In this document: positions 1 through 64,000 of the stretch, piece by piece
Layout: the number at the start of each line of letters is the position of its first letter
Numbering within the stretch: position 1 is the first letter of the stretch
Sequence record: OQ834936
From: Shigella phage Henu12
Reading direction: 5' to 3' (one strand)
Length of the DNA: 64,000 bases
Made by a program: the position numbers and the translations under genes
Notes under the pieces: generated by a model
What the model was told of the DNA's origin: nothing
The model's database searches: none
The model's input: only the letters and a program-made list of their open reading frames with translations

Positions 1-229
1 CTTCGGTCTCGCTGTCCAGCTTAAGGGTAACATCAAAGGACACTTTAAATTTCTTCGTGATAGCCATAATAATTTCTCCTATAGAATTAGTGACATACGG
101 CCCAATTAGGCCCCATCTTACAGCAGATTCTTTTCCGTTGTCAACCACTTTACCATTTAGTTTTTTAGCAGTTGCGCGAGCGTCATCACGAGATTTTGCA
201 GATACAATGATGTTTTTGATAGTAGCCAT
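1..229 (-). CDS. hypothetical early protein, 3'-truncated by window edge (starts MATIKNIIVSAKSRDDARATAKKLNGKVV...)
   Basis: Minus-strand ATG at 227-229 preceded by GGAG RBS inside a conserved leader; frame stays open to position 1. Not in the ORF track because it runs off the window. Confidence 0.4.
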   Translation of the reverse strand, partial: MATIKNIIVSAKSRDDARATAKKLNGKVVDNGKESAVRWGLIGPYVTNSIGEIIMAITKKFKVSFDVTLKLDSETE

Positions 230-319
230 TTTGATACTCCAGTTTAGGTTGATTGTTGGTAAAGCTCTTTATCTGGGGCTTATCTTATCTAACTATAAAC
301 CCCATGTAAAGGACTTTAT
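230..319 (-). promoter_or_regulatory. repeated intergenic cassette copy A1: sigma70-like promoter (-35 TTTACA 310-305, 17-nt spacer, -10 TAAGAT 287-282), stem-loop, conserved leader with GGAG RBS
   Basis: Near-identical element recurs at 701-784 and partly at 1166-1200; hairpin GGGGUUUAU/AUAAGCCCC shows a compensatory base-pair change relative to copy A2. Confidence 0.5.
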
Positions 320-700
320 TTAATTAATTTTGAAAACTGTAACGTAGCCGTCACTACCAATAGTTTGGGATACTCCAGCTTTCTCTACATCATACCCCAT
401 TTTATCAAGATGATACATTGCATCTTCATATCCATATTTTCCGCCTTGATAGCGTCTTTTTTCGCATCGTATCACAGTTTTACCACGTCCTGCAATAGCA
501 TTTATGATAGCTTTTTCACCGGATAATGTACCGTCAAGCATAGTAGCTTTGTAGTGGTTGATACGGTTACCATTAACATCATACTTAAAATTGTAAGCGT
601 GAACAACAATTATTTTTCCTTTGAAGTTTTCTTTCATAGTTTCCTCTAAGATACTACGAAAGTTTTCTTTGTTGATAAATTTAGGCGCACGATATTTCAT
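320..700 (-). CDS. hypothetical protein (126 aa)
   Basis: ORF track; start directly preceded by conserved leader and GGAG RBS; co-oriented with neighbours. Confidence 0.55.
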   Translation of the reverse strand: MKYRAPKFINKENFRSILEETMKENFKGKIIVVHAYNFKYDVNGNRINHYKATMLDGTLSGEKAIINAIAGRGKTVIRCEKRRYQGGKYGYEDAMYHLDKMGYDVEKAGVSQTIGSDGYVTVFKIN

Positions 701-784
701 TTCAGATTCTCCAGTTTAGGATTGTTGGTAAAGCTCTTTATCTGGGGCTTAAGATACTAGCTTTTAAACCCCATGTAAAGTACT
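701..784 (-). promoter_or_regulatory. repeated intergenic cassette copy A2: promoter (-35 TTTACA 779-774, -10 TATCTT 756-751), stem-loop 745-772, conserved leader/RBS
   Basis: Direct repeat of the 230-319 element; conserved tail CCAACAATCCTAAACTGGAGAATCTGAA immediately before the ATG. Confidence 0.5.
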
Positions 785-946
785 TTATGCAATAATTTTT
801 ATAAAATCTTTCATGGTTATTTTATCGCCATTTGTAAGGGCTACACAATTATTACCCATAGCAGATTTATAGAGATAGAAGACTTTACCAATTTTTGGGT
901 ATCCGTCTAAATCTTTGTATTGTATTACATCGTTTTCTTTAATCAT
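785..946 (-). CDS. small hypothetical protein (53 aa, MIKENDVIQYKDLDGYPKIGKVFYLYKSAMGNNCVALTNGDKITMKDFIKIIA)
   Basis: Hand translation of minus strand; ATG 944-946 with GAAGG RBS; stop 785-787 abuts cassette A2. Below the track's 60-aa cutoff. Confidence 0.4.
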   Translation of the reverse strand: MIKENDVIQYKDLDGYPKIGKVFYLYKSAMGNNCVALTNGDKITMKDFIKIIA

Positions 947-958
947 TGTCAAGCCTTC

Positions 959-1165
959 TTAAACGTTGTAATAATAAATTGCTGTATGTCTTGTAAACTG
1001 TCTTGTATGATTTGTCAAGTAACAATCTGACCTGATTGACGTATTAACATATTTATCAAAATCTTTTTCTGAGATACGTTGCCAAACATCACAAATTAGC
1101 ATATAGAAACGACGTTTATTTGTTTTGTTGTTGTCAACAATCATTAACTCACGTTGATATAACAT
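959..1165 (-). CDS. hypothetical protein (68 aa)
   Basis: ORF track; preceded by the conserved leader/RBS (copy A3). Confidence 0.5.
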   Translation of the reverse strand: MLYQRELMIVDNNKTNKRRFYMLICDVWQRISEKDFDKYVNTSIRSDCYLTNHTRQFTRHTAIYYYNV

Positions 1166-1200
1166 TTTCAGATTCTCCAGTTTAGGATTGTTGGGATGTT
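1166..1200 (-). promoter_or_regulatory. partial copy A3 of conserved leader/RBS (CCAACAATCCTAAACTGGAGAATCTGAAA-ATG)
   Basis: Third occurrence of the leader, with a different upstream region. Confidence 0.45.
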
Positions 1201-1214
1201 TCCCGTTGATGCAA

Positions 1215-1243
1215 ATACTATAAGACTGGATTTATGAAGTCAA
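1215..1243 (-). promoter_or_regulatory. sigma70-like promoter (TTGACT-N17-TAGTAT) heading the small early gene block
   Basis: Read on minus strand: -35 at 1243-1238, -10 at 1220-1215; lies about 50 nt upstream of the 1165 start. Confidence 0.4.
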
Positions 1244-1412
1244 CAAAATTTTTAAAAATATTTTTGATGTTTCGTGAATAGAACGCACGTATGCGGATAC
1301 ACTAAAACAGGAATCTAGTCAAGAATTATTTTTGAGTTCTCTACAAATTTTTATCTTGACTTTTGGGAGGAAGGGGAGTAAGAGGGGATGGTGGGGCTGG
1401 TTTCCTACAGCT

Positions 1413-1650
1413 ACCTACCTGCACAAACTGAAAATGAATTTTCCCTTTGGAGTCCAACTGCATCTGCACAGATTGAAAATGAAAAACCCCTTTGGAGTCT
1501 AAACCTGCACAAATTTGAAATGAATTTTCCCTTTGGAGTTCAGCTAAAGAAATCTGTCCAGAGTTCTATGCAACTATACCTGCACAAATTTAAAATGAAA
1601 AAGCCCTCCTTACCTGAGATTTTAAACTCAAACTTTGGAGGGCTTGTCTA
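1413..1650. repeat. tandem array of four imperfect direct repeats of about 45 bp (core CTGCACAAAtTtGAAAATGAAttTTCCCTTTGGAGT), last unit ending in an inverted repeat
   Basis: Units start near 1418, 1463, 1504 and 1578; intergenic between the 959-1165 gene and the macro-domain gene. Confidence 0.7.
1590..1650 (-). terminator. putative intrinsic terminator downstream of macro-domain gene (stem AAGCCCUCC/GGAGGGCUU then U-rich run)
   Basis: Inverted repeat 1602-1610/1635-1643 followed on the minus-strand RNA by UUUUCAUUUUAAAUUU; the loop is large so efficiency is uncertain. Confidence 0.35.
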
Positions 1651-1669
1651 TGTTTATCTGGGTAACTTA

Positions 1670-2464
1670 TTAGTTACGTGCTTCAACATAGTTTACGTTT
1701 TCATGTGTGATATAATCTTCTGCAAACTCTTCTGTAGTCGCATTGATATATACACTTGCATCATCGCCAAACGTTACCGCTCTGTGGTGGTGGCCTTGTA
1801 ACGGGTGGGTAACTTGAGCGTTACTTCGATTGTACTTCTCAACCGGAGGGTAACTGGTGTGTACCTTGCCATTACGCTTCACCTTGAGGGTAACTTTATC
1901 CTTGCCTACCACAGCAACACCATCAAAGTATTGAGGCTCACTGAAGTTCTCCCAACCAGTAACAGGACTAGTCAACTGACTGTACATCTTATCTTCATAG
2001 ACATACATATAAACGTCAACATCCTTCATAGTCTGGTTGATAATGGACAGTACAGCCATGCTATCAAGACCACCAATCCCTGCACCAATCATCGGAAGCC
2101 CAACTTTCTTAAGTTGATTAACTTTACAGTAGTTGTTAAGACGCTGTAAAGCTGCTTCTAAGGCGTTGTATCGTGCATCTTTGCCAGTGATAACCTGAGT
2201 GTAAAGGTTAGCAATTCGACCCTGCTTAAAACGTGCTACAGAGATGTTACCAAGCATTAGATGCTTAGGGTTATGATTTTCACCACCTACTGTAGCATAA
2301 ACTTCAGCGTCAGTTTCATAAGCTTTTGGGTAGCGTTTAGCAATTGTTGCTGCGATACCTGCTGGCATCAAGTTCATGCAGTTACAACCGTGACCAATGA
2401 TATCAAACTTCTTACCATCAAAATCTTTAAAGATATCACCTTTAATAATTTTTACGATACCCAT
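1670..2464 (-). CDS. macro-domain protein, TARG1/DarG-like (putative ADP-ribose glycohydrolase) with C-terminal extension
   Basis: Motifs GHGCNCMNLMPAGIAATIAKRYP and GLPMIGAGIGGLD resemble the TARG1 HCISEDCRMGAGIA and PRIGCGLD signatures. Start moved to internal Met (MGIVKIIKGDIF) with GGGAG RBS and ATGA overlap with the upstream stop; the track ORF extends to 2521. Confidence 0.6.
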   Translation of the reverse strand: MGIVKIIKGDIFKDFDGKKFDIIGHGCNCMNLMPAGIAATIAKRYPKAYETDAEVYATVGGENHNPKHLMLGNISVARFKQGRIANLYTQVITGKDARYNALEAALQRLNNYCKVNQLKKVGLPMIGAGIGGLDSMAVLSIINQTMKDVDVYMYVYEDKMYSQLTSPVTGWENFSEPQYFDGVAVVGKDKVTLKVKRNGKVHTSYPPVEKYNRSNAQVTHPLQGHHHRAVTFGDDASVYINATTEEFAEDYITHENVNYVEARN

Positions 2465-2465
2465 A

Positions 2466-2666
2466 TTAGTAATGCTCCCAACGTTCGTTATCTTCAGATG
2501 GTTTAACTCGGTTACCTTCATGGTCTACCCATAAAGCACCGCAACCTTCACAGATTACTGGCATTGCTGAACCAGCTTTAAATTCTGCCTTTGTAAAGAG
2601 ACCTTTTAAGTCTCCTGTATCTTTTCCAAACATCTCAACAGAACACTTAGTGCAGAAATCAGCCAT
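2466..2666 (-). CDS. small zinc-ribbon protein (CxxC...CxxC)
   Basis: ORF track; two Cys pairs (CTKC, CEGC). Confidence 0.5.
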   Translation of the reverse strand: MADFCTKCSVEMFGKDTGDLKGLFTKAEFKAGSAMPVICEGCGALWVDHEGNRVKPSEDNERWEHY

Positions 2667-2880
2667 TTGATATTACCTCTTGGAAGTATGTATGATTACT
2701 GGTGAAAGTCTGTTTAAAACTTTCAACGTTTGAACGTAAGAAGCCTTCATCTAAATAATATTTGAAGGTTTCTTTATGTGAGAAAACCTCGGTAAACGGG
2801 ATTACTTCACTTCTCCCTACATAGATACCAGATGCTATAATTTGCCGTGTCTTTTTATTTCTGACGATTAGAACTTTCAT
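2659..2880 (-). CDS. hypothetical protein (73 aa)
   Basis: ORF track; co-oriented and tightly packed. Confidence 0.45.
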   Translation of the reverse strand: MKVLIVRNKKTRQIIASGIYVGRSEVIPFTEVFSHKETFKYYLDEGFLRSNVESFKQTFTSNHTYFQEVISNG

Positions 2881-3181
2881 ACATTACCTTTTCAGTTAGT
2901 TGATATAAGTCTACATGTTCAATGCCAACAATGTCAATACCAATTTTAGCGTAACGCTCTTTGATATCATTGTCGTTCATCCAAACGAGACACCAATGAT
3001 TTCTAACAGACTCTTCGAGCTTATGTACACAATCTTGGAATGTTGGGGTATCGCCTCTTGTACCAATCATGGCGATTACACCATATAGAAACTCACCATT
3101 GCCATATGTCACTTGGGCTACACCAATATCTTTCTCATTATCTGAGAAGACGGCTACAATGGTTTTACCATTAAGTTCCAT
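2855..3181 (-). CDS. hypothetical protein (108 aa)
   Basis: ORF track. Confidence 0.5.
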   Translation of the reverse strand: MELNGKTIVAVFSDNEKDIGVAQVTYGNGEFLYGVIAMIGTRGDTPTFQDCVHKLEESVRNHWCLVWMNDNDIKERYAKIGIDIVGIEHVDLYQLTEKVMYESSNRQK

Positions 3182-3337
3182 TATAGATTACCTCTTTAAT
3201 TTGTTGTAAGATTGCTTCTGAAGCTTCTTCCCATAAGGTAGAGTTTTCAATTGAATCTTTAACCTGTGCAATACCAATATTAAAACGGGTATCACCATAC
3301 TCTTCAATCAAGTTAAGAAGCTTCTGTTTGTCCACAA

Positions 3338-3607
3338 TCACTTCCTCGTTTTAAGGACTGCATAGATTTCTTTAGACTCTTCTCCGAACCATGTGTAGTG
3401 ATTCTCGTTGATTTCAGGATGGTTGTCAACACGTATTTTGCAATCTCTTCCAACATGTTTAAGTTGTGCAGAAACACCCTGCATAAAGATGTGACAAGTT
3501 ACATCATCCATAACCGTTGGCATAATGTCAAATCTCATGTAAGTGTTATTTGGTCTTGGTAACAGAAGATAACCTTCCACAAAAAATGTTTCATTCTTCT
3601 CTGTCAT
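3338..3607 (-). CDS. hypothetical protein (89 aa)
   Basis: ORF track; overlaps the downstream gene start by 4 nt. Confidence 0.5.
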   Translation of the reverse strand: MTEKNETFFVEGYLLLPRPNNTYMRFDIMPTVMDDVTCHIFMQGVSAQLKHVGRDCKIRVDNHPEINENHYTWFGEESKEIYAVLKTRK

Positions 3608-3873
3608 TGCTGCCTATTCCCTAACAAAATCATATCAATTAAATTGTTTGCCTTAATAGTACATTCATAGTAACCATCACGATAAAACTCAAGAGCACTT
3701 GCAAGGTCTTCACCTTTAGTGCCTTTAACCTCATATCGTGCTTCTTCTTGAGTGTACTTGTCACTCTCACTTACTTGGGAGTTTTTGAAGGTACTGTTCA
3801 CTTTGTTCGTTGAACACCCTGACATAAGGCTCAGTAGCACAATCATTAATAAAGACTGTCTTAGTTTTTTCAT
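3604..3873 (-). CDS. putative o-spanin (outer-membrane lipoprotein; signal peptide ending LMSGC)
   Basis: Lipobox-like signal; gene starts inside the 3' end of the upstream TM/coiled-coil gene in another frame, as in Rz/Rz1. Confidence 0.5.
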   Translation of the reverse strand: MKKLRQSLLMIVLLSLMSGCSTNKVNSTFKNSQVSESDKYTQEEARYEVKGTKGEDLASALEFYRDGYYECTIKANNLIDMILLGNRQQ

Positions 3874-4114
3874 AGTTCAATACCTCTTTGGTGTGTTTGT
3901 TTTTAGCAAGCACATCTTTCAAATCATTTTTGTAATTGGAGCTAAGATTTGATAAACCTTCTTGATAAGCATCTTTAGCAACACTTACAAGTCTCTGGTT
4001 AGTTAACTCCTTTTCATTAACTTGACTGGTCTTGTAAGTGTAACCTCCCCAAGCACCAACACCTATTAAGAAAATGATTACAAAAGCTGCTTGACAAAAT
4101 TCTTTAAACGTCAT
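3767..4114 (-). CDS. putative i-spanin (N-terminal TM helix plus periplasmic domain)
   Basis: N-terminal hydrophobic helix FVIIFLIGVGAWGG; overlaps the lipoprotein gene by about 107 nt. Confidence 0.5.
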   Translation of the reverse strand: MTFKEFCQAAFVIIFLIGVGAWGGYTYKTSQVNEKELTNQRLVSVAKDAYQEGLSNLSSNYKNDLKDVLAKNKHTKEVLNYEKTKTVFINDCATEPYVRVFNEQSEQYLQKLPSK

Positions 4115-4130
4115 TTAACTTCTCCTAGAA

Positions 4131-4156
4131 ATGAAAAAGGCTCCCGAAGGAGCCTC
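4131..4156 (-). terminator. intrinsic terminator GGCUCC-UUCG-GGAGCC plus U5
   Basis: Perfect hairpin with UUCG tetraloop and U-tract on the minus-strand RNA, just downstream of the 4167-4631 gene. Confidence 0.7.
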
Positions 4157-4166
4157 TATAATAACT

Positions 4167-4631
4167 TTAACCAAGAACTTTCGCAAGGACATTTGCTGCC
4201 ATTGTTGAGGCTTTTGAAGCAGCAGCTACGCCAGCCTTAATGGTATTATCCTTAATCGCAGAAACCGTTGCAGTATCTGTGAAGAGGTAAGTGGTAGTCT
4301 GAGAACCACTTGTAAAGGAAAGCATAAGAGCAGTTTCCAGATTGAAAGAACGGTAAGGAGCACCGGATTGTACAATCCCTTTTGCACCTAACTCTGAAGC
4401 CATACCCATATCATAGATAGTCATCAGATTTTCTTTATGAGCAGTAGTTGAACCAACACCTTTAACGTGTTTTGTGACATTCAACATTGCACGATACTCA
4501 CGAATGTTACCATCAGCTTTCACGTTTACTGCACGAAAGATTTTACCATCGAAATTACTTTTGATAATCTCACGAACTATCTGTGATTTGTTACCGGAAG
4601 CATCGATAGCTACTGTAATAATATTTTGCAT
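4167..4631 (-). CDS. hypothetical protein (154 aa)
   Basis: ORF track; followed by a terminator. Confidence 0.5.
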   Translation of the reverse strand: MQNIITVAIDASGNKSQIVREIIKSNFDGKIFRAVNVKADGNIREYRAMLNVTKHVKGVGSTTAHKENLMTIYDMGMASELGAKGIVQSGAPYRSFNLETALMLSFTSGSQTTTYLFTDTATVSAIKDNTIKAGVAAASKASTMAANVLAKVLG

Positions 4632-4642
4632 GGTTTACTCTC

Positions 4643-5338
4643 TCAGTTTTTAACAAGCATTGTTTTGATGTGTGGTAAGATTCTTTCAACCTTTGCCACG
4701 TTCTTCACTGTATCTTCTATAAAGCATACTACATCATAGTAAGGTAGAATGCAAGACTGAAGCATACGAACTTTCAAACTTTCTGCACTAATCTCATTGT
4801 CACCAAATCCACGCATAAACAGTAGGAAATCACTGTCTACATTCTCATTCAGGAAAAGATGTGTGACAACTCTTTGTGATTCTCCACGAGCAGTTAAGAA
4901 TCCTATATCAGCATTTCTTGATATACCACACAGGATGTTAAAAACATATGTTGGTTTAGCTCTGCGAGAGTCTACCAAGTTAGTATACTGTGAGTAAGTA
5001 CCATCATCTAACAAAGTTGCATTAAGCTCCTTATTAAAGCTTGTAAGAACACCGTCAATGTCTGCTAAGACCATTTTACGTTTTTCTTCCAAGTTCTTTG
5101 CAACCAAGATAAGGCTGTTACGACCAACATCTACAGTTTTACCTGTTAGCAAATCCTGACAAGGAATCTGTGTCTTTGTTGAGTGGAAGTCTTCAAATCT
5201 ACACACAACATTTCTTGCTGTATCTGCAAAGTCAGCTTTAGCAATATCTGACCAACTTGCAGAACTGATATCTAAATCAAGTGGCTTAATATCATAAGCA
5301 TGACACAGAACCATATCAAATTGTTTTGATTCGCTCAT
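4643..5338 (-). CDS. HAD-superfamily phosphatase-like protein
   Basis: Motif LADIDGVLT (DxDGxL/T), the HAD motif I. Confidence 0.45.
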   Translation of the reverse strand: MSESKQFDMVLCHAYDIKPLDLDISSASWSDIAKADFADTARNVVCRFEDFHSTKTQIPCQDLLTGKTVDVGRNSLILVAKNLEEKRKMVLADIDGVLTSFNKELNATLLDDGTYSQYTNLVDSRRAKPTYVFNILCGISRNADIGFLTARGESQRVVTHLFLNENVDSDFLLFMRGFGDNEISAESLKVRMLQSCILPYYDVVCFIEDTVKNVAKVERILPHIKTMLVKN

Positions 5339-5864
5339 ATTTTACCTTTTTAATGTTTGTTGCAAACTCACATTGAGCAAGCAGTTTCATGTTATTGTAC
5401 ACATCTTGAGAGTATTGTCTAGCCTTTGGAATCTTGTATTTGTAACCAGCATTATAAGAAGCTAGGACACGCTTCATAGAGTACTTTCCATCTGGGTTAC
5501 CATGAACCTTAGTCCAGAATAATAGCTCCTTATGAGCCTCTTTCGCTGAGTAATGGAAGTCACTTACTAGCTTCTTCTTAGCAACCTTTGGAGATACCTT
5601 GTTACGCTTTACAACAGTCTTCAAGTGATTTTGGAAAACACCATAATCATGAGTCTTTTTATTTTCTAACATGACACCTAATTGTGACTCTTGTAAGGCT
5701 ATAGCTGCTAAAGGGATTCCCCAACCTTTTCCCATCTGTCCTTCGCCATAGTTATATGCTTTTAACATATTAACTTTCTGGCTGATTGTAAGCTCTGGAC
5801 AGTCAGACGCTGTAGCTAAATGTGCTGTAAAGAATAAGCACAAACCTAAAACAAATTTCTTCAT
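5316..5864 (-). CDS. secreted lytic transglycosylase (SLT domain), candidate endolysin
   Basis: Signal peptide MKKFVLGLCLFFTAHLATA; SLT-like motifs ES, YGVFQ and YNAGY; start set at Met9 with AGGAG RBS (track start 5888). Confidence 0.55.
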   Translation of the reverse strand: MKKFVLGLCLFFTAHLATASDCPELTISQKVNMLKAYNYGEGQMGKGWGIPLAAIALQESQLGVMLENKKTHDYGVFQNHLKTVVKRNKVSPKVAKKKLVSDFHYSAKEAHKELLFWTKVHGNPDGKYSMKRVLASYNAGYKYKIPKARQYSQDVYNNMKLLAQCEFATNIKKVKYERIKTI

Positions 5865-5920
5865 TTGCACTCCTATTTTGTTAAACATGCAGATAATTAT
5901 ACACTAACCTGCACATTTTT

Positions 5921-5950
5921 CAAATAAAAAAGGCTGCCGAAGCAGCCCCT
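5921..5950 (-). terminator. intrinsic terminator GGCUGC-UUCG-GCAGCC plus U6
   Basis: Hairpin and U-tract on minus-strand RNA downstream of rIIB. Confidence 0.7.
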
Positions 5951-5965
5951 TTAGGAATTTACTTA

Positions 5966-7087
5966 TTAAACTTCACGTTTACGCTGAGAAATCAGTTCAC
6001 CAGCAGTACCTACAACTACGTGAAGTGCTTCTGAACCATCCCACTCTTTGATGATTTCACGGCGACTATTTACAATCGCTGCAACTTCATAACGGGAAGC
6101 TCGCATTTTCATGTCGTTGTAGTCAGTTGGTACTGAAACAACATCACGAGGATGAACACGAACTTTCAGGATAGTGTCACCAGAGAAGCTAGTTACATAA
6201 TCCCAAGCACCAACGTGCAGACCCTGAGAGCAGGTTACATGGCGGTTATTATCAACCATCCAACGTGGCATCTCTACAATGTTACCCAAATCATTTGGAA
6301 CTTTGCAGGTACGAGAGTCAAACAGTTTACCACCACGAGTTGTGACTTTCTTCCAACCGATGATATAACCTTCTTCATCAATTTCAACATCGAGGTGTGA
6401 TACGAAGCCCCAAAGTTGTTCTACAGAGTCTTTTGATGGGTTTTCCATCAGTTTTTCAAAGAATGCAATCAGTCGAACAAAGCCATTATCACCTTTCTTC
6501 ATCATATCCAGAATACGGTCTACCAGAGTTGAGCGCATCTGAACAGCACCGTAATACAGGTTGTCACCTTTGATGGTTACAGCACCTTGAGTGAAGTTCT
6601 CAATAGACTTGCGAATGTTCATCAGTTCAAAAGCTTTCTTGTACTCACCTGAAACAACAGCCATTACAATATCAGTGTAGTTAGGGTGAGTTGACTCAAC
6701 AATCTCAGACTCTGCACCGAAAGTCATGATAACAGAATCACCAGTAATCATGTATTCAATCTGGCTGTTATTCTGCATTGCTTCATGCAGAGCATTTACA
6801 GGTTCTGCTTTGACTGCTTCTTTAACAGCTTTTGCAACAGGTTTCTGCTTAGATACCTTCTTGGTCGCTTTAACTTTCTTAGCACTCTTTGCAATATCTT
6901 TCAGAGTCTTTGCAGGTTTTGCTTTGGTTTTCCCTGACAGCAGCGTTGCTTCATGGCGCTCTACAGCACGACCTACCGAACGGGTTGAAGTGTTATACTT
7001 CAGAGCGATTGCAGTTTTGGTCAGTTTACCTTCTTTAACCAGTGCATAGATTTCTGCGTCGATTTGTGCTTTAGTCTTAGTAGTCAT
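5966..7087 (-). CDS. rIIB: rIIB-like protein
   Basis: C-terminal half matches remembered T4 rIIB blocks (LVDRILD, ENPS, KVHPRDVVS-P-DYND-KMR); lies directly downstream of rIIA as in T4. Confidence 0.8.
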   Translation of the reverse strand: MTTKTKAQIDAEIYALVKEGKLTKTAIALKYNTSTRSVGRAVERHEATLLSGKTKAKPAKTLKDIAKSAKKVKATKKVSKQKPVAKAVKEAVKAEPVNALHEAMQNNSQIEYMITGDSVIMTFGAESEIVESTHPNYTDIVMAVVSGEYKKAFELMNIRKSIENFTQGAVTIKGDNLYYGAVQMRSTLVDRILDMMKKGDNGFVRLIAFFEKLMENPSKDSVEQLWGFVSHLDVEIDEEGYIIGWKKVTTRGGKLFDSRTCKVPNDLGNIVEMPRWMVDNNRHVTCSQGLHVGAWDYVTSFSGDTILKVRVHPRDVVSVPTDYNDMKMRASRYEVAAIVNSRREIIKEWDGSEALHVVVGTAGELISQRKREV

Positions 7088-7130
7088 TTCAATATCTCTC
7101 TTTGTTGTTTAAAATTACTTAGTGGTTCGT

Positions 7131-7159
7131 ATTCTAAGGGGCTTTTCAGCCCCTGTCAA
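7131..7159 (-). promoter_or_regulatory. sigma70-like promoter TTGACA-N17-TAGAAT upstream of rIIB, with the GGGGCUGAAAAGCCCC palindrome in the spacer
   Basis: -35 at 7159-7154, -10 at 7136-7131; 16-nt palindrome at 7138-7153. Confidence 0.45.
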
Positions 7160-7167
7160 ACTATTTT

Positions 7168-9540
7168 TTAATCCCAGCATACAGTATCTTCTGGAATGCT
7201 CTTAGTGTCAAAACCTAAAAACTTACCAACTTCGACGGGTGATACTTTATTCCAATCCAGATTAGAAAGCAAGAAGTTTTCTTTACGGCGTTTCTCAAAG
7301 TAATCTTTGAACTTACTTTCAAGACGCTTCTTAGCGTTATCCAGAACCTTTCTTGGCTTACAAGAGCCTCTCATATTCCTGCGAATGGTATCAAGAGTGC
7401 TGGTAATATCTTTGTAAGCAACTGGTGCAGCAGTGTATGCCAAGCGTCCAAACATTGCTTCTATAGCCTCTTCATTCCCCTCTAAGAAAATAGTCTTCTT
7501 AAAGTCTTTACTGTAAATGTGGCCTCTGGACTTACGCTTATCAGCAAACATAAAGTTTCGAGAAATCACATTACAATCAGTAATATCATGATTATTAGTC
7601 ATATATTGGTGAGTCAAGAAACGATGATACTCAATCCAATGTGTAGCATCAATGAAATCTTTCATCACTTGTTCATTGACTTCTGTCCAGTCTTCAGGAA
7701 TCTTTTTCCAGTTGGCTTTACGGAAGACATAAACTGACTGTCCAGTTAACTCTGTCATCAACGTTGCAGCACGTTCTGGTGAACATGAGAAGATTCCACC
7801 AATCACTTCATCACTCTGTGCTTTGATATACAGTTGTGGTTCTTCAATCTCATCAAAGTTCTCTTTAACCTCTGTATAACGAATCATGTAAGTATTTGGA
7901 CATATAAATGCTTTATACAGTTTTACAACACCACGTACAATAGTACGTTTTTCATAGTGGTGCTCTTTAGATGACATTGTATGCACACTTAACAGACTCT
8001 TGTCAAGCATATGCAAAGCTACAAACTCATCAAATTGCTGCTGACTGCTGAACAAGAAAGCAATACCATTGTAGCGACGGAAGTTAGAGTCTTCCTGTTC
8101 ACGGTCACGGCAAGCTCCACGGATAATCTGGTTTTTACCAGTTGTCTTCTCAGACCCGTTCTTGTTTCGACGGTCATTAATAAGGAACAAATAGTTGCTC
8201 AACTTGTCTTTACTCATTGCACCAAAGATACTAAACATTGCTGCATCTTGTGAATAAGTTGCTGAAGTTGCTCGAATACGGTTCTCCAGACTGCTGTACT
8301 TGTAGTATGCTACAGGTTCATACAGATTACCAATATTAGGAACTGGATTACCATCTTTGTCAAGCCTCAAGTTACCTGCATCATCTTTCAAGAATGACGG
8401 AGAACCATCTGCTTCAGTTAACTGACCACGACGGATACCTAACAGTTTTTGTTCAAGCTTTTTCAAGTTCTGGCCTTGCCATTCCAGAGAATCTTGGACG
8501 TGAATAAAGATTTCACGAGCCTCCTTCCTCATGGTATCATAGGCTTGAGCAGCATCAATCAGAGTTGGCTTGTTAGCAATCTCTTTTACCACATCTTCTA
8601 CGATTGTCTTAGTGATTTTCTTCACAGCTTCAACAATCTTGGTCTTAGTGGTCTCATTCATCTGCAATGCTTCACGAGATGCAGCAATAGCCACTGAACC
8701 AATTGGCATGTAGATGTTAACAAGGTCTACAGCACTACGGAAGAACTGAGGCAGAATGTTTGTAAACTCTGAGCCAAGCAACTCACCCATTTCAACCGGA
8801 TAAGCAATGTTACCCATGATTACATTGAAATGGACGCTGTTACTATTTGAGCGCCAGTTCTCTTTGTACTTCATTGCATCATAGACACCATCTTCACGAG
8901 AAATGGAAGTCATTGCTTCAAGAATGTCATAGTACTCAACATTACACTCTGGCTTAACTTTAAAGTACGAGTATACATTGCTCGCTTCTTCATGAAACTT
9001 GTTGATACGGTTATCGGATACCGCTACTCGAACAGCTAAACCATTTGGCTCTGTAGTTGGGTTAGTAGTCAACTTAGTTACTTGAGGGATACCATTCTCA
9101 AGGTAAACTGAGTATTTGTTAACTACACCATCAACATAGCTTGATACAGTGAATGACTGAGCAATTGCAAATGGGGACTTTGAACCGATACCCATAGCAC
9201 CAATGTAGTCGTTTGAATCGTTCTTTGTAGATTCTCCATAGGTCATGTAAAGTTTCATAACTTTATCATGAGTCAGTCCTGTACCAAAGTCACGAACTTC
9301 AAAGAATGGCTCGAAACGAGTTGGTAAGTGAACCAAGAAAGGTTTATCAACGTTACCAGAATCAATGTGAGCATCTACTGCGTTACATGACAATTCACGA
9401 ATTACAGCACGTTCTTTATATGTGTAAACACCTGAGCTTAGAAGACTGAACATTTCAGGTGTCATCTTAATCTGAGCCTGAGAGGTTTCCAGTGTACTTG
9501 AGCTTTTAATTACCGTTGCGTGGTCATTTACCATGCGCAT
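7168..9540 (-). CDS. rIIA: rIIA-like protein (GHKL ATPase-like N-terminus)
   Basis: N-terminus PEMFSLLSS...AVIRELSCNAVDAH...RDFGTGL...IGAMGIGSKSPF matches the T4 rIIA pattern as I recall it. Confidence 0.85.
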   Translation of the reverse strand: MRMVNDHATVIKSSSTLETSQAQIKMTPEMFSLLSSGVYTYKERAVIRELSCNAVDAHIDSGNVDKPFLVHLPTRFEPFFEVRDFGTGLTHDKVMKLYMTYGESTKNDSNDYIGAMGIGSKSPFAIAQSFTVSSYVDGVVNKYSVYLENGIPQVTKLTTNPTTEPNGLAVRVAVSDNRINKFHEEASNVYSYFKVKPECNVEYYDILEAMTSISREDGVYDAMKYKENWRSNSNSVHFNVIMGNIAYPVEMGELLGSEFTNILPQFFRSAVDLVNIYMPIGSVAIAASREALQMNETTKTKIVEAVKKITKTIVEDVVKEIANKPTLIDAAQAYDTMRKEAREIFIHVQDSLEWQGQNLKKLEQKLLGIRRGQLTEADGSPSFLKDDAGNLRLDKDGNPVPNIGNLYEPVAYYKYSSLENRIRATSATYSQDAAMFSIFGAMSKDKLSNYLFLINDRRNKNGSEKTTGKNQIIRGACRDREQEDSNFRRYNGIAFLFSSQQQFDEFVALHMLDKSLLSVHTMSSKEHHYEKRTIVRGVVKLYKAFICPNTYMIRYTEVKENFDEIEEPQLYIKAQSDEVIGGIFSCSPERAATLMTELTGQSVYVFRKANWKKIPEDWTEVNEQVMKDFIDATHWIEYHRFLTHQYMTNNHDITDCNVISRNFMFADKRKSRGHIYSKDFKKTIFLEGNEEAIEAMFGRLAYTAAPVAYKDITSTLDTIRRNMRGSCKPRKVLDNAKKRLESKFKDYFEKRRKENFLLSNLDWNKVSPVEVGKFLGFDTKSIPEDTVCWD

Positions 9541-9573
9541 AAGAATATCTCCTTAGTTGTCGATGTGGCAAAC

Positions 9574-9601
9574 TATATAATTTTATAGATGCCACTGTCA
9601 A
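9574..9601 (-). promoter_or_regulatory. sigma70-like promoter TTGACA-N16-TATATA for rIIA
   Basis: -35 at 9601-9596, -10 at 9579-9574, then AGGAGA RBS and the rIIA ATG at 9540. Confidence 0.55.
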
Positions 9602-9602
9602 G

Positions 9603-9782
9603 TTACTTTTTAAATTTCTTTCCAGTTCCATTACAGTAAGGGCAACAATGACCTATACCAACTACCCCAGAACCTTCACACTCATCACAAGGTTCAGTCT
9701 CTGAGAAGTACTTGCATAGTAACATTGCAATAGCAACTATACAACCGAGTGAAAGAACAATTTCTAACCAATAACCTTGCAT
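9603..9782 (-). CDS. small membrane-anchored protein with two CxxCxGxG (DnaJ-type) zinc-finger motifs (59 aa)
   Basis: Hand translation MQGYWLEIVLSLGCIVAIAMLLCKYFSETEPCDECEGSGVVGIGHCCPYCNGTGKKFKK; AGGAGA RBS 6 nt before the ATG; just under the track cutoff. Confidence 0.45.
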   Translation of the reverse strand: MQGYWLEIVLSLGCIVAIAMLLCKYFSETEPCDECEGSGVVGIGHCCPYCNGTGKKFKK

Positions 9783-10111
9783 ACCTTATCTCCTATAGTT
9801 CTGAATAGGACAAAACTTCTGTCATGAACAATACTCGAAGATACTGCAAAACTATTCTCAAGTATCTTTTTGTTTGGATTGTAAAATTCTTCTTGAAACA
9901 AATCAAGAGCTTCTTGATGGTTCTGTGGAAGACCTTTGATATAGACCTTCAAAGTAACCGTTGTATAAATCTCAGAAGCTAACTCTGATTGTGCTGCTTG
10001 AAACAGTTCATTGATAAACTTATGACCATCTTCAGGACGCTTAATGTTTTCCCAACGTTCTTCAATGATTAAATTAACATTCATCTGTTTAATTTTCATA
10101 GTAATCTCCAC
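9764..10111 (-). CDS. hypothetical protein (115 aa)
   Basis: ORF track; GGAG RBS after the upstream terminator. Confidence 0.5.
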   Translation of the reverse strand: MEITMKIKQMNVNLIIEERWENIKRPEDGHKFINELFQAAQSELASEIYTTVTLKVYIKGLPQNHQEALDLFQEEFYNPNKKILENSFAVSSSIVHDRSFVLFRTIGDKVCKVIG

Positions 10112-10113
10112 AA

Positions 10114-10140
10114 ATTAAAAAGGCTCCCGTAGGAGCCTCT
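10114..10140 (-). terminator. intrinsic terminator GGCUCC-UACG-GGAGCC plus U5
   Basis: Hairpin and U-tract downstream of the Nampt-like gene. Confidence 0.7.
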
Positions 10141-10152
10141 TATCATACTGTT

Positions 10153-11979
10153 TTAAAGTTGCTTGTCAATAGTATTTCGAACATCACGCAGGTTAACGTA
10201 ACCATAAGGTTGCGAGTTACTAAATACCAGTTTCAAAGCACTATGACAGTTGTCAATTGCACCTTCAAACTCTGCAAAGCCAAAACCATCTACAGCTACC
10301 AGCTTGTCACCATCCCACATAGGGACAACTCCACCAAAAGCAGACTTCTTAAGACCGCTGTCAGTTTTAGGGTCTTTAGCCAGCATAATTTCTTGACCAT
10401 CCATCTGTGCAAGAGTTGCTTTAACAGCAAATGCAAAGGTGTCACGAGTCAGGTACTGATAGGTGTATGAGCCTACACCAAACACTACGTTAGAACTTGC
10501 AAAACCTTTATCAGCAAGACGTGACAGAATCTCATTAGCCCTTTCCAGAGTGATAGAATCACCGTAGATTAGCCCAATGTGCTCATCCAGTACTTTGTAC
10601 CCTTTGGAGTTAACAGTGCCACCAAAGATGTTATACAGCGTGTGTATAGCTCCATCAATTTCTGCTGTTAACATACGCTTCACAGTAAACTGTCCAGTTT
10701 TCTGAGCGGTAATCAGGTTGATTGTGTCAATATAATCAAAATCTTCATTTTCAACAACCATCTCATAACCTTCAGAGATTAACCAAGCAGAGAACCCAAA
10801 ACCAATATCAGACATTTCACAATTCAAGATTGTGTCATGCAGATGGGTATTATCTGGTGCAAGACCTTTCATGTGCTTGTAGAACATTGACTTAGCAGTT
10901 TCCCATTCAACGGCTTTGTAACCTGTAACAATGTGAACAGGGTCTCCAGAGTCTGGACGAATTACCAACTTACCATCACGATTCAGAATTACATTACGTA
11001 GCTCTGGCAGAATCTGTGTAACAGTACGCCAGAAGTTGTAAGTATCTGATACGGCACTTGCAATACCAGTTGGGTAAACTTCTGTCAGAAGGCGATGGAA
11101 AGTTTCTACCTCACCACGCCAACGTTTGGCATCTAGTAATCCTTCAGACTGCATAATGTACTGTGAGTGAATATCCTCTTCTGTCAGGTCTTTCATATTC
11201 CATGAAATGTTTGCACACATCACAGAGTGTTCAGTTGCTGGTACAGAGTTGCCAATATCACTGATTGTCATAAACTGACCATAAGCACGTTTAGCAGTAT
11301 ACACAGCAGGGAAGCTGTCAGTACCTTTAAAGCTGGTCAAGTGACCTACAGCATTAAAAGCATCATCTGTGAAGCCAGACATACCACGCATTGCAAAATC
11401 ATGACACTGCCAAGGTAAATGGAAGTCATTGTCACAGGTCTTGTCAGCCCATTGTTTACAGATACGTTTGTAATGCAGTGCAATAGTTGCAATCGTACAA
11501 GCCTTCCAGATTTCAGCAGAGAAAGCATCTTCAAGGTAACCAGCTACCCAATGGAATCCCTCTACAGTGTTTTTAAAGACAATCATCGGGACACGCATAG
11601 GGACAATTGTACCTTCCTCTACAGAGTAGACTTCAACAGGTAGGTAACCCAAGTCATGAAGTTCTTCCCAATGTTGACGACCAATAGCATCTGCACCAAG
11701 GACACCATTCATGATTTCCAAGATTTCGTCAATGGCTTCTTTCTTATCACGTTCAAAGAACGTTGCATTCCAGTGGTCTACCAGATAGTCTTTTACAAAA
11801 CGCTGAATACCAAAGGCTACAACACCATCAATCTCTAACGGAGAGTTAAACCATTTATCTCCACGAGGTGTTAAGTTCAGCATAAGATACTGTGTAGCAT
11901 CTGGATACTGGTAGAAATGGCCAGATTTGTAGGCATCTGCATTAAGTGCTGCTGGTACTGCATAAAGTGATTTAGTCAT
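10153..11979 (-). CDS. nadV: nicotinamide phosphoribosyltransferase (Nampt/NadV)-like protein
   Basis: 608-aa protein with Nampt-family character (by my recognition of the translation); adjacent to the Prs-like gene. Confidence 0.8.
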   Translation of the reverse strand: MTKSLYAVPAALNADAYKSGHFYQYPDATQYLMLNLTPRGDKWFNSPLEIDGVVAFGIQRFVKDYLVDHWNATFFERDKKEAIDEILEIMNGVLGADAIGRQHWEELHDLGYLPVEVYSVEEGTIVPMRVPMIVFKNTVEGFHWVAGYLEDAFSAEIWKACTIATIALHYKRICKQWADKTCDNDFHLPWQCHDFAMRGMSGFTDDAFNAVGHLTSFKGTDSFPAVYTAKRAYGQFMTISDIGNSVPATEHSVMCANISWNMKDLTEEDIHSQYIMQSEGLLDAKRWRGEVETFHRLLTEVYPTGIASAVSDTYNFWRTVTQILPELRNVILNRDGKLVIRPDSGDPVHIVTGYKAVEWETAKSMFYKHMKGLAPDNTHLHDTILNCEMSDIGFGFSAWLISEGYEMVVENEDFDYIDTINLITAQKTGQFTVKRMLTAEIDGAIHTLYNIFGGTVNSKGYKVLDEHIGLIYGDSITLERANEILSRLADKGFASSNVVFGVGSYTYQYLTRDTFAFAVKATLAQMDGQEIMLAKDPKTDSGLKKSAFGGVVPMWDGDKLVAVDGFGFAEFEGAIDNCHSALKLVFSNSQPYGYVNLRDVRNTIDKQL

Positions 11980-11999
11980 CTTTTTATCTCTCTCAAAGT

Positions 12000-12015
12000 G
12001 GGGCTTTTCAGCCCC
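12000..12015 (-). other. conserved stem-loop GGGGCU-GAAA-AGCCCC between Prs-like and Nampt-like genes
   Basis: Perfect 6-bp stem with GNRA-type loop; same 16-mer at 7138-7153 and a variant at 45251-45266. Confidence 0.55.
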
Positions 12016-12023
12016 TAAAGTTG

Positions 12024-12923
12024 TTATTCAATATTTGCTACGGTCACTTGTGAGAAGTGGGAAAGACCACGGTCTTTTTCATCCCCTAGTGAGTTTGTAG
12101 TGTAGATATGGTCGATACCATTGTCAAGGAGATTTTCAACACCTTTAGAGAAAATCCCATGAGTGACATACAGTTCCACACGTTCTGCTCCAGCTTCACG
12201 AAGATACTTTGCAGCCTCGATAAAGGTTCGACCACCGTCACAGATATCATCCAGAATCATGACAGTCTTACCTGTCAAGTCTACATCATCAAGGATTCGC
12301 ATACCAGTGATTTCACCAGTTTTCAGGTTTCGTACCTTAGCCATTGTAATATAAGGTTTATCAACCTCTTTAGCAGCCTCTTCAGTCTTCTTAGCTGCAC
12401 CTGCATCTGGAGCCACTAAGTAATCAATGCGTGGGTCACTTGCAAAGTGGACTGCTGCCTCTTTTTGAGGGAGGTTGTAGAAGCTCTTAAACAAATTCTC
12501 TGCAACATTACTGTGAGTATCCAGAGCACATACTGCATCGAACTCCATAGCATTTACAAGATTTGCAAAGACTTTAAGTGCTGCTGCATCACCTTTAAAC
12601 ATGTGACGGTCATAGCGAGCATTTGGTAAGAATCCAAAGACAACAGTTTTCAGAGTTGCTTTCTGAGGAATCAAACGGTCAATTGCTTCTTTAGCCATAG
12701 CTAATGCAAAGAGTGTGTCTTTGTCATAACCTTGTACTGTGAAGACTACGTTTTCAATCTTACCAGCAGCATGTTCAGCAAAGTCTACTAAGTCTTCTGA
12801 GAAGTTACCACCAATCTCCCCAGAAGGGAACTGGATAATGTTGAAGGTCTCTTGATGAGAACCTTTGGAATTTGAATTAAGTAGAACTCGAATAGTAGTT
12901 TTCATAATATTTCTCTCAGTCAA
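12024..12923 (-). CDS. ribose-phosphate pyrophosphokinase (Prs)-like protein
   Basis: PRPP-binding loop VMILDDICDGGRT; 299 aa. Confidence 0.8.
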   Translation of the reverse strand: MTERNIMKTTIRVLLNSNSKGSHQETFNIIQFPSGEIGGNFSEDLVDFAEHAAGKIENVVFTVQGYDKDTLFALAMAKEAIDRLIPQKATLKTVVFGFLPNARYDRHMFKGDAAALKVFANLVNAMEFDAVCALDTHSNVAENLFKSFYNLPQKEAAVHFASDPRIDYLVAPDAGAAKKTEEAAKEVDKPYITMAKVRNLKTGEITGMRILDDVDLTGKTVMILDDICDGGRTFIEAAKYLREAGAERVELYVTHGIFSKGVENLLDNGIDHIYTTNSLGDEKDRGLSHFSQVTVANIE

Positions 12924-13221
12924 AAGTTACAAATGTTACAGCCATAGCTGATTTACATTTCTTTGGGTCTACAATGTGGTAGATAACTGAACAGTTTCCT
13001 GTTCCGTCTGGTACTGGTTTTGTCCAAGTACGTTCAATATTTGGCTCTCCAAACTCTTTATAGAATCCGTTGGAATAGTGGTTTACCATCTCAATAGCAA
13101 GTGCATCTGGAACGTGACCACGTATCATATACATCTCACAACCATTTCCACCATCACTCACTAGTGGTATAATATCCCATTGTTCTCTAGCCATGATAAG
13201 TTGCCTCATAAACTGTCTCAA
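12916..13221 (-). CDS. hypothetical protein (101 aa)
   Basis: ORF track. Confidence 0.45.
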   Translation of the reverse strand: MRQFMRQLIMAREQWDIIPLVSDGGNGCEMYMIRGHVPDALAIEMVNHYSNGFYKEFGEPNIERTWTKPVPDGTGNCSVIYHIVDPKKCKSAMAVTFVTFD

Positions 13222-13702
13222 GCTTCAACAAGAGAGATATTGCCAGAAATGCGTATTCCCTGTCAAGCATTGGTGGCATATTATTTATAAGATATGCTTC
13301 CTGTTCTTCCCAAGTCATCTTAGGAGCTTCTGGAAGCTTCTCTCCCTGCTTCTGGTTATCTTCTTGAGTCTGGATAAACCAGTTCGAGCAATGGTGCTCT
13401 CCACCTTTTGTCACGGGCTTATGGTGGCCTAATGTGAAAGCTTTCTTTCCAGAATATCTACAAAGCTTATTAAGAGTTGCAATAGTGTTCTTGACAACAC
13501 AGTATTCATAGAGGTTGTCAATAGTATAGTGAGGGTAGTACTGGAACAAGGCACTATCACGAAACTTACCACGGTTCCAAAGTACCATGTGGTTAGAATT
13601 TGAAGGGTCATACTGATGTGAATCGATGAACTCTTGACGCTCATCAAAATCAAGACGAAGAACAGACATTGCAGCAGCACGTTTCAGATTTGAATGGTAC
13701 AT
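13187..13702 (-). CDS. HNH endonuclease-like protein
   Basis: Motif GHHKPVTKGGEHHCSNW (His-His...Asn...His). Confidence 0.55.
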   Translation of the reverse strand: MYHSNLKRAAAMSVLRLDFDERQEFIDSHQYDPSNSNHMVLWNRGKFRDSALFQYYPHYTIDNLYEYCVVKNTIATLNKLCRYSGKKAFTLGHHKPVTKGGEHHCSNWFIQTQEDNQKQGEKLPEAPKMTWEEQEAYLINNMPPMLDREYAFLAISLLLKLETVYEATYHG

Positions 13703-13711
13703 GATTTCTCC

Positions 13712-13742
13712 AAAATAAAAAGGGAACCTTTTACAGTTCCCT
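13712..13742 (-). terminator. intrinsic terminator AGGGAAC-loop-GUUCCCU plus U-tract
   Basis: Hairpin followed by UUUUUAUUUU on minus RNA, then GGAG RBS of the HNH gene. Confidence 0.6.
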
Positions 13743-13754
13743 AATCATATACGT

Positions 13755-14066
13755 TTACTGAGCTATTTTCAAGACTTTTAAGAAACCTTCCTCACCAATT
13801 GCATCATAAACGTTTTCAGTTGGCTTGATAAGGTTATTCAAGCATACAATTTTCTTACGCTTCTTGTCATAAGTAAGCTTCAGTTGTTTCAACTCTTTGT
13901 CATCTTCAGGGTGCTCATTGTACATCTTCACAGCTTCTTTAAAGCTAATGTAGCCACCACCTAGAGTAAGGAAACCTGTACCACAATAGTGGGAGTTGTG
14001 TTTATCAGCCATAAACTGGCACAGGATAGAAATCTGAATTTTACGAGTGTTATAAACCTTTTCCAT
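13755..14066 (-). CDS. hypothetical protein (103 aa)
   Basis: ORF track. Confidence 0.5.
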   Translation of the reverse strand: MEKVYNTRKIQISILCQFMADKHNSHYCGTGFLTLGGGYISFKEAVKMYNEHPEDDKELKQLKLTYDKKRKKIVCLNNLIKPTENVYDAIGEEGFLKVLKIAQ

Positions 14067-14077
14067 TTTAATAATCC

Positions 14078-14335
14078 TTACTTGCTACGTTTACGGTTGC
14101 GAGCTTTTTTAGCTGCACGTTTAATTGCTGCTGCACCAGTTTGGCGATGAGCTTGCTTCTTACCACCTTTACCACGTCCAACATGGATGTAAGGTTGCTG
14201 TTCAATCTGGCTTGCAAGAACCTGTGCAACTGCTGAAGCGTCTACTCCAACCTGCTTACCAGTCATTGAAACGATAGCTGCTGCTTTTGCCAGAGCTGCT
14301 AAGAAACCTGCTTTCATGTTTGAAAAAATTCCCAT
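14078..14335 (-). CDS. hypothetical protein with basic C-terminus (85 aa)
   Basis: ORF track; Lys/Arg-rich tail. Confidence 0.5.
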   Translation of the reverse strand: MGIFSNMKAGFLAALAKAAAIVSMTGKQVGVDASAVAQVLASQIEQQPYIHVGRGKGGKKQAHRQTGAAAIKRAAKKARNRKRSK

Positions 14336-14350
14336 TTTAATATCTCTCTG

Positions 14351-14671
14351 TTAAAGTTTAATACAGAACTGCTTCAGTTCTTCTTCTGTTACTGCGACAA
14401 CTTTATCATCAACTCTCAAGTTTGTCGCGTAAAAGTTTGAGAAATGTGCTTTGTATTTTACTTTAAATACTCCGGCGTCCTCAATCTGCTTCAAGGCTGT
14501 CATTCCAGTGGAATCAAATAGGCTTTTTGTGTAGTTTCTCCACTCTTCAAGAGTTTCTGGATTGACTTTATAGCTACCAAACAGTGACATGTTACAAGCT
14601 ACCATAACAATCTCACCACGTTTGAATCCACCATTACTCTGTACGCCATTGACAGTCGCCTTGCCAGCCAT
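14351..14671 (-). CDS. hypothetical protein (about 106 aa)
   Basis: Start set at internal Met (MAGKATV) preceded by GGAGAAAAG RBS; track ORF extends to 14752 over nrdG. Confidence 0.45.
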   Translation of the reverse strand: MAGKATVNGVQSNGGFKRGEIVMVACNMSLFGSYKVNPETLEEWRNYTKSLFDSTGMTALKQIEDAGVFKVKYKAHFSNFYATNLRVDDKVVAVTEEELKQFCIKL

Positions 14672-15125
14672 ATTCTTTTCTCCACAAGTTTTGGTTATCT
14701 GAACCACGATATGGTTTGTTCGTTGGTTTAGAAGCATCATACTTACCATCAATCACTACGTCAACATATTTCATCACTTCTTTGTTAATTTTTTCATGAA
14801 GCTGAAATCCTGTCCACAGCCAGATAGTCTTGTCTGGATAGATAGACTTAACCTTCTGACAAATCTTGGTGACTTCCTCAATATTACGGTCATCAAGTGG
14901 TTCTCCACCAAGAATTGACAGACCACTTATAGAGTCATCTTCCAAGAGTCTTATAATGCCATAAAGGTTTGCATAAGTAAACTCTTTACCAGCATTAAAC
15001 TTCCAAGATTCCTTGTTAAAACAACCTTCACAGTGATGTTTGCAGCCAGCTACAAAAAGACTGACACGAGCACCTTCACCGTTCGCTGTATCGAATTTTC
15101 GTATTTCCATGTAGTTCATTAGCAC
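14634..15125 (-). CDS. nrdG: anaerobic ribonucleotide reductase activating protein (radical SAM)
   Basis: CxxxCxxC cluster (CKHHCEGC), about 160 aa, adjacent to nrdD. Confidence 0.8.
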   Translation of the reverse strand: MLMNYMEIRKFDTANGEGARVSLFVAGCKHHCEGCFNKESWKFNAGKEFTYANLYGIIRLLEDDSISGLSILGGEPLDDRNIEEVTKICQKVKSIYPDKTIWLWTGFQLHEKINKEVMKYVDVVIDGKYDASKPTNKPYRGSDNQNLWRKEYGWQGDCQWRTE

Positions 15126-15511
15126 ACCTCAACTTCAAAACTTACATGTTTTGTGACGTACTCTTCACAATGCTCTTTAATAAATTCCTGAAGCAGTTCA
15201 TCTTCCTGAGCACGAGTCATCAAAGCAACATACTTTGGATTTATTGTTTGCTGAATACTGTAGAAAGACATGTCACCAATTTCTGTACCATATGAATCTG
15301 ACCATGTTCCAGTTACTACTAAGACTTTATCACTCAACTCCGTAGGGAGTTCAATGTCATCATCCTTTGCGTCATCAATAACAGAGTCAGTTATTAAAAG
15401 AGTACATGCTATGTAAAACTCTGAGTATTTTCTGTGAGTTTTCTCACAAGAGCCACACTCTAAAGCATAGTCTTTAAGCCAGTTCATTTGATTTTTATTT
15501 AATTTAGTCAT
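15119..15511 (-). CDS. hypothetical protein (130 aa)
   Basis: ORF track. Confidence 0.5.
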   Translation of the reverse strand: MTKLNKNQMNWLKDYALECGSCEKTHRKYSEFYIACTLLITDSVIDDAKDDDIELPTELSDKVLVVTGTWSDSYGTEIGDMSFYSIQQTINPKYVALMTRAQEDELLQEFIKEHCEEYVTKHVSFEVEVC

Positions 15512-15608
15512 TTCTCTTTCCTTTCAATGTGTTGTATAAAAGCCCTAACAAGAAACCTAGTAAGACAGAGCCTACTAAGGTGACTAACAAGAATGTCTTA
15601 ATCATCAT
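15504..15608 (-). CDS. small hydrophobic single-TM peptide (34 aa, MMIKTFLLVTLVGSVLLGFLLGLLYNTLKGKRND)
   Basis: Hand translation; start overlaps the upstream TGA (TGATG) and stop overlaps the downstream ATG, so it is translationally coupled on both sides. Confidence 0.4.
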   Translation of the reverse strand: MMIKTFLLVTLVGSVLLGFLLGLLYNTLKGKRND

Positions 15609-15865
15609 CAATACCACCATATTGTTTGGTTGTTATCACAAACATACAGGTACTCTGTCCCGATTTGTGGGACGATGATTGTAGTGTTGCCTGATATGAC
15701 TGTCATATAGTATATGTATTCCCTGCTTTGTGATGTTTGCTGACAATTGTTTGCATTCATCCAAATTCTTGTTTGATAAGTGTCATATATTAGTAACCCT
15801 ACTAGTATTGCTAATGCAATTCCAAGGAACCATAACCAGAATTTAGGCCAAAAGTCATAACTCAT
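15608..15865 (-). CDS. hypothetical membrane protein
   Basis: Hydrophobic segment FWLWFLGIALAILVGLLIY; start set at Met10 (track start 15892). Confidence 0.45.
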   Translation of the reverse strand: MSYDFWPKFWLWFLGIALAILVGLLIYDTYQTRIWMNANNCQQTSQSREYIYYMTVISGNTTIIVPQIGTEYLYVCDNNQTIWWY

Positions 15866-16044
15866 ACTGTGACCTCTTGATAAACTTTCCAAACATTCTT
15901 TGTAAACTCTTCATCGTACCAAACACCGTTAGCAGCTTGCCAAGACACAGTGTATTTGTCTTCAGACACATGCTTGAGAACAGCCTCAAAAGTTCGATTA
16001 GATTTTCCTGCAACGAAAAGATAGACCTTACCAATTTCCAGCAT
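15862..16044 (-). CDS. hypothetical protein (60 aa)
   Basis: ORF track; preferred over the overlapping 15855-16058 frame on composition. Confidence 0.4.
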   Translation of the reverse strand: MLEIGKVYLFVAGKSNRTFEAVLKHVSEDKYTVSWQAANGVWYDEEFTKNVWKVYQEVTV

Positions 16045-16108
16045 TGTGGTATCTTCAATAAAAAAGGTGATGCAAGCCTATCAAGACCTACACCACCTTG
16101 TCAACTAC

Positions 16109-18249
16109 TTACATAGATTTTCTATCCTGAATCTCAGCAATTTTTGCATCGTTCATTCTGGAAGTGCCTTTAATCTTAGTCCAGCCAAGATAACCACAAA
16201 CACGGTTAATCACAGAGATATCATGTGAGTTGCACTTAGGACATAATTCAACATCTGCACTTGGACGGTGACCACAATTTTCACAGATTGCTAAATCAAA
16301 GTTAACACCTTGGTAGAAACCTTTACCCATACCTCTTGTCACACAAGCTCTGATAGCTTTATGGTTCTCTGGGTTAGCAATACGAACATATTGGATATGA
16401 CCACCATTACAAGAGTGGAAGAAAGGTTCTTCTAGGTCTTGCTTTTCAAATGGTGTAATATCTGCACCAACATTCATATGGAAGCTGTTTGTGAAGTATT
16501 CTTTATCAGAAACACCTTTAACAACCCCGAACATATTTCTAAACTGCTTCAATTGCGTACCACAAAGACTCTCAGCAGGTGTACCATAAAGTGCATACAG
16601 GAAGCCGTCTTCCTGCTTAAACTGCTCCAGCTTGCTATTCAGATAGCTTAAAACCTTGCTTGCAATATCACCATCAGACTCATGCAATCTTCTACCTTGA
16701 GCAAGCACTGTTAATTCATCTAATGCGGTCACACCAAAAGATGCTGTAAAAGACTTAACAGTGTCCCAACCAATCTTATCAGTTGGCTTCTTATGACCTT
16801 TATACAATCCACCTTGTGTAAATGCTAAAGGGTTAGAACTTGCTGGCATATTAGCAATCATCTCATAACGCTTCTTATGGAAGCTTCGAATCATTTCAAG
16901 GTATTTGTCAAGCTCTTTCCAGAAGTCTAAATCATTCTCTTCAGAGTACTTGTAAATCATCGGCAGATTAAGAGATACTGCACCAATGTTTGCTCTACCT
17001 GTGTAGAACTCTTTACCTTCCTCATCATAGTAAGGAGATAAGAAAGCCCTACAACCCATTGGAGAGATAACTGCACCTGAACGTTCAAAAGCTTCTGCAA
17101 CAGAACCATGACCAGACACACTTAAGAAGTCTGGATACATAGCTTTAGAGCAACACTCAATAGCCTTATCATAAAGCTGCCCCTGCCAAGGGTCTAACAT
17201 ATGTCTTGTTTCATCATAGATATAAACCAGTTTAGGGAACACAACAGGCTTCTTAGATTTACCTTGACCATTCATCCTAACATCTAGAATAGTCTTAGCA
17301 ACCATAAATTGCAAACGGTTATCTTCACTAGCCATGTCTGGTTCAAGTAAACCAAATGTTAATGTTGTGAATGCAAAGTCACCACGACTGCAAGGAACAG
17401 TGTTCAGTTTCATTTCCAAAGATTGGAATCCTTGAGTTAGTTCAATCTGGAGTTGCTCTTTAGCGTAGTGGTATACTTCCTTGCTTGGAATATTATATTG
17501 CTTTGCTTTTTCCAGATGATACTCAAAAGACTTCTTAGCATATGGCACAAGAACCTTGTCAATCTCTGGGATGGTGAATCCTCCAAACTGCTGTGCAGTT
17601 GCTGAAAGTACAACATCACCGATAACCTGTAAAGCTGAGAGTACAGACTTAGGTTCACAGTACTCAATGCCGGACATTTCAAAGCCACCTTTCAGGACAC
17701 TTCCAATGTCAAACAAGCAGCAGTTAATACCCCCGAAGATTAAATCTCTTAAGTCATGGATATAAATAAATCCATCCTCAATAGCTCTTGTTTCTTCTGG
17801 TGTTAAGTGGTACTGCTTAAAGATTTCTTTTGTCAGATACCCACGAATGATTGAACCTTTTGTAGAGATTAAGCTGCTGTCAAAGTTAGCATTCTCACGG
17901 TCACCTAAGAAGAGTGTGTCTTTAGTTTTCTGGTAAAGTTCATCCCAATTCTGTGCAACCTCTTTACGATAGTTTCTGTAGGTTGAGTATGACTCATAGA
18001 TTTCATGGTTTACCTCTGCCAGAGTTCCCTCTACAATACTGTGAACATCATCTACAGAGATGAGCATAGCATTCTGATTAGTTGCTCTGACAAGCAATCT
18101 CATAAAGGCTGATTCAAGAGCGTGAATAACTTCTAGTGGTAACTCTTTGTAGCCAACTCTATTAGCTGACTTGGTAACTGCTTCGACGATTTTATTTACA
18201 TTTGGTTTTTCCAGTGAACCGTCTTTCTTAATAATTTGTACTTTAACCA
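16109..18249 (-). CDS. nrdD: anaerobic ribonucleoside-triphosphate reductase
   Basis: C-terminal glycyl-radical motif RVCGYLG; start set at MVKVQIIKKDG with AGGAG RBS (track start 18319). Confidence 0.9.
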
Positions 18250-18263
18250 TTCTGACTCCTAAT

Positions 18264-18290
18264 GCAAAAAAGGTCTCCGAAGAGACCCTT
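18264..18290 (-). terminator. intrinsic terminator GGGUCUC-UUCG-GAGACC plus U6
   Basis: Hairpin and U-tract immediately upstream of the nrdD RBS. Confidence 0.7.
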
Positions 18291-18299
18291 ATATTAATT

Positions 18300-18500
18300 C
18301 TACTTAGAAAACTTTTCAATAAGCTTTTTAAGCTTTCCGCTCAAATCATGTTTGATATCTAATATCTCAAAGATAACCCATACTAACATAGCTCCAAACA
18401 GAGCACCTTGTTTTAAATCAGTAAATAGGCTAGTAACCATGAATGCCAGAGCAATCATCGGAGCATCTTCAACAAAACCATCCCATAAACGTTTAAGCAT
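18300..18500 (-). CDS. small membrane protein (66 aa)
   Basis: ORF track; two hydrophobic segments. Confidence 0.45.
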   Translation of the reverse strand: MLKRLWDGFVEDAPMIALAFMVTSLFTDLKQGALFGAMLVWVIFEILDIKHDLSGKLKKLIEKFSK

Positions 18501-18735
18501 TATTCACCTCTGCCATAAAGTTTTGTAGTGTTCCAACAGGTTTCATTTCATTATCTTCAACCTTCATAATGAAAGGCATCTGACGAACAGGTATCTTTGC
18601 AATATCCATCAGGTCACTTAGCTCATAATCTTTCCCAAGCATTCTAACAACATGGTCTAAGCCACGAGCCTGAGCAAAGTTCTTAGCAGTCACACACTGT
18701 GGGCATCCATCTTTTGAGTAAATTACATAAGTCAT
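18493..18735 (-). CDS. nrdH: glutaredoxin-like protein (NrdH-like)
   Basis: CPQC active-site motif near the N-terminus; 80 aa; next to nrdB. Confidence 0.7.
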   Translation of the reverse strand: MTYVIYSKDGCPQCVTAKNFAQARGLDHVVRMLGKDYELSDLMDIAKIPVRQMPFIMKVEDNEMKPVGTLQNFMAEVNNA

Positions 18736-19808
18736 TAAGGAACCTCTAAAAATCCTGAATTTAAATCATCAACAACAGTATTCAAAAGATACGCACCATT
18801 TTGTTGTTCTTGGTTAGCGTTTTGCTCTTTATCAATTTCCATCTTCTTAATCATATATTTCAAAGGTGGTTCTTTAGGAGCTACGAAGTCTCTTGGAATA
18901 CCAAACATATCATACAATGGAGCAGCGTTGTAGTAAACCCATTCGTGAAGAAGTTTTGTATTTAAACCTACAACAGCACGTCCTTCAGAGAAAATATAAT
19001 AAGACCATTTCTCTTCACTTTCAACTACCTCATCCAGAATTACTTTAATTTCTGGGAGTACTTGACGGAAAGCTTCTTGCCACTCTTCATCTTTCAAAGT
19101 TTCTTTTAATGCTTCGATATCAATCTTTGTGTGAATGATTTCGTCAAGCATAATTTTCTGTACTGCTTGTGCAATCCCTTGGAACTTATCTTGTGCATCA
19201 AGTGCAAAGGTACATGCAAAGGATGCCATGAAGGAAATACCCTCAAGTGCTGTTACTGCAAAGAGACCTTTTAAGATTACTTTGTGGAAGTGTAAAGGGT
19301 CTTTCTCCATTAGCTCTTGACGAACATATCTTAAACGATAGTTAATACCTTCGTCAAGAAGTTCTGCCAGTGCTCTGTTCACAGTCTTCAATCTGTCCTG
19401 AACAGCAGCGTTCTGGTTAATCTCATCAAGGATTGTTTCAGGGTTCTTGATACACTGACGAACAATCTCTGAATAAGTTAGTGCATGAAGGTTCTCAATT
19501 TCTGATTGCTTCATGATAGCAGTTGCATAGATATCATCAGAGATGAATGGTGCAAATGCAAAAGCTAAACTCTTAGCAACCTGTGTATCTGCTTCCCATT
19601 GCCATTTCAGAATCTCAAGCATTACACCAGACATTGATTGAGGGACACTCTCAAAGTCTAAACGTGACTGTTCAAATGGGAACTCATCTTCAGACCAGTC
19701 TTGTGCTTTCTGCTGCTTATACAGTTCAAAGATTTTTGGATAGTGTTTATTCAGTGAGTCGAAAGTTTTTCGTTCACCGCCTAAGAAAATTGGATGTGGA
19801 TTAATCAT
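18735..19808 (-). CDS. nrdB: ribonucleotide reductase class Ia beta subunit
   Basis: 357-aa protein with R2-family character by my recognition; directly downstream of nrdA. Confidence 0.88.
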   Translation of the reverse strand: MINPHPIFLGGERKTFDSLNKHYPKIFELYKQQKAQDWSEDEFPFEQSRLDFESVPQSMSGVMLEILKWQWEADTQVAKSLAFAFAPFISDDIYATAIMKQSEIENLHALTYSEIVRQCIKNPETILDEINQNAAVQDRLKTVNRALAELLDEGINYRLRYVRQELMEKDPLHFHKVILKGLFAVTALEGISFMASFACTFALDAQDKFQGIAQAVQKIMLDEIIHTKIDIEALKETLKDEEWQEAFRQVLPEIKVILDEVVESEEKWSYYIFSEGRAVVGLNTKLLHEWVYYNAAPLYDMFGIPRDFVAPKEPPLKYMIKKMEIDKEQNANQEQQNGAYLLNTVVDDLNSGFLEVP

Positions 19809-20080
19809 TCTGGTAAGATTCCTGTATCTAGAAAGTTTCTGGCTTCAGTTGTTGTCATAACAACCCATTTGTCCTTGTTGAACATATCAAGTGGTCTTGC
19901 ATATGTTTGCTTTGGATTAAAACAATCAACATATCGTATATGTTCTTTCCAAGAACCATCTGGCATCTTAACTTTTAAGTCTAAGTCTGCAATATAATAC
20001 AAAGACCGTCTTGGAATATAAAATAAATATAGTGAGTTATCTTTGCTACGTATTCTCGCATTGCGAATTAAATCTAGCAT
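19805..20080 (-). CDS. hypothetical protein between nrdA and nrdB
   Basis: Start set at internal Met with GGAGAAAGG RBS (track start 20188 overlaps nrdA). Confidence 0.45.
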   Translation of the reverse strand: MLDLIRNARIRSKDNSLYLFYIPRRSLYYIADLDLKVKMPDGSWKEHIRYVDCFNPKQTYARPLDMFNKDKWVVMTTTEARNFLDTGILPE

Positions 20081-20103
20081 ACCTTTCTCCAAGTTAATTT
20101 TAG

Positions 20104-20123
20104 AGGGTCTTTTACGACCCTCA
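20104..20123 (-). other. stem-loop GAGGGUC-loop-GACCCUC between nrdA and the downstream gene
   Basis: 7-bp perfect inverted repeat; no clear U-tract. Confidence 0.35.
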
Positions 20124-20135
20124 TAGTTATTCAAA

Positions 20136-22370
20136 CTAAACGCCACAACCCTCACAGTAGGCATCTTGTAGTGCTGATTTACCAACACCGATACGACTGT
20201 TAAGGTAGTACATAGTTTTCAAACCAACAAGGTTTGCATAAATCATGTACTTCAAAGCTTGCTCTAATGATACCTTCTTAGACTTCGAGTAGTCAACATA
20301 GAAATCTGAAGAGATAGCTTGACCAGTGAATTTTTGAACAATTGCATAGCAATCAATCATATCAAATGTGTCAATACCCCAAGCAATTTCATATACATAC
20401 TTCAACTCTTCATAATCAGGTACAATAAACAGAACGTTACCAGTTGCAGACTTCTTAGTTAAGATGAAGTCACGAATAGGGTACAGACCGTTTGTTGTGT
20501 TAGTTGCCAGAGAAGAACTCTCATTAGGCATGTAAGCCTCTAACACAGAGTTACGGATTCCTCCATTTTCTTTGATTCGCTGTGACAGGTCGTCCCAATC
20601 ATAACGAAGTTTTGCATCGTGCTTTTCATCAATTTTCTTGTTAGCAGTCTTAGGTGGAACCCAACCATCAGGGTACTTAGTAAACTGCATGTACTCTGGT
20701 ACACCACGCTCTTTTGCGAGTCTTAAAGATGCTTCATGCAAGAAGTAAGAGTGCATCTCAGCCAACTCATGAAGTTTAGTTTTACCAGCCCTTGATGAGT
20801 AGTTCACATAGTTCTTCGCAAGGTAGTGAGCCACATTAGTAAGGCCAATACCAACAGAACGACGCTTCTGAACATGGTTACGCATCGACGGATACGGATA
20901 ATCCATAAGGTCAATAACGGAGTCAACCATTGCCAGAGCATAATAAGCAACGTCAGCGTATTCATCTTCTGAGATTCTCCCTGCAACCAAACTAGCTAGG
21001 AAGCAAAGAGCAACTTCACCGTCTTCTTTCTTGGCTGTGTAGCTATACAGGTCTCTTTCATCCTCAAAACCGTGAACTGGTAAGACAATCTCCATACACA
21101 GGTTTGACATTTTCAAAGGCTCTTTGAAAGGTGTATGATAGTTTGCGTTGTTAGTAAAGAACGGGTAAACACGTCCTGTAGCATAACGTTGTTGAATAAA
21201 CAACTTGGCAACTTCACGAGCCTTTACACGTTTATGTTTAACACCTGTATGAACTGCGTGACCTACTGCCATAGCAAATTCATCAGCACTTGCTGTGTAG
21301 AACATGTCATACAGTCTTGGTGCATCTTTGTAAGAGAATAGCAACCAATCTGTATCGTACTGTACACATTGCCAGAAGTAATCATTTGCACCAAATGAGT
21401 AATCCATTTCATTAATACGCTTTGCAGGAACCGTTGTAGGGTGCTTCAAGCGTAGCAAATCCTCAATCTGTGGGTCTAATGCAGTGAAGAAGTTATTAGC
21501 TGAACCACCACGACTCTTCTGCTTATTAGCCTCTACAGCAGCACGTACAAGCTTATAATAAGGGAGTTTTCCCATATGCTCAATAGTGTTTTGTCGGATT
21601 CCATCACCAATTGTTCTGGTCTCCATCAGCATACCAATACCTGCTTGCTTAGTGGTCATGTCATAAGCTACTTTTGTAGCAATGCCAAGAGATTCAGCAG
21701 TATCATTTGCTTTAATTAGGCAGCAAGAAGCATAGCCAGATTTTGTAGCTCTCAGACCGTTCAGGTACGGTGTAGGAGCATTAATCTTCAGGTCAGATAG
21801 ATATGTGTAGAGCTTAATAACATCATCTAAACGACGCTGTTTAGGCTGTCTTTCAAAGGCTTTCATAGCCATACCCATGAACATAAACTGTGGAGACTCA
21901 AACAGTTTACCACTTTTAATATCACGAATGCCGTATTTATCACGGAACTGTTTCAGTACTGCATAACCGTATGAGATATCTTTTGAGTGAACGATGTGAC
22001 CTTGTAAATAGTCAATTTCTTCAGGTGTATAATCCATGTGCTCCCAAAGTCCCATCTGTTCCATCTTCATCACGAATGGAAGTAGCTGAGGAACCTTTGT
22101 AAATCCACCAAAAGCTTCTTTGTAGATAATGCCAAGAAGTAGTCTCCCAGCCATATCAGAGTACTCTTGAGTTTGTTTATCAATACAAACGTCAATCATA
22201 GCTTGGTGCATTTCTTTTGTTGTGCAACCTTCATAGACACGCTTCATAGCTTCCATTACAACCTCTGACCAGATAATTCCTCTCTTGTCAGCCCATGAAG
22301 CCCATTTATTTAAACGTTCTGGTTCGAATGGTACGATTGTACCGTCTGATTTGCGAATAGTAGTAATCAT
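20136..22370 (-). CDS. nrdA: ribonucleotide reductase class Ia alpha subunit
   Basis: 744 aa; C-terminal CxxC (YCEGCGV); N-terminal ATP-cone-like region. Confidence 0.92.
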   Translation of the reverse strand: MITTIRKSDGTIVPFEPERLNKWASWADKRGIIWSEVVMEAMKRVYEGCTTKEMHQAMIDVCIDKQTQEYSDMAGRLLLGIIYKEAFGGFTKVPQLLPFVMKMEQMGLWEHMDYTPEEIDYLQGHIVHSKDISYGYAVLKQFRDKYGIRDIKSGKLFESPQFMFMGMAMKAFERQPKQRRLDDVIKLYTYLSDLKINAPTPYLNGLRATKSGYASCCLIKANDTAESLGIATKVAYDMTTKQAGIGMLMETRTIGDGIRQNTIEHMGKLPYYKLVRAAVEANKQKSRGGSANNFFTALDPQIEDLLRLKHPTTVPAKRINEMDYSFGANDYFWQCVQYDTDWLLFSYKDAPRLYDMFYTASADEFAMAVGHAVHTGVKHKRVKAREVAKLFIQQRYATGRVYPFFTNNANYHTPFKEPLKMSNLCMEIVLPVHGFEDERDLYSYTAKKEDGEVALCFLASLVAGRISEDEYADVAYYALAMVDSVIDLMDYPYPSMRNHVQKRRSVGIGLTNVAHYLAKNYVNYSSRAGKTKLHELAEMHSYFLHEASLRLAKERGVPEYMQFTKYPDGWVPPKTANKKIDEKHDAKLRYDWDDLSQRIKENGGIRNSVLEAYMPNESSSLATNTTNGLYPIRDFILTKKSATGNVLFIVPDYEELKYVYEIAWGIDTFDMIDCYAIVQKFTGQAISSDFYVDYSKSKKVSLEQALKYMIYANLVGLKTMYYLNSRIGVGKSALQDAYCEGCGV

Positions 22371-22389
22371 TATATTAAATCCTACAGGT

Positions 22390-22416
22390 GAAAAAGGGTC
22401 TCCGAAGAGACCCCTT
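22390..22416 (-). terminator. intrinsic terminator GGGGUCUC-UUCG-GAGACCC plus U5
   Basis: Hairpin and U-tract upstream of nrdA. Confidence 0.7.
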
Positions 22417-22421
22417 AGAGA

Positions 22422-22757
22422 TTAAATGCTAAAAATCTTTTTACTTACCCAGAGTTCAACGAACTTCTGTGATACTTTTGTCAGTGAACCTTTAGACATT
22501 GCATTCATGTACCAGTAACGTTTACCTTCATCGAATGCCATGTCAAGTTTTTCACTAACATCATCTTCAAGTCGTGCAATTGAGAAGTTGCCACGTACTT
22601 TGCAGACAACACGACCAAATTTGATATCACTGCGACCTTTGCAATCTTCAGTGTACATTACAAAGTCACCATGACGGAGTGTCTCACCAAACTTATCAGT
22701 GCCTAATTCTTCGCCAGATTTAATTTCTTCTTTAGTTAACTTTTTAGCTTTAGACAT
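22422..22757 (-). CDS. hypothetical protein (111 aa)
   Basis: ORF track. Confidence 0.5.
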   Translation of the reverse strand: MSKAKKLTKEEIKSGEELGTDKFGETLRHGDFVMYTEDCKGRSDIKFGRVVCKVRGNFSIARLEDDVSEKLDMAFDEGKRYWYMNAMSKGSLTKVSQKFVELWVSKKIFSI

Positions 22758-23076
22758 GGTATCTATCCAAGTTTCGTTTCAAGTAAATCCACTGGTCATC
22801 TGTGCGCTCTACACCCATGAACAGGGGGGCTACAACAACTTTACCAAAAGTATTTCTGTGCTGGCAAATCTCGTAAGAGTACGGTTTATCAATATTCAGC
22901 CCATACTTATACAACACTGCTGCTAATACTTGTTCATTATCCAGAATCGTTTCTGGCTTCTCTCCGTACTTGTCTAACAGTGAATCATTCATAAACACTG
23001 TCATAGAGAGGTTGTAGTTGGAGAAGTGGCTTTTTGCCACCACTTCTTCACCTTTATTAATGTTCTGTGAATCCAT
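22750..23076 (-). CDS. hypothetical protein (108 aa)
   Basis: ORF track. Confidence 0.45.
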   Translation of the reverse strand: MDSQNINKGEEVVAKSHFSNYNLSMTVFMNDSLLDKYGEKPETILDNEQVLAAVLYKYGLNIDKPYSYEICQHRNTFGKVVVAPLFMGVERTDDQWIYLKRNLDRYHV

Positions 23077-23812
23077 TATAACCGACTCCTTTCAACCACT
23101 GCTTGAGGTTGATTGCATCATAATTCAATTTCGGATATGAGGTTACATGGAACTTCTCACCATCATAGTACACAATATCCGCAAGCCATAATCCATTCTC
23201 ACGGCAGAAATCTTTATCTGCTTTTGAAGAGATTGGTTCAACTTTAGAAAAGTTTTTAATGCCAAGACTACCAAGACTTCCAATCAGTCCTTGGCAGATA
23301 ACGCATGTGTCAGATGTTACCACAAATAATTCTTTTGCGTCAACTTCTGCAATAAAACTTTCAAGTTGAACTTTTGGAAGATTAGACTGTTTCATAATCT
23401 TACCATCAGACTTGCGAATAATTGCAAACCACTCTTTACCTTCAATAATTGATTGACGCAGGTAACATTCATCACCAGTACGTTTTTCAATATCAAACAT
23501 TCGCTGTACAGCTTCTTGATAGTCGTCTGTGTATTTGAGGTTGTTGTTTTCACAAACAGCCTTAATAGCACCATCATGGTCATGCTGTGTCAGGAAAATT
23601 AAACCGTCAAGTACATACTGCAAATCAGCTTGAGCATCAAGGGTCTCAACAGGGTCTTTGGCTTCTACTGCTGCGACTAACTCTCTAGCTTCTTCAAGCA
23701 TACACAGGGATTGACTTTTCAGTGATTCCCAATACTCTGTGCTGTATGGCTCTTTTGGATTATTGCCACAACGTAGATTCCAATCTCTTACGGATTCTCT
23801 GGAATTAAACAT
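23057..23812 (-). CDS. hypothetical protein, N-terminal region weakly MazG/NTP-pyrophosphohydrolase-like
   Basis: Helical acidic segment YWESLKSQSLCMLEEARELVAAVEA; weak call. Confidence 0.35.
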   Translation of the reverse strand: MFNSRESVRDWNLRCGNNPKEPYSTEYWESLKSQSLCMLEEARELVAAVEAKDPVETLDAQADLQYVLDGLIFLTQHDHDGAIKAVCENNNLKYTDDYQEAVQRMFDIEKRTGDECYLRQSIIEGKEWFAIIRKSDGKIMKQSNLPKVQLESFIAEVDAKELFVVTSDTCVICQGLIGSLGSLGIKNFSKVEPISSKADKDFCRENGLWLADIVYYDGEKFHVTSYPKLNYDAINLKQWLKGVGYNGFTEH

Positions 23813-24042
23813 TAAGCCTCCTTATCTTCAAACAACTTTTGTTGAGACTCAATATAGTCCATTCGTTCTTTGAGTTCAACACGTTTGCTTAACAGATGTT
23901 GAATTTGTGATTCCAGAGCATCCATCTCAGCTTCTGTAGCTGACTTAGCTTTATTGATAGTCTCCTTCAGTGCTGCTACGCCGCTCTGGATTTTAGAAAC
24001 ATGGTCATTTTTGATTTTATTAAACATTTTAAACTCTCTCAT
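23812..24042 (-). CDS. small coiled-coil protein (76 aa)
   Basis: ORF track; heptad-like charged sequence. Confidence 0.45.
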   Translation of the reverse strand: MREFKMFNKIKNDHVSKIQSGVAALKETINKAKSATEAEMDALESQIQHLLSKRVELKERMDYIESQQKLFEDKEA

Positions 24043-24529
24043 TAAGTTTCATGATTTTAGTGATTCTCTTCTCAGCTTCATCATAAGTCTCTTTTGTAAG
24101 AAACTTGATTGCTGCAATGTTTGCATTGTAGAAGAGTCGAAGCTTAGAGTCAATCCTTTTTGTCATGACGTCAAACTTATGTTGTAGGTTAGCTTCGCCG
24201 TAAACTAAGCCACCTCGCGTATAGTAAGTCTGGATAATGTAGAAGTCAAATTCTTTTTCACCAAATGCTTCAATATCTTTCTTGATGTACTCAGAAGAAG
24301 TTTGGTAGACCATCCAATCACTTTCTTTTGTCACTACTTTACGTCTGGTCTTTCCAGCAACCTTCTTCTTAGTGATACTGTTAAACTGCTTTTTACCCAA
24401 ATAATATTGACCAGTCTTTTTACAGTATACTAAGTAGACAAATCCGAAGTACTTAGCGGGGTCAATCTCCCCGCATAGTGAAATCCAGTGACCATAAGTA
24501 GGGCAATTGCCAAAACCTTTAATCTTCAT
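24029..24529 (-). CDS. GIY-YIG-like nuclease domain protein (possible homing endonuclease)
   Basis: Segment FGFVYLVYCKKTGQYYLGKK resembles the GIY-(10 aa)-YIG motif. Confidence 0.4.
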   Translation of the reverse strand: MKIKGFGNCPTYGHWISLCGEIDPAKYFGFVYLVYCKKTGQYYLGKKQFNSITKKKVAGKTRRKVVTKESDWMVYQTSSEYIKKDIEAFGEKEFDFYIIQTYYTRGGLVYGEANLQHKFDVMTKRIDSKLRLFYNANIAAIKFLTKETYDEAEKRITKIMKLNERV

Positions 24530-25026
24530 TCATAAGTTTCTCCGTGATTTGCAAACTCTCTGTGGAGTTCTTCTCTTTTCTTTCTAATTGCTTCTTTGGC
24601 ATCATCAACGTTATCAAACAGACCAAGGAAATGTGTTACACCGTGAACCATAATCCTTGCTCTCCACTTCTGTGAAGCTTTGTTGAATGATACACCTTTT
24701 ACACCAGATGTATTGTTGGAGTGTATTTTTCTATTCCAACAATTTTCAGCTTGAGTGCAAACTCTCAAGTTCATTCTTCGGTTGTCATCAGTAATTCCGT
24801 TACGATGGTCTACACGGTCTGGTAAGAACCCCTCTGTGTAAAGAATGGCTAAATCATGAGCCATGTATGATTTTCTCTTTATGGTAATCCTGATATAACC
24901 CCTTTTATGGGGTGTTCCAGCAACTGAACCAATGACTGTCCTATTAGCCGATTTCTTCAACCAAGTAAAGACCCCTGTTTCGGGGTCATAGTGTAGATAT
25001 TCTTTAAGAATCTGCCGAGTTAACAT
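24526..25026 (-). CDS. HNH homing endonuclease with AP2-like DNA-binding domain
   Basis: Motifs YDPETGVFTW, VDHRNGITDDNRRMNLRVCTQAENCWN and a C-terminal AP2-like block; paralogue of the 34605-35120 gene. Start set at internal Met (track 25062). Confidence 0.65.
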   Translation of the reverse strand: MLTRQILKEYLHYDPETGVFTWLKKSANRTVIGSVAGTPHKRGYIRITIKRKSYMAHDLAILYTEGFLPDRVDHRNGITDDNRRMNLRVCTQAENCWNRKIHSNNTSGVKGVSFNKASQKWRARIMVHGVTHFLGLFDNVDDAKEAIRKKREELHREFANHGETYE

Positions 25027-26077
25027 TTGGTGTCCACCCATACTTATCAAAAGTGAAATCATCTTTCTTATTTCTTTCCTGATAAGCTAAGAAAAAGTGT
25101 TGCTGCATTAACTCTAAAGGTGTTCTGGTAATTGTCTGACCATCCCATGAAACATAAGTGTAAGAGTCTTTCTTAGCATACAGTTCATAAATTGCATCAA
25201 GACATTCTTTGTAAGTAGTTTTACCTTCAAGAGCTTTCATTACTGCAACTTTACCAGCACCCTTTAAACCGAAGTAGTTATCTGCGTTATCACCAGCTAC
25301 GGCTTGGTAGCAGAGGAATTTAAATCCTACTCCAACTGTCTTCTTAGCTTTTGGTGTAGATTTTATTGGGCAATCCCAAATTTCACCAACGTTATTATCA
25401 GCGATAAAAATCAATGGGGCTTTCTCATAAGTCATATCAATGCAGTAAGTACCTTCAGCTTGTCGAAGGTCTTTGTCAATACTCATGAGGGCAGCTTTTT
25501 TACCCATCTTTTCAGCTTTTGCAATAACGATAGAGTCAGCTTCAAACCCATCAAGAATCAGCTTAAACTCTGGTCGTGACAGAAGATACTCACGACAAGC
25601 AACTAGGTGTGTAGGTGTTACAGCTTCTTTTCTGTTACCTTGGTATTGGTGTTCAAGACCTTTGATATCCTTGTGTTTGTGAACACCTTTCTCAGTAAGG
25701 TAACCCATCCATTTGCGTTCTTTACCAACGACTTTCAACCACTCCTGAAGAACTTGCTGTGTAGCCATAATTGCTTCAGCTTCACTTTTAGCTTCTTTCC
25801 AAGTCTGTCTTTCCCATTCATCTTCATCAAAGTCAAGTCCTAACTCTTCAGTTAAAACTCTTTGGTCAGACAACCATTGTGCTGCCAGTTTTGCACTATC
25901 AAAAGCATCGGATTCTTCAGCAGTGATTTTATTCACATACTTGTACTTTGCTTTTTCAACTACACAAGCACCTTTGTAAGCAATGCTATCAGAGTCAATA
26001 AAGACGTGTGTAACGCTCTCTGGGAGCTTTGTTAAGGTGTATTGTTCCATTGTACTCTCCATACGAAAAAGCCCCAT
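25004..26077 (-). CDS. 5'-3' exonuclease / flap endonuclease (RNase H-like)
   Basis: Motif AVAGDNADNYFGLKGAGKVAVMKALEG resembles the 5'-nuclease helix-3-turn-helix signature. Confidence 0.65.
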   Translation of the reverse strand: MGLFRMESTMEQYTLTKLPESVTHVFIDSDSIAYKGACVVEKAKYKYVNKITAEESDAFDSAKLAAQWLSDQRVLTEELGLDFDEDEWERQTWKEAKSEAEAIMATQQVLQEWLKVVGKERKWMGYLTEKGVHKHKDIKGLEHQYQGNRKEAVTPTHLVACREYLLSRPEFKLILDGFEADSIVIAKAEKMGKKAALMSIDKDLRQAEGTYCIDMTYEKAPLIFIADNNVGEIWDCPIKSTPKAKKTVGVGFKFLCYQAVAGDNADNYFGLKGAGKVAVMKALEGKTTYKECLDAIYELYAKKDSYTYVSWDGQTITRTPLELMQQHFFLAYQERNKKDDFTFDKYGWTPNVNSADS

Positions 26078-26096
26078 ACGTCTGTACAGGGCTTTG
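26066..26096 (-). terminator. putative intrinsic terminator (AAGCCC...GGGCUU plus U5)
   Basis: Hairpin with 14-nt loop and U-tract downstream of the SSB candidate. Confidence 0.45.
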
Positions 26097-26112
26097 TAGT
26101 AGTTACTGACTA

Positions 26113-26973
26113 TTACTCGTCGTCAGTTTCGAAATCATCTTCGTCGTCATCATCTGGGTTTGGCAGGTCGTCGTCATCGTCATCACCACCTTTACCTTCA
26201 TCACCAGAATCTTTTGCATCTTCTTCAGTGATTTCACCGTTGTCTTCAACACCTGCAAGACCAAGCATTGCCAGTTCATCTTCATCCAGTTCAGTCTCAG
26301 TAGCACCACCAGTACCACCAGTGTAAGGAACCAGAGTATCAATGATAAATTGTTCCTGAATTGGCTTGGTCAGAACGTTACCTTCAAATGTGTAGAAGTG
26401 AGTCGCCAGAATCACACTACCAAATGAACCGTTACCAACTGCAATATCTGGATGAATTACATCGTAAGTCTTATCATCATCGTGCTTATCAGATTTTGCT
26501 GCCTTGATTTTCTTCATAGGCTGCTTAACTGCAACACGCTTACCGTTGATTTCTTCAACCAGCATTACAGGGAAACTCTGTTTTGCTGACCACACAGCAC
26601 CGTCTTTATATGCTGCTGAACGGCTAACCTTCAGGATGTGATAGGTGTCAGCTTCAAACGGAGGCTCACAACCAAACTTCTCTTCGAAGTCATCTGCATC
26701 AACAGCCTCTGTAGTAACTTTATCCCAACCTTCAGGACTCTTTTTAGACTTGGTGAACTCTTTAAAGAGCTTGTTACCATCTTTTGCCAGAATTGAAACG
26801 CTGTAGTTACAATCTTTGCCCGGAAAATGCTTATCCACAGATTTACCCTTTTGAGGACGTGGAATAGTGTTCAGGTAATAGAACCAAACATCTTTCAGCA
26901 GGTAACGAAGAGTCTCACGTTCTTGACCATTGTACTTCTCTACCGGAGCTTTCATTTTAACAACTTTAGACAT
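26113..26973 (-). CDS. putative single-stranded DNA-binding protein (T7 gp2.5-like, acidic C-terminal tail)
   Basis: C-terminus GDDDDDDLPNPDDDDEDDFETDDE; sits among T7-type replication genes. Confidence 0.5.
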   Translation of the reverse strand: MSKVVKMKAPVEKYNGQERETLRYLLKDVWFYYLNTIPRPQKGKSVDKHFPGKDCNYSVSILAKDGNKLFKEFTKSKKSPEGWDKVTTEAVDADDFEEKFGCEPPFEADTYHILKVSRSAAYKDGAVWSAKQSFPVMLVEEINGKRVAVKQPMKKIKAAKSDKHDDDKTYDVIHPDIAVGNGSFGSVILATHFYTFEGNVLTKPIQEQFIIDTLVPYTGGTGGATETELDEDELAMLGLAGVEDNGEITEEDAKDSGDEGKGGDDDDDDLPNPDDDDEDDFETDDE

Positions 26974-27024
26974 TTTAATACCTCTTTCTCAAATTAACTT
27001 TCAACTCAACTATCAAGGAGTACA

Positions 27025-27053
27025 ATCTTACAGACTTCGTACTCCCTTGTCAA
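27025..27053 (-). promoter_or_regulatory. sigma70-like promoter TTGACAAGG-N-TAAGAT upstream of the SSB candidate
   Basis: -35 at 27053-27048, 17-nt spacer, -10 at 27030-27025. Confidence 0.45.
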
Positions 27054-27058
27054 ACACT

Positions 27059-27196
27059 TTAAGCAGATTTCTTAGCTGCTTTACGAGCCGTCTTACCTGT
27101 ACGAACTCGCTTCTGTACATAGTGTTCAGCAGATTTACCAGCAGTTGCTTTCATGGAATCGCCAAATACTTTCTCGAATGCTTTAGAATGTTTCAT
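27059..27196 (-). CDS. small basic protein (45 aa, MKHSKAFEKVFGDSMKATAGKSAEHYVQKRVRTGKTARKAAKKSA)
   Basis: Hand translation; GGAGAG RBS; ATGA overlap with the upstream stop at 27193. Confidence 0.4.
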   Translation of the reverse strand: MKHSKAFEKVFGDSMKATAGKSAEHYVQKRVRTGKTARKAAKKSA

Positions 27197-27474
27197 GAAT
27201 CTCTCCGATATATTTCATATTCAAAATGTTTATTAGTCAAGGTAAAGGTGTAAACTGTAGATAACCCATCAATCGCTAATGCAAATTGCTCAACATTATC
27301 TTTTGATAAGTGTTCAAACTTTACTTCATGTCCCTTGTTGATGAGTACTTTACCGAACTGCTCTATCTTAGTCAAGCACTCTTTTACAAATTTTTCTCTG
27401 CTTTTTTCTGAATAGAAGGGTTCAAAACCCTCCTTCAGATAACTATCAATCAGTTTCGAACGGACAGTCATCAT
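27193..27474 (-). CDS. hypothetical protein (93 aa)
   Basis: ORF track. Confidence 0.5.
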   Translation of the reverse strand: MMTVRSKLIDSYLKEGFEPFYSEKSREKFVKECLTKIEQFGKVLINKGHEVKFEHLSKDNVEQFALAIDGLSTVYTFTLTNKHFEYEIYRRDS

Positions 27475-29437
27475 TATCCTCGTTAATCACAGGTGGAATG
27501 GTGGAACTTTCACGTTGTTCTTGTGTGTAAATCTCTCCAGATTCACGGTCAAAATCAACATCTTCATAGTGTGGCATAGAGTCATCGTAATGGTCTTCAG
27601 CCTCACCAATACCAAACTGCTGACGAATATTCTCTGCTGCACCATCAATATCAACACCACATCCAGCAGCCTTTACAAGACGACCTGTATCTGGATTATA
27701 CCAAGTGTGACCAGCAATACCAGTTGACTTACCATGACGGCGACATTTTGTTAGCTTGATTTTTGTCAAGTTCTTTTTAACAGGGTCTGGGTCAACCTTG
27801 TTACGCATAAGCAAAATGTTGTTCATGGAAATCTGGAAGTATGCACCAGAACCCTTGATATCTTCTTCAGAAATATCACCACCTTCAGAGTTGGCCTTTT
27901 GACCACCTGCACTCTTACGAACGTGACATACGTTTACCTGAGCATACTGATAACGCTTACAGCGACGAAGTAACTCAGACAGAACTTCTTCTTCATCTGT
28001 ATCAGAGCGTGACAGTGCCAATGTAATAGGGTCAAGGATGATAATCTTACAATCGAGACTGTTAACCAGATAGTCAACAAACTCCAGCAGGTTATCTTGG
28101 TCAATTGCCCCTTGGTGGTCTACGATGTGAATACGACGACCTTTTGACAACTCAGCATGTGCAACCTTAATCTCATCCCAATTACGCTCATCGTAAGGAA
28201 TCTCTGAAATCTGCTTACTAAGATGGATTGCACAGAGCATTTCCATAAGTTCTTCGTAAGTATCTTCTACAGGAATTACACCGATGTTGTACTCAGTATC
28301 TTTCCATGCTTTGTAAATCATCTCACGAGTATATGCAGATTTACCTACAGATGAAGGTGCAGCAAGGGTTGTAATCTCACCTAAACCATACCCGCCATAA
28401 GTCAGCTTATTCAAATCCCCGAAAGAATCTGGGAAAGGAATTAAAGGAATCTGACCACGATTCTTCATAGCATCGAAACCATCTGCAAAGTTCTTGATAC
28501 CAGCAGGGCAGTAACGAGGTGCATTGTAGATTCGTTGTTTAAATCCTTCTAAGACTGTATCTTTGTCTTTGAAGAACTTAGTCCACCACTCACTAAGGTC
28601 TTTAATACCTTCAGGATACTGGAATAGTCTTACTTTCTCAATAGGTAAGATACCAGCAGCTTCCTTAGTTGCTTTAGCCCCTGCTTCATCATTATCAAAG
28701 CATAGGTAAATCTCATCAAAGGAAGTAATATACTGATAGTTCTCTTTGATAGACTTAACATTAGCACCAGATGGTACAGAAACGTGGCAGTAATTCTTAC
28801 GTCTAGACTTATCTTTAATTGCTAAAGAAGTCATGTAGATTGCTGTAGCACATTCCATCTCACCTTCCCAGATGAAAAGACGGTTACCACCTTCTGGAGC
28901 AATCCATGAACCGAACATAGCCAGTTCACCTTTAATATCTCCGACACCACCAGAAAAGTCTTTCAACTTCCCACGTAAGTGCTCTTTGTGATAGTCATCT
29001 GGATATTTGTGACGAACACGATAACCTACATGTTGCAACTTACCATCTTCATCCTTTTTGTATGTTGGATAGAAATGTGCATCAATATCACCGTTATCAT
29101 CAATATCAACTTTAATACCGAGACGCTCAAGGACTTTTGCAGGAATCTTCCTATCTTTTAAATCCATTGCTTCTAGGTTTTCTTTCACATCATCCAAATC
29201 CATACCACGAAATGTACGGTTTTTATTCTCTGAACCTGAAGTATGAGTACTCACAATCTGCCCTTTATCAAAATCCCACTCTGGAAAACCTTTTCCACAA
29301 CTGAAACATGTCATTGAATATGAACCGTCATCATGACGATATATAGAACCTGCATCTGAAGATAAACATTGAGGGCGTGGACATGCACAGTGGCCTACAA
29401 ATGTTCCAGCATCTTTCAGTTTTCTCTGTTTAGCCAT
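27446..29437 (-). CDS. DNA primase-helicase (T7 gp4-like)
   Basis: N-terminal zinc-binding CxxC...CxxC; C-terminal Walker A (SSVGKSAYT) helicase domain. Confidence 0.85.
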   Translation of the reverse strand: MAKQRKLKDAGTFVGHCACPRPQCLSSDAGSIYRHDDGSYSMTCFSCGKGFPEWDFDKGQIVSTHTSGSENKNRTFRGMDLDDVKENLEAMDLKDRKIPAKVLERLGIKVDIDDNGDIDAHFYPTYKKDEDGKLQHVGYRVRHKYPDDYHKEHLRGKLKDFSGGVGDIKGELAMFGSWIAPEGGNRLFIWEGEMECATAIYMTSLAIKDKSRRKNYCHVSVPSGANVKSIKENYQYITSFDEIYLCFDNDEAGAKATKEAAGILPIEKVRLFQYPEGIKDLSEWWTKFFKDKDTVLEGFKQRIYNAPRYCPAGIKNFADGFDAMKNRGQIPLIPFPDSFGDLNKLTYGGYGLGEITTLAAPSSVGKSAYTREMIYKAWKDTEYNIGVIPVEDTYEELMEMLCAIHLSKQISEIPYDERNWDEIKVAHAELSKGRRIHIVDHQGAIDQDNLLEFVDYLVNSLDCKIIILDPITLALSRSDTDEEEVLSELLRRCKRYQYAQVNVCHVRKSAGGQKANSEGGDISEEDIKGSGAYFQISMNNILLMRNKVDPDPVKKNLTKIKLTKCRRHGKSTGIAGHTWYNPDTGRLVKAAGCGVDIDGAAENIRQQFGIGEAEDHYDDSMPHYEDVDFDRESGEIYTQEQRESSTIPPVINEDNDDCPFETD

Positions 29438-29630
29438 TCACACCTCTTCGTTGTAGTTCTGCCTTAAGACCGTTTTCAATCTTATCAAGCTCATGGATTT
29501 CTTCTGCAATCTCTTTCCTTCTTGAAGCGACCCTTTCAAGTCGCTCCATCATAACTTCTTTGGAAAGAGATGAGAGTTCCACTGTACGGTGGTCAATTAC
29601 TTTAAAGTTATTATCTCTCATCTTCAACAC
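29430..29630 (-). CDS. small coiled-coil protein (66 aa)
   Basis: ORF track. Confidence 0.4.
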   Translation of the reverse strand: MLKMRDNNFKVIDHRTVELSSLSKEVMMERLERVASRRKEIAEEIHELDKIENGLKAELQRRGVNG

Positions 29631-29633
29631 CTT

Positions 29634-30374
29634 TTATAGATTGATAATGGTTTTAAGTTTACTCTCTAACTCTTCCATCGTTCCGTTATTCTGGATAATA
29701 TCACGGGAGAAGTTAGTGGAGATACCTTTTTCAGAACTGTGTGACGCAACCTGAATAGCATTGTTTCTGGTCACCTCAATTATCTGACTATCATAACTCT
29801 GAAGAAACTCTGCTTCAAGGTCAAATCGTAAATCACATATTAGAGCAATACCTATATGAGACTTGTTATGACATTCTCCAAAGAATGATTCCATTCTCTC
29901 AGCAAGGTCTCTTATCCAGAACTTCTCACCTAACACTTTACGGACAACTTCACTACCCCATATCTGCTGGATTTGGCGTGATGAGAATATGTACTCTTCT
30001 TTTAAACCGAGCCTTGTTTTGAAAGTCGGTTTAGCCACCTTCTTAATTTCAGTGATAAGTTTATCTGCAATTTCACCACACAATTTATCATCACTGTGGA
30101 TACCTTTGTCTTTCATAATTTTGTAGAAAGCCCACTTAACTTTTTGTAATACTTCTGAGAATGTCAAGTCAAACTTTTTAGGAGTTTCCTTTGTTGCCCC
30201 ATACAGGTCTTGCCAATCCAAATCAAAGATGAATCCAGCAGTTGCTTTTAAGTTGTCTGCAAACGCAAAAACTTTAACAGTATAGCCAGAGTCAATCAAG
30301 AGGTTTTTCACAAGTGTGCATGATGTATCTTTTCCAGAGCGAGCCTTTCCAGTGAATGCAATTACTGATTTCAT
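29634..30374 (-). CDS. deoxynucleoside monophosphate kinase (T4 gene 1-like)
   Basis: P-loop AFTGKARSGKDT and C-terminal NNGTMEELESKLKTI resemble T4 dNMP kinase. Confidence 0.7.
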   Translation of the reverse strand: MKSVIAFTGKARSGKDTSCTLVKNLLIDSGYTVKVFAFADNLKATAGFIFDLDWQDLYGATKETPKKFDLTFSEVLQKVKWAFYKIMKDKGIHSDDKLCGEIADKLITEIKKVAKPTFKTRLGLKEEYIFSSRQIQQIWGSEVVRKVLGEKFWIRDLAERMESFFGECHNKSHIGIALICDLRFDLEAEFLQSYDSQIIEVTRNNAIQVASHSSEKGISTNFSRDIIQNNGTMEELESKLKTIINL

Positions 30375-30384
30375 TGTGTATCTC

Positions 30385-30418
30385 CATAATAAAAAGCCCC
30401 CAATTAAGGAGGCTTAAA
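30385..30418 (-). terminator. putative intrinsic terminator (AGCCUCC...GGGGGCU plus U-tract)
   Basis: 7-bp stem with one G-U pair, followed by UUUUAUUAU. Confidence 0.45.
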
Positions 30419-30430
30419 AGTTAATAACTG

Positions 30431-31225
30431 TTACTGCAAGCGAGCACCAGACAGTTCACGTTCAGCCATGCTGTCTAACTGTTCAACAAACTCATCACCA
30501 AAGTTGATTGCCAGCTTAGTACTCAGTACTGCTGCACCAGTTTGCGTGAAGACTTCGTTAAGTGCTTTTGAGTGAGCACCTTGAGAGATTTCTTCAACAA
30601 ACGCAGGGTCTGCTTCAAGCATCTTAGAAACCTCTAAGAGAGCATGGATACCCATAATGCTGAAGATTGCATTGAGCATTGAAGTTAATTGAACCTGAAC
30701 AGGATTCATTTCAATATCTTCACTAATCTCAACAAGACGCTTCATAGTCTCTTCAGTGAGAGTCAGAACTCGTTCAGAGATTTCTTCAAAGCCCCAATCC
30801 AGTTTTGCATAACGTGGAGCTTGGTCACTCATACGTTTTTCAAGTGAAGCCATTACAGATGCAACAGATGCACAGATACACTTCATGATTTCTGCATCAG
30901 ACATGTTATCAAGTTCTTTGATACCAGCTTCAGTCATCTGGATATAACCACCAGAATACATCTCTGCAAATACGTATGCAGCAAAGGCATCAACACCAAT
31001 TGCAATGGTTTTCAAAGCAACTGTCTGGTTACTCAGAAGATATTCAACCTCTTTACGGAAATCTTCGTCATTCTCTACAGCGTTTTTTACAACACGCAGA
31101 GATTCAGGGATAAATTTTCCTGACAGTGAGTTGCTACGCATAATGATAGCAAGAGTCTCAACAGTGTTCAGCATGAATGCTTCGTCAATACCTTTTTCTT
31201 CCAGAATCTCATTTACAGTTTTCAT
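30431..31225 (-). CDS. hypothetical protein (264 aa)
   Basis: ORF track. Confidence 0.5.
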   Translation of the reverse strand: MKTVNEILEEKGIDEAFMLNTVETLAIIMRSNSLSGKFIPESLRVVKNAVENDEDFRKEVEYLLSNQTVALKTIAIGVDAFAAYVFAEMYSGGYIQMTEAGIKELDNMSDAEIMKCICASVASVMASLEKRMSDQAPRYAKLDWGFEEISERVLTLTEETMKRLVEISEDIEMNPVQVQLTSMLNAIFSIMGIHALLEVSKMLEADPAFVEEISQGAHSKALNEVFTQTGAAVLSTKLAINFGDEFVEQLDSMAERELSGARLQ

Positions 31226-31649
31226 CTTTAATCTCTCTCATTTTGTTAATAGTAAGTCGTGATAATCTTAAGCTTTCTTGTGAAGAGAAGTCAAGTCCTT
31301 TTTCAGACCGTGGGAAGTAATTTCTGTCCCACGTATTCTCTGCATCCTGAAGCAGTTGGGATAGACTATCTAAGTCCGTTCCATTTTGCAACTTATTTTT
31401 TAAGGTATCTATCAAAAAGATTGTGTCTTTCGCTTTACGTCTTTCTGAAGATATCTCTTTCATGTGCTCAAATACAGAACACTTTAAACCTTCGTCGTAT
31501 CCACTTGATAGTTCTATCTCATGCTGAACATCAACCATTCGACGATGTTGATAAGCATACTCCTTCTGAGCCTCGATGTAAAGTGCTTCAACTCTTTCTA
31601 AAGCTTGGACAAGGTTATTGATATCTGGGTGAACGTACATCCTCTGCAT
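31209..31649 (-). CDS. hypothetical protein (146 aa)
   Basis: ORF track; first gene of the minus block after the divergent region. Confidence 0.5.
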   Translation of the reverse strand: MQRMYVHPDINNLVQALERVEALYIEAQKEYAYQHRRMVDVQHEIELSSGYDEGLKCSVFEHMKEISSERRKAKDTIFLIDTLKNKLQNGTDLDSLSQLLQDAENTWDRNYFPRSEKGLDFSSQESLRLSRLTINKMREIKDENCK

Positions 31650-31908
31650 GATTGCCTCTGTTAAGTATCTATAAAGATTTTAATCTCTTATCTTTATGTA
31701 TGTTATACATATAACTTTAAAGCTTTTTAAAAGCTATTAAAAATCTTTTAAGACTTTTAAAGAAACTGTATAGTTAATCTATAAAGGGAGTCTATTAAGA
31801 TAAAACCCACTTCGAAAAGACTAACACCTTGTCAAGTAGTTTGTCAACTTGCTTTTTGCAGAAAATTGCTGTAGGGTATTATCCAGAATGATTTGAGAGG
31901 GAGTAAAA
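31650..31908. promoter_or_regulatory. AT-rich divergent intergenic region with short repeats and two TTGTCAA copies
   Basis: Strand-switch point between the minus and plus blocks; near-palindrome AGCTTTTTAAAAGCT. Confidence 0.5.
31855..31882 (+). promoter_or_regulatory. candidate sigma70-like promoter TTTGCA-N16-TATTAT for the DNA polymerase gene
   Basis: Read on plus strand; followed by GAGGGAG RBS and ATG at 31909. Confidence 0.4.
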
Positions 31909-34608
31909 ATGGACAATGTAGATTTCGAAAAATTACATTTGGTTGGTGATACAGAAACTGATGGGTTGCTCCTTGAGTTTACAAAAGCACACGTAATGGC
32001 TTTCGCAGACTATAAAGATGACAGTGATGAACCTGCTGTGTGGGTTTTCACTGATGAGCCTATTCTTGGTCACAAGTATACAAAATACATCAAAGGTGGT
32101 CTGCGTGAAGGTGTTGAGTTTGCACTGAAAGCTAAACGTCTTTGTATCCACAATGGTCTTGGTTATGACTGGTGGGTGTTTAATCACATTGCACCTGACC
32201 TGTGGAACTTTGAGAATCCTAAGTGTAAGCCTTGGAGTGACTTCTTTCAGGATTCACTTATCCAATCTCGCGTACAGTGGATGGATAGACCTACACCAAA
32301 AGGTTACAAAGGTGCTCATGGTTTGGCTGCATGGGGTGCTCGTGTTGGTGTTCGTAAACCAGAGATTGAAGAGTGGGGTGTATGGAATGCAGAGATTCTT
32401 ACTCGTGTTGTAGAAGATATTAAGATTAACGCCAAAACTAAACGTGCTCTTGATAATGAGTACCTTAAGCTTAAGAAGTGTGGTGTTGACACTTATGAAA
32501 CCTATATGCGAGCTAAAGAAACATCTTTCTGGATGAGCCAGCAAGCTATCAACGGTTGGAAAGCTGATGTAGAACTTATGCAGTTCCATGTTAAAGAACT
32601 TGACAAGTTAACTAATGAGTTAGCTGCTGAGGTTGAGCCACACCTGCCACCAACTATCAAGACAAAAGGTAAGGTCACAGGTGAAGAGTTTGCTAAGTCT
32701 TGGAATGAGTATGTGGATACATTTGGTCACGTTGACGGCTTAAAAAGGATTACCAAGTACCCTAAGACAAAGTATCGTGAACAGATGCGTGAAGGTGAGT
32801 TGAAGCAATACCCTATCAAGCCATATGGAAAGCCAACTACAAAGATTTTTAACGTTGAGAAACGTAACTGCTACACACCAACTAATACGGTTACCAAAGA
32901 AGAGTACCCTGAAGGTTTCGTAGCAATGAAAGATGCTCGTGCAGTTTGTAATGAACTGAATGAGAAGATTGGGAAGAAGTGTAAAGATTGGAAACCAGTT
33001 AAGACTGTGAAGATTGTGAAGTACTATAATGTGCATGTTGTAAATCACTTCGAGTTGGAGTCAAGTCGCTACACTGGTTTGATTGATGCACCATTCACAC
33101 CAATTGAGTTTGAAGTTTCACGAATGACTCAGGTAGCTGTGGTGAAGGATTACTTAAAATCTGTTGGTTGGATTCCTGATGATTGGAACTACAAAAAAGA
33201 TTCTGATGGTCGTCCGGTTAAGGTTTGCAGATTCAAAGACAACAAAAAGATGATTCGCAAACATCCTAAGTGGGATGAGATGGTTGAGCGTTGTGGGTTG
33301 AACTATATTGAGCATGAAGGTGTCTATTACATCGAGCATAACTGGTCTGTTAAGAAGTACACAGATGTGCTTGAGCCTTGCTTGATTAGGACTTCACCAA
33401 AGCTTACAGAGTCTTCTTATGATACAATCGAAGGTGAGCTTGGACAGAAGATTGCGAAGTACTATACTTTGATGCACCGACGCAGGACTATTGAGAACTC
33501 AAAGGATGATGAGAAAGGTTGGCTGAACCAGATTCGTCCAGATGGTCGTTTGAGTGCAGGTGCAATGGTGTTTGGTACTTCTACTGGACGTATGACTCAG
33601 TATGGTATTGTAAACGTACCTTCTGGTGCTGCTGTTTACGGTGAGCCAATGAGGGCAGTGTGGATTTGTGAAGAGGGAACCAACGTAGTATCTGTTGATA
33701 TGAACTCTGCACAGCTTGTACTACTCTGTAACTTCATGGGTGATAAAGACTTCACCAAAGCGGTAACAGAGGGTAAAGAAGAGATTGAGTTTGTTCGTCA
33801 AGAGGATGGAAGATACTACTGCAAACACTTTGACCAGTATCTGAATCCAGAGATTGACAAGTATCTGCGTTATGACTCTGAAAACGATTTGTACGTAGTT
33901 TACTCAGGGACTGATGCTCACACTCTGAACAGTATCTACTTCAGCCTTAATGATGAGCAAGATATCTTGACTTGTCGTGCTACTCAGGATGAGAATCTTC
34001 TTCATGAGATTAGCAAGGGACGTAAGAAAGCTAAGAATGGTATCTATGCCCTGTTGTTCGGTGCAGGTGATGAGAAGTTTGCTAAAACAATTAAAGCAGC
34101 AACTACTCAGGAAGGTGCATTGACTAAGCAGACTTACTTTGTGCGCTTGCCGAAGATTAAGAAACTGTTAGACAACTTGGAAGCTGATTTCAAAGCAACT
34201 AAGAAAGCACTTGAAGAGGTGTTTGGTAAAACTGCTGCGATAGCTAAAGGTGGTTTTGTGAAGGTTGCTGGAGCTTGGCTGTGGTGTAAGTCTCCACACA
34301 AGCTGTTAAATTACCTTTTGATGGGTTCAGAAAGTCAAGTCCAGAATGAAGCAATTAACCTTGCATGTCGTCGTATGATTGATGAAGGTTTGATGAAGTT
34401 GAATGGTCGTAAACCAGCTATTGGCGCTCGCTTACTCTGTGCTTACCACGACGAAACAAGTTGGGAATGTCCAGAGCACATGACAGCAGATGTGAAAGCA
34501 GTAACTGACTGGTATTATGGTCAAGCATCTAAGAACCTTGGACTAAGGAAAGAAACCTTGGTAACAGGTACTGGTAAAGTTGGTAAGAGCTGGTATGAGG
34601 TACATTGA
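31909..34608 (+). CDS. DNA polymerase, family A (T7 gp5-like) with 3'-5' exonuclease domain
   Basis: DTETDG exo motif; HGLAAWGARVG, YALLFGAGDEK and HDE blocks resemble T7 DNA polymerase. Confidence 0.9.
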   Translation: MDNVDFEKLHLVGDTETDGLLLEFTKAHVMAFADYKDDSDEPAVWVFTDEPILGHKYTKYIKGGLREGVEFALKAKRLCIHNGLGYDWWVFNHIAPDLWNFENPKCKPWSDFFQDSLIQSRVQWMDRPTPKGYKGAHGLAAWGARVGVRKPEIEEWGVWNAEILTRVVEDIKINAKTKRALDNEYLKLKKCGVDTYETYMRAKETSFWMSQQAINGWKADVELMQFHVKELDKLTNELAAEVEPHLPPTIKTKGKVTGEEFAKSWNEYVDTFGHVDGLKRITKYPKTKYREQMREGELKQYPIKPYGKPTTKIFNVEKRNCYTPTNTVTKEEYPEGFVAMKDARAVCNELNEKIGKKCKDWKPVKTVKIVKYYNVHVVNHFELESSRYTGLIDAPFTPIEFEVSRMTQVAVVKDYLKSVGWIPDDWNYKKDSDGRPVKVCRFKDNKKMIRKHPKWDEMVERCGLNYIEHEGVYYIEHNWSVKKYTDVLEPCLIRTSPKLTESSYDTIEGELGQKIAKYYTLMHRRRTIENSKDDEKGWLNQIRPDGRLSAGAMVFGTSTGRMTQYGIVNVPSGAAVYGEPMRAVWICEEGTNVVSVDMNSAQLVLLCNFMGDKDFTKAVTEGKEEIEFVRQEDGRYYCKHFDQYLNPEIDKYLRYDSENDLYVVYSGTDAHTLNSIYFSLNDEQDILTCRATQDENLLHEISKGRKKAKNGIYALLFGAGDEKFAKTIKAATTQEGALTKQTYFVRLPKIKKLLDNLEADFKATKKALEEVFGKTAAIAKGGFVKVAGAWLWCKSPHKLLNYLLMGSESQVQNEAINLACRRMIDEGLMKLNGRKPAIGARLLCAYHDETSWECPEHMTADVKAVTDWYYGQASKNLGLRKETLVTGTGKVGKSWYEVH

Positions 34609-35120
34609 TGCGAGATTGTGGATTCACACATGAACAGTTAAAGTCTTGGTTAAACTATGACCCCGAAACAGGGGTCTTAACGTGGATTGGCAGGCCTCCA
34701 CATAGTAGTAGGGTGGTTATTGGGAGCCAAGCCGGAGCAATCAAGCGCACAAGGTCTGGTGTGTATATGCACACACAGATTTTAGGATACAGGACAGGCA
34801 ATCACCGAATTGCTTGGTTCTGGATGACAGGCAAGTGGCCTGATAAACACATTGACCACAAAGATGGAGATGGTTTGAATAACGCTTGGGACAATCTCAG
34901 GGAGGCCACAAAAGAACAGAACATGTCTAATAGGAGACAACCCAGAACATCAAAAAACTTAAAAGGTACAAGTAGAAGCAAGTCTGGTAAGTGGATAGCC
35001 CAGATTAACCATAATGGCAAGACTATACATATAGGTACATACACAACAGAAGAAGAAGCCCATAAAGCTTACTGTGAAGCTGCTATTAAACTCCACGGAG
35101 AGTTTGCAAAACTAAGTTGA
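34605..35120 (+). CDS. HNH homing endonuclease with AP2-like domain
   Basis: YDPETGVLTW, IDHKDGDGLNNAWDNLREATKEQN and AP2-like C-terminus; ATGA overlap with the polymerase stop. Confidence 0.7.
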   Translation: MMRDCGFTHEQLKSWLNYDPETGVLTWIGRPPHSSRVVIGSQAGAIKRTRSGVYMHTQILGYRTGNHRIAWFWMTGKWPDKHIDHKDGDGLNNAWDNLREATKEQNMSNRRQPRTSKNLKGTSRSKSGKWIAQINHNGKTIHIGTYTTEEEAHKAYCEAAIKLHGEFAKLS

Positions 35121-35171
35121 CAAGGTGCTCATGGAAGAGTACCTTATACTATATCTTGTATAGGAGGTTAC

Positions 35172-35390
35172 ATGACACTTTCAGACGTTATCCAACAACT
35201 TCAGGTAAGTGGTTACACTCAAGAGCAAATTGATGAGCTAAACATCATATCCATGCCAAACCGTTTTGTTAAAGCTTTTGGGTTAGAAGTTGTAAGGATG
35301 GCACATATACTCATTGTGGATGGTCTTCTTATCAAAGACAGAACTGGTGCTTTGAAAGGTAAGAGAATCGATATCACGGAGATATTATGA
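35172..35390 (+). CDS. hypothetical protein (72 aa)
   Basis: ORF track; AGGAGG RBS. Confidence 0.45.
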   Translation: MTLSDVIQQLQVSGYTQEQIDELNIISMPNRFVKAFGLEVVRMAHILIVDGLLIKDRTGALKGKRIDITEIL

Positions 35391-35596
35391 GTCACCGTGG
35401 TAGAACTCATCTTGCCATGATGCAAGGGGCTTCAAAAGAGACTATCAAGAATCGTAAGAAAACTCTTTTTGACAGAATGAATAGACTCATTGACAATGCA
35501 AGTCTACCTAACTCTGAAAAGGTTTTCTTGAAAGGGAATCTGAAGAGTATTGCACAGGAACTTATTGACATTGAATTTTGGAGACACCAAAAATGA
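35387..35596 (+). CDS. hypothetical protein (69 aa)
   Basis: ORF track. Confidence 0.45.
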   Translation: MSHRGRTHLAMMQGASKETIKNRKKTLFDRMNRLIDNASLPNSEKVFLKGNLKSIAQELIDIEFWRHQK

Positions 35597-35796
35597 CTTA
35601 TGAAGAAGCTATTGAAGCCATGAAGAGTGGTCACAAAGTACGTAATGAAAATTTCACATCTGATGAGTTCTTCGAAATGAAAGATGGGAAGATTGTCTGT
35701 GAAATGGGTTACCCAATGGCTACATGGTATAAGGGAGAACCTTGGCAGAAAACTGGATGGAGTATCTTTAATGAAATTTTACACCATTTGGGGTAG
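35578..35796 (+). CDS. hypothetical protein (72 aa)
   Basis: ORF track; preferred over the overlapping 35684-35914 frame. Confidence 0.4.
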   Translation: METPKMTYEEAIEAMKSGHKVRNENFTSDEFFEMKDGKIVCEMGYPMATWYKGEPWQKTGWSIFNEILHHLG

Positions 35797-35903
35797 AGTC
35801 GGTAAAGGTTATGACTGGATTCTCCTTAAAACAAATGTTAAAAGTAATGAGATAGTTTACTACAAAGTCTATTACCATAAAACTTTTAGAGAGGTAGAGT
35901 ATC

Positions 35904-36155
35904 GTGAGCAGTAGAGAAGAAGAAGCTTTAGCAATCTTCAAGAATGAAGATAAATCAATATCTTTTGTATCAGAGGCTTGGTGCAGGGGCTTAGGTTATG
36001 ATTGGTATCTCTTCTTATGTGCTAAGAAAGATGTTAAACCAGTTGATGAAACCCGATTCAAAGAACTGTATACTGTCTGCCAAGAGGGTTATGAAGAACA
36101 CTACGAAGGCTCTTTGAATCCTGTAAATTCAAAAGCTTCAGATTTATTTTATTGA
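35904..36155 (+). CDS. hypothetical protein (83 aa)
   Basis: ORF track. Confidence 0.45.
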   Translation: MSSREEEALAIFKNEDKSISFVSEAWCRGLGYDWYLFLCAKKDVKPVDETRFKELYTVCQEGYEEHYEGSLNPVNSKASDLFY

Positions 36156-36165
36156 GAGGTCTAAA

Positions 36166-36402
36166 ATGTTAAAATTATTGATACCAGCTTTAGTAGTTCT
36201 ACTAGTTGGGTGTAACCCTTCTTACGAGAATAAGGATGCTTCTTACAGACTTCCTCCAGAAATGCAAGACTGCAAGATTTATAAGCTTAATGGTGATGCA
36301 ACTAGCAGGGATGTTATTGTAGTTCGCTGTCCAAATTCTCAGACGACTACTTCTTACAAGTATGGAAAGAATAGTCAGTCACATACTACTGTTTTTGATT
36401 GA
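36166..36402 (+). CDS. putative lipoprotein (signal peptide ending LLVGC)
   Basis: Lipobox-like LVGC after a hydrophobic signal. Confidence 0.5.
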   Translation: MLKLLIPALVVLLVGCNPSYENKDASYRLPPEMQDCKIYKLNGDATSRDVIVVRCPNSQTTTSYKYGKNSQSHTTVFD

Positions 36403-36412
36403 GGATATTAAT

Positions 36413-36619
36413 ATGCAGGTTCTGGTAAATTTTATCTATAAGTATGAAAACATCTTCAGCACCATGACTGAAGGTCAACGCAATCCAGTTATCCCACGGG
36501 AAGGGGAGATTGTTGAGATTAATGACTGGAACCACAGAGTTGCAGAGGTCAAGCATAAACTTAAAGATGGTTATGACCACCAAGTTGTAAATGTGTATTT
36601 AGAAGGTAAGTGGCAATGA
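36413..36619 (+). CDS. hypothetical protein (68 aa)
   Basis: Start set at internal Met with GAGGA RBS (track start 36362). Confidence 0.4.
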   Translation: MQVLVNFIYKYENIFSTMTEGQRNPVIPREGEIVEINDWNHRVAEVKHKLKDGYDHQVVNVYLEGKWQ

Positions 36620-36710
36620 GCATCTTACATATCATCTCTGAAGATTTTGGAGGGTGCTCTTGGCACTCATTTTTCACAAAAGGTTGTCTAGCTTGTGAGG
36701 CACGTAAAAA

Positions 36711-37811
36711 ATGACAATTCTGTACAAACAAAACAAAGATGGTTCTTTCAACGTTTGGTCATGTGTTGCTGTAGGTGATAAAGTTGTTACAACCTACGGT
36801 AAAGAAAATGGCAAGATGATGTTCGAAGAGTACACAGCAGAACCAAAGAACATTGGTAAGAAGAATGAGCGTAATGCTGAACAGCAAGCTCTCTTTGAAG
36901 TTGCTGCTAAGTACAAGAAGCAGGTTGACCGTAAAGGGTATGCTTACACAAAGTCTGAAGCAGAGAATGTTGAGAAGGTTGGTGTACAGCTTGCTCAGGA
37001 TGCTTCCAAGATAAGTCACAAGAAGTATCTGGTATTCCCTGCCGATGCTCAACCTAAACTTGATGGTGTTCGTTGCAGGATTTCAAGAGATGCTGACTCA
37101 GAAAGTTTTACGGCATATTCTCGTGAGAACACGGTATACAACATTCCTGTAGAGTTGATTCCTGATGTTCTTCTTATGCTGAAACTGCACAAAGATGTTG
37201 AGGATTTCGATGGTGAGATTTATGCTCATGGTTGGGACTTGGAAGATATTGTATCTATGATTAAGAATGCTGACAATCCAGACCGTCACCTTCTTAAGTT
37301 CTACTGGTATGATATCTGTGACAAGACTAAATCTTGGCCTGAGCGTCGTGAAGTTATTGAGACTTCACCTTTAAATGACCTGAGAAATGGCTGTAGAGTT
37401 GTCCCTGTTAAATCTCGTCGTGTTAACTCTTGGGAAGAATTTGACACTGCTCATGATAAGTGGGTTGAAGCGAAGTTTGAAGGGGCAATGTACCGTTCAA
37501 TCTCCCCAGATTCATTCTATGAGTGTGGTCACCGTTCATACTTCTTGATTAAACATAAGAAGATGCACACCAAAGAGTTCACAGTAACGGGTGTGAAGAC
37601 TGATAAGCGTGGTCATGGCAAGTTCGTTGTAGAGACTCTTCCTAACGTCTTTGTAGATGTTTCATGGAAAACTACACACGAGAAGAAAAAGTATCTTGCT
37701 GAACATCCTGAAGAGTTTATCGGGAAGCCTTTAACGGTTCAGTTCCAGAAGATGACTCGTAAGGGTTCTTTACAGTTCCCTGTTGGGCTAGTAATTCGAG
37801 ACTATGAATAG
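36711..37811 (+). CDS. ATP-dependent DNA ligase
   Basis: Adenylation motif I KLDGVR and overall size (366 aa) typical of phage ligases. Confidence 0.75.
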   Translation: MTILYKQNKDGSFNVWSCVAVGDKVVTTYGKENGKMMFEEYTAEPKNIGKKNERNAEQQALFEVAAKYKKQVDRKGYAYTKSEAENVEKVGVQLAQDASKISHKKYLVFPADAQPKLDGVRCRISRDADSESFTAYSRENTVYNIPVELIPDVLLMLKLHKDVEDFDGEIYAHGWDLEDIVSMIKNADNPDRHLLKFYWYDICDKTKSWPERREVIETSPLNDLRNGCRVVPVKSRRVNSWEEFDTAHDKWVEAKFEGAMYRSISPDSFYECGHRSYFLIKHKKMHTKEFTVTGVKTDKRGHGKFVVETLPNVFVDVSWKTTHEKKKYLAEHPEEFIGKPLTVQFQKMTRKGSLQFPVGLVIRDYE

Positions 37812-37819
37812 AGGCCAGT

Positions 37820-37969
37820 ATGTTTAGTGCAATTGTTCTGTTTATATTTGTTGTTTTATCATTGGCTTACTTCACAAGTAAACTCTTAAGTATAACATAC
37901 AAAGCAGCCTTAGCCCTTACTCTGTTGTCATTTGCAGTAAATGCAGCAGTTAGAATGTATTTAGTATAA
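37820..37969 (+). CDS. small hydrophobic membrane protein (49 aa)
   Basis: Hand translation MFSAIVLFIFVVLSLAYFTSKLLSITYKAALALTLLSFAVNAAVRMYLV; GAGG RBS 5 nt upstream. Confidence 0.35.
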   Translation: MFSAIVLFIFVVLSLAYFTSKLLSITYKAALALTLLSFAVNAAVRMYLV

Positions 37970-37974
37970 AATTG

Positions 37975-38003
37975 TTGACATGAGTAACCTGACGGGTATA
38001 CTA
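37975..38003 (+). promoter_or_regulatory. sigma70-like promoter TTGACA-N16/17-TATACT
   Basis: Good -35 and -10 about 40 nt upstream of the secreted-protein gene. Confidence 0.55.
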
Positions 38004-38046
38004 CCTATATAGAAAATTATATAGGAACCCGTCAGAAACCTCGGGG

Positions 38047-38433
38047 GTGTTTATGAAAAAGTTACTTGTTGGTGTCATTGCTCTTGGTATGAGTTTTAGT
38101 GCAGCAGCTATGAAGATGCCTGAAGCAAACTTTAATGGTATCGCTTTAGAATCTTGTAAGATTGTACAGAAAATCGCTTCAAATGCTGGAGAGTTGACTA
38201 AACCGTTGTCTGCTCAGACTGTTCAAGAAATGACTGATAAGATGGTTGACTACAACTACCATTTTATGGGAGATTACTATGACAGATTAGCAGATGAGAT
38301 GGTCACTCAGAACGTTGACCTTCTTGATAGCAAAGGTATTGAGACTGTAGAAGATGTGAAAGACAACTTTATGCGTGAGTCTTTCAAAGGTGTTCAATAC
38401 TTTATTGAAAATCGTCACTGCATGGGTTTATAA
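38047..38433 (+). CDS. secreted/periplasmic hypothetical protein (signal peptide)
   Basis: N-terminal signal MKKLLVGVIALGMSFSAAA. Confidence 0.5.
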   Translation: MFMKKLLVGVIALGMSFSAAAMKMPEANFNGIALESCKIVQKIASNAGELTKPLSAQTVQEMTDKMVDYNYHFMGDYYDRLADEMVTQNVDLLDSKGIETVEDVKDNFMRESFKGVQYFIENRHCMGL

Positions 38434-38435
38434 TC

Positions 38436-38639
38436 ATGAAGAAGAACATCTGTAGAACAGACTATGGTGAAGTGGTCGATGATGACGGAGTAGTTATTTA
38501 CAGAGTTTGGGCTAATGATTTTGCAACCGTTGTAGAATCTTTAGATAACTACATTAATGGGACTCGTGAAAACGTCAGAGCAACTAATCTTGATTCGTTA
38601 ATAGACACTTCTCGAAAACGGAGAAAGAAAGATGAATGA
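38436..38639 (+). CDS. hypothetical protein (67 aa)
   Basis: ORF track. Confidence 0.45.
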   Translation: MKKNICRTDYGEVVDDDGVVIYRVWANDFATVVESLDNYINGTRENVRATNLDSLIDTSRKRRKKDE

Positions 38640-38931
38640 AGTCTTTGACCCATATGCACCTCAAGATTCTTGGGAGGCTGATAGAGAGGCTGAAATGGAG
38701 AGTTATGTCTGTCCAATGGATATAGAAGAGATGAAAGACTTTGTATCTTTCAGATTCTTTAAAGAGATTGAGAAGCTAAAACTTTCTCAGGCTCAAGTAG
38801 CAACTGTTTGTGAAATCTCGCAGAGTCGTGTGTCAAATATCATTAACGACCCTCAAAAGATTTCTTTAGAGTACATGCTTAATGCTTGTACAAAACTTGG
38901 TGTAAATTTTAACTTAAGGCTGGCAGATTAA
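38632..38931 (+). CDS. helix-turn-helix DNA-binding protein
   Basis: HTH-like segment LSQAQVATVCEISQSRVSNI. Confidence 0.5.
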   Translation: MNEVFDPYAPQDSWEADREAEMESYVCPMDIEEMKDFVSFRFFKEIEKLKLSQAQVATVCEISQSRVSNIINDPQKISLEYMLNACTKLGVNFNLRLAD

Positions 38932-38932
38932 T

Positions 38933-39292
38933 ATGAAACGTGAAAATGCAATCTTTAATGATAACTTTGCAATTGGCTTCTATGGTAAACCAACTCCAGC
39001 AGAGAAACTTTATGGTAATGCAATTCTGGAGACCTTGAAAGAGGTTTACACAACTGGTGGTATGAAGCATACTGAAGCAAACCGTGTAAGAGGTTATATG
39101 GCAATTGGCTCTGCAATCTCTAACATCAAACTTGAAACTACAAGTGCTAAAAAGGTACGAGACCACTTCATCAAAGAGTTGTCAGATAACCTAGATGGTG
39201 TTGAAGTCAAGGCTGTCTGGTTAGATGTTGATGGTCACAACTACACAACTTTTGTGTTTAAAAATGAGGATATCAAATGTCTCTTCCCTTAA
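38933..39292 (+). CDS. hypothetical protein (119 aa)
   Basis: ORF track. Confidence 0.5.
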   Translation: MKRENAIFNDNFAIGFYGKPTPAEKLYGNAILETLKEVYTTGGMKHTEANRVRGYMAIGSAISNIKLETTSAKKVRDHFIKELSDNLDGVEVKAVWLDVDGHNYTTFVFKNEDIKCLFP

Positions 39293-39780
39293 AACTCGAT
39301 TTATACTTTGGGTACAGTGTATTGCAAGGCAGCATACTATCACTACCAAAGTCAGATTATCGTTGTGATTTAGGTTCTGTGAAACGTGCATCACACTTTA
39401 ACAACAACATCTTAGGCTTGCAGACACTTCACAGGTGGCTTGAGGAAGATGGACGGTTGAATGAATATCTTCACCAACTAGAACTAGCCAAAGAAGAAGG
39501 GCATATGGGTTGGGATTTACTACCCCATCTGTACAAGCCTGCAAGCCCTATGGAGATACGCTATAACGAACAAGCAATTGATAGTTATAACAAATATAAT
39601 ATAACTATTGGCTCCAGAGCTTGGAAGGAGTATATGAAACTCCGTGAAATCATCATACAGACTATTGGAAAGCGTGTAGCAAAAGGTCTTGCTTATGATG
39701 AAAAGGTTGACTGGAATACACAAAAGTGTATAAAATTCTTCAAGTACGATAATGACAAGGATACTTTTGTAGAGGTTTAA
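39277..39780 (+). CDS. hypothetical protein (167 aa)
   Basis: ORF track. Confidence 0.5.
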   Translation: MSLPLKLDLYFGYSVLQGSILSLPKSDYRCDLGSVKRASHFNNNILGLQTLHRWLEEDGRLNEYLHQLELAKEEGHMGWDLLPHLYKPASPMEIRYNEQAIDSYNKYNITIGSRAWKEYMKLREIIIQTIGKRVAKGLAYDEKVDWNTQKCIKFFKYDNDKDTFVEV

Positions 39781-39781
39781 C

Positions 39782-40297
39782 ATGAAAATTGGAATTACCT
39801 TTTGCCAGCCTGAAGCAGAGTTCTTGAAATCAATGTTGTCTGAGCATATGAAAGCTACAAATCATACTGAGAAGACATTCTTGATTGACACTAACTATGA
39901 TGCAGGAACTATTGAGTTCATTGATGAAGACACTGCTGACTCTCTGTGTGTTCTTCCTGCTCACTTATTTACTCCAGAGCTACGTGACAGTCGTTCTATT
40001 GAAGTTAATCTGGAGCCAAGTATTGAACTCTACTCAGACATACAGTATCCAAGAAGCTTTAAAGCATTGCTAAACATCTTCATAGCTGATATTGTAGAGA
40101 TTGTTAAGCAGACCGAAGGTGGTCATGTAGTAACTGCTGAGTATGAACAAGGGACTATCAAACTGACAGGTGACTTTGGTTCTATGAGTTTCTTAGACTT
40201 TGTTCCAAAACACTTTGAAGATTTCCTGTCAAGTGAAGTTGATGACCTTGATTTCATACTAAAATTTGAACGCACTTTTAAGGTAAACAAAAAATGA
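39782..40297 (+). CDS. hypothetical protein (171 aa)
   Basis: ORF track. Confidence 0.5.
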   Translation: MKIGITFCQPEAEFLKSMLSEHMKATNHTEKTFLIDTNYDAGTIEFIDEDTADSLCVLPAHLFTPELRDSRSIEVNLEPSIELYSDIQYPRSFKALLNIFIADIVEIVKQTEGGHVVTAEYEQGTIKLTGDFGSMSFLDFVPKHFEDFLSSEVDDLDFILKFERTFKVNKK

Positions 40298-40566
40298 AAA
40301 TCTTAAGCGGAGTATCACAGTGTTACATGAATGATGGTGAGCCAGTTAAATGCTGCCATTGTGGAGGTGAGAACTTCCAAGGTGAAGTTTCAGAGATTGT
40401 CTCTGGCAACATCGCTGAAGAGTACACCCGTTGCTGTGGATGTGGAAAGATTTTATCTTTTTGGGCTTATGGAAGTTATGAACCACAACCTCACCTTATT
40501 TACCATCCGAACAGGATTGTGAAGCGTGTTCTGAACTGGTTCATTATCAAAGGATTTACAAAATGA
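40294..40566 (+). CDS. zinc-ribbon protein (CxxC...CxxC)
   Basis: CCHCGG and CCGCG cysteine clusters. Confidence 0.45.
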   Translation: MKILSGVSQCYMNDGEPVKCCHCGGENFQGEVSEIVSGNIAEEYTRCCGCGKILSFWAYGSYEPQPHLIYHPNRIVKRVLNWFIIKGFTK

Positions 40567-41108
40567 TTAAGCTAATTTTTGCAAGTGGTATTAACGGGGA
40601 ATTTGGCACAGCTACTGGAATGCCTTGGCCTCGTAATAAACAAGATATGGCAGAGTTTAAGAAGCAGACTATTAACCAGTTAGTCTTGGTGGGTAGCGAA
40701 ACTTGGAAGACTCTTGGGAGCAAACCTTTGCCAAACCGTGAGAACCTTGTCTTGACAAACTCTCTTGACTTTTATGGTCTGGACTTTAAAGATGATTCTC
40801 ATTGCAAAGCAAAAGTTAAGTCTGAAGCTTTTGGGGCTTTCCTAAAGTATATTGATAGTTCTATTGATGAAGATGTTTTAGTAATCGGTGGAGCCAATAT
40901 CTTAATCTCAGCTTTGCCGTATGCTGACGTAGTTTTCCACAGTGTTATTAAGGAAGTTACTGAAGAGGCTACTGTCAAGCTACCTTATGAGGGTTTCTTC
41001 CAGTACTTGTATGACACAGAGTTATTTGCTAAAGTACAGTCCAAACCCTCAGAAGATAAGTCTGTGGTGTTTGATACCTATGTTCCACAAGTAAGAGGAC
41101 GTTTCTAA
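40563..41108 (+). CDS. frd: dihydrofolate reductase
   Basis: DHFR-like N-terminus (GMPWP...F) and VIGGANI glycine motif; directly upstream of thymidylate synthase. Confidence 0.75.
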   Translation: MIKLIFASGINGEFGTATGMPWPRNKQDMAEFKKQTINQLVLVGSETWKTLGSKPLPNRENLVLTNSLDFYGLDFKDDSHCKAKVKSEAFGAFLKYIDSSIDEDVLVIGGANILISALPYADVVFHSVIKEVTEEATVKLPYEGFFQYLYDTELFAKVQSKPSEDKSVVFDTYVPQVRGRF

Positions 41109-41109
41109 T

Positions 41110-42009
41110 ATGTCACAAGCAGATGTAAGCTACAAAGCTATTTTAAACCATGTTTTATCAGTTGGTGAGTTGCGTAAAACCCGAACTGGCTCAGTGATTT
41201 CGACCTTTGCTCCACCTGAGTTCCGTTTTGATATGCGTAGTGGATTCCCATTAATCACCTCAAAACAAACATTTATGCGTCAAGTCCTCGGTGAAGCATT
41301 ATGGTTTATGAACGGTGAAAACCAACTAGGCCATTTGCGTTACAGAACTTGGGGGGAGAACGACGGAGAGCGTTGGACTATCTGGACAGATGATTTTAAA
41401 CGTTGGTTGAAAACAACCTATGCTACAGAGAATGATTGGCTGGAGGACGCTGGAGGAAGAATCTACGGAGTACAATGGAGAGCCTACGAAGGTCATGGTG
41501 GCGTTGTTGTAGACCAGTTGAGTAATCTTGTAGAGAAGATGAGAAAGTCCCCTACAGACCGTTACATGCTCGTTAACGCATGGAATGCAGCAGATATCTC
41601 AAGTAACTCTATGGCATTAGCACCTTGTCATGTACTTTTTCAGATTTATATCTCGAACACTAATGAGGTGGATTTGAAATGGTATCAGCGTTCTTGTGAT
41701 ACGTTCTTAGGGTTACCGTTTAACATCGCTTCCTATGCCTTTATCTTGGAAGTGTTGTGTAAACTGACGGGATATACACCGCGATATCTGATAGGGACTT
41801 ATGGTGATACTCAAATATACCAGAACCATATGTCGCAGGTTTTTCAACTTCTTGGTAATGAAGAGTTTCCAGCACCTAAGTTTGAAATTCATCAAGATTT
41901 GAAGTCTCTTGAAGACTTGAGACATATGACAGCAGATGACTTTCTAGGTGGGTTGAAAGGGTATAAACATGCTGGTAAGATTGAAGCACCTTTATCAGTA
42001 GGTAAGTAG
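41110..42009 (+). CDS. thyA: thymidylate synthase
   Basis: Active-site block PCH-FQ and QRSCDTFLGLPFNIASYA. Confidence 0.92.
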   Translation: MSQADVSYKAILNHVLSVGELRKTRTGSVISTFAPPEFRFDMRSGFPLITSKQTFMRQVLGEALWFMNGENQLGHLRYRTWGENDGERWTIWTDDFKRWLKTTYATENDWLEDAGGRIYGVQWRAYEGHGGVVVDQLSNLVEKMRKSPTDRYMLVNAWNAADISSNSMALAPCHVLFQIYISNTNEVDLKWYQRSCDTFLGLPFNIASYAFILEVLCKLTGYTPRYLIGTYGDTQIYQNHMSQVFQLLGNEEFPAPKFEIHQDLKSLEDLRHMTADDFLGGLKGYKHAGKIEAPLSVGK

Positions 42010-42010
42010 A

Positions 42011-42050
42011 AACAAAAAAGGCTCCCGTAAAAAGGAGCCTTAGAATTATT
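42011..42050. terminator. bidirectional intrinsic terminator (GGCUCC-loop-GGAGCC flanked by A- and U-runs) at the convergence point
   Basis: Hairpin 42020-42039 with A6 upstream and U-rich downstream; sits between the thyA stop and the stop of the 42046-42420 gene. Confidence 0.6.
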
Positions 42051-42420
42051 TCTTTTTAGTGCTTTGGGTATTTTGTTCTGTAATTGCTTGCAAAGCTGAT
42101 ACAGATTGTGCTAAGTTGTTAACACTGTCAGAGAACTTATCAAGGGTCTTAGTCAACTTAGCGTTTTCTCCCTTAACATTCTCTAGCTGAACTTTCTGGT
42201 TCTCCATCCCTAATTGTAGGAGCTTCATATCAGACTGTAAATCACGAATAGCTGAATAGTTACCTTTTGAGTAACTATCCAACTGTTGTAACTTTGTGTT
42301 GATAGAAACTTCTTGCTTTCCATCAGAGACCTGCATCGTAGTGTACATGCCAATTACACTGAAAATACCTACAACAATTGCACCAATGTTGTTCTTAAAA
42401 GCCTCTTCAATCCACTTCAT
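42046..42420 (-). CDS. membrane protein with N-terminal TM helix and coiled-coil domain
   Basis: Hydrophobic helix IGAIVVGIFSVIGMY followed by heptad-like Q/L/K-rich sequence. Confidence 0.5.
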   Translation of the reverse strand: MKWIEEAFKNNIGAIVVGIFSVIGMYTTMQVSDGKQEVSINTKLQQLDSYSKGNYSAIRDLQSDMKLLQLGMENQKVQLENVKGENAKLTKTLDKFSDSVNNLAQSVSALQAITEQNTQSTKKK

Positions 42421-42614
42421 TATTTTTCACCCTTAAAAGCCTTTTCCAAGGTATCTACAAATTCATCATCGATAGGTGTGTCTGTTTTACTCGCAAGGTA
42501 TCTTGCAAGCTTAAAGAACACTTTTTCAATCATGTATTCGCTAAGAAGAGAAAGTAGAAGCTTCCAGAAGAATGCCCCAAGATTTTTCAAGAGGATTGCT
42601 AGAATGGTTGGCAT
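42420..42614 (-). CDS. small membrane protein (64 aa)
   Basis: Hydrophobic N-terminal half, charged C-terminus. Confidence 0.5.
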   Translation of the reverse strand: MPTILAILLKNLGAFFWKLLLSLLSEYMIEKVFFKLARYLASKTDTPIDDEFVDTLEKAFKGEK

Positions 42615-42663
42615 TTAATCACCTTACTTCTTGAGCCAAGATGGTGAGAATACCTACTAAGAA

Positions 42664-42692
42664 ATATTAACACCATCTTGACAGTTAGTCAA
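42664..42692 (-). promoter_or_regulatory. sigma70-like promoter TTGACT-N17-TAATAT bracketed by a perfect 10-bp inverted repeat (CAAGATGGTG, 42637-42646 and 42671-42680)
   Basis: -10 lies inside the 24-bp loop of the inverted repeat; operator-like arrangement. Confidence 0.45.
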
Positions 42693-42700
42693 CAAGGTAA

Positions 42701-45232
42701 TTATGCAGTTCTTACCCAAGCCATTAGTTTAATGTAAGTGTTAAGAACACTGAATGCTGCACCAGAACCAGTTGCCCCAGTGTTACCACTTAATGTGTGG
42801 GCATGAGCACCAATTGTCACAGTGTGTGTATGGTTACCATCGCCAGCAGCACTACCAGAGAATCCGTGAGCGTGGTCACCTACAGCTTCTGTTGCTTGAT
42901 AACCTGCAACACCAGCCCATTGACCAGCAGCACCGACATAAGCAAACTGCTGAGAAGTGTTCAGGTAACGAACTGCAACATTATGGGCGTGACCACCCGC
43001 ACCAGCCGTTGAACCAGACACAGAGTGTCCATGCCAACCATTTAATGAAGTCCCAATCGTCCCGTGGTCATGTGTAGATGTTGTTGCAGAGAAACTATGT
43101 GTATGACTTGGAAGATGACCTACAGCAATACTCTTAGAGTCTGAGCCACCTACAGAACCAACATCCTCACCAGTTGAAGAGGCAATTCTAATAGTTCTGA
43201 ACTGACCATTTGATAGGTAAGCCCAAGTAGTTCCTGCAAATGCTGTATTAGGGTTTACATTCGATGCAAAGAACGTTACCATACCAACTGGATAGATTTT
43301 GTTAAGGTCTGTTGAGTTAGAAATAGCTGTTGCAATCTTCTGGTCAGTCTCTGCTTTAGTGTAAGCTCCAACATCTCCAGCAGAAGGTTTCTGGAAAGTG
43401 TTGTAATCAATTACCACATAACCATCAACCGCATTAGCTGGCTTAGTAGATGACACAGTAGGAGCAGAATGGACAGTAATAACTGCACCATTGACACCCT
43501 GAAACTCTACCAGAGTACCCATCGCATATGGCCCAACTTGTAAGTAAACATCATAGTTATCTCCACCAACTGAAACAGTACATACATCAACACCAACACC
43601 ACTATCTGTACTTCTGTAAAGAACAGCATTTAGACCCGATGGGTTTGCATTTCCACTTCTCAATACTAGTTCATTTTTACCACACTGATTAAATGAACCA
43701 ACGTTGAAACCTGTACCACCATAGAGTCTTAAAGTTGCTGTTGATGGTGTTTGTGGCATTGTTACAGTAGCAATTTTCACCCAACCACTGTCATAAGTTG
43801 TTGCATTCATAGCAGTAGCTCTTGAGAATACAGTATTAGCAACACTTTGTGTGTAGTACCTTGCATCAAAGTTAGATACATCTGTAGGGATAACTTGACC
43901 TTCAACTCTTAAAGGTTTATTGAGATAAGCTACATCCCTTAACTCTAGATATGTATTCACCTTATAGTTGTGAAAGCGAATAACATCAGAACTGTCGAAA
44001 TTACCAATAAACCATCTACCAGCACCAGTACTATCTTTTGCAATAACCCCGTTGCTATTCATTGGCTGGGTATTCTGAAGAACTAGTGGAACTCCATCTG
44101 CAAGAATAGTTTGAGCACCTGTGAAAGTGTTTGCAGAGTTATTTCTTGCAAGACTACTTAATGTTGCAGCCGGAATATATCTTGAGTCAAAGTTAGCAAA
44201 GTCAGATGGTTTAACCTGACCAGTCACATTCAGAGGCTTGCTGAAGAAGAACTCTGTAGAGAGTCTCATAGTTGCACCTGTCATCTGGTTAAACAAGTTA
44301 ACATCCTGCTTAGTCCCATCAGGTTGACCAAGATACCAAGACTCTGAACCAGAACCTGCGTAGGCTTGAACAAATACTGCACCGTTTGCTGTAGCTGGTT
44401 TCAATCTAAGCAAAGACCCATCAGAAATAATTGTCTGATAGTTTGTGAAGTTGTTTGCACCTGAGAAGGTATTATTTTCAGTTAGTCTTGCAAATCTTTG
44501 GTCAGCAGCATTCTGAGTGAAGTATCTAGCATCTAAGTTAGAGAAGTCAGAAGGTTGAACTTGACCAGTGATTCTTAGTGTTTTATTGATAGCAATATCA
44601 TTAGTGAGATTAACTAGGGAACCGGTCTTGTTGTTGTAGAAAATAACATCGTCACTTCCTGAATCATTACCTACATACCACCTATTAGCTCCAGTACTAT
44701 CCTGGCCTCTGATATACAACGGTGAGTTCTCAGAAGAGTTTTTTAACCTAATAGCTTCACCATTTGCTTGAATAACTTGTTGGGAGGTAAAGATGTTATT
44801 TGCAGCTAGTCTTGAGTATCTTGCATCATTTTCCTCATTTGTTCTCATACCCAAATCAGCAGGGCTTGGTTTATTTAGAGTATGGTAAACAAATGCTGTT
44901 CTTGTTGCATCAGAAACCTTCAAAGCTAACCCATTAGCGTTAATTTTAAAAGTCTTGGCAACATCCCCTAAAATAATCTCAGAAGAACCTGTTGGGTCTA
45001 ATAAATCTTTTCCACCGTAAGTTAACTTAACAATACCCAGATTACCTGTCATATTCCCGCCAGCTAATTGCAAGAATCTTTCAAGTCTGAATGAAGCTAA
45101 GAAGTTTGCATAGGTCATTTTACGGTCTTCATCACCTAGCATATCTGACCTTTTAATTACTCTCAAATGTAATAGGTCGTCTGAGCGAACTGTATCAATT
45201 GTGTTTAGTTCACTTAGTTTGTATTCAGCCAT
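42701..45232 (-). CDS. tail fibre protein with internal roughly 100-aa repeats and C-terminal His-x-His repeat domain
   Basis: Three tandem modules each ending (V/I)xGQVxPxDxxNFDxRY; C-terminal HxH motifs (HGHSV, HAHNV, HAHGF, HTHTV, HAHTL). Confidence 0.75.
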   Translation of the reverse strand: MAEYKLSELNTIDTVRSDDLLHLRVIKRSDMLGDEDRKMTYANFLASFRLERFLQLAGGNMTGNLGIVKLTYGGKDLLDPTGSSEIILGDVAKTFKINANGLALKVSDATRTAFVYHTLNKPSPADLGMRTNEENDARYSRLAANNIFTSQQVIQANGEAIRLKNSSENSPLYIRGQDSTGANRWYVGNDSGSDDVIFYNNKTGSLVNLTNDIAINKTLRITGQVQPSDFSNLDARYFTQNAADQRFARLTENNTFSGANNFTNYQTIISDGSLLRLKPATANGAVFVQAYAGSGSESWYLGQPDGTKQDVNLFNQMTGATMRLSTEFFFSKPLNVTGQVKPSDFANFDSRYIPAATLSSLARNNSANTFTGAQTILADGVPLVLQNTQPMNSNGVIAKDSTGAGRWFIGNFDSSDVIRFHNYKVNTYLELRDVAYLNKPLRVEGQVIPTDVSNFDARYYTQSVANTVFSRATAMNATTYDSGWVKIATVTMPQTPSTATLRLYGGTGFNVGSFNQCGKNELVLRSGNANPSGLNAVLYRSTDSGVGVDVCTVSVGGDNYDVYLQVGPYAMGTLVEFQGVNGAVITVHSAPTVSSTKPANAVDGYVVIDYNTFQKPSAGDVGAYTKAETDQKIATAISNSTDLNKIYPVGMVTFFASNVNPNTAFAGTTWAYLSNGQFRTIRIASSTGEDVGSVGGSDSKSIAVGHLPSHTHSFSATTSTHDHGTIGTSLNGWHGHSVSGSTAGAGGHAHNVAVRYLNTSQQFAYVGAAGQWAGVAGYQATEAVGDHAHGFSGSAAGDGNHTHTVTIGAHAHTLSGNTGATGSGAAFSVLNTYIKLMAWVRTA

Positions 45233-45250
45233 TTATCAATCCTCTTTATA

Positions 45251-45266
45251 GGGGCTGTGTAGCCCC
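45251..45266 (-). other. stem-loop GGGGCU-N4-AGCCCC between the two tail fibre genes
   Basis: Same arms as the 7138-7153 and 12000-12015 elements; 18 nt upstream of the fibre ATG. Confidence 0.5.
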
Positions 45267-45277
45267 TTTATAAATTT

Positions 45278-46486
45278 TTAAGCAACTCTCTTCCACACAT
45301 AAACAACATAAGATGGTTGTTCAACACTGAAAGCTTGTCCACCACCAGTGCTACCAGAAGTACCAGAGTGAGTGTGGTCAGCATTAGCAATGTTAACCGT
45401 AATGTTGTGTGAGTGAGCACCAATAGCTACAGAGTGGCTATGTGAGCCAATTGCTACAGAGTGAGCGTGAGCACCAACATACAAAGAGTGGTTGTGTGCT
45501 CCAATCGTCACAACGTGAGAGTGGTCACCTGCCCCATAAGTTGGTTGTGAAGTTGATGTTACACCACCATCACCACCTGCTGCAAAGTTGTTGTTACCAC
45601 GTCCACCAACGTTCTGTACAAGAGCTTGGTGAGTGTGATTGCCAGAGTTGTTTGTATTCCTTGAACCATAGTCAAAAGTACTGGTATACTTAGTTCCATA
45701 GTCAAAGTCACTTGTAGATTTTGTACCATAATCAAACACACTCGTTGTCTTATTTCCGTGGTCGAAACTTGAAGCTGACGCACTATTACCATGCGTGTGA
45801 GTTCCACCAGTTAAATAAATAGAGTGGGTGTGTGGTGGTAAGTTATTCTGAGAAAGTGCTACAGATGCACTACCAAAATTAGTTTCAACTGGTCTTGTGT
45901 CAGAATCATAACCAACTAATGCTCTACCTTTAGAGACAAGTTCCCAAGTCCCTCCGCACAGTAAATATGTAGCAGGGTTTGCAGGGTTAACTGACAAATG
46001 AATAGTACCAATTGGATAGCTATTCTGGATAGCTCTATATAAAGCATTCACAGCTTTTGCAGTAGCATACTTATCAGCATCTTCAGAGTAAGAGTTTGAA
46101 TATGTCCAGTTTTGAATATTAGACAAACCTACTTGAATCTTGTTAGTGTTGTGAGGGTTATTCTTGTCATTAATGTGATTTTGAATAAGGGCATTAACTT
46201 CATCACTTGAAAGGATTCCAAGGTTTAATCTAGCCTCAGCAACATTTACCACGTCTGACAAGTTATTAGCAGCCACTAATTGGAGTGCGTTAACAACATT
46301 ACCAAGTTCTACGTGAACCTTTGTAACACCGTGTGGGTTATTTCTTAAAGATGCGTGTGGAGCAAGTAATTGCTCAAGTGTGCATCGTTTATCCTCAATA
46401 CCTTGCTTAAGGTGAAAGATATCACTTAAATCAATAGGCAACGAGGCTTGAGGTAATGCACTAATTTGAATTTCACCTACTGGCAT
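45278..46486 (-). CDS. tail fibre protein with FDYGTK repeats and His-x-His repeats
   Basis: Repeats FDHGNKTTSV/FDYGTKSTSD/FDYGTKYTST/FDYGSRNTNN; C-terminus GAHNHS/GAHAHS/GSHSHS/GAHSHN similar to the C-terminus of the 843-aa fibre. Confidence 0.75.
   Translation of the reverse strand: MPVGEIQISALPQASLPIDLSDIFHLKQGIEDKRCTLEQLLAPHASLRNNPHGVTKVHVELGNVVNALQLVAANNLSDVVNVAEARLNLGILSSDEVNALIQNHINDKNNPHNTNKIQVGLSNIQNWTYSNSYSEDADKYATAKAVNALYRAIQNSYPIGTIHLSVNPANPATYLLCGGTWELVSKGRALVGYDSDTRPVETNFGSASVALSQNNLPPHTHSIYLTGGTHTHGNSASASSFDHGNKTTSVFDYGTKSTSDFDYGTKYTSTFDYGSRNTNNSGNHTHQALVQNVGGRGNNNFAAGGDGGVTSTSQPTYGAGDHSHVVTIGAHNHSLYVGAHAHSVAIGSHSHSVAIGAHSHNITVNIANADHTHSGTSGSTGGGQAFSVEQPSYVVYVWKRVA
45646..45772 (-). 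repeat. intragenic tandem repeat of about 27-30 bp encoding (F)DYGTKxTSx four times
   Basis: Direct DNA repeats visible on plus strand (ccatagtcaaa...); approximate coordinates. Confidence 0.5.
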
Positions 46487-46488
46487 TA

Positions 46489-46788
46489 TTAGCTCCCTTT
46501 ATATTCGTATGTGTAAAGGTTAGTCGTGCTAGTGGGTGCAGTTCCTGTTACTGTGTCAATTAATTCCCAACCATTGGAAACTAAATCAGGTTGCTCTGTA
46601 GCAAATGAACGAACCTCTCCAACCGTACCATTTACTTTGTTAAGCAAATAGTTGATAATATAGTTAAACCACTGACGACCCATAGGCTCACCCCTTAATA
46701 GGCCAGTGGCTTGAATTTCTGGAGGTGGTAAAACTTTAAGCTGGTTACCATCAGCATCAACTGTGTCTGTAGACCATGAAAGAGACAT
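46489..46788 (-). CDS. hypothetical tail/fibre-associated protein (99 aa)
   Basis: ORF track; located between baseplate and fibre genes. Confidence 0.45.
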
Positions 46789-47684
46789 TATGAACTTCCT
46801 TCTTGTTGAGATTTATCTTTTCTGCCTTTGACGATTTGGGCGACTTCTGCCATAATCCCATAATCACCACCTGCTACTGTTTCTTTACCAGCAATGAAAT
46901 AGTCGTTGCTATTGTTTGTTTTGCTGACTTTTAAATAATCTTTACTGGTACTTCCACCAGTTTTATCCACTCTTACATAACCATCTCTTACACCTGCATC
47001 TGCAAAACTACCTAATTTATTTGCTTCTAGAGAGCCACCTGTGTTGTTCGTAATAAGACCCTTGTTAGTGTTTGTTACAAACCAGTTATTGTTCTCATCA
47101 GTAATTGCCAGAGATGAATCAGCAACCTCTACAGGAGTCCAAGCAGTACCATTTAAGGTAACATCTCTAAGGATAACTGCTGAACCAATAGTTGTTGCAG
47201 CAATCTTAGAAAGTGTGTATGCTGTATCTAACACGTTATTACGAGTGTTTACACGGATAACAATTCCACCAGTCATTGGTGTGATATGTTCAAAGATTTG
47301 ACTAAACGTTGCATTGTAAAGGGTCATAACAGCCCTTTGTAAGAAGCTTGGTGTGGTATCAGAACGTCTTAAGAAAATTTGAATGTAGAGGATAGCTCTG
47401 TAAGTGTCATCATCAGCACCAATAGGTCTAGGGACTTTAATCAAAGCCCCAATGTTATCAAGTTGTGTGCCAACACCTACACGAATATTTCTTTCAGTAT
47501 ATAACTGATTACTGATATCCTCTAATAATTGTAACTCATCTGTGATAGATTTCAATAGACTCGTGTAAATAAACTTATCTTTGAATTGAGTTACAGTTCT
47601 TTCGTCCAATGTTTTCTCATAAAAGTTTTCAATCTTTTTAAACATTGTTACTCCTTGGTAATTGTATACTGTGAGCTTTCCCAA
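46788..47684 (-). CDS. baseplate/fibre-attachment protein (P2 gpI-like position)
   Basis: Synteny: follows a J-like gene and precedes the fibres. Confidence 0.45.
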
Positions 47685-49117
47685 ACAGTGTACTGGTCAC
47701 CATCAATAGTGATTCTTGAAGTTGTGTACTGCCCCTCAGCAGGTGGAATTGCTTGGTTATTTGAAAGTGCTACTTTGATTTCATTAATCTCGATACCTTG
47801 AATCACATCATAGATATGTCCATAGATTCTGTTAGGGATTACATCGTTACCAACTTTCAAAGTTCTACCGTAGGCATTAATACCTTGAACAATTCTGTCA
47901 TGAATATCCTGTTCAGGGATGTTAAGAGTTTCTTCATCGTAAAGAGAGTAAGTAACCTTGACAAAAACGTATTTAGGCATTGGTCTACTAAAGTAAACGT
48001 CGTGAGGTAATGAACCTAAGTCATATGCAGTACCAAAGATAGTACCAAATGCACGAATACCAGCAGGTTTCGTGTCCCAGATTGCCTGTGCAATATTATC
48101 ATTCTGACCACCAACTACAACAATCTTAAAAGACTTCGGAGGAAGACCATCAGCGTTTGTTGTCTCAGTATCATTTTCTACACCAGAAGCATCAGACACA
48201 CCTTGAACCCTCTTGACAGCAGCCACAATAGCGTCTAAAGTACCTACACCAGTAACGGCTAAGGATTCTAGGTAACGCTGTCTAAGCTCTGTGTCAGTTT
48301 CTTCGTTACGACCAGTTACTAAATCATATCTGTTGAATACACTATCAAGACCATCTACAGTTGTCTCAATTTCAATAAGTGTCCCTGCTAAGGTCTGGAT
48401 AGCTCCAGTTTCTTCAGCTACAACGTCACTAATTGACACAATCTTTGTAAATGTTAGGAAGGTTGTTGCAGTTACAACCATAGGGTTTGTTCTTGCAATG
48501 ATATCTCCAGTATCTTTGTAGATTCTTAATAGGGAGCCATCATTAATAACTTCAGCCTTTGCAACAATACCACCATTAATAGCATCTGCTAAGTTTTGTA
48601 GCAGGGTTGTGATGGTGTCGGAACTTGTAGGGTGATAAGAGTACTCAACGTTATCAATGATAATAACATAGTTTGCATCAGTACGTAAAGAGTTAACTTC
48701 CAAATTTGCTTCAACACAGTAAGAAGGTGTCAATGTAAATGTATTCACAGGGTAAAAGATATTACCTGCTGTGCTTCTTAATCTTGTAGTGGCTGGTACA
48801 GGAGCACCAGAATTACCAGTGAACTCAGCTTGGCCTCTTGTAGCCTGTGCCACATATCTGTATACAGCATTCAAAGCTGTTACATCATCTAAACTGAATC
48901 CTTCAGCTTTGTCAATAGTACCACCGTCATAAATTTCTGACAAGATTTCATGAACGTCTGCAAGACCCCGGCAAACAGAAGCTAAGAATAACCCAAGTTC
49001 GCTATCTTCAGAAACATCAAGGTTTGGTGAGATATCTCTATACAGACTTGCTTTAACATCATCCAAGATTTCTTGATATCTTTTTGTTTGTAAACCTGTA
49101 GTTGTTAATCCAGCCAT
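47648..49117 (-). CDS. baseplate J-like protein
   Basis: Size (489 aa) and position in a V-W-J-I-fibre order. Confidence 0.55.
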
Positions 49118-49532
49118 TAAATGTTTACCTCTGTATTAATTTCAACATCGTCAGCAGTTGTCGTTGCATTAAATCTTACTGACACTTTCCTCATTGCATT
49201 ATCCATTGTTGAAGAGTAGTTGTAGATGTTTGTTACATCTCTCGTTTCAACAAGGTAACCTTTCATATAATTATCAAAAATAGAGGTCTTCTGCTTGAAC
49301 TTAGCAAGCTGTAAATAAGGGAATCCAGCAGATGTATTAAAGAATACCTCTCCAGCCCTTAGAAGACACCTAATATGTAATCTTTGAGCTACCTGAGTAG
49401 CTTTATCGTCTTCTGGGATAATTCTAATCTGATTACCCGTAATTTTTAAATCTCCGTGAGCAACGTATACAGAATCATTTCCTAATTTAGCTACGTAGTC
49501 ACCACCAAGATTAATTGCAAAATCTGTTTTCA

Positions 49533-49533
<1 letters not shown>
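49117..49533 (-). CDS. baseplate protein (gpW/gp25-like position)
   Basis: 138 aa, between V-like and J-like genes. Confidence 0.45.
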
Positions 49534-52294
<2,761 letters not shown>

Positions 52295-52295
<1 letters not shown>

Positions 52296-54532
52296 TATTC
52301 ATCCTCTGGGTAGCTAGAGTTTAACAGAATATCTTCCTGACTCTTATCAGTGATATCCACCATCTTAGTAGCAATCTGCTTACCATCCAGATTAAAGGAA
52401 ACGTTAAGCGTCTGCTTAGTTTGCAATGGTAGTCCAGAGGGAGTCATCATCATAGGTGTCTGGTTAAACTTGTTTGCAAAGTTATTTAGAGACTCAGACA
52501 GGTTGTTCATGATAATATCCCAATTTGACAAACCATTATCAACCCTCTGAATATTTCCAGAAGTGTCTGTGGTATATTGTGCAAACTGAAGTTGCCCATT
52601 CTGGTCAAAGAACATTGGACGTTTTGGATTAGTGATTCCTGAGATAGCTTCATTGAAAGGATTAGGTGTGTTAACCTCGTTAAATCTCTTTCCAGCATTC
52701 TTGTCAACTGAACCAGATAACATTAATGCAGAACCACCTACACCAAGAGCCATTCTGGTTGCTGATACACCAGCCGTTGTAGCTGCTGTTTCTGCTGCTG
52801 TAGTTAATCCAAACTTCTGTGCAATCTTAGCTAAGATACCTTCTTCAAAGATACTCTTGACAAATGCTACAGTACCACCAAAGATTTTAGCGACTTTTGT
52901 AATAGCTGCAATTGAGACACCAATAGCGGTGAACGTAGCAACTAACTCAGCAGAATCCTTGATTAGTTTCTGTTGACTAGCATCTAATTCCTTGAAATAG
53001 CCCATTGAGGTATAGTACAATGAAGAAATGCGGTACATGATATCTGTCACGAAGTCTAGAAGGTTACTAGCACCTTTTAAAAGGTAACCAATACCTGTAC
53101 CAAGTGCTTCAGATGTACCAAGGGAACCTTGCAAGAACATTGCAACTGAGTTAGAGAGTTGTGAGATACCTTCGCTAGAGTTGTTAAACAAAGCTACAAG
53201 GGTGTTATCCCACATTGCCTTTGCTTGACCCATAGAGGTAGCTGTCTGCTTAGAAACTGCATTCATACCACCTGCTGCTTCAACAAGCTCTCTCATTTTT
53301 TCTGAGACTTTTGGTAGAACGTCTTTTGCAAGAAGCTGACCATCTTTCATCATCTTGTCAAGTTCTTGTGGAGTTTTACCAATAGCATCAGCAAATAACT
53401 GAACCGCACCTGCCAAACGGTCACCTAACTGACCACGAAGTTCTTCAGCCTGAATCTTACCTTTAGATGCCATTTGCTGGAAAGCAACCATGATACCTTT
53501 CAAGTCTTCATCAGAAGCACCACGAATACGTGAGAACATAGCAGCATTTTTATAGAACTCTTGAGTTCCTTTAAAACCTAACTCTGGTTGAGCACCAGCA
53601 GCGAAGTTTGAGTACTGCTTCATAGTGTCTGTGTAGTTCTGACCAATCTGGTGAGAGAACGTAGCAGCGAACATTCTAGCTTGCTGTGTATCCCCTCCAA
53701 AGATAGCTGTTGAGGCTAACTGTGCAGACTGTCTCTTTACACCTGCATCAATAGTCTTCTGAGCTAATTCCAGCATAGCATACGCTGAAACAAAACCACC
53801 TACAAGCTGTCTTAGTGAAGAGTTTGCTCTGTCTTGTAACCAAGCTGACTCTCTGACTGCCTTAAGTCTAGCATTTTCTGCAATAACCCAACGTTTGGTA
53901 GTGTCAATGAGTTTCTTGACTTCCATCTCATACTCACCAACTTTACCACTACCTTTGTACTTATTATAGATTCCTTGTAAGCTTCCTCTGAAGGAAGTAG
54001 CCATTTGGTTACCTTGTCCACCAATTGTTTCAAGACGACGAGTCAAACCAGAATAGAAGTTGTTGTTAAACATTCTTTCCATCTGTCTTTGAGCAATATC
54101 AGGTCTAACTCTAGGTGAACCACCACCTCCAACCGGAGGGATAGTGTTACCACGGCCTCTACCAACTCCACCACGAACATTGACTTTACCTTCAACATTC
54201 ATAGCTTGTCTTAGAGCCTTATTAATTTCTTTGGCTGTTTTCTTACCCTGTGTTTCTAATCTACGAAGTGATTTTACACCTTGTGAATCTAAATTCATAG
54301 CATTGTTTAGGGATTTATTGATTCTGCCTGAAGCAGTCTGAGCGTTTTTTACAAGTCTGTTTAGAGCGTCTTGTGAACTTCTATTAGGCTTCACATCAAA
54401 GGCTTTATTGATATTGCGTTCAATACGTTGAGCAGACTGCATAGCCATTTTCTCAACTCTTTGCAAACCCTTAATAACCTTTTCACTGAATCCAAGTTCA
54501 ACAATAAAACTATCAACTGTATATTGTGCCAT
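52295..54532 (-). CDS. tail tape measure protein
   Basis: 745 aa, helical repetitive composition, G-rich segment, glycine-zipper-like hydrophobic stretch; positioned after the chaperones. Confidence 0.75.
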
Positions 54533-54821
54533 TAAATTTTACCTGCTTTTCTGAGTTCGTTGTAAGCCATTTCTTCTTTATATGACTTCTGGATTTCTAA
54601 ATATTGACGTAGAGATAATAAATCAACGAAGGTCATATCAAAAAGTTGGTTGAGTGTTTCTTTACACCCATCCATACCATAAATAGCAAGCACAAATTTC
54701 ATCTCATCTGCTTCATCATAAGTTGCCTTTACAGCCCCGTCAGTCAGCGGGGTCTGCATAGAATAACTTAAGCTTCCTGTTGAGAAGTTAGGCTTTTGAA
54801 AATGCTTGCCTCGAAAAAACT
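54532..54821 (-). CDS. tail assembly chaperone -1 frameshift extension (fusion with the 54768-55169 product)
   Basis: The -1 frame is open from 54855 to the stop at 54532 and passes through slippery heptamer U UUU UUC (54819-54813). Confidence 0.5.
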
Positions 54822-55169
54822 TCCGAAGTTTGCCTCCAAAGCAAAAGCTAAAAAGTCAATAAATTCACCGTAGTTCGCTTGGAAGTAACTATCAATTTTC
54901 AGTGGGAAGTCATTAACTGTTGCCCCCTGAAATAGTGTCTCTGCCATTGCATCAATATCTAGTTCATCAACCTTTTCAAAGCAAGCTTCAACGAGTTCTT
55001 TAAATGGGATTTTAGATTCCCCATCTTTAGAGGTTAAACCAGAGAACATCTGTGCAAATGCTGGTACAACTGCTTTACCAAGTTTCATAGAGATACGGAT
55101 ACCATCTCTTGCTCCAAGAAGAATAATAGTTACCTTCTTGCCATTAATCATTTTAGTTTCAGTCTTCAT
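54768..55169 (-). CDS. tail assembly chaperone
   Basis: 133-aa acidic protein between tail tube and tape measure; followed by the frameshift-accessible ORF. Confidence 0.6.
   Translation of the reverse strand: MKTETKMINGKKVTIILLGARDGIRISMKLGKAVVPAFAQMFSGLTSKDGESKIPFKELVEACFEKVDELDIDAMAETLFQGATVNDFPLKIDSYFQANYGEFIDFLAFALEANFGSFFEASIFKSLTSQQEA
54813..54819 (-). other. slippery heptanucleotide UUUUUUC (X XXY YYZ) for programmed -1 ribosomal frameshift
   Basis: In the upstream gene's frame reads AGU UUU UUC GAG; the -1 frame reads UUU UUU CGA. Confidence 0.5.
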
Positions 55170-55192
55170 TGTGATTCCTTAAAAGTTATGCT

Positions 55193-55233
55193 ATAAAAAC
55201 ACAAAAGGGGAAGACCTTTTACAGTCTCCCCCT
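55193..55233 (-). terminator. intrinsic terminator (GGGGGAGAC-loop-GUCUUCCCC plus U-rich run) after the tail tube gene
   Basis: 9-bp stem and UUUUGUGUUUUU on minus RNA. Confidence 0.6.
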
Positions 55234-55245
55234 TATTAGGATTTG

Positions 55246-55692
55246 TTAAACGCTTGACGCAGGGATTGTTGAAGTGTAGTCTAACTTCTCACAACCGAAA
55301 ATCCAAGTTTTCGAGTTCTGGTCACGACCTAATTCAATCTGTGGAAGCTCTTGCAACCAAGCATTAATACCTGTTGCCAGAACTGAACCAGATGGGTCGT
55401 AAATTACAAAGTTAGATGAGATATCTTCTTCAAGTTCCATGTCATCTTGTTTAGCTTGAATTGCAGAAAGCATCTGGTTTGATAGAGAAGTCTGCATTAG
55501 CTCAATCTCAATCGTACCTGTCTTGTCTGCATTTCTTGTCAGAGCTACTTGACCACCTGCACCTACAACTGGCGTAACAAGTGGAGAAGTTCTCTGAAGA
55601 CGCAAGAATGAGTCTGGTGCAAAACCTTCAATGGCAATGCCATTCCAGCTACAAACTACATCTTTAGGGGAATATTGCTGATACATAGCCAT
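55246..55692 (-). CDS. tail tube protein
   Basis: 148 aa, immediately downstream of the sheath gene. Confidence 0.6.
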   Translation of the reverse strand: MAMYQQYSPKDVVCSWNGIAIEGFAPDSFLRLQRTSPLVTPVVGAGGQVALTRNADKTGTIEIELMQTSLSNQMLSAIQAKQDDMELEEDISSNFVIYDPSGSVLATGINAWLQELPQIELGRDQNSKTWIFGCEKLDYTSTIPASSV

Positions 55693-55706
55693 TCCTAATT
55701 ACTCCT

Positions 55707-57059
55707 TTATTCGTAAGCCACTGTGCCTTTCAAGTCAACATCCAAGATAGCCCCTGCAAGAATACCGTGGAAGGTAACGTCTTTCAGGATACGTGCTTTC
55801 TTATCTGCCAATGCAACTTGTGAGGCTTTAGGAACAGTAACGGTGTAAGTTGACAAAAAGTTTCTGTTAACTGCTCGCTGAAGAGATGTTTCAATGACCT
55901 GACGAATACGGGTAATACCAGTATCATCATAAGTAATCTTACCACCCTTCTGATTAATTAGCAAGTCTCTCAGAGATGTTTTCAAATCAGATTCAAGCCA
56001 ATCAACACCACGTACAATATCAATCCATTCACCACCAGAAGTGATACCTCTACGCACTACAGGAACCCCACCATCGAGGTCAATGAAATTACAGCTACGG
56101 GTATCCAAAGCTGACTTCTGAATGCTTGTCAGTGGTCTCTGGTTAGCAGGTTGTAGAGATGCTGCAACACCAGTTAATTGAGCGTTACCCCAAGCAATTG
56201 AACCTGCATCATATGGAGAACCATATGCGATGTAAGCCATTTCTGGGTAGTCATACTCGGCTGTGTGATGCCACAAGCAAACTGTACGAGTGTACTTGCT
56301 CTTAGCTAACTGTGCCGGAACGTCAGTAGCAGAAGCCAGTTCAGTTCCTTGCAGAGCTTTCACGTCATTGCTTGCTGTGAAGAAAATCTTTCTGCGAGCC
56401 TGAATCTCAGAAGCCATTGCAGTAACGAACTGTGAAGTTCTGTCTTCAGTTGCAATAAAGTACCAATCAGTTGAGTACGTTTCAATTGCAGCCAGAGCTA
56501 CAGAAGCACTATCAGCAGTTGTTGCAGAGATTGAAAGAGTCTGTGCAGTTGTTGTAACTTTTACGAAATCATTCTCTCCAGCTTTTGTGATAATCATCGT
56601 AGCAGAACCAGCAGAACCGGAAACGCTAACTGTTACATTATCCTTCAAAGCAGGGTTTGCTTCAATCTGTGTCTTAAACTGAGTCAGTACAACTTCAGCA
56701 GTGTCATCAGACTGAGCAGTGTACTGGAACGGTTGAGAAACACCGCCACCTACAGCAACTGTCAGAGAGTAATCTGTACTTTCAGTAACTTCGTCAGGAA
56801 TAGAAACAGTATATTGCATAGTTCTTCTACCAATATACAGTTGAGTTACTTTTGGAGTTTGGCTCCATAGCTGTTTTGCAGCTTTATACGCAGCAGTACT
56901 TTCATCAAAGTCTTCAGCTACTTCTGTTAATGAAGTATAACCACGGATTCTTTCTTCAAAGTTATCTGTTGAAGCAAGGAATAATGGTAAACCAAAACCT
57001 TCTCTTGTAGTTCCTGCTGTGTTCAATGTAATATCTACATTAACAATTGGATTCCACAT
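55707..57059 (-). CDS. contractile tail sheath protein
   Basis: 450 aa; position and general character of sheath proteins. Confidence 0.7.
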   Translation of the reverse strand: MWNPIVNVDITLNTAGTTREGFGLPLFLASTDNFEERIRGYTSLTEVAEDFDESTAAYKAAKQLWSQTPKVTQLYIGRRTMQYTVSIPDEVTESTDYSLTVAVGGGVSQPFQYTAQSDDTAEVVLTQFKTQIEANPALKDNVTVSVSGSAGSATMIITKAGENDFVKVTTTAQTLSISATTADSASVALAAIETYSTDWYFIATEDRTSQFVTAMASEIQARRKIFFTASNDVKALQGTELASATDVPAQLAKSKYTRTVCLWHHTAEYDYPEMAYIAYGSPYDAGSIAWGNAQLTGVAASLQPANQRPLTSIQKSALDTRSCNFIDLDGGVPVVRRGITSGGEWIDIVRGVDWLESDLKTSLRDLLINQKGGKITYDDTGITRIRQVIETSLQRAVNRNFLSTYTVTVPKASQVALADKKARILKDVTFHGILAGAILDVDLKGTVAYE

Positions 57060-57659
57060 TTATTTTACCCCTTTGGAGTCTACATCTAGATGGATAGTAT
57101 ATTCTGGTGGCTCCTGTCCTTCCTCGTAAACCAATTCACCATCCACAATGACACGTTCAATAATACTTCCACGTTCATCTTTTAATACTGAATTTTTTAC
57201 AAGGGTTACAACAAGAGGTGCAGAATTTTCAAAATCTGTGTTGAGATAAGTATAATCATTTGGGATAGCCCCTGTATCAAGTACTGAAGCACCTGTCATG
57301 TCAGCTAGATAATCTCTTGTAGTACTCATCTCTAATCTTTGTTTTAGCTCAAGCATAATACTGTGAGCACCTTTACCATTTACAGTAATCAGTACAGGAA
57401 TCTGAAAAGCAATTCTATAACAAACTACATCATCTTCCACGAACTTATCAAGAACCCAACCATAAGGTGTGGTAGCATCTTGACAGTATACTGTAATAAA
57501 AGGCTGGTCTGGTTTTAGACCTTTATCATTGGAATTATCTGAAGGGTAAGCCCTAATAACATTTGGTCTGTTATTCTTGTCTCTCGCTAAACGGTGACCA
57601 ATAACATCAACCAAAACTCGGACAATACCTTTCTCAAGTTCTGCTGTTTCTAACTGCAT
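57060..57659 (-). CDS. neck/tail completion protein (putative)
   Basis: Synteny between capsid and sheath. Confidence 0.4.
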   Translation of the reverse strand: MQLETAELEKGIVRVLVDVIGHRLARDKNNRPNVIRAYPSDNSNDKGLKPDQPFITVYCQDATTPYGWVLDKFVEDDVVCYRIAFQIPVLITVNGKGAHSIMLELKQRLEMSTTRDYLADMTGASVLDTGAIPNDYTYLNTDFENSAPLVVTLVKNSVLKDERGSIIERVIVDGELVYEEGQEPPEYTIHLDVDSKGVK

Positions 57660-58035
57660 TCATCTTATCCCTTCTAATAATGATATACTCATAATGGGAT
57701 GTGTGAGCTAATTGTTCAGACCAATCCATTGTCATAAAGACTTCGTATTCGTGTCCCTTAATCATGACAATATCCGCTTCAGTCCAATCAACATCATCAG
57801 ACGTTCTTAACTCAGCTACAGTGAAAAGGATTCTTGTATCTGTCAATCTGATACCTTCAGGTAAAACAATCTGTGTACCATTCTTTACAGAACCCTTAAT
57901 ATAAGGTTGAATATTACCTTTACAGTTAATTGATACAATATCCTGTGAAGCTACCCAATCACCATCTTCATTGTAATAACCATCTTCAGATACCTTCCTT
58001 TTAACTACAAAGCTGTGTCTATTTAAGAGTCTCAT
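57634..58035 (-). CDS. head-tail joining protein (putative)
   Basis: Synteny. Confidence 0.4.
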   Translation of the reverse strand: MRLLNRHSFVVKRKVSEDGYYNEDGDWVASQDIVSINCKGNIQPYIKGSVKNGTQIVLPEGIRLTDTRILFTVAELRTSDDVDWTEADIVMIKGHEYEVFMTMDWSEQLAHTSHYEYIIIRRDKMNAVRNSRT

Positions 58036-58514
58036 TTTTTAATACCTTTCTTAGTAGAGATTTTATAAACAAGGTTATCTCGTAAATCTCCAGTTTCCAC
58101 AAGAGGGGCATTGAAACCTTTCTTTTTAACTGTAGATGGAGCGTTAGGAGGCAATATAGCCGTATTACCAAAACCTCTTTTAATTGCTTTCTGAGCACTC
58201 TTTGCAAATGCTTCTAAAGTATCTGAGGGGTCAGTATTAAGACTGTTTAATTGCTTATAGAGATTCTTCTTAGTCTGCTCTAACAAGGCCTGTCTGTGTA
58301 ACATCATAGTAATTTCAAACAACCTACGATATACTTTGCCTGAAGCTGCTGGTACACCAATAACTTCATGCAAGTACATTAAAGCAGAGTAAGAAAAACC
58401 AGAGCTATGTTGACCTTGTTCCTGAAAATACCCAACTTGAGCATTAGCCGTATGCAAGTTCTTCATAGCCCCGACTAATTTAGCTCTAGCGGGGTGAATA
58501 ACCCTTTTAACCAT
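58032..58514 (-). CDS. head-tail adaptor / virion morphogenesis protein (putative)
   Basis: Synteny. Confidence 0.4.
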   Translation of the reverse strand: MVKRVIHPARAKLVGAMKNLHTANAQVGYFQEQGQHSSGFSYSALMYLHEVIGVPAASGKVYRRLFEITMMLHRQALLEQTKKNLYKQLNSLNTDPSDTLEAFAKSAQKAIKRGFGNTAILPPNAPSTVKKKGFNAPLVETGDLRDNLVYKISTKKGIKK

Positions 58515-58963
58515 TATTCATCTCGCTCGATAATAAATACACCGTTGACACGTTCACAGTAATCTCTACCATAGTATCTAACAGCATCGCCATATTCAGT
58601 ATATTTCTTGACAGAGCAAGGATTTTGACGACGCATGTCAATATCACACTGGTTAATACCACCCGCATAAGGGAGGCCACTAACAGAGCTTTTAACTAGG
58701 TCGTCATAGACAGCTTTCAGAGATTTGAATCTGGAAGAGTTTCGTAAATAAACACCACCAACTTTCTCATCTCCCATCTTGGCTACTTGAAAGAGTAAAT
58801 ATTTAAGAGCTTTGATGGCTGCTTTCTTTTCATCCTTTCCAGATTCTTGGTAGAACCACTCTAGCACCGATTGGTCAATGAGGATTTCATTGTTGTCAGT
58901 ATCGGTGCAGAGGATTCGAACTCTATCAAGAGGGTTATTAGCGGGGTCGCCTGTATAACACAT
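58514..58963 (-). CDS. head completion protein (putative)
   Basis: Synteny directly downstream of the major capsid gene. Confidence 0.4.
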   Translation of the reverse strand: MCYTGDPANNPLDRVRILCTDTDNNEILIDQSVLEWFYQESGKDEKKAAIKALKYLLFQVAKMGDEKVGGVYLRNSSRFKSLKAVYDDLVKSSVSGLPYAGGINQCDIDMRRQNPCSVKKYTEYGDAVRYYGRDYCERVNGVFIIERDE

Positions 58964-58985
58964 TTATAACCCTCCTTTCAAGTTA

Positions 58986-60089
58986 TTACTCAGCGTCTGA
59001 ACGAACGTCAACAAGCAGTTGAGGACGTGTGCAGTATGGCAGCATGTAAGAGTGGGCTTCGAAGTCAATACCTTCGTCACGGTCTTTCTCATATTCGAAC
59101 ACATACAGTTCCTGACCCAGAGTGTTTGCATAACCCATCTTAGGACATGGAGCGTAAGCAACTTCGAAGATGTTGTTAGCTTCACCCAACATTGCTACGT
59201 TAGGGAATGCGTGACCTACACCAACATTAGTATCAGATACACCGTCAATGCTAACCAGAGTATGAGTCTTACCACGCTTATCTTTGAACTTACCGTTGTA
59301 CTGTACGAATACAACACCACCGTAGTAGAAGCGGTTCATGTGAGCCTGAACACCATCAGTACCACCAGTTCTCAGAGAACCAGTAATCTGTTGCCAAGCC
59401 AGCGGAGTCTGCTGTGCAAGGTATGCGTCACGAATCTTAGGATGCTTGATAAGCTTGCTGAAGAAAGTTCTGTCAACAACGATGTGAATTTCTTCACCGT
59501 TGATTACAGTACCTGTCTTAGCTTCATCTTCCATGTGCATACGCAGGTCTTCAATGTGCGCATCGATATCAGAGTTCGGGTTGTCCAAGTCGAAGTAGAT
59601 AGTCTTCTTAGTTACATCGAACTGCTTGTACAGGTCTGCGTACAGAACACCGTTAGCGTCGATAACTTTACCCTTCAGGGCTTGCATAAACAAGAACTCA
59701 CGAGTAATATCAAACTTGGTACGAATCTTCATCAGCTTCTTAGCACGTACAACTGCTTCAGTAGTCAGTTCATTTGCAGTGCCTGGCTGACGAACACCCT
59801 GAATCTCATCAGGAGTGATGCTCTCAACTTCCTTGAAGTACATCATCGGGAAGCTAATCTGACGAACACGCTCAGGAGCGCTAGTCTCAGCTTTACGGCT
59901 GGTACGGTCTACCGCATCCAGTAAGCTGATATCCCAATCAGTCAAGTCCATCAGGAAAGTAGTCTGTGTTTGTGGAGCAGAACGGAACAGTCCCAGACCA
60001 GAGATATATCCGTAAGTATTTGGAATAGACTGGACTTCACCAGTTAAGTCAGCAAGGAAAAATCTGCTTTTTTCAGAATTAGTCAACAT
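58986..60089 (-). CDS. major capsid protein
   Basis: 367 aa, downstream of protease/scaffold and decoration genes. Confidence 0.7.
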   Translation of the reverse strand: MLTNSEKSRFFLADLTGEVQSIPNTYGYISGLGLFRSAPQTQTTFLMDLTDWDISLLDAVDRTSRKAETSAPERVRQISFPMMYFKEVESITPDEIQGVRQPGTANELTTEAVVRAKKLMKIRTKFDITREFLFMQALKGKVIDANGVLYADLYKQFDVTKKTIYFDLDNPNSDIDAHIEDLRMHMEDEAKTGTVINGEEIHIVVDRTFFSKLIKHPKIRDAYLAQQTPLAWQQITGSLRTGGTDGVQAHMNRFYYGGVVFVQYNGKFKDKRGKTHTLVSIDGVSDTNVGVGHAFPNVAMLGEANNIFEVAYAPCPKMGYANTLGQELYVFEYEKDRDEGIDFEAHSYMLPYCTRPQLLVDVRSDAE

Positions 60090-60120
60090 TGTAAAATTCT
60101 CCAGAATGTCTTATTATTAA

Positions 60121-60498
60121 TTACAGGCCAGTTGGGACGAAATCAATACCTTTCGCCTTAAGAGCAGACTTGACAGCAGCAGCATCAACACTATCTGCCA
60201 GAGTTAGCATGTCTTTCAGTTCAGCGTCACGGTAAATACCAACAACTTTTAACTGACCGTGGTAAGACAGTTGTAGGTCTGCGTAGAAGTTAACGATACA
60301 TACAGAATCTGCCTGAGCTTCTTCACCTGCTGCAACTTTAGTACCATCAGCTTTCAGAACTTCACCTACACGATACTCAGTGCTGGCTACTGGAGCGTAC
60401 TCTTTACGAGAGTGACCAGTTGGTGTAATCTGTTCCCAAAGGATGATATCGTTCAGAGGTTCTCTGTTACCTAATTTAGTAAAACCTTGATATGCCAT
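60121..60498 (-). CDS. head decoration protein (putative)
   Basis: 125 aa, between protease/scaffold and capsid genes (lambda gpD-like position). Confidence 0.5.
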   Translation of the reverse strand: MAYQGFTKLGNREPLNDIILWEQITPTGHSRKEYAPVASTEYRVGEVLKADGTKVAAGEEAQADSVCIVNFYADLQLSYHGQLKVVGIYRDAELKDMLTLADSVDAAAVKSALKAKGIDFVPTGL

Positions 60499-60510
60499 TA
60501 TTTGTGTTCC

Positions 60511-61857
60511 TTATTTGATAAGAGTTTTCAAAGCATTCTGGAGAGCCAGTTTGCGTTGGTCAGCGTTAGCATTAGCATTTGCTTCTGGAGCGGTGTCTTT
60601 ACCGTCATCCACTTCTGCTTCGCCGTCATTGCCAAGTTCTTCCATAGCGTTTGAGTGTTCCAGAACAGCACCAGCAGTTTCTTTCAGCTTAGTGATTTCA
60701 GAATCCTTCTCAGACATGGCAGAAGCATGGGACGCGATAGTTTCATTAAGTTTCTGGTTAGCACCTTCCATAGCATTCATAAACAGAACACTCAGAGGGT
60801 TGTCAAGACCAGCACCTAAAATAGCTGTTGCAGCTTCTTTTGCATCAAACCCAAAAGCTTCAGCAGATGCAGAAATCTTACCAGTTAAATCTGTAAGAAC
60901 TGTTTCCTGTTCCTTAGCTTTCATTTGAGCAACCTGAAGACGCAGAGCTTCTAGTTCTTGCTTTTCTTGTTCAGTCATTTCTTCACCTGAATTGTTTGTG
61001 TTTAAACTTACAGGAGCTTCTTCAGAACCTTGTAAGTAATTTAAGAAATCATCTTGAGACATGATAGAGTTAATTAAACCAAGTTCAAGAGCTTCCTGAG
61101 CAGAATAAACATTCGCCTCAGTATTCTTTACAGCTTCTTCAGAGATATTACGTGAGTCTGCAACAAAACTAGTAAAAGTCTTGTAAGTGTCATCAATTCT
61201 CTTTTGAAGTCTATTCTTGCTTTCTTCTGATAATGCTTGGAATGGGGAACCCATACCTTTAAATTCACCAGCTTTAATAACGTTAATAGTTACGCCATTC
61301 TTTTCAAATGCTTTAGTTAATTCTTGGTGAACCATAATCACACCAATTGAACCAACATCTGCATCTGGTGATGCAATAATTTCTTCAGCGGAAGATGCAA
61401 GAGCGTATGCAGCAGAGCAAGCAAACTCATCTACATAAGCAATAATTTTCTTTTGGCCTCTTGAAGCCATGATGTGACGTGCCAACTCAAAACAACCTGA
61501 CGCTTCACCACCACCTGAATCAACGTGCAGCACGATAGTCTTAATAGACTCATCTGCTAGGGCTTCGTCAAAGCCTCTGCGTAAACCTTCATAAGAACTT
61601 AGTCCACCAGTACACATTGCATCCATGAAGGTCATACGATGTGTTAGGCCACCCATAATAGGGATGATAGCAATGTCTTCTTTAACTTTTAAAAGACTTC
61701 TTGCTTCACCTTTTGGCTTATCGAAGTTTACTGCTGCTTGTACCTCACCTAACAAGCGGTTATTAACATAAGTCGCTGCTGAGTGGGCTAATGATTCTGT
61801 AGCTAGTAAAGGTTGGTTGAATAATCTGTCAGCAAGTCTGAAGATATTCGAACTCAT
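60511..61857 (-). CDS. prohead protease (S49/ClpP-like) fused to scaffold-like C-terminal domain
   Basis: S49-like core with G-rich turn before the nucleophile region (VDSGGGEASG...AYVDEFACSAAY); C-terminal half coiled-coil and Ala/Glu-rich. Confidence 0.7.
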   Translation of the reverse strand: MSSNIFRLADRLFNQPLLATESLAHSAATYVNNRLLGEVQAAVNFDKPKGEARSLLKVKEDIAIIPIMGGLTHRMTFMDAMCTGGLSSYEGLRRGFDEALADESIKTIVLHVDSGGGEASGCFELARHIMASRGQKKIIAYVDEFACSAAYALASSAEEIIASPDADVGSIGVIMVHQELTKAFEKNGVTINVIKAGEFKGMGSPFQALSEESKNRLQKRIDDTYKTFTSFVADSRNISEEAVKNTEANVYSAQEALELGLINSIMSQDDFLNYLQGSEEAPVSLNTNNSGEEMTEQEKQELEALRLQVAQMKAKEQETVLTDLTGKISASAEAFGFDAKEAATAILGAGLDNPLSVLFMNAMEGANQKLNETIASHASAMSEKDSEITKLKETAGAVLEHSNAMEELGNDGEAEVDDGKDTAPEANANANADQRKLALQNALKTLIK

Positions 61858-61868
61858 TTTTACTCACC

Positions 61869-62201
61869 CTATTTATTTAAGTCAATGGATACTGAAGAGA
61901 TAACATAAATTCCTTCTTCAGCAAAGAACTGAGGGCTACTTAGAGCACCTGTTGCCACGCACTTAGAGTTGTCATCCCATAAACTAAAATGAGAAACTGT
62001 AGCAGAAGCCGGAACAGTAATATTAACTGTGTCTTCTGAGGCAATTAATCCATTGTTAGGTTCTGAGAAGAAGATAGCCACTGGCTGAGTAACCTTGTTT
62101 GCTGTAGGGTCTGCCGTTGGGTCTACATTGTGTAATACAATAGTTGTCGGGGTTAGTGTGGCTAGGATTTTATTCTTACCATCAATCGTTAATGTTCCCA
62201 T
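61869..62201 (-). CDS. hypothetical head protein (110 aa)
   Basis: ORF track. Confidence 0.4.
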   Translation of the reverse strand: MGTLTIDGKNKILATLTPTTIVLHNVDPTADPTANKVTQPVAIFFSEPNNGLIASEDTVNITVPASATVSHFSLWDDNSKCVATGALSSPQFFAEEGIYVISSVSIDLNK

Positions 62202-62701
62202 TAATTAAACCTTACTTTTTGTTTAAGGATTGTTGAATGGTTACCAGATTCATCTACCACATTTACAATCATATCATAAACTTTACCTTTGACAAGTACT
62301 TTGTAATCATTTTGTGAAAAAATGTACTCAAGTCTGTTAGACTCTTTATTTACTGTCATTGGAGATTGAAATGCTGTATCAATGGTAATGAATGCAGCTT
62401 CAACACTATTAACGTTAACACGTTTATTCTCACAGTTATATAACTTTACACCCAAAAGGCATGAACTGTCAAATGGAATTTTAACAATTTCGTTACAATT
62501 GTTTGAAATAAACTGTTTTCCGCTCATTGGAGCATCAAGTAACCTGCAAATAGTGAAAACGTCAGAGGTTCCACCATCACTAACATACCCTGAAAGGCTG
62601 ACCCTTGAGCCAGCCTCTACAGTTAATTCATCAGTGATAATTAAGACACCTCTATAAGAATGCACTCGCGTAGCATTGGAAATAGAGATAACTTCTGCCA
62701 T
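62201..62701 (-). CDS. hypothetical head protein (166 aa)
   Basis: ORF track. Confidence 0.4.
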   Translation of the reverse strand: MAEVISISNATRVHSYRGVLIITDELTVEAGSRVSLSGYVSDGGTSDVFTICRLLDAPMSGKQFISNNCNEIVKIPFDSSCLLGVKLYNCENKRVNVNSVEAAFITIDTAFQSPMTVNKESNRLEYIFSQNDYKVLVKGKVYDMIVNVVDESGNHSTILKQKVRFN

Positions 62702-64000
62702 TATTTGTTTGCCTTATTAGCCGTACTTGGGTCTTTAGCTGAAGGAGTTTTAGCAGTCCCTTCTCCAGCAGTTTGATAACCATCACCAGAACGACTTTGA
62801 GTGTTTGGAGATAGCTTCTCAGATACTGGTTTAGACTCATCAGCAGGTTCAAGGTCAAGATATTCTCTAAGCTTGTTAGACAATGGTTTGTCAACTTCCA
62901 GAGCACCAACTGCAACGGTCTTCTGAATAAAGGATGCAATAGCTTCCAAATCTGGAGTCTCAATATCATCATACACAATTTCTACGTGTTCTTCATCATC
63001 CCACATATTCAGTGCATAAGTCTGAGCAACCAAATCACGGTTAATTACATTCTTCACTTGCTTCAGAAGAATATCAACTGACATTGCCAGTAAGCTTGTC
63101 TTAGAATCTGCCAGAGAGAATGAGCCATACTTTGACTGTCCCATAGCAAGAACATCAGACATAAACGCCATCATAATTTGCTTAGAGTATCTATCAATGA
63201 TAGAACCTGTATCATAAGCTTTAGCACCCTGTCGAGAAACTAATGAGAACTCAAAGATATCTTCTTTAGTTTCTGGGTCGATAAATCTAGGCCAAATTAA
63301 ACCTGCTCTGTCATTAGCAATTAAATCATTTACTACTTCTTGGCAGTATTTAACAAAAGCTTTCTTTTCAGGTTCTGCATCTTCACCTAAGTAATCAGGT
63401 GGAAGACCAATCTTTGGCATACCTACTAAGTCTCTGGAAACACCAACTGCTTCAAACTCTTCAATTTGAACTTTGTATTTCCAAGGAACATAAGCATTAA
63501 GTAATGGTGAACGTCCCTCTGGGTTACCATATTCATCGTCATACTTGAACAATAAGAATTTACTTCTAGGAAGCTTTCTTGTCAATGGTTGTTCACCAAG
63601 ATTAATTGCTCCTGCAATATGGGAAACATTACGCAGGTTCTGTCTAACACCAATGACTTTTCTATAGTCAGAGTCAAAGTACCATTTGTCTAATGTAGTC
63701 TGATTACGGATTGGTAATTTAGCCCAACCAATTAAACCATCATTATATTTTGAAGGGTACTTACCTTTCTTGCCTTGACGTTTCTTATAAACTTTCTCGT
63801 TTACACAGAAACCGTAAGTACAGAATGACATTACAGAGTTAATAAAGTCAGCCCAATCGTGCTCCATGTCATTCATTAGTGAGTTAAAGAAATTAGCCCT
63901 TTCAATCATCTTGGCATCTTTCTCTTTTCCCTTCGGTGGTACGAATCTCCAGTTAACCTTTCTGACAAACATCTTAATAATATTTACAGAGGCTGCTACT
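62701..64000 (-). CDS. portal protein (5' end probably beyond the window)
   Basis: Large ORF at the head of the head module upstream of the protease; track begins at Met 63972 but the frame may continue upstream. Confidence 0.55.
   Translation of the reverse strand, partial: VAASVNIIKMFVRKVNWRFVPPKGKEKDAKMIERANFFNSLMNDMEHDWADFINSVMSFCTYGFCVNEKVYKKRQGKKGKYPSKYNDGLIGWAKLPIRNQTTLDKWYFDSDYRKVIGVRQNLRNVSHIAGAINLGEQPLTRKLPRSKFLLFKYDDEYGNPEGRSPLLNAYVPWKYKVQIEEFEAVGVSRDLVGMPKIGLPPDYLGEDAEPEKKAFVKYCQEVVNDLIANDRAGLIWPRFIDPETKEDIFEFSLVSRQGAKAYDTGSIIDRYSKQIMMAFMSDVLAMGQSKYGSFSLADSKTSLLAMSVDILLKQVKNVINRDLVAQTYALNMWDDEEHVEIVYDDIETPDLEAIASFIQKTVAVGALEVDKPLSNKLREYLDLEPADESKPVSEKLSPNTQSRSGDGYQTAGEGTAKTPSAKDPSTANKANK

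What the first reader, a model, noticed from the sequence alone, without database searches (positions are those of the whole stretch)
1670..2464. Phage-encoded TARG1/DarG-like macro domain: candidate ADP-ribosylation counter-defence
Seen: the N-terminal 150 aa carry GHGCNCMNLMPAGIAATIAKRYP and GLPMIGAGIGGLD, which I match to the TARG1-type macro-domain signature (HCISEDCRMGAGIA; PRIGCGLD), followed by a 110-aa C-terminal domain of unknown fold. Established: TARG1-type macro domains remove ADP-ribose, and the DarG antitoxin macro domain reverses DarT DNA ADP-ribosylation, which is an antiphage mechanism. Inference: this early-region protein could reverse host ADP-ribosylation immunity or process ADP-ribose species linked to the NAD+ module at 10153-12923.
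Basis: partly seen in the sequence, partly recalled or inferred. Interest (0 to 1): 0.75.

Follow-up and report, generated by a model that had tools for sequence, protein, structure and literature searches.

The report
Phage counter-defence macrodomain with extra domain
This phage gene encodes an ADP-ribose-removing "macro" enzyme from a family that other phages were recently shown to use against bacterial ADP-ribose/NAD-based immunity; the enzyme family is known and the gene is already annotated, and only a small fused extra domain is unexplained.

Summary
Window 1670-2464 (minus strand) encodes a 264-aa protein with both quoted motifs, a confident macro fold and an orphan C-terminal domain of about 105 aa. 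The window is a Mooglevirus-like Ounavirinae phage, and relatives already annotate this gene as "macro domain-containing protein" or "phosphatase" (PHROG 335). The macro domain belongs to the TARG1/DarG/Poa1p (ALC1-like) class. However, the catalytic Lys of TARG1 and DarG is replaced by an invariant Gln (NLYTQ), as in SCO6735 and Bt_1257.

- T4 Tk.4 "AdfM" (39% identical, same motifs) is required to resist DarTG2.
- Vibrio phage Gary "Adpp" (30% identical) dephosphorylates ADPR-1''-phosphate so that NARP1 can rebuild NAD+ against aRES.

The window phage carries NARP1 (10153-12923), but the macro gene lies 14 genes away, not in that operon. Sequence, tree, charge and synteny do not decide between the two roles. 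I favour AdfM-like DNA de-ADP-ribosylation (about 0.45) over Adpp (about 0.3).

The C-terminal domain has no relative outside this lineage. It is under weaker purifying selection than the macro domain, and its function is unknown. Verdict: a variant of a known kind, of modest interest.

The parts
1670..2464 (-). Complete CDS (264 aa plus stop) of the two-domain macro protein
   Evidence: ORF list. Same start and length as Sf18 gp70 'putative macro domain-containing protein'. Full-length match to PHROG 335 at E 1.5e-105. Orthologs at 96-37% identity.
1991..2464 (-). N-terminal macro domain (residues 1-158), ALC1-like/Poa1p-TARG1 class, Gln-type
   Evidence: Pfam PF01661 above gathering. Profile versus PDB gives Bt_1257, Poa1p, DarG, TARG1 and SCO6735 at E 1e-18 to 1e-14. 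AF2 model plus Foldseek. 39% identity to T4 Tk.4. dN/dS 0.07-0.19.
2381..2392 (-). H25-G-C-N28 motif. N28 aligns with DarG N22; H25 aligns with Poa1p H23 and TARG1 H32.
   Evidence: Invariant in 25 homologs. Alignments to Poa1p, TARG1 and DarG. N22 is named as a DarG active-site residue in PMC13309987.
2195..2209 (-). N86-L-Y-T-Q90 motif. Q90 occupies the position of the catalytic Lys of TARG1 (K84) and DarG (K80).
   Evidence: N86, T89 and Q90 are invariant. HMMER and MAFFT alignments place Q90 opposite TARG1 'ITK', Mtb DarG 'PTK' and Bt_1257 'IGQ'. SCO6735 Gln85 is at this position and is essential.
2063..2086 (-). G127-A-G-I-G-G-L-D134 glycine-rich loop (diphosphate/distal-ribose binding). 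D134 aligns with TARG1 D125.
   Evidence: G127 and G129 invariant. Aligned to TARG1 'GCGLD'.
1673..1990 (-). C-terminal orphan alpha/beta domain (residues 159-264; folded core about 176-257)
2475..2479 (-). Possible Shine-Dalgarno sequence GGGAG, 10 nt upstream of the ATG and inside the 3' end of the upstream ORF (stop at 2466-2468). This suggests translational coupling.
   Evidence: Sequence read; ORF coordinates. Function is inferred, not tested.
10153..12923 (-). Context, not part of the gene: NARP1 NAD+ reconstitution module. Namat (Nampt-like) is 10153-11979 and Adps (Prs-like) is 12024-12923. It lies 14 genes and about 7.7 kb upstream on the same strand.
   Evidence: Pfam PF04095 and PF18127, plus PF14572 and PF00156, which is the signature described for Bas63 genes 79-80. 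Synteny with the macro gene is kept in relatives at about 40% identity.

Best explanation
The gene encodes an early, non-structural counter-defence enzyme. Its N-terminal Gln-type ALC1-like macrodomain binds the ADP-ribose moiety through the HGCN and GAGIGG loops and hydrolyses the bond at ribose C1''. Q90 would position the substrate and a catalytic water, as proposed for SCO6735 Gln85.

The most likely physiological substrate is ADP-ribose attached by DarT2-type toxins to thymidine in single-stranded phage DNA. On this reading the protein acts like T4 Tk.4/AdfM, as an orphan antitoxin-like eraser that lets replication continue in DarTG2-carrying hosts.

The fused, faster-evolving C-terminal domain is an accessory module. 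I guess that it binds a partner (toxin, DNA or replisome).

Shown: the fold, the class, the conserved active-site motifs, homology to AdfM, and purifying selection. Inferred: catalytic activity, the DNA substrate, the defence target, and any role of the C-terminal domain.
For: - Macro fold and ALC1-like class.
- Active-site motifs are invariant across 25 homologs, and macro-domain dN/dS is 0.07-0.19, so the enzyme is probably active.
- T4 Tk.4 is 39% identical (E 2e-18) and shares HGCNC, NLYTQ, the short 'TQxxPG' loop and IGAGIG. Deleting tk.4 sensitises T4 to DarTG2 (preprint 10.1101/2025.11.20.689424).
- The Gln-type enzyme SCO6735 removes DarT-made thymidine-ADPr faster than DarG or TARG1 and needs Gln85 (PMC9411070). 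Loss of the Lys therefore does not argue against this activity.
- PhiKZ AdfM shows biochemically that a phage macrodomain removes DarT2 marks from DNA (PMC13309987).
- The gene is not within the NARP1 operon (14 genes away).
- Most phage homologs (2543 records, dominated by T-even-like phages) are single macro genes unrelated to NARP1 operons.
- The macro domain of the two-domain clade is consistently basic (pI about 9), which is compatible with nucleic-acid binding. This is weak evidence.
Against: - No experiment exists for any Ounavirinae ortholog. PhageMaP on Bas63 does not mention the gene and did not test DarTG.
- The T4 AdfM evidence is genetic only and comes from a preprint.
- The NJ tree does not place the window clade with T4 Tk.4 with any support.
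- Bit scores to a NARP1-associated macro (PAK_P1, 78 bits) exceed that to Tk.4 (66 bits).
- The top structural and N-terminal sequence match is Poa1p, an ADPR-1''-P phosphatase.
- The phage carries NARP1, which would benefit from such a phosphatase.
- T4 and PhiKZ AdfM are acidic, so the charge argument does not discriminate.
- The protein lacks the longer 'mobile loop' that marks the SCO6735 subclass.
Confidence: 0.45

Rival explanations
1. Adpp-like role. The macrodomain is an ADPR-1''-phosphate phosphatase working in trans with the phage's NARP1 (Adps and Namat, 10153-12923). When aRES-type RES enzymes phosphorolyse NAD+ to nicotinamide and ADPR-1''-P, the macrodomain regenerates ADPR, and NARP1 converts that back to NAD+. 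This could be the sole role or a second activity alongside DNA de-ADP-ribosylation.
For: - Vibrio phage Gary Adpp belongs to the same family (30% identity; HQCNC, NVYGQ, IGCGLAGG). It was shown by LC-MS to convert ADPR-1P to ADPR and is required for NARP1-AP to beat aRES.
- The window encodes NARP1 with the diagnostic Pfam signature and only one macro domain.
- NARP1 and the macro gene stay in the same co-oriented early block in relatives down to about 40% identity.
- Poa1p, the ADPR-1''-P phosphatase, is the best Foldseek hit (E 6.5e-11) and the best single-sequence PDB hit.
- The published screen looked only within 2 genes either side of NARP1, so it would have missed this gene.
- aRES systems were cloned from E. 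coli, Klebsiella and Enterobacter, which are relevant hosts.
Against: - The gene is 14 genes and about 7.7 kb from NARP1, not in the operon.
- All listed NARP1-associated macros are single-domain. The representatives aligned have a 5-8-residue longer loop after the Gln, mostly with HQxNC/YGQY motifs, which the window protein lacks.
- Conserved linkage may be no more than subfamily synteny.
- The closest tested relative by identity and motifs is T4 Tk.4, in a phage where it counters DarTG2.
- The extra C-terminal domain has no obvious role for a small-molecule phosphatase.
Confidence: 0.3
2. The enzyme targets another ADP-ribose conjugate. Candidates are ADP-ribosylated RNA (5'/3'-phosphate ends, CmdT-type mRNA marks), ADP-ribosylated proteins (Asp/Glu esters, as for TARG1 and SCO6735), O-acyl-ADP-ribose from sirtuin-type defence enzymes, or ADPR-derived immune signals.
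For: - ALC1-like macrodomains are promiscuous. TARG1 and SCO6735 act on Glu/Asp-ADPr proteins, and TARG1 acts on phosphate-end ADPr-RNA/DNA.
- The neighbourhood contains a polynucleotide kinase (4643-5338), hinting at nucleic-acid end repair.
- RNA-targeting ART defence (CmdTAC) exists.
Against: - No homolog of this phage family has been shown to have these roles.
- In the assays of the NAR 2025 paper, the Gln-type SCO6735 was inactive on 5'-phosphate ADPr-RNA/DNA and on 2'-OH ADPr-RNA. That paper's Discussion words this differently.
- Both tested phage homologs point elsewhere.
Confidence: 0.15
3. The macrodomain is a non-catalytic ADP-ribose binder (sponge or reader), or a host-takeover factor unrelated to defence. 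On this view the C-terminal domain carries the real activity.
For: - The canonical catalytic Lys is absent.
- Some macrodomains (ALC1, macroH2A) only bind ADPr; this is my own knowledge.
- The function of the C-terminal domain is unknown.
Against: - The same Lys-to-Gln state is found in fully active SCO6735, in active Adpp and in T4 AdfM.
- Strict invariance of H25, N28, N86, T89, Q90 and the Gly loop fits catalysis.
- The C-terminal domain has no catalytic-looking conserved polar cluster.
Confidence: 0.05

Closest known systems
T4 Tk.4 = AdfM (anti-DarT factor macrodomain; HIDEN-SEQ preprint 10.1101/2025.11.20.689424)
   Same: Same phage macro family: 39% identity over 136 aa, E 2e-18. It shares HGCNC, NLYTQ (Gln-type), a short loop after the Gln and IGAGIG. 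It is an orphan gene with no adjacent toxin.
   Different: Tk.4 is a 155-aa single domain, whereas the window protein adds an orphan C-terminal domain of about 105 aa. Tk.4 is acidic (pI 5.9) and the window macro domain is basic (pI 9.05). The tree does not join them with support. The anti-DarTG2 phenotype is shown only for T4.
Adpp of Vibrio phage Gary (NARP1-AP pathway; preprint 10.64898/2026.01.28.702374)
   Same: Same broad family and the same Gln-type active site (30% identity). Both phages encode NARP1.
   Different: Adpp sits inside the Adps-Adpp-Namat operon, whereas the window gene is 14 genes away. Adpp-type proteins are single-domain. Those aligned have a 5-8-residue longer loop after the Gln, mostly with HQxNC/YGQY motifs.
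SCO6735 / Bt_1257 subclass of ALC1-like macrodomains (PMC9411070)
   Same: Gln replaces the catalytic Lys. Bt_1257 is the top profile hit in the PDB (E 1.3e-18). SCO6735 hydrolyses DarT-made dT-ADPr efficiently and needs Gln85.
   Different: The window protein lacks the 5-residue-longer 'mobile loop' that defines that subclass. It is only about 22% identical to Bt_1257. It is of phage rather than cellular origin and carries an extra C-terminal domain.
DarG2 antitoxin (T. aquaticus / M. tuberculosis) and PhiKZ gp104 AdfM (PMC13309987)
   Same: Same fold and class (Foldseek E 3e-9 to 6e-9, target TM 0.80-0.83). The Asn of the HGCN motif is conserved (DarG N22). Like DarG, it has a two-domain layout with the macro domain first.
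   Different: DarG and PhiKZ AdfM are Lys-type (K80/K78), whereas the window protein has Gln. Identity to PhiKZ gp104 is 22%. The NCBIfam DarG score is 49 against a cut-off of 250, and only profile positions 2-153 of 338 match, so the C-terminal domains are unrelated. There is no DarT partner.
Human TARG1 (OARD1)
   Same: D134 aligns with TARG1 D125.
   Different: TARG1's catalytic K84 is Q90 here, so the Lys-Asp covalent mechanism cannot apply.
Yeast Poa1p (ADP-ribose 1''-phosphate phosphatase; PDB 6LFQ-6LFU)
   Same: Best Foldseek match (E 6.5e-11) and the strongest N-terminal sequence match ([24 protein letters not shown] against HGCNCMNLMPAGIAATIAKRYPKA). It is the source of the 'phosphatase' annotation.
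   Different: Poa1p has Ser at the Gln/Lys position and a large insertion before the Gly loop. It is a cellular tRNA-splicing by-product enzyme.

Membership tests
Macro domain superfamily (Pfam PF01661) | Profile match above the curated gathering score, and a macro (alpha/beta/alpha sandwich) fold | tested here: met
   29.6 bits against GA 22, covering profile positions 2-117 of 118. AF2 pLDDT 89. 250 PDB macrodomain chains match at E<=1e-3.
ALC1-like class (TARG1 / DarG / Poa1p / SCO6735) | Closest solved relatives are members of this class rather than MacroD, PARG or macroH2A types | tested here: met
   The profile hits Bt_1257, Poa1p, Mtb DarG, TARG1, SCO6735 and Taq DarG at E 1e-18 to 1e-14. 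The next hits are a 406-aa macro-domain protein (7omu) at 1.6e-8 and TTHA0132 at 4e-7. The viral nsP3, PARP14 and AF1521 types score E>=0.017. Foldseek gives the same ranking.
TARG1-type hydrolase | Catalytic Lys84-Asp125 dyad | tested here: not met
   The Lys position is an invariant Gln (Q90). The Asp position is D134 in this clade but varies in the wider family.
DarG antitoxin (NCBIfam NF048014 equivalog) | Score above the curated cut-off over the full-length model (macro domain plus C-terminal DarT-binding domain) | tested here: not met
   49.1 bits against a cut-off of 250. Only profile positions 2-153 of 338 are matched.
DarG antitoxin | Catalytic Lys (Taq K80) after the 'PT' strand | tested here: not met
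   Q90 aligns to Mtb DarG 'PTK' and PhiKZ 'PTK'.
DarG antitoxin | Encoded next to a DarT toxin gene | tested here: not met
   The neighbours are small phage ORFs of unknown-function PHROGs. The gene is an orphan, as are AdfM and AdfN.
SCO6735/Bt_1257 Gln-type subclass | Gln at the catalytic-Lys position | tested here: met
   Q90 aligns with Bt_1257 'MIGQ'. SCO6735 Gln85 is described.
SCO6735/Bt_1257 Gln-type subclass | Third ('mobile') loop five residues longer than in TARG1 and DarG | tested here: not met
   The HMMER alignment needs a 6-residue insertion in Bt_1257 relative to the family profile. MAFFT shows the window loop is as short as in TARG1 and DarG.
AdfM (T4 Tk.4 type) | Sequence homology to T4 Tk.4 with the same active-site motifs | tested here: met
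   39% identity, E 2e-18. HGCNC, NLYTQ and IGAGIG are shared.
AdfM (T4 Tk.4 type) | Gene required for plating on DarTG2 hosts; removes DarT2 ADP-ribose from DNA | not testable with these tools
   The phenotype is known only for T4 and PhiKZ. I found no Ounavirinae data.
Adpp / NARP1-AP | Macro gene within two genes of Adps/Namat (the authors' operational definition) | tested here: not met
   14 ORFs and about 7.7 kb separate it from Namat in the window and in Sf17. The same spacing holds in distant relatives. The definition is given.
Adpp / NARP1-AP | The genome encodes NARP1 (Adps and Namat) | tested here: met
   PF14572 and PF00156, plus PF18127 and PF04095, at 12024-12923 and 10153-11979. 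This is the same signature as Bas63 g79-80.
Adpp / NARP1-AP | ADPR-1''-phosphate phosphatase activity | not testable with these tools
   Shown only for Gary Adpp. The window protein is 30% identical to it.

The most novel reading that the evidence does not exclude
The lineage-restricted, fast-evolving C-terminal domain may be a new partner-binding module, for example one that grips DarT2 or another defence protein, or that tethers the enzyme to ssDNA or the replisome. The protein would then be an independently evolved, two-pronged mimic of full-length DarG, combining enzymatic erasure with stoichiometric neutralisation. Alternatively, the protein may be a dual AdfM-plus-Adpp enzyme whose released ADPR feeds the phage's NARP1. 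That would link DNA de-ADP-ribosylation and NAD+ reconstitution in one counter-defence network.
Probability: 0.2. Interest if true: 0.6.

Novelty: new variant of a known kind. Interest (0 to 1): 0.35.

Why it matters
Phage macrodomains have recently been shown to be counter-defence enzymes in two separate settings: DarTG2 DNA ADP-ribosylation and aRES NAD+ phosphorolysis. Ounavirinae (Felix O1, Bas63 and Moogle-like phages, which are widely used in phage therapy and biocontrol) carry one macro gene and also NARP1. They are therefore a natural test case for whether one enzyme serves one role or both.

Bas63 is genetically tractable and its NARP1 is already characterised, so the question can be tested directly. 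The orphan C-terminal domain is the only new element here. If it binds a defence protein, it would be a new anti-defence module. Otherwise the finding is an already annotated member of a known family.

Tried and rejected
1. C-terminal domain homology. Exhaustive phmmer over 1.8 billion representatives returned only an ortholog plus weak multi-stretch hits to giant proteins. Two of those proteins consist of Bact_surface_Ig-like repeats and the third of SdrD_B-like repeats. The domain itself hits no such Pfam family, so I rejected these hits as an artefact of summed repeats and composition.
3. The profile search found a 114-aa 'stand-alone' C-terminal protein, P0030. Its contig shows it is a frameshift-split copy of a P0009-like gene, so it is not an independent architecture.
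4. I tried to separate AdfM from Adpp by pairwise scores, a bootstrapped NJ tree and net charge. Deep nodes are unsupported and charge does not track function, because both validated AdfMs are acidic.
5. I looked for direct data on Ounavirinae with DarTG2 or aRES. HIDEN-SEQ, PhageMaP, the AdfN paper and the aRES paper contain none. The LeRoux 2022 paper is not held.
6. Neighbouring genes gave no hint, since all belong to unknown-function PHROGs.
7. A search for a second macro domain in the window found none.
8. The longer ORF start at 2521 was rejected in favour of 2464, based on homolog N-termini, the Sf18 annotation and the overlap with the upstream ORF.
Full report
**Observation**

The window carries a minus-strand ORF at 1670..2521. 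That start is used for Sf18 gp70, annotated "putative macro domain-containing protein", and all homologs begin MGIVK. It lies 1 nt after the stop codon of the upstream 66-aa ORF and 10 nt after a GGGAG.

Both quoted strings are present, at residues 24-46 and 122-134. The window is a Mooglevirus-like member of the Ounavirinae: it is 100% identical to Shigella phage Henu11 and 98% identical to Sf16-Sf19. In relatives the gene is annotated "macro domain-containing protein" or "phosphatase". It matches PHROG 335 "phosphatase" over its full length at E 1.5e-105.

**Is it a macro domain, and of which kind?**

- Pfam Macro scores 29.6 bits against a gathering score of 22.
- A profile of 25 homologs hits solved structures as follows: Bt_1257 at 1.3e-18, Poa1p at 9e-18, M. 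tuberculosis DarG at 3e-17, TARG1 at 3e-17, SCO6735 at 5e-17 and T. aquaticus DarG at 1.5e-14. The viral nsP3, PARP14 and AF1521 macrodomain types score E>=0.017.
- The AlphaFold2 model is confident (pLDDT 89.4, pTM 0.88).
- Foldseek returns Poa1p, TARG1 and DarG at E 1e-10 to 1e-9, with target TM 0.77-0.86.

The class assignment (ALC1-like: TARG1, DarG, Poa1p) is therefore correct. The NCBIfam DarG equivalog scores only 49 bits against a cut-off of 250 and matches only the macro half of that model. The protein is therefore not a DarG.

**Active site**

Every alignment places an invariant Gln (Q90, motif N86-L-Y-T-Q90) opposite the catalytic Lys of TARG1 (K84) and DarG (K80). This does not indicate an inactive enzyme. 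SCO6735 and Bt_1257 have Gln at this position, and Gln85 is essential in SCO6735. SCO6735 removes DarT-made thymidine-ADP-ribose faster than DarG or TARG1 (PMC9411070). The window protein differs from that subclass in lacking its 5-residue-longer "mobile loop". Residues H25, N28, N86, T89, Q90, P124, G127 and G129 are invariant. Macro-domain dN/dS is 0.07-0.19, which fits a working enzyme.

**Tested relatives**

Three recent studies matter here.

1. T4 Tk.4 was the single hit in a transposon screen on DarTG2 hosts. A clean knockout sensitised T4 to DarTG2, and the gene was named adfM (bioRxiv 10.1101/2025.11.20.689424).
2. PhiKZ gp104, a Lys-type DarG-like macrodomain, removes DarT2 marks from DNA and was also named AdfM (PMC13309987).
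3. Vibrio phage Gary Adpp is a Poa1p-like macrodomain inside a NARP1 operon. It converts ADPR-1''-phosphate, the product of aRES RES-domain NAD+ phosphorolysis, to ADPR, which lets NARP1 rebuild NAD+ (bioRxiv 10.64898/2026.01.28.702374).

I retrieved T4 Tk.4 and PhiKZ gp104 from the annotated phage genome records and Gary Adpp from the preprint's supplementary table.

- T4 Tk.4 is 39% identical to the window protein (E 2e-18). It shares HGCNC, NLYTQ, the short loop and IGAGIG.
- Gary Adpp is 30% identical and is also Gln-type (NVYGQ).
- PhiKZ gp104 is 22% identical and Lys-type.

The window protein, T4 AdfM and Adpp therefore belong to one phage family. PhiKZ AdfM is a separate, DarG-like acquisition.

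**Which role applies here?**

The window encodes NARP1: Namat at 10153-11979 and Adps at 12024-12923. Their Pfam signature is the one described for Bas63 genes 79-80, where NARP1 was discovered in an Ounavirinae phage. The macro gene lies 14 genes and about 7.7 kb downstream on the same strand. That arrangement is kept in Sf17 and in metagenomic relatives only 37-40% identical. The macro gene is never adjacent to NARP1, so it fails the authors' criterion of two genes on either side.

All NARP1-associated macros in their table are single-domain. Those I aligned have a longer loop after the Gln. The window clade and T4 Tk.4 both have the short loop.

Other evidence is ambiguous or points the other way:
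- The bit score to the PAK_P1 NARP1-macro (78) exceeds that to Tk.4 (66).
- A bootstrapped NJ tree puts the window clade in a 100%-supported group of short-loop metagenomic macros, but it does not resolve that group's relationship to Tk.4 or to Adpp.
- Net charge does not discriminate. The two-domain clade is basic (pI about 9), but both validated AdfMs are acidic.
- Only one macro domain exists in the window.

I found no experimental data for an Ounavirinae ortholog. I therefore favour AdfM-like DNA de-ADP-ribosylation at about 0.45 and Adpp-like ADPR-1''-P dephosphorylation at about 0.3. A dual function is possible. Other ADP-ribose conjugates are about 0.15, and a non-catalytic role about 0.05.

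**The C-terminal domain**

Residues about 160-264 fold confidently, both in the full-length model and alone. The domain has the following properties:
- It matches no Pfam family.
- It has no BFVD relative other than the SUSP2 ortholog.
- It has no homolog outside this lineage among 1.8 billion representatives or in the 5.8-billion-sequence collection.

Weak hits to giant proteins are artefacts of Ig-like and SdrD_B-like repeats. An apparent stand-alone copy is a frameshift-split gene. The domain is unrelated to the DarT-binding C-terminal domain of DarG, as far as the NCBIfam profile can show.

It is under purifying selection, but this is weaker than for the macro domain (dN/dS 0.34-0.57 against 0.07-0.19). 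Its protein identity falls two to three times faster. Its function is unknown. A partner-binding role is a guess.

**Verdict**

The gene is already annotated, and phage macrodomain counter-defence is published. It is best described as a variant (macro domain plus orphan domain) of a known kind. Interest is modest at 0.35. It rests on the unexplained C-terminal domain and on the directly testable question of whether Ounavirinae use one macrodomain for DarTG2, for aRES with NARP1, or for both.

Noticed in passing
window 1417-1620 (within the unannotated gap 1166-1669): There are four copies (spacing 45, 41 and 75 nt) of a direct repeat of about 43 nt, ACCTGCACAAAyTGAAAATGAA...CCCTTTGGAGT. They lie just downstream of the macro gene's stop on the minus strand. 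One copy scans as terminator-like on the minus strand (1500..1484). No Rfam family matches anywhere in the window. The gap is also unannotated in Sf18.
   Followed up: partly
window 1670-2464 compared with L010 (Citrobacter phage KMM4) 1787-2581: The gene shows intragenic mosaicism. Between the window and KMM4, the macro half has dS 0.33 but the C-terminal half has dS 0.05 and dN 0. This implies a recombination breakpoint near the domain boundary.
   Followed up: partly
L008 (Logan ERR2213706 contig) 291-1069: In this metagenomic contig a P0009-like ortholog is split into a 162-aa macro ORF (291-779) and an overlapping 114-aa C-terminal ORF (725-1069). This could be a frameshift, an assembly error or a genuinely split gene.
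   Followed up: no
window 2466-2666 (minus strand): This 66-aa ORF has two CxxC pairs (C5/C8 and C39/C42), which looks like a zinc ribbon. It belongs to PHROG 2210 (unknown function). Its stop lies 1 nt before the macro ATG. An ORF of 66 aa sits immediately upstream of the macro gene in Sf18, Sf17, pinkbiff, the P0009 contig and L008, but not in the P0010 contig. It could be a conserved partner or simply conserved synteny.
   Followed up: partly
window 10153-12923 (minus strand): This is the NARP1 NAD+ reconstitution operon (Namat and Adps). Relatives annotate it as 'nicotinamide phosphoribosyl transferase' and 'ribose-phosphate pyrophosphokinase'. Those are the names that Osterman et al. showed to be misleading for Bas63 genes 79-80.
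   Followed up: partly
L005 (Sf17) 15032-15532: A RefSeq CDS is named 'NAD synthetase', but its note says GIY-YIG homing endonuclease. This is probably a mis-assigned product name in a relative's annotation.
   Followed up: no
window 1-64000: GC skew is negative across about 1-32000 and 42000-64000 and positive across 32000-42000. This appears to correspond to the switch of coding strand seen in the Sf17 annotation, where early genes lie on one strand and the replication and nucleotide-metabolism block on the other.
   Followed up: no

What the first reader, a model, noticed from the sequence alone, without database searches (positions are those of the whole stretch)
3604..5864. Lysis cluster with embedded spanin pair and secreted SLT-type lysin but no obvious holin
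Seen: a TM-anchored protein gene (3767-4114) overlaps a lipoprotein gene (3604-3873) in a different frame, the classic i-spanin/o-spanin arrangement; the lipoprotein is longer and less Pro-rich than Rz1-type o-spanins. About 1.2 kb upstream is a signal-peptide protein with lytic-transglycosylase motifs (ES, YGVFQ, YNAGY). No holin-like gene is adjacent. Inference: the lysin may be exported via the signal peptide, with the holin encoded elsewhere.
Basis: partly seen in the sequence, partly recalled or inferred. Interest (0 to 1): 0.45.

Follow-up and report, generated by a model that had tools for sequence, protein, structure and literature searches.

The report
Known spanin pair plus Vs.1-like transglycosylase
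This stretch of a Felix-O1-like (Mooglevirus) phage holds an already catalogued overlapping spanin gene pair and, in a separate transcription unit, a secreted lytic-transglycosylase-like protein that is the counterpart of the uncharacterised T4 gene vs.1. The phage's real lysis enzyme and its putative holin lie elsewhere, so the finding is largely ordinary.

Summary
The window is a Mooglevirus (Felix-O1-like myophage), 100% identical to Shigella phage Henu11 over the region.

- **Spanins.** 3767-4114(-) and 3604-3873(-) form a genuine i-spanin/o-spanin pair. They overlap by 107 nt in the +1 frame, so the architecture is "overlapped", not "embedded". The pair is already annotated in relatives and listed in the "JH2" spanin families (which include Felix01 and Moogle) of Kongari et al. 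2018.
- **Probably not the endolysin.** These phages carry a soluble GH24 lysozyme (Henu11 Gp58, outside the window) and a putative holin (42046-42420). T4-likes keep both e and vs.1. The SLT-like gene sits in its own promoter/terminator-bounded unit, separated from the spanins by a terminator-like hairpin.
- **Prior knowledge.** Published genome papers already state that lysis genes in this group are scattered.

Novelty is low. The only open question is what Vs.1-like proteins do.

The parts
3604..3873 (-). o-spanin gene: outer-membrane lipoprotein precursor of 89 aa with lipobox Cys20. The mature part is 70 aa, Pro-free, with a conserved C-terminal Cys71.
   Evidence: ORF. Lipobox rule, +2/+3 = S-T, conservation in Mordin, VSe102, Paul, Sasha and FIfi106. 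phrog_4180 E 1.5e-48 and a weak Rz-like phrog_456 hit. Annotated o-spanin in relatives. Purifying selection in this frame. JH2 o-spanin family.
3767..4114 (-). i-spanin gene: 115 aa with an N-terminal TMD, a periplasmic domain and the conserved C-terminal motif YEKTKxVFxNxC.
   Evidence: ORF. TMD by hydropathy and AGGAG RBS. phrog_1152 'Rz-like spanin' E 4.2e-38. 320 phage records, many annotated i-spanin. JH2 i-spanin family including Felix01, Moogle and phiEco32.
3767..3873 (-). 107-nt dual-coding overlap (o-spanin in the +1 frame of the i-spanin); 'overlapped' architecture.
   Evidence: 88.8% nt identity to VSe102 against 74-77% in the flanks, with no 3rd-position bias in either frame. The same +1 overlap is present in all relatives checked.
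4136..4157 (-). Intrinsic-terminator-like hairpin (GGCTCC-TTCG-GGAGCC followed by a T-run), directly followed by the i-spanin RBS.
   Evidence: Scan. Sequence. Fold -15 kcal/mol. Identical to Felix O1 terminator t5. Annotated as a terminator in Mordin.
4167..4631 (-). Conserved hypothetical protein, 154 aa, no TMD.
   Evidence: phrog_2267, unknown function. No TMD. No meaningful PDB hit.
4643..5338 (-). HAD-type phosphatase annotated 'polynucleotide kinase'; overlaps the 3' end of the SLT-like gene by 23 nt.
   Evidence: phrog_3970 E 4.7e-127. Mordin note 'HAD-like domain'. FIfi106 note 'C-terminal phosphatase domain of T4 PNK'.
5316..5864 (-). Vs.1-like secreted lytic-transglycosylase-fold protein: 182 aa, signal peptide about residues 1-19, catalytic E59-S60, D73 in the beta-hairpin, C22 and C165 conserved in the subfamily.
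5896..5949 (-). rIIB terminator hairpin (about 5949-5926) immediately followed by a sigma70-like promoter (TTGAAA-16-TATAAT, 5923-5896) for the SLT-like/phosphatase/hyp154 unit.
   Evidence: Promoter scan, 11 of 12 matches. Sequence. Hairpin -15.6 kcal/mol, z -3.15. Terminator annotated at this position in Mordin and as Felix O1 t2.
5966..7087 (-). rIIB homolog.
   Evidence: phrog_609 E 9e-85. Annotations in relatives.
7168..9540 (-). rIIA homolog.
   Evidence: phrog_612 E 2e-184 and Pfam HATPase_c_3.
42046..42420 (-). Putative holin: 124 aa, one N-terminal TMD and a long coiled-coil-like C-terminal domain, at the end of the tail-fibre operon. The assignment is by annotation only.
   Evidence: 96% identical to Mordin_56 'holin'. 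One TMD. phrog_4038, unknown function. The Meda paper says no holin was identified in a related phage.
42420..42614 (-). Small one-TMD protein (64 aa) immediately upstream of the putative holin; possible holin or antiholin partner.
   Evidence: 97% identical to Mordin_57. TMD. phrog_402, unknown function.

Best explanation
The region is part of the leftward, pre-late transcription block (rIIA-rIIB-...) of a Felix-O1-like Mooglevirus. It contains two independent envelope-directed functions rather than a lysis cassette.

**1. A two-component spanin of the catalogued JH2/Felix O1 family, in overlapped (+1) architecture.** The i-spanin is anchored in the inner membrane by its N-terminal TMD. The o-spanin is lipidated at Cys20 and sorted to the outer membrane. 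By analogy with lambda Rz/Rz1, the two join through their C-termini across the periplasm and disrupt or fuse the outer membrane once the peptidoglycan is gone. This mechanism is inferred.

**2. A Sec-exported protein of about 18 kDa with a family-1 lytic-transglycosylase fold.** It is the ortholog of T4 Vs.1 and is structurally closest to small 'specialised' enzymes such as EtgA. It is most likely an active periplasmic glycan-strand-cleaving enzyme made before late genes. It probably remodels or locally opens the sacculus as an accessory function and is not the enzyme that executes lysis; this role is inferred.

**Execution of lysis.** Lysis itself is carried out by a soluble GH24 lysozyme encoded outside the window, released by a holin encoded elsewhere. 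The best holin candidate is 42046-42420.
For: - **Genome identity and synteny:**
- **Spanins:** TMD, lipobox and RBS; PHROG hits; annotated homologs in 266-320 phage records; a distant homolog pair in Sasha sits inside a holin-endolysin-holin-spanin cassette; dual-frame selection; listed in Kongari et al. 2018.
- **SLT-like protein:** invariant E59 (166/166), S/T60, Y137 and Y151, and a signal-like N-terminus in 145/159 family members; LT fold; EtgA is the best PDB profile hit, with E59 aligned to the EtgA catalytic-motif Glu and D73 aligned to the Asp mutated in PDB entry 4xp8 'EtgA D60N'; same PHROG as T4-like Vs.1 and 33% identity to it.
- **Separate GH24 endolysin and putative holin:**. 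T4-likes keep e and vs.1 together.
- **Own promoter and terminators:**
- **Timing and virion content:** Felix O1 RT-PCR places ORFs 3, 4 and 6 in the class that peaks at 25 min, before the 60-min late genes, and gp3 is not among the virion proteins.
- **Literature:** lysis genes are scattered in this group.
Against: - No experiment on any member of this spanin family or on any Vs.1-like protein was found in the library.
- This sequence's Pfam SLT score (18.4 bits) is below the gathering threshold of 21.3.
- The signal peptide and lipobox were judged by rules and hydropathy only; SignalP and LipoP were not available.
- In Felix O1 the canonical lysin gp35 also peaks at 25 min, so timing does not separate the two enzymes.
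- A Sec-exported enzyme held inactive until the membrane is de-energised could still contribute to lysis.
- The holin assignment is annotation-level only (phrog_4038 has no known function).
Confidence: 0.78

Rival explanations
1. First reader's model. The SLT-like protein is the phage's endolysin. It is exported by its signal peptide, independently of the holin, and forms a functional lysis cluster with the spanins, with the holin elsewhere.
For: It has a signal-like N-terminus, intact catalytic motifs and an LT fold. Some GenBank and UniRef records call it 'putative lysin' or 'Lysin'. It lies 1.2 kb from the spanins on the same strand.
Against: A canonical soluble GH24 endolysin exists in the same genome family. 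In Felix-O1-like phage C600M2 a lysin with the same cd00737 endolysin_autolysin domain is the one studied as the endolysin, and the Felix O1 paper treats the Phage_lysozyme gp35 as the lysin. T4-likes retain both e and vs.1; from established T4 genetics (recalled, not tested here), e mutants fail to lyse even though vs.1 is present. A terminator-like hairpin and two unrelated genes separate the SLT-like gene from the spanins. The SLT-spanin linkage is absent in T4-likes and looser in Erwinia phage FIfi106.
Confidence: 0.07
2. Accessory secretory lysin. The Vs.1-like enzyme accumulates in the periplasm in a restrained state, as Sec-exported or SAR endolysins do. It becomes active when the holin collapses the proton-motive force, and then speeds or secures lysis alongside the GH24 enzyme, for example on hosts or growth states with a tougher sacculus.
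For: Periplasmic targeting is conserved in 145/159 family members and the catalytic Glu is strictly conserved. The family is retained in about 1,900 virulent phage genomes that also carry rII or rI lysis-control genes. Nolan et al. 2006 suggested 'some role in cell lysis'.
Against: There are no functional data. The enzyme is redundant with a strong soluble lysozyme. No conserved linkage to holin or endolysin genes was seen.
Confidence: 0.2
3. Envelope remodelling unrelated to lysis. The enzyme might take part in a superinfection-related or anti-defence function, or in opening the sacculus locally for another phage envelope complex. This would parallel the specialised transglycosylases (EtgA, IagB, VirB1) that serve secretion machines.
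For: The closest solved relative by profile is EtgA. The protein is small, secreted and single-domain, like specialised LTs. The gene sits beside rIIA/rIIB in Felix-like phages and about 2 kb from rI in T4-likes.
Against: No partner machine was identified. No relatives were found in plasmids or, by pattern scan, in bacterial genomes. The idea rests on analogy alone.
Confidence: 0.15
4. The overlapping lipoprotein ORF is a chance ORF and only the TM protein is real.
For: Short ORFs with hydrophobic starts are common in AT-rich DNA. Some records, such as Henu11 and FIfi106, do not annotate it.
Against: Substitutions in the non-overlapping part are biased to the 3rd codon position (8/7/27), and the overlap shows extra conservation. 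The lipobox Cys and a C-terminal Cys are conserved down to about 28-34% identity in Paul, Sasha and FIfi106. The other two frames of the o-only region are full of stops.
Confidence: 0.02

Closest known systems
JH2/Felix O1 two-component spanin families (Kongari et al. 2018, BMC Bioinformatics 19:326)
   Same: Direct homologs. Felix01, Moogle, JH2 and phiEco32 are listed in the same i-spanin family, and Felix01, Moogle and JH2 in the same o-spanin family. The architecture is overlapped (phrog_1152).
   Different: Nothing material. This is another member, about 99% identical to annotated Sf13 and Mordin proteins.
Lambda Rz/Rz1
   Same: The same logic applies: a type-II inner-membrane protein plus an outer-membrane lipoprotein encoded in the +1 frame of the same DNA.
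   Different: Rz1 is fully embedded, short and proline-rich (recalled; the penta-proline stretch is described). Here the o-spanin is overlapped, has a 70-aa mature part and has no proline. No significant sequence similarity to the lambda family was seen.
Phage T4 Vs.1 (conserved ORF between regB and vs; PHROG 600)
   Same: Ortholog: same PHROG (E 4.2e-57 vs 6.9e-69), 33% identity with BLASTP E 9e-15, same length of about 181 aa, a signal-like N-terminus and ES...YG.FQ...SYN.G motifs. Marginal SLT similarity was already noted by Nolan et al. 2006.
   Different: The T4-like protein has Ala where this one has the beta-hairpin Asp (D73), and it lacks the C22/C165 pair. The neighbours also differ: regB/vs in T4-likes, rIIB/phosphatase here.
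EtgA (EPEC type III secretion peptidoglycan-lytic enzyme; PDB 8urn, 4xp8) and related specialised lytic transglycosylases
   Different: There is no secretion-system context, and identity is only about 21%. The family is phage-restricted in the searches done.
Family-1 lytic transglycosylases (Slt70, MltC, MltE, MltF; Pfam SLT PF01464) and phiKZ gp144
   Different: This sequence falls below the Pfam gathering score (18.4 vs 21.3 bits). It has no accessory domains. Unlike gp144, it carries a signal peptide and is not the phage's designated endolysin.
Secretory and SAR endolysins (for example Oenococcus phage fOg44 Lys44, P1 Lyz, phage 21 R); recalled from the literature
   Same: A muralytic enzyme with an N-terminal export signal, exported independently of holin holes.
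   Different: Those are the sole endolysin of their phage and sit in lysis cassettes. Here a separate soluble GH24 endolysin exists and the gene is not in a cassette.

Membership tests
Two-component spanin: i-spanin | A single N-terminal transmembrane domain (type II, N-in/C-out) | tested here: met
   KD19 maximum 1.89 at residues 6-24 and no other hydrophobic segment. The TMD is conserved in the homologs.
Two-component spanin: i-spanin | A largely alpha-helical or coiled-coil periplasmic domain | tested here: inconclusive
   The single-sequence AF2 model is all-helical but has pLDDT 41.8, which is too low to rely on.
Two-component spanin: i-spanin | Homology to a catalogued i-spanin family | tested here: met
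   phrog_1152 'Rz-like spanin' E 4.2e-38. The JH2 family list includes Felix01 and Moogle.
Two-component spanin: o-spanin | A lipoprotein signal with a lipobox Cys and outer-membrane sorting (no Asp at +2) | tested here: met
   The PROSITE-type rule is matched, with Cys20 and +2/+3 = S-T. This is rule-based only; LipoP was not available. The Paul homolog carries a LipoP SpII annotation.
Two-component spanin: o-spanin | Gene embedded in, overlapping or adjacent to the i-spanin gene | tested here: met
   107-nt overlap in the +1 frame, 'overlapped' class.
Rz1-type o-spanin (lambda family) | A proline-rich region or penta-proline stretch | tested here: not met
   The mature protein has 0 Pro. It is therefore not a lambda-Rz1-family member, although it is an o-spanin of another family.
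Two-component spanin (function) | Required for outer-membrane disruption; complements Rz/Rz1 mutants | not testable with these tools
   This needs genetics. Indirect support: the Sasha homologs lie in a holin-endolysin-holin-spanin cassette.
Family-1 lytic transglycosylase (Pfam SLT, PF01464) | Score at or above the Pfam gathering threshold | tested here: not met
   18.1 and 18.4 bits against a cut-off of 21.3. T4-like Vs.1 scores 23.8 bits and passes. 35 of 50 family members hit SLT at E<=0.01.
Family-1 lytic transglycosylase (Pfam SLT, PF01464) | Catalytic Glu-Ser motif plus the downstream GxxQ and AYNxG-type motifs | tested here: met
   E59 166/166, S/T60 166/166, G75 160/166, Y137 166/166, N138 154/166, G140 165/166, Y151 166/166.
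Family-1 lytic transglycosylase (Pfam SLT, PF01464) | Goose-lysozyme/SLT fold | tested here: met
Family-1 lytic transglycosylase (Pfam SLT, PF01464) | Produces 1,6-anhydroMurNAc products | not testable with these tools
   This needs muropeptide analysis. The presence of D73 (HEWL/EtgA-like) in this subfamily leaves hydrolase chemistry possible.
T4 Vs.1 family (PHROG 600) | Significant full-length sequence match to Vs.1 orthologs | tested here: met
   phrog_600 E 4.2e-57 over 170 of 178 profile positions. BLASTP to ime09 Vs.1 E 9e-15.
Endolysin of a holin-endolysin lysis cassette | Adjacent to holin and spanin genes in one late unit, and the phage's principal muralytic enzyme | tested here: not met
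   No holin is adjacent. The gene has its own promoter and is separated from the spanins by a terminator-like hairpin. A separate GH24 endolysin is present in the genome family.
Secretory (Sec-signal) muralytic enzyme | A cleavable N-terminal signal peptide | tested here: inconclusive
   By rule: n-region KK, a 14-16 aa h-region and A-T-A|S, with low pLDDT at the N-terminus. The feature is family-wide in 145/159 members. No dedicated predictor or experiment was available.
Specialised secretion-system lytic transglycosylase (EtgA/IagB type) | Encoded with, and serving, a T3SS, T4SS or pilus machine | tested here: not met
   The context is a phage genome only. There were no plasmid hits and no bacterial-genome relatives by pattern scan.

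The most novel reading that the evidence does not exclude
Vs.1-like proteins form a large family (about 1,900 phage records; 624 clusters at 50% identity) of Sec-exported, EtgA-like lytic transglycosylases made before late genes by T4-like and Felix-O1-like virulent myophages. They may have a distinct, still undiscovered job in the periplasm. One option is conditioning the sacculus so that holin, endolysin and spanins can act quickly. Another is a role in superinfection or lysis-inhibition control alongside rI and rII. Under this reading, the proximity to rIIB and the spanins seen here would reflect an 'envelope module'.
Probability: 0.3. Interest if true: 0.5.

Novelty: already known. Interest (0 to 1): 0.15.

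Why it matters
As a finding it adds little. The spanin pair is already annotated and catalogued. The scattered layout of lysis genes in Felix-O1-like phages is published. The SLT similarity of the Vs.1 family has been noted since the 2000s.

Two things are useful. First, a correction for annotators: the 'putative lysin' and 'similar to RegB' labels on this ORF are misleading. It is a Vs.1 ortholog with a lytic-transglycosylase fold, while the GH24 protein is the endolysin. Second, a reminder that a very widespread secreted phage enzyme, conserved from T4 to Felix O1, has no known function. A simple knockout in T4 or Felix O1 would address this.

Tried and rejected
- **Sequence search of PDB for the SLT-like protein.** The single sequence and the shallow 11-sequence profile gave only spurious hits (a designed repeat protein, PRP4 kinase). 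Only the 50-sequence profile reached EtgA.
- **NCBIfam.** No informative hit for any of the six proteins.
- **Plasmid collection.** No relatives of the SLT-like protein.
- **Bacterial genome scan.** Patterns from A1 gave 48 pattern matches, none confirmed. The A2 alignment was too diverse to derive patterns.
- **afdb50 fold library.** Unavailable.
- **Literature on Vs.1 function or on Felixounavirus transglycosylases.** Nothing beyond Nolan et al. 2006. The T4 genome review was not held.
- **Single-sequence AF2 of the i-spanin.** pLDDT 42, unusable.
- **hyp154 against PDB.** Only low-complexity hits to designed proteins.
- **tRNA and Rfam scans of the window.** Nothing found.
- **190-aa start (ATG 5888) for the SLT-like ORF: considered and rejected.** It lies at or before the predicted transcription start and has no RBS, whereas ATG 5864 has an AGGAG.
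- **Mordin's note 'similar to T4 endoribonuclease RegB': considered and rejected.** In T4-likes regB is merely the neighbouring gene of vs.1, and some records mislabel vs.1 homologs.


Full report
**What the window is.** A 3.9-kb query around the finding is 100% identical to Shigella phage Henu11. It is 97-99% identical to other Mooglevirus (Ounavirinae, Felix-O1-like) myophages, and 250 records cover at least 80% of it. Genes in this part run on the minus strand in this order:
- rIIA (7168-9540)
- rIIB (5966-7087)
- SLT-like ORF (5316-5864)
- HAD phosphatase annotated 'polynucleotide kinase' (4643-5338)
- a 154-aa unknown (4167-4631)
- i-spanin (3767-4114)
- o-spanin (3604-3873)
- an 89-aa unknown (3338-3607)

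**Checking the observation.**
- The i-spanin candidate has one N-terminal TMD and a strong AGGAG RBS.
- The o-spanin candidate begins MKKLRQSLLMIVLLSLMSGC. It satisfies the PROSITE-type lipobox rule, with Cys20 followed by Ser-Thr, so there is no Lol-avoidance Asp. Its 70-aa mature part has no proline.
- The genes overlap by 107 nt, with the o-spanin in the +1 frame and extending beyond the i-spanin stop. In the terminology of Kongari et al. 2018 this is 'overlapped', not 'embedded' as in the finding's title.
- The overlap is not a chance ORF. Against the Felixounavirus VSe102 ortholog, substitutions fall mainly on 3rd codon positions in the i-only part (13/12/30) and the o-only part (8/7/27). 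The dual-coding part is more conserved (88.8% against 77.2% and 74.2% nt identity) and has no 3rd-position bias in either frame.
- The +1 overlap, the lipobox Cys and a C-terminal Cys in each protein persist in Paul (Kuravirus, about 34% identity), Sasha (siphophage, about 28%) and Erwinia phage FIfi106, where the o-spanin ORF is not annotated.
- In Sasha the homologous pair lies in a textbook holin-endolysin-holin-spanin cassette.

**The spanins are already known.** The i-spanin matches phrog_1152 'Rz-like spanin' at E 4e-38. Mordin, Sf13-Sf19, VSe102 and many other records annotate both genes. Kongari et al. list Felix01 and Moogle in the 'JH2' i- and o-spanin families and place Felix01 among the overlapped architectures. 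I found no experiment on this particular family, so the mechanism remains an inference from lambda Rz/Rz1. [quoted passage not shown]

**The SLT-like protein: sequence and fold.**
- *Start and signal.* The correct start is ATG 5864. It has an AGGAG RBS, and the longer ORF would begin at the predicted transcript start. The N-terminus, MKKFVLGLCLFFTAHLATA|SD, looks like a cleavable Sec signal.
- *Pfam.* SLT is hit only below threshold, 18.4 bits against 21.3.
- *Family size and conservation.* An exhaustive profile search found 624 clusters at E<=1e-3, nearly all 160-200 aa. Across 166 aligned members the catalytic Glu (E59), Y137 and Y151 are invariant. S/T60, G75, N138 and G140 are nearly so. 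145 of 159 members have a signal-like N-terminus.
- *Closest solved relative.* With the 50-sequence profile, the best solved relative is EtgA, the T3SS-associated peptidoglycan-lytic enzyme (E 8.6e-6), followed by C-type lysozymes through the DYG(V/I/L)FQ hairpin. E59 aligns with the EtgA catalytic-motif Glu. D73 aligns with the Asp that PDB entry 4xp8 mutates ('EtgA D60N'). That Asp is present in only 64 of 166 family members.

**Identity with T4 Vs.1.** tblastn finds the protein in 1,928 phage records. These include T-even phages, where the hit is gene vs.1 between regB and vs. The ime09 Vs.1 protein is 33% identical (E 9e-15) and falls in the same PHROG 600. This explains Mordin's odd note 'similar to T4 endoribonuclease RegB': regB is simply the neighbouring gene, and some records mislabel vs.1 homologs. 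Nolan et al. [quoted passage not shown] I found no functional study.

**Is it the lysin of a lysis cluster? The evidence says no.**
1. Mordin and Henu11 encode a separate 154-aa soluble lysozyme (Pfam Phage_lysozyme E 2.4e-38; PHROG 7 endolysin). It lies outside the window. The Felix O1 paper treats this GH24 protein (gp35) as the lysin, and in Felix-O1-like phage C600M2 a lysin with the same cd00737 endolysin_autolysin domain is the one studied as the endolysin.
2. A putative holin annotated by the Texas A&M group has its homolog at window 42046-42420(-), preceded by a small one-TMD ORF at 42420-42614. This assignment is weak: phrog_4038 has no known function, and the related phage Meda was published with no holin identified.
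3. T4-likes keep both e and vs.1 in more than 1,000 records, and there vs.1 is unlinked to the spanins. From established T4 genetics (recalled, not tested here), e mutants do not lyse even though vs.1 is present.
4. The SLT-like gene heads its own unit. The rIIB terminator hairpin (-15.6 kcal/mol, z -3.15) is followed directly by TTGAAA-16-TATAAT. The unit ends at a hairpin identical to Felix O1 terminator t5, placed just before the i-spanin RBS.
5. Genome papers state that lysis genes of Felix-O1-like phages are scattered rather than forming a cassette.

Felix O1 RT-PCR puts ORFs 3, 4 and 6 in the class peaking at 25 min, ahead of the 60-min late structural genes. By synteny these are the SLT-like gene, the phosphatase and the i-spanin. 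The lysin gp35 peaks at the same time, so timing alone does not discriminate between the two enzymes. Gp3 is not among the virion proteins detected.

**Most likely mechanism.** The spanin pair acts at the last step of lysis. The Vs.1-like protein is most likely an active periplasmic glycan-cleaving enzyme with an accessory role; the role is inferred, while the fold and motifs are shown. Two more interesting readings cannot be excluded. One is a secretory lysin restrained until membrane de-energisation (about 0.2). The other is an envelope-remodelling or superinfection-related role by analogy with specialised transglycosylases (about 0.15).

**Verdict.** The 'lysis cluster with a secreted lysin' reading is not supported. 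The elements are already annotated or catalogued, so interest is low. The open function of the very widespread Vs.1 family is the only part worth an experiment.

Noticed in passing
window 9603-9782 (-): A 59-aa ORF just upstream of rIIA has an N-terminal TMD followed by two CxxCxGxG-type motifs (CDECEGSG, CPYCNGTG), like a DnaJ-type zinc finger. It matches phrog_3931 (unknown function) and is annotated 'putative membrane protein' in Sf18.
   Followed up: partly
window 36166-38433 (+): A cluster of small envelope-targeted ORFs of unknown function lies on the opposite strand. It holds a 78-aa lipoprotein (MLKLLIPALVVLLVGC, phrog_902), a 49-aa two-TMD protein (37820-37969, phrog_22006) and a 128-aa protein with a signal-like N-terminus (38047-38433, phrog_4332). 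They could be further candidates for superinfection or lysis-control functions.
   Followed up: partly
window 4643-5338 (-): The gene annotated 'polynucleotide kinase' shows a HAD motif (DIDGVL) and matches PNK PHROGs only over about residues 80-220. I saw no P-loop by eye, so it looks like the 3'-phosphatase half only and the 'kinase' label may be an over-call.
   Followed up: no
window 3604-3607 and 3870-3890 (-): The o-spanin stop overlaps the start of the next ORF (ATGA), which suggests translational coupling. Separately, the i-spanin's most conserved motif (YEKTK) is encoded by the same bases as the o-spanin start codon and its Lys-rich n-region, so part of that 'motif' may reflect dual-coding constraint.
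   Followed up: partly
L009 (Erwinia phage FIfi106) about 3430-3700 (+): An unannotated o-spanin ORF (MKRLFNLFFLTSVLVMTTASC...) overlaps the annotated 'putative spanin' in the +1 frame. In this phage the transglycosylase-phosphatase pair is kept, but five extra genes separate it from the spanins.
   Followed up: partly
window 1670-2521 (-) and L005 (ime09) 3877-4356: A macro-domain protein lies about 1 kb downstream of the spanins here. In T4-likes a macro/A1pp phosphatase (tk.4) lies two genes downstream of vs.1. This is a loose recurrence of neighbours (Vs.1-like, phosphatase, macro domain) between Felix-like and T4-like phages.
   Followed up: no
window 31500-42000: GC skew flips sign at about 32 kb and about 42 kb, marking a block transcribed on the + strand (it includes DHFR at 40563-41108). 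The putative holin at 42046-42420(-) sits exactly at the 42-kb convergence point.
   Followed up: no
window about 3338: The match to Henu11, Sf13 and others starts at window 3338, and Mordin has a different gene downstream of the 89-aa ORF. This suggests a mosaic breakpoint just downstream of the spanin/hyp89 block.
   Followed up: no

What the first reader, a model, noticed from the sequence alone, without database searches (positions are those of the whole stretch)
7138..45266. Family of GGGGCU-N4-AGCCCC stem-loops in short spacers between co-transcribed genes
Seen: the perfect 16-mer GGGGCTGAAAAGCCCC (minus-strand reading) occurs at 7138-7153 between rIIA and rIIB and at 12000-12015 between the Prs-like and Nampt-like genes; GGGGCTACACAGCCCC occurs at 45251-45266 between the two tail-fibre genes. 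Each lies 18-50 nt upstream of the downstream start codon and lacks a U-tract, unlike the UUCG-loop terminators elsewhere in the window. Inference: RNA processing/stability or translation-coupling elements, or binding sites for a phage protein; the arms are palindromic so a DNA-level role is also possible.
Basis: seen in the sequence. Interest (0 to 1): 0.5.

Follow-up and report, generated by a model that had tools for sequence, protein, structure and literature searches.

The report
Conserved hairpins between phage gene pairs
Three identical small G/C-rich hairpins sit between paired genes of a Felix O1-like phage; one fills the spacer of a conserved promoter, and all three most likely act as leaky transcription stops or RNA-end protectors, which is a known kind of phage regulatory element rather than a new one.

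Summary
GGGGCT-N4-AGCCCC occurs exactly three times in the window (0 expected), on the coding (minus) strand, 8-14 nt after the stop codons of rIIA, prs and a tail-fibre gene. It lies 50, 20 and 18 nt before the next start codon, and there is no U-tract. The window is a Mooglevirus (Ounavirinae). A complete related genome has only these three copies.

Across 65 distinct relatives the arms are constant and the loops vary, often by simple inversion.

That promoter is conserved across three genera, so rIIB has its own promoter. This is the anatomy of the T4-type 'PeSL' composite promoter/stem-loop cassettes.

Sites 2 and 3 keep a -35-like hexamer and the hairpin but have no usable -10, and they lie 4-6 nt upstream of the Shine-Dalgarno. 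GenBank records of relatives already annotate these sites, as a promoter at site 1 and as terminators at sites 2 and 3.

Other genera have different U-poor hairpins, or a canonical terminator, at the same junctions.

Best reading: RNA-level leaky attenuators or 3'-end stabilisers, combined with a promoter at site 1. This is a new member of a known kind, of modest interest.

The parts
7137..7154 (-). Site 1 hairpin AGGGGCU-GAAA-AGCCCCU (7 bp, GNRA loop). It fills the spacer of the rIIB promoter.
   Evidence: folded -12.9 kcal/mol; dominant local structure
7154..7159 (-). -35 hexamer TTGACA of the rIIB promoter. Its last A is the first base of the 7-bp stem.
   Evidence: 11/12 match, 17-nt spacer; TTGACA in 22 of 23 distinct relatives and TTGACT in one; annotated 'promoter' in AYO145A
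7131..7136 (-). -10 hexamer TAGAAT of the rIIB promoter, starting 1 nt after the 6-bp stem.
   Evidence: TAGAAT in 21 and TAAAAT in 2 of 23 distinct relatives
12000..12015 (-). Site 2 hairpin GGGGCU-GAAA-AGCCCC, 8 nt after the prs stop and about 5 nt before the GAGAGAG Shine-Dalgarno of nampt. No promoter hexamers.
   Evidence: annotated 'terminator' in AYO145A; replaced by an HNH gene in some relatives
45250..45267 (-). Site 3 hairpin AGGGGCU-ACAC-AGCCCCU between the two tail-fibre genes, about 4 nt before the AAGAGG Shine-Dalgarno. Flanked by TTTATA and TATAAA, which is not a valid -10.
   Evidence: annotated 'terminator' in Moogle, wV8 and Felix O1 (t76)
20103..20122 (-). Related U-poor hairpin with other arms (GAGGGUC-GUAAAA-GACCCUC), 13 nt after the nrdA stop. 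Same functional class, not the same motif.
   Evidence: the orthologous nrdA junctions of Zyzzx and SE5 hold different U-poor hairpins
7168..9540 (-). rIIA, upstream gene of site 1
5966..7087 (-). rIIB, downstream gene of site 1
12024..12923 (-). Ribose-phosphate pyrophosphokinase (Prs), upstream gene of site 2
10153..11979 (-). Nicotinamide phosphoribosyltransferase (Nampt), downstream gene of site 2
45278..46486 (-). Tail-fibre/baseplate gene A (Gp10_C domain), upstream gene of site 3
42701..45232 (-). Tail-fibre gene B (gp37_trimer domain), downstream gene of site 3

Best explanation
The three elements are short, very stable RNA hairpins that form in the sense transcripts just after the stop codons of rIIA, prs and tail-fibre gene A.

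Site 1 is a composite element of the PeSL type described in T4-like phages. [quoted passage not shown] Transcripts arriving from rIIA contain the hairpin and are attenuated or end-protected there. Transcripts started at the embedded promoter begin about 7 nt downstream of TAGAAT and never contain it.

Sites 2 and 3 are promoter-less versions. They keep a -35-like hexamer and the hairpin, have no usable -10, and sit 4-6 nt upstream of the next gene's Shine-Dalgarno. The U-tract is missing, so they cannot be efficient intrinsic terminators. They most likely let most polymerases through, while stopping a fraction and/or blocking 3'-exonucleases. That would set the ratio of upstream to downstream message within each gene pair.

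Shown: presence, position, conservation, the promoter hexamers, and strand-specific pairing in variants. Inferred: attenuation or stabilisation activity, promoter activity, and the effect on the expression ratio.
For: - The motif is real and non-random. There are only three copies in the complete 89-kb Henu11 genome, at the same junctions.
- Site 1 lies inside TTGACA-N17-TAGAAT (11/12). Hexamers, spacing (17 or 18) and arms are conserved in Mooglevirus, Suspvirus and Felixounavirus, while the loop and the sequence downstream of -10 diverge. It is annotated as a promoter in AYO145A.
- In Felix O1 gel RT-PCR, rIIB peaks at 10 min and rIIA at 25 min, which fits a separate rIIB promoter.
- Arbiol 2010: PeSL stem-loops are polyG...polyC and most commonly lie between -35 and -10 or over the -10. 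One reduced lacZ expression as much as rrnB T1. Degraded PeSLs keep the -35 and the stem-loop without a -10.
- Other registers of the same composite idea occur in this subfamily: -10 directly followed by a hairpin in the window; the -35 in the loop of an 8-copy Zyzzx cassette whose fifth pair covaries; a hairpin over the -10 at Zyzzx rIIA-rIIB.
- RNA level and sense strand: the G.U plus A-U to G-C variant at site 3; different U-poor hairpins at the orthologous rIIA-rIIB and nrdA junctions in Kolesnikvirus and Zyzzx; canonical U-tract terminators at the orthologous tail-fibre junction in those genera.
- The hairpin is the dominant local fold and leaves the Shine-Dalgarno free.
- Sites 2 and 3 have been called rho-independent terminators by TransTerm or WebGeSTer in relatives.
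Against: - No transcript ends have been mapped in any Ounavirinae phage that I could find, so attenuation, stabilisation and promoter activity are all inferred.
- U-tract scores are low (T about 0.6-1.9 at sites 1 and 2, against 2.5-4.3 for canonical terminators here). The scan tool does not call any of the three sites.
- Covariation within the clade is thin: 3 of 7 pairs never vary and there is one both-sided change in 4 sequences.
- The hairpin at site 2 is dispensable. It is replaced by an HNH gene in several relatives and is absent in Kolesnikvirus, where the gap is 13 nt.
- Only 16-25 nt are shared between the three sites, far less than the ~100 bp shared by T4-type PeSLs.
- I did not see whether the PeSL stem-loop tested by Arbiol et al. 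carried a U-tract.
Confidence: 0.55

Rival explanations
1. Pure mRNA stability or processing elements. The hairpins never stop polymerase. They act only as barriers to 3'-exonucleases (or as 5' caps after RNase E cleavage), so the upstream and downstream halves of one transcript have different half-lives.
For: - There is no U-tract, and the tail is not conserved between genera while the hairpin is.
- The hairpins sit right after stop codons and just before AU-rich, Shine-Dalgarno-containing spacers.
- Mooglevirus, Suspvirus and Kolesnikvirus copies have extra-stable GNRA loops in the sense strand.
Against: - The orthologous tail-fibre junction holds a true U-tract terminator in two other genera.
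- In Felixounavirus, sites 2 and 3 are followed by UUUU.
- At site 1 the downstream gene has its own promoter, which is expected if read-through is reduced.
- A PeSL stem-loop acted as a strong terminator or attenuator in vivo.
Confidence: 0.2
2. Relics without a present function at sites 2 and 3: degraded copies of a site-1-like promoter/hairpin cassette left behind by recombination. The palindrome would be kept perfect by template-switch correction rather than by selection.
For: - Flanks at sites 2 and 3 look like decayed promoter boxes (TTTATA...TATAAA or TAGAAA; CTTTA...ACTTTG).
- Loop inversions are frequent (6 reverse-complement pairs against 0.65 expected), showing that the palindromes undergo DNA-level template switching.
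- Site 2 can be lost.
Against: - The arms are unchanged in 18 (site 2) and 24 (site 3) distinct sequences spanning genera whose coding DNA is only 75-82% identical, while loops and flanks change.
- Template switching preserves complementarity but not a fixed sequence.
- The few arm variants still fold.
Confidence: 0.1
3. DNA-level operator. The 16-bp perfect palindrome binds a dimeric phage protein that represses the rIIB promoter at site 1 and acts as a roadblock at sites 2 and 3.
For: - It is a perfect palindrome with half-sites one helical turn apart, and the arm sequence is identical at three loci.
- At site 1 it covers the promoter spacer.
- How Felix O1 times its transcription is unknown.
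Against: - The site 3 variant is symmetric only as RNA, through a G.U pair.
- Orthologous junctions in other genera have unrelated sequences.
- Equally strict arm reuse is seen in ordinary terminators: GGGACTC/GAGTCC about 8 times in SE5, GGGGTCT/AGACCCC about 8 times in Zyzzx.
- Sites 2 and 3 have no promoter to regulate.
Confidence: 0.07
4. Recognition hairpins for a phage RNA-binding factor, for example a nut/boxB-like antitermination site or a translational operator.
For: - There is a superficial likeness to lambda boxB (from my own knowledge: a short GC stem with a purine-rich GNRA-like loop and no U-tract).
- Both early copies in the window have a GAAA loop.
- How transcription passes the many terminators in Felix O1 is an open question.
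Against: - Loops are not conserved (4, 9 and 11 loop types) and flip orientation freely, whereas boxB-type recognition is loop-specific.
- Rfam has no match.
- No N-like factor is known in these phages.
Confidence: 0.04

Closest known systems
PeSL (promoter-early stem-loop) composite promoter/terminator cassettes of T4-like phages (Arbiol, Comeau, Krisch 2010, PMC2839356; Comeau 2014, PMC4122927)
   Same: - The layout runs from the upstream stop codon in an AT-rich stretch, through a sigma-70-type -35/-10 with ~17-nt spacing, to a Shine-Dalgarno and start codon.
- The polyG...polyC stem-loop lies between -35 and -10, the commonest PeSL subclass.
- G.U pairs occur in stems.
- Degraded copies keep the -35 and stem-loop but lose the -10, as at sites 2 and 3 here.
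- The other PeSL registers (over the -35, over the -10, just after the -10) are also seen in Ounavirinae genomes.
   Different: - The phage subfamily is different (Ounavirinae, not T4-like).
- There are only three copies, sharing 16-25 nt rather than ~100 bp.
- They lie between conserved, functionally paired genes rather than flanking ORFans in hyperplastic regions. Site 2 is, however, an insertion hot spot in relatives.
- No activity data exist.
Canonical intrinsic (Rho-independent) terminators
   Same: - GC-rich 6-7 bp stem with a tetraloop, just downstream of a stop codon.
- Called terminators by TransTerm, WebGeSTer or curators in Felix O1 (t76), wV8, Moogle and AYO145A.
- The orthologous tail-fibre junction has a true terminator in Zyzzx and SE5.
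   Different: - There is no U-tract: 2-4 U in the first 8 nt, against 5-8 for the UUCG/UACG-loop terminators of the same window.
- They sit inside operons, immediately before a required downstream gene.
Intercistronic stabiliser hairpins in polycistronic mRNAs (for example REP in malEFG and the puf operon hairpins; recalled from my own knowledge, not tested here)
   Same: A stable hairpin without a U-tract between two cistrons of one operon. The predicted effect is a different abundance of the upstream and downstream segments.
   Different: Those elements are longer or host-specific repeats. No decay or end-mapping data exist for the phage hairpins.
Lambda-type nut boxB hairpin
   Same: A short GC stem with a GAAA-type loop and no U-tract, in an early transcript.
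   Different: The loop is not conserved and flips orientation. No boxA or N-like factor is known here. One copy lies in the late tail-fibre operon.

Membership tests
PeSL composite promoter/stem-loop cassette | Sigma-70-like -35 and -10 boxes with about 17-nt spacing | tested here: met
   Site 1 only: TTGACA-N17-TAGAAT, 11/12, conserved with a 17- or 18-nt spacer in 23 distinct relatives. Sites 2 and 3 fail this feature: no call at the hairpins, and the -10 candidates ACTTTG and TATAAA lack the required bases.
PeSL composite promoter/stem-loop cassette | Stable G-tract/C-tract stem-loop placed between -35 and -10, over either box, just upstream of -35 or just downstream of -10 | tested here: met
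   At site 1 the stem-loop 7154..7137 fills the spacer exactly. Definition taken from Arbiol 2010.
PeSL composite promoter/stem-loop cassette | AT-rich region with the upstream stop codon on the 5' side; Shine-Dalgarno and start codon on the 3' side | tested here: met
   Read directly: TAAAAAATAGT precedes the -35, and AAAGAGAGA then ATG follow at site 1.
PeSL composite promoter/stem-loop cassette | Many copies sharing about 100 bp, concentrated in hyperplastic regions, flanking ORFans and indels | tested here: not met
   There are three copies per genome, only 16-25 nt are shared, and they lie between conserved gene pairs. Partial exception: the site 2 junction carries an HNH insertion in some relatives, and three inserted ORFs flanked by repeat cassettes in Zyzzx.
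PeSL composite promoter/stem-loop cassette | Demonstrated promoter and terminator/attenuator activity | not testable with these tools
   Needs reporter fusions or transcript-end mapping. The only indirect hint is the different RT-PCR timing of rIIA and rIIB in Felix O1.
Canonical intrinsic terminator | GC-rich stem of at least 5 bp with a 3-8 nt loop | tested here: met
   6-7 bp stems with 5 G-C pairs and a tetraloop, -11.3 to -12.9 kcal/mol.
Canonical intrinsic terminator | U-rich tract immediately after the stem (at least 5 U in 8 nt) | tested here: not met
   The tails are UUAGAAUA, ACUUUGAG and UAUAAAGA. None is called by the scan. T-scores are 0.0-1.0 in Henu11, against 2.5-4.3 for canonical ones. 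Felixounavirus site 3 reaches UUUU (T up to 3.7).
Lambda-type nut (boxB) antitermination site | Conserved loop sequence recognised by the antiterminator | tested here: not met
   There are 4, 9 and 11 loop types at the three sites, many of them reverse complements of each other.
Lambda-type nut (boxB) antitermination site | Adjacent boxA and a cognate N-like protein | not tested
   No search for boxA or an N-like protein was made. The Felix O1 paper reports no polymerase-modifying proteins.
Any curated RNA family (Rfam 15) | Match at the gathering threshold | tested here: not met
   0 matches in the whole window.

The most novel reading that the evidence does not exclude
The GGGGCU-stem hairpins are recognition sites for an unidentified phage-encoded RNA-binding (or DNA-binding) factor. 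This factor would coordinate read-through or turnover at three gene-pair junctions (rIIA/rIIB, Prs/Nampt, the two tail fibres). The lineage-specific arm sequences (GGGGCU in Felix/Moogle/Susp, GGGGUCU in Zyzzx) would reflect co-evolution with that factor. If true, it would answer the open question of how Felix O1-like phages, which have no RNA polymerase or sigma factor of their own, time their transcription and pass their many terminators.
Probability: 0.06. Interest if true: 0.7.

Novelty: new member of a known kind. Interest (0 to 1): 0.3.

Why it matters
Felix O1-like phages are widely used for typing and biocontrol, yet their transcription programme is essentially unmapped. The original genome paper states that it is not known how transcription gets past the numerous terminators or how it is timed.

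Site 1 is a promoter wrapped around an attenuator hairpin, and the same composite logic appears in several registers across the subfamily. This gives a simple, testable answer for at least part of that question: each stop can carry its own restart.

It also extends the PeSL concept beyond T4-like phages. It flags the prs-nampt junction as a recombination and insertion hot spot.

For annotation, one and the same 16-mer is currently labelled 'promoter' at one site, 'terminator' at others, and not annotated in most records.

Tried and rejected
1. More members: relaxing to 2 mismatches found none, and the rest of the Henu11 genome adds none. There is only a one-mismatch relative, GGGGCT-AAAA-AGCCCT, in the tRNA region, and swapped-arm terminators (AGCCCC...GGGGCT plus a T-tract).
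2. The GACCCCGAAACAGGGGTC palindromes at 24970-24987 and 34659-34676 looked like a second U-poor family preceded by ACTAT. They are the codons for DPETGV in the YDPETGV motif of two HNH_3 endonuclease genes, so I rejected them.
3. I first took the Zyzzx hairpin TTTACA-A-GGGGTC-N6-GACCCC as a double compensatory change at site 3. A tblastn orthology check showed it sits one junction upstream, so I withdrew it as covariation evidence.
4. Promoters at sites 2 and 3: there is no valid -10. The TATAAA at site 3 is not conserved; relatives have TAGAAA, TATTAA, TTTAAG and TTTCTA.
5. Invariant arms as evidence for a specific binding factor: rejected after the control showed the canonical terminator after Nampt is just as invariant.
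6. Genome-wide promoter-hairpin coupling in the window: 3 of 21 strong hairpins against a 4% background. This is suggestive only.
7. Rfam: no match.
8. Literature on Ounavirinae transcript mapping: none found.
9. A 2026 preprint on promoter-terminator coupling in bacteria appeared in the search results but could not be opened.
10. MAFFT alignment of site 3 introduced gaps that hid the pairing, so I used fixed-length windows instead.
Full report
**Observation**

The pattern GGGGCTNNNNAGCCCC occurs three times in the 64-kb window, at 7138-7153, 12000-12015 and 45251-45266, against 0.00 expected in 100 dinucleotide-preserving shuffles. Allowing two mismatches adds nothing.

Read on the minus strand, which is the coding strand at all three places, sites 1 and 2 are GGGGCTGAAAAGCCCC and site 3 is GGGGCTACACAGCCCC. 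Sites 1 and 3 have a seventh A-U pair.

| Site | nt from upstream stop codon to stem | nt from stem to next ATG | Tail after the stem |
|---|---|---|---|
| 1 | 14 | 50 | UUAGAAUA |
| 2 | 8 | 20 | ACUUUGAG |
| 3 | 11 | 18 | UAUAAAGA |

None of the three is called by the terminator scan. The UUCG/UACG-loop hairpins of the window are called and do carry T-tracts. Each hairpin is the dominant local RNA fold and leaves the Shine-Dalgarno unpaired.

**Source and gene context**

- The window is a Mooglevirus (Ounavirinae, Felix O1-like). It is 100% identical to Shigella phage Henu11 around rIIA/rIIB and 100% identical to Citrobacter phage Moogle around the tail fibres.
- Pfam and the relatives' annotation confirm rIIA/rIIB, Prs/Nampt and two tail-fibre genes as the flanking pairs.
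- The complete Henu11 genome (89 kb) has exactly the same three copies and no others.

The hairpin is precisely the 17-nt spacer of TTGACA-N17-TAGAAT (7159..7131, minus strand), an 11/12 match to the sigma-70 consensus.

In 23 distinct relatives from Mooglevirus, Suspvirus and Felixounavirus:
- the -35 is TTGACA (once TTGACT);
- the -10 is TAGAAT (twice TAAAAT);
- the spacer is 17 or 18 nt;
- the arms are unchanged;
- the loop and the sequence downstream of the -10 diverge.

The AYO145A record annotates this element as a promoter. Transcripts from this promoter would start about 7 nt past TAGAAT, so they would not contain the hairpin. Only read-through transcripts from rIIA would.

In Felix O1 gel RT-PCR, rIIB peaks at 10 min and rIIA at 25 min. 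This is weak but consistent evidence for a separate rIIB promoter.

**Sites 2 and 3**

Neither site has a usable -10. Both are preceded by a -35-like hexamer:
- site 2: CTTTA, or CTTTATA in Felixounavirus;
- site 3: TTTATA, or TTTACA in Felixounavirus.

Both end 4-6 nt before the Shine-Dalgarno.

Relatives' records already call these sites rho-independent terminators: site 2 in AYO145A; site 3 in Moogle, in wV8, and in Felix O1 as t76.

**Conservation and its controls**

Across 65 distinct hairpin-bearing sequences the arms are GGGGCT/AGCCCC. The loops come in 4, 9 and 11 types at sites 1, 2 and 3.

This does not by itself point to a sequence-specific reader. The canonical U-tract terminator downstream of Nampt has equally invariant arms in the same genomes. 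Arm reuse is also a subfamily habit:
- GGCTCC/GGAGCC and GGTCTC/GAGACC recur in the window;
- GGGGTCT/AGACCCC occurs about 8 times in Hafnia phage Zyzzx;
- GGGACTC-TTCG-GAGTCC occurs about 8 times in Kolesnikvirus SE5.

A formal pair count on 35 distinct 24-nt windows gives:
- 93% of cells paired;
- three pairs that never vary;
- one both-sided change (closing pair A-U to G-C in four sequences);
- a G-C to G.U change of the neighbouring pair in the same four sequences.

That variant (GGGGGCT/AGCCCTC) is the Felix O1 t76 sequence. It pairs fully only in the sense-strand RNA.

Two site 1 variants weaken one pair (AACCCC). One site 2 variant shifts register to a 5-bp stem.

**Loops flip**

Six pairs of loop variants at the same site are reverse complements of each other:
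- site 1: TTGA/TCAA;
- site 2: TGAA/TTCA and TAAA/TTTA;
- site 3: TTAT/ATAA, TGAT/ATCA and TGAA/TTCA.

The expectation is 0.65, and 0 of 20,000 shuffles reach six. Some flips occur between genomes with identical flanks. The terminator after Nampt shows the same flip, TACG/CGTA.

The palindromes therefore invert at the DNA level. Loop orientation is not selected in Felixounavirus, which argues against loop-specific recognition of the boxB type.

**More distant genera**

| Junction | Felix/Moogle/Susp | Zyzzx | Kolesnikvirus (SE5, Pistou) |
|---|---|---|---|
| rIIA-rIIB | GGGGCT hairpin in the promoter spacer | TTGACA-N17-TCTAAT with a different hairpin over the -10 | GGGCUG-GAAA-CAGCCC, no promoter hexamers |
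| nrdA (orthology checked by tblastn) | GAGGGUC/GACCCUC at window 20122..20103 | GGGGUCU/AGACCCC | GGGUCGG/CCGACCC |
| tail fibre A-B | GGGGCT hairpin, U-poor or UUUU | canonical U-tract terminator | canonical U-tract terminator |
| prs-nampt | GGGGCT hairpin, or an HNH gene in its place in several Felixounaviruses and some Moogle-like genomes | three extra ORFs, each flanked by a repeated hairpin/promoter cassette | no hairpin (13-nt gap) |

The rIIA-rIIB and nrdA junctions hold a U-poor hairpin in every lineage examined, but with different sequences.

What is conserved is a hairpin at certain gene-pair junctions. The sequence is not conserved, and the hairpin is dispensable at site 2.

**Comparison with the known**

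Arbiol et al. 2010 describe PeSLs in T4-like phages. These are strong sigma-70-like promoters combined with polyG...polyC stem-loops. [quoted passage not shown] One stem-loop reduced lacZ expression as much as rrnB T1. Comeau et al. 2014 describe degraded PeSLs that keep the -35 and the stem-loop but lose the -10.

Site 1 has this anatomy, and sites 2 and 3 resemble the degraded form.

The other registers also occur in Ounavirinae:
- -10 immediately followed by a terminator hairpin in the window (10169..10118, 13772..13721, 18319..18269);
- the -35 inside the hairpin loop in an 8-copy Zyzzx cassette whose fifth stem pair covaries (T-A, A-T, G-C), 17 nt upstream of TAnnnT;
- promoter plus 5' hairpin plus leader, four copies, in the part of Henu11 outside the window.

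The differences from PeSLs:
- there are only three copies;
- only 16-25 nt are shared;
- they lie between conserved gene pairs rather than around ORFans.

In the window as a whole, promoter-hairpin coupling is only suggestive (3 of 21 hairpins against a 4% background). Rfam has no match.

**Mechanism**

I commit to RNA-level hairpins acting on read-through transcripts, as leaky attenuators and/or 3'-exonuclease barriers. At site 1 this is combined with a restart promoter.
- Shown: the position, the conservation, the promoter hexamers, and strand-specific pairing in variants.
- Inferred: all activities.

No transcript-end mapping exists for this subfamily in the literature I could search. The Felix O1 paper itself says it is not known how transcription passes the many terminators, or how it is timed.

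The rivals are pure stability elements, functionless relics at sites 2 and 3, a DNA operator, and a factor-binding RNA site. I weigh them in the rival list. None is excluded, but each is less economical than the main reading.

**Verdict**

The finding is real and conserved but not strange. It is a new member of a known kind of phage regulatory element, and relatives' records already annotate the sites piecemeal. The modest new points are the PeSL-type reading in a non-T4 subfamily, the subfamily-wide reuse of arms, and the loop flip-flop. Interest is 0.3.

Noticed in passing
window 10118-10169, 13721-13772, 18269-18319 (minus strand): Sigma-70-like promoters (TTGACA-N16-TATGAT, TTGAAA-N17-TATGAT, TTGAAA-N17-TAATAT) whose -10 is immediately followed by a U-tract terminator hairpin. 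Transcripts from the promoter would start inside the stem. This is the PeSL-like 'downstream of -10' register, and it is conserved in relatives for the one after Nampt.
   Followed up: partly
window 4138-4155, 10121-10138, 42018-42041; 18272-18287, 22396-22413: Canonical terminators reuse the same arms (AGGCTCC/GGAGCCT three times, GGTCTC/GAGACC twice). The same habit with other arms is seen in Zyzzx (GGGGTCT/AGACCCC, about 8 times) and SE5 (GGGACTC/GAGTCC, about 8 times). This suggests homogenisation or copy-paste of hairpin cassettes within lineages.
   Followed up: partly
sites 1-3 in loci L011-L101; terminator after Nampt in L052 and L060: Hairpin loops flip. Six reverse-complement loop pairs occur among variants at the three sites (0.65 expected; 0 of 20,000 shuffles reach six), and the Nampt terminator shows TACG/CGTA. 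This indicates recurrent DNA-level inversion of short perfect palindromes.
   Followed up: yes
window 20103-20122 (minus strand): A U-poor hairpin GAGGGTC-GTAAAA-GACCCTC lies 13 nt after the nrdA stop. The orthologous junctions in Zyzzx and SE5 hold different U-poor hairpins. It belongs to the same functional class as the finding, with other arms.
   Followed up: partly
window 24970-24987 (minus strand) and 34659-34676 (plus strand): Identical palindromes GACCCCGAAACAGGGGTC lie inside two HNH_3 homing-endonuclease ORFs (24526..25062, and 34605..35120 which is HNH_3 plus AP2). They encode DPETGV of the YDPETGV motif and are a coding coincidence, not regulatory hairpins.
   Followed up: yes
L008 (BPS15Q2) 336-827; L042, L043, L045, L046, L050: A free-standing HNH endonuclease gene sits between prs and nampt in several relatives and replaces the site 2 hairpin. 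In those genomes the nampt start changes from ATGACT to ATGAGT, as expected from co-conversion during homing.
   Followed up: partly
L009 (Henu11) 41770-43600, outside the window: A four-copy cassette: TTGACA/TTGCAA-N17-TAAAGT, about 9 nt, the hairpin GGGGAGG-GAGA-CTTCCCC (with a sense-strand G.U pair), then the conserved leader ACTAAACAAAATTCCTAAACTGGAG and ATG. This is an early promoter with a 5'-terminal hairpin in front of small ORFs.
   Followed up: partly
L077/L078 (Zyzzx) 29114, 29991, 30450, 37218, 40264, 42632, 43111, 46617; minus strand 4795: A cassette of about 50 bp in at least eight full copies, plus a shorter variant at 29991. The hairpin loop is the -35 (TTGnnn), and a TAnnnT hexamer follows 17 nt later. 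The fifth stem pair covaries (T-A, A-T, G-C). Copies flank three small ORFs inserted between prs and nampt.
   Followed up: partly
window 35117-35160 (plus strand): TTGACA runs directly into a 24-nt hairpin AAGGTGCTC-ATGGAA-GAGTACCTT, followed by ATACTAT. The spacing is too long for a normal sigma-70 promoter. A similar 'TTGACA/TTTACA then hairpin' adjacency recurs at a Zyzzx terminator and in the 57-bp Felix O1 repeat quoted by Whichard et al.. Unexplained.
   Followed up: no
window 42018-42041: A hairpin between convergent genes (thymidylate synthase on the plus strand, a small ORF on the minus strand), with a T-tract on the minus strand. Felix O1 lists the orthologous hairpin in both orientations, as terminators t79 and t80.
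   Followed up: no
whole window compared with L009/L010: The window is not colinear with Henu11 even though it is 100% identical at rIIA/rIIB. The tail-fibre region matches Moogle exactly and differs from Henu11. The genome is therefore a mosaic among Mooglevirus isolates.
   Followed up: no
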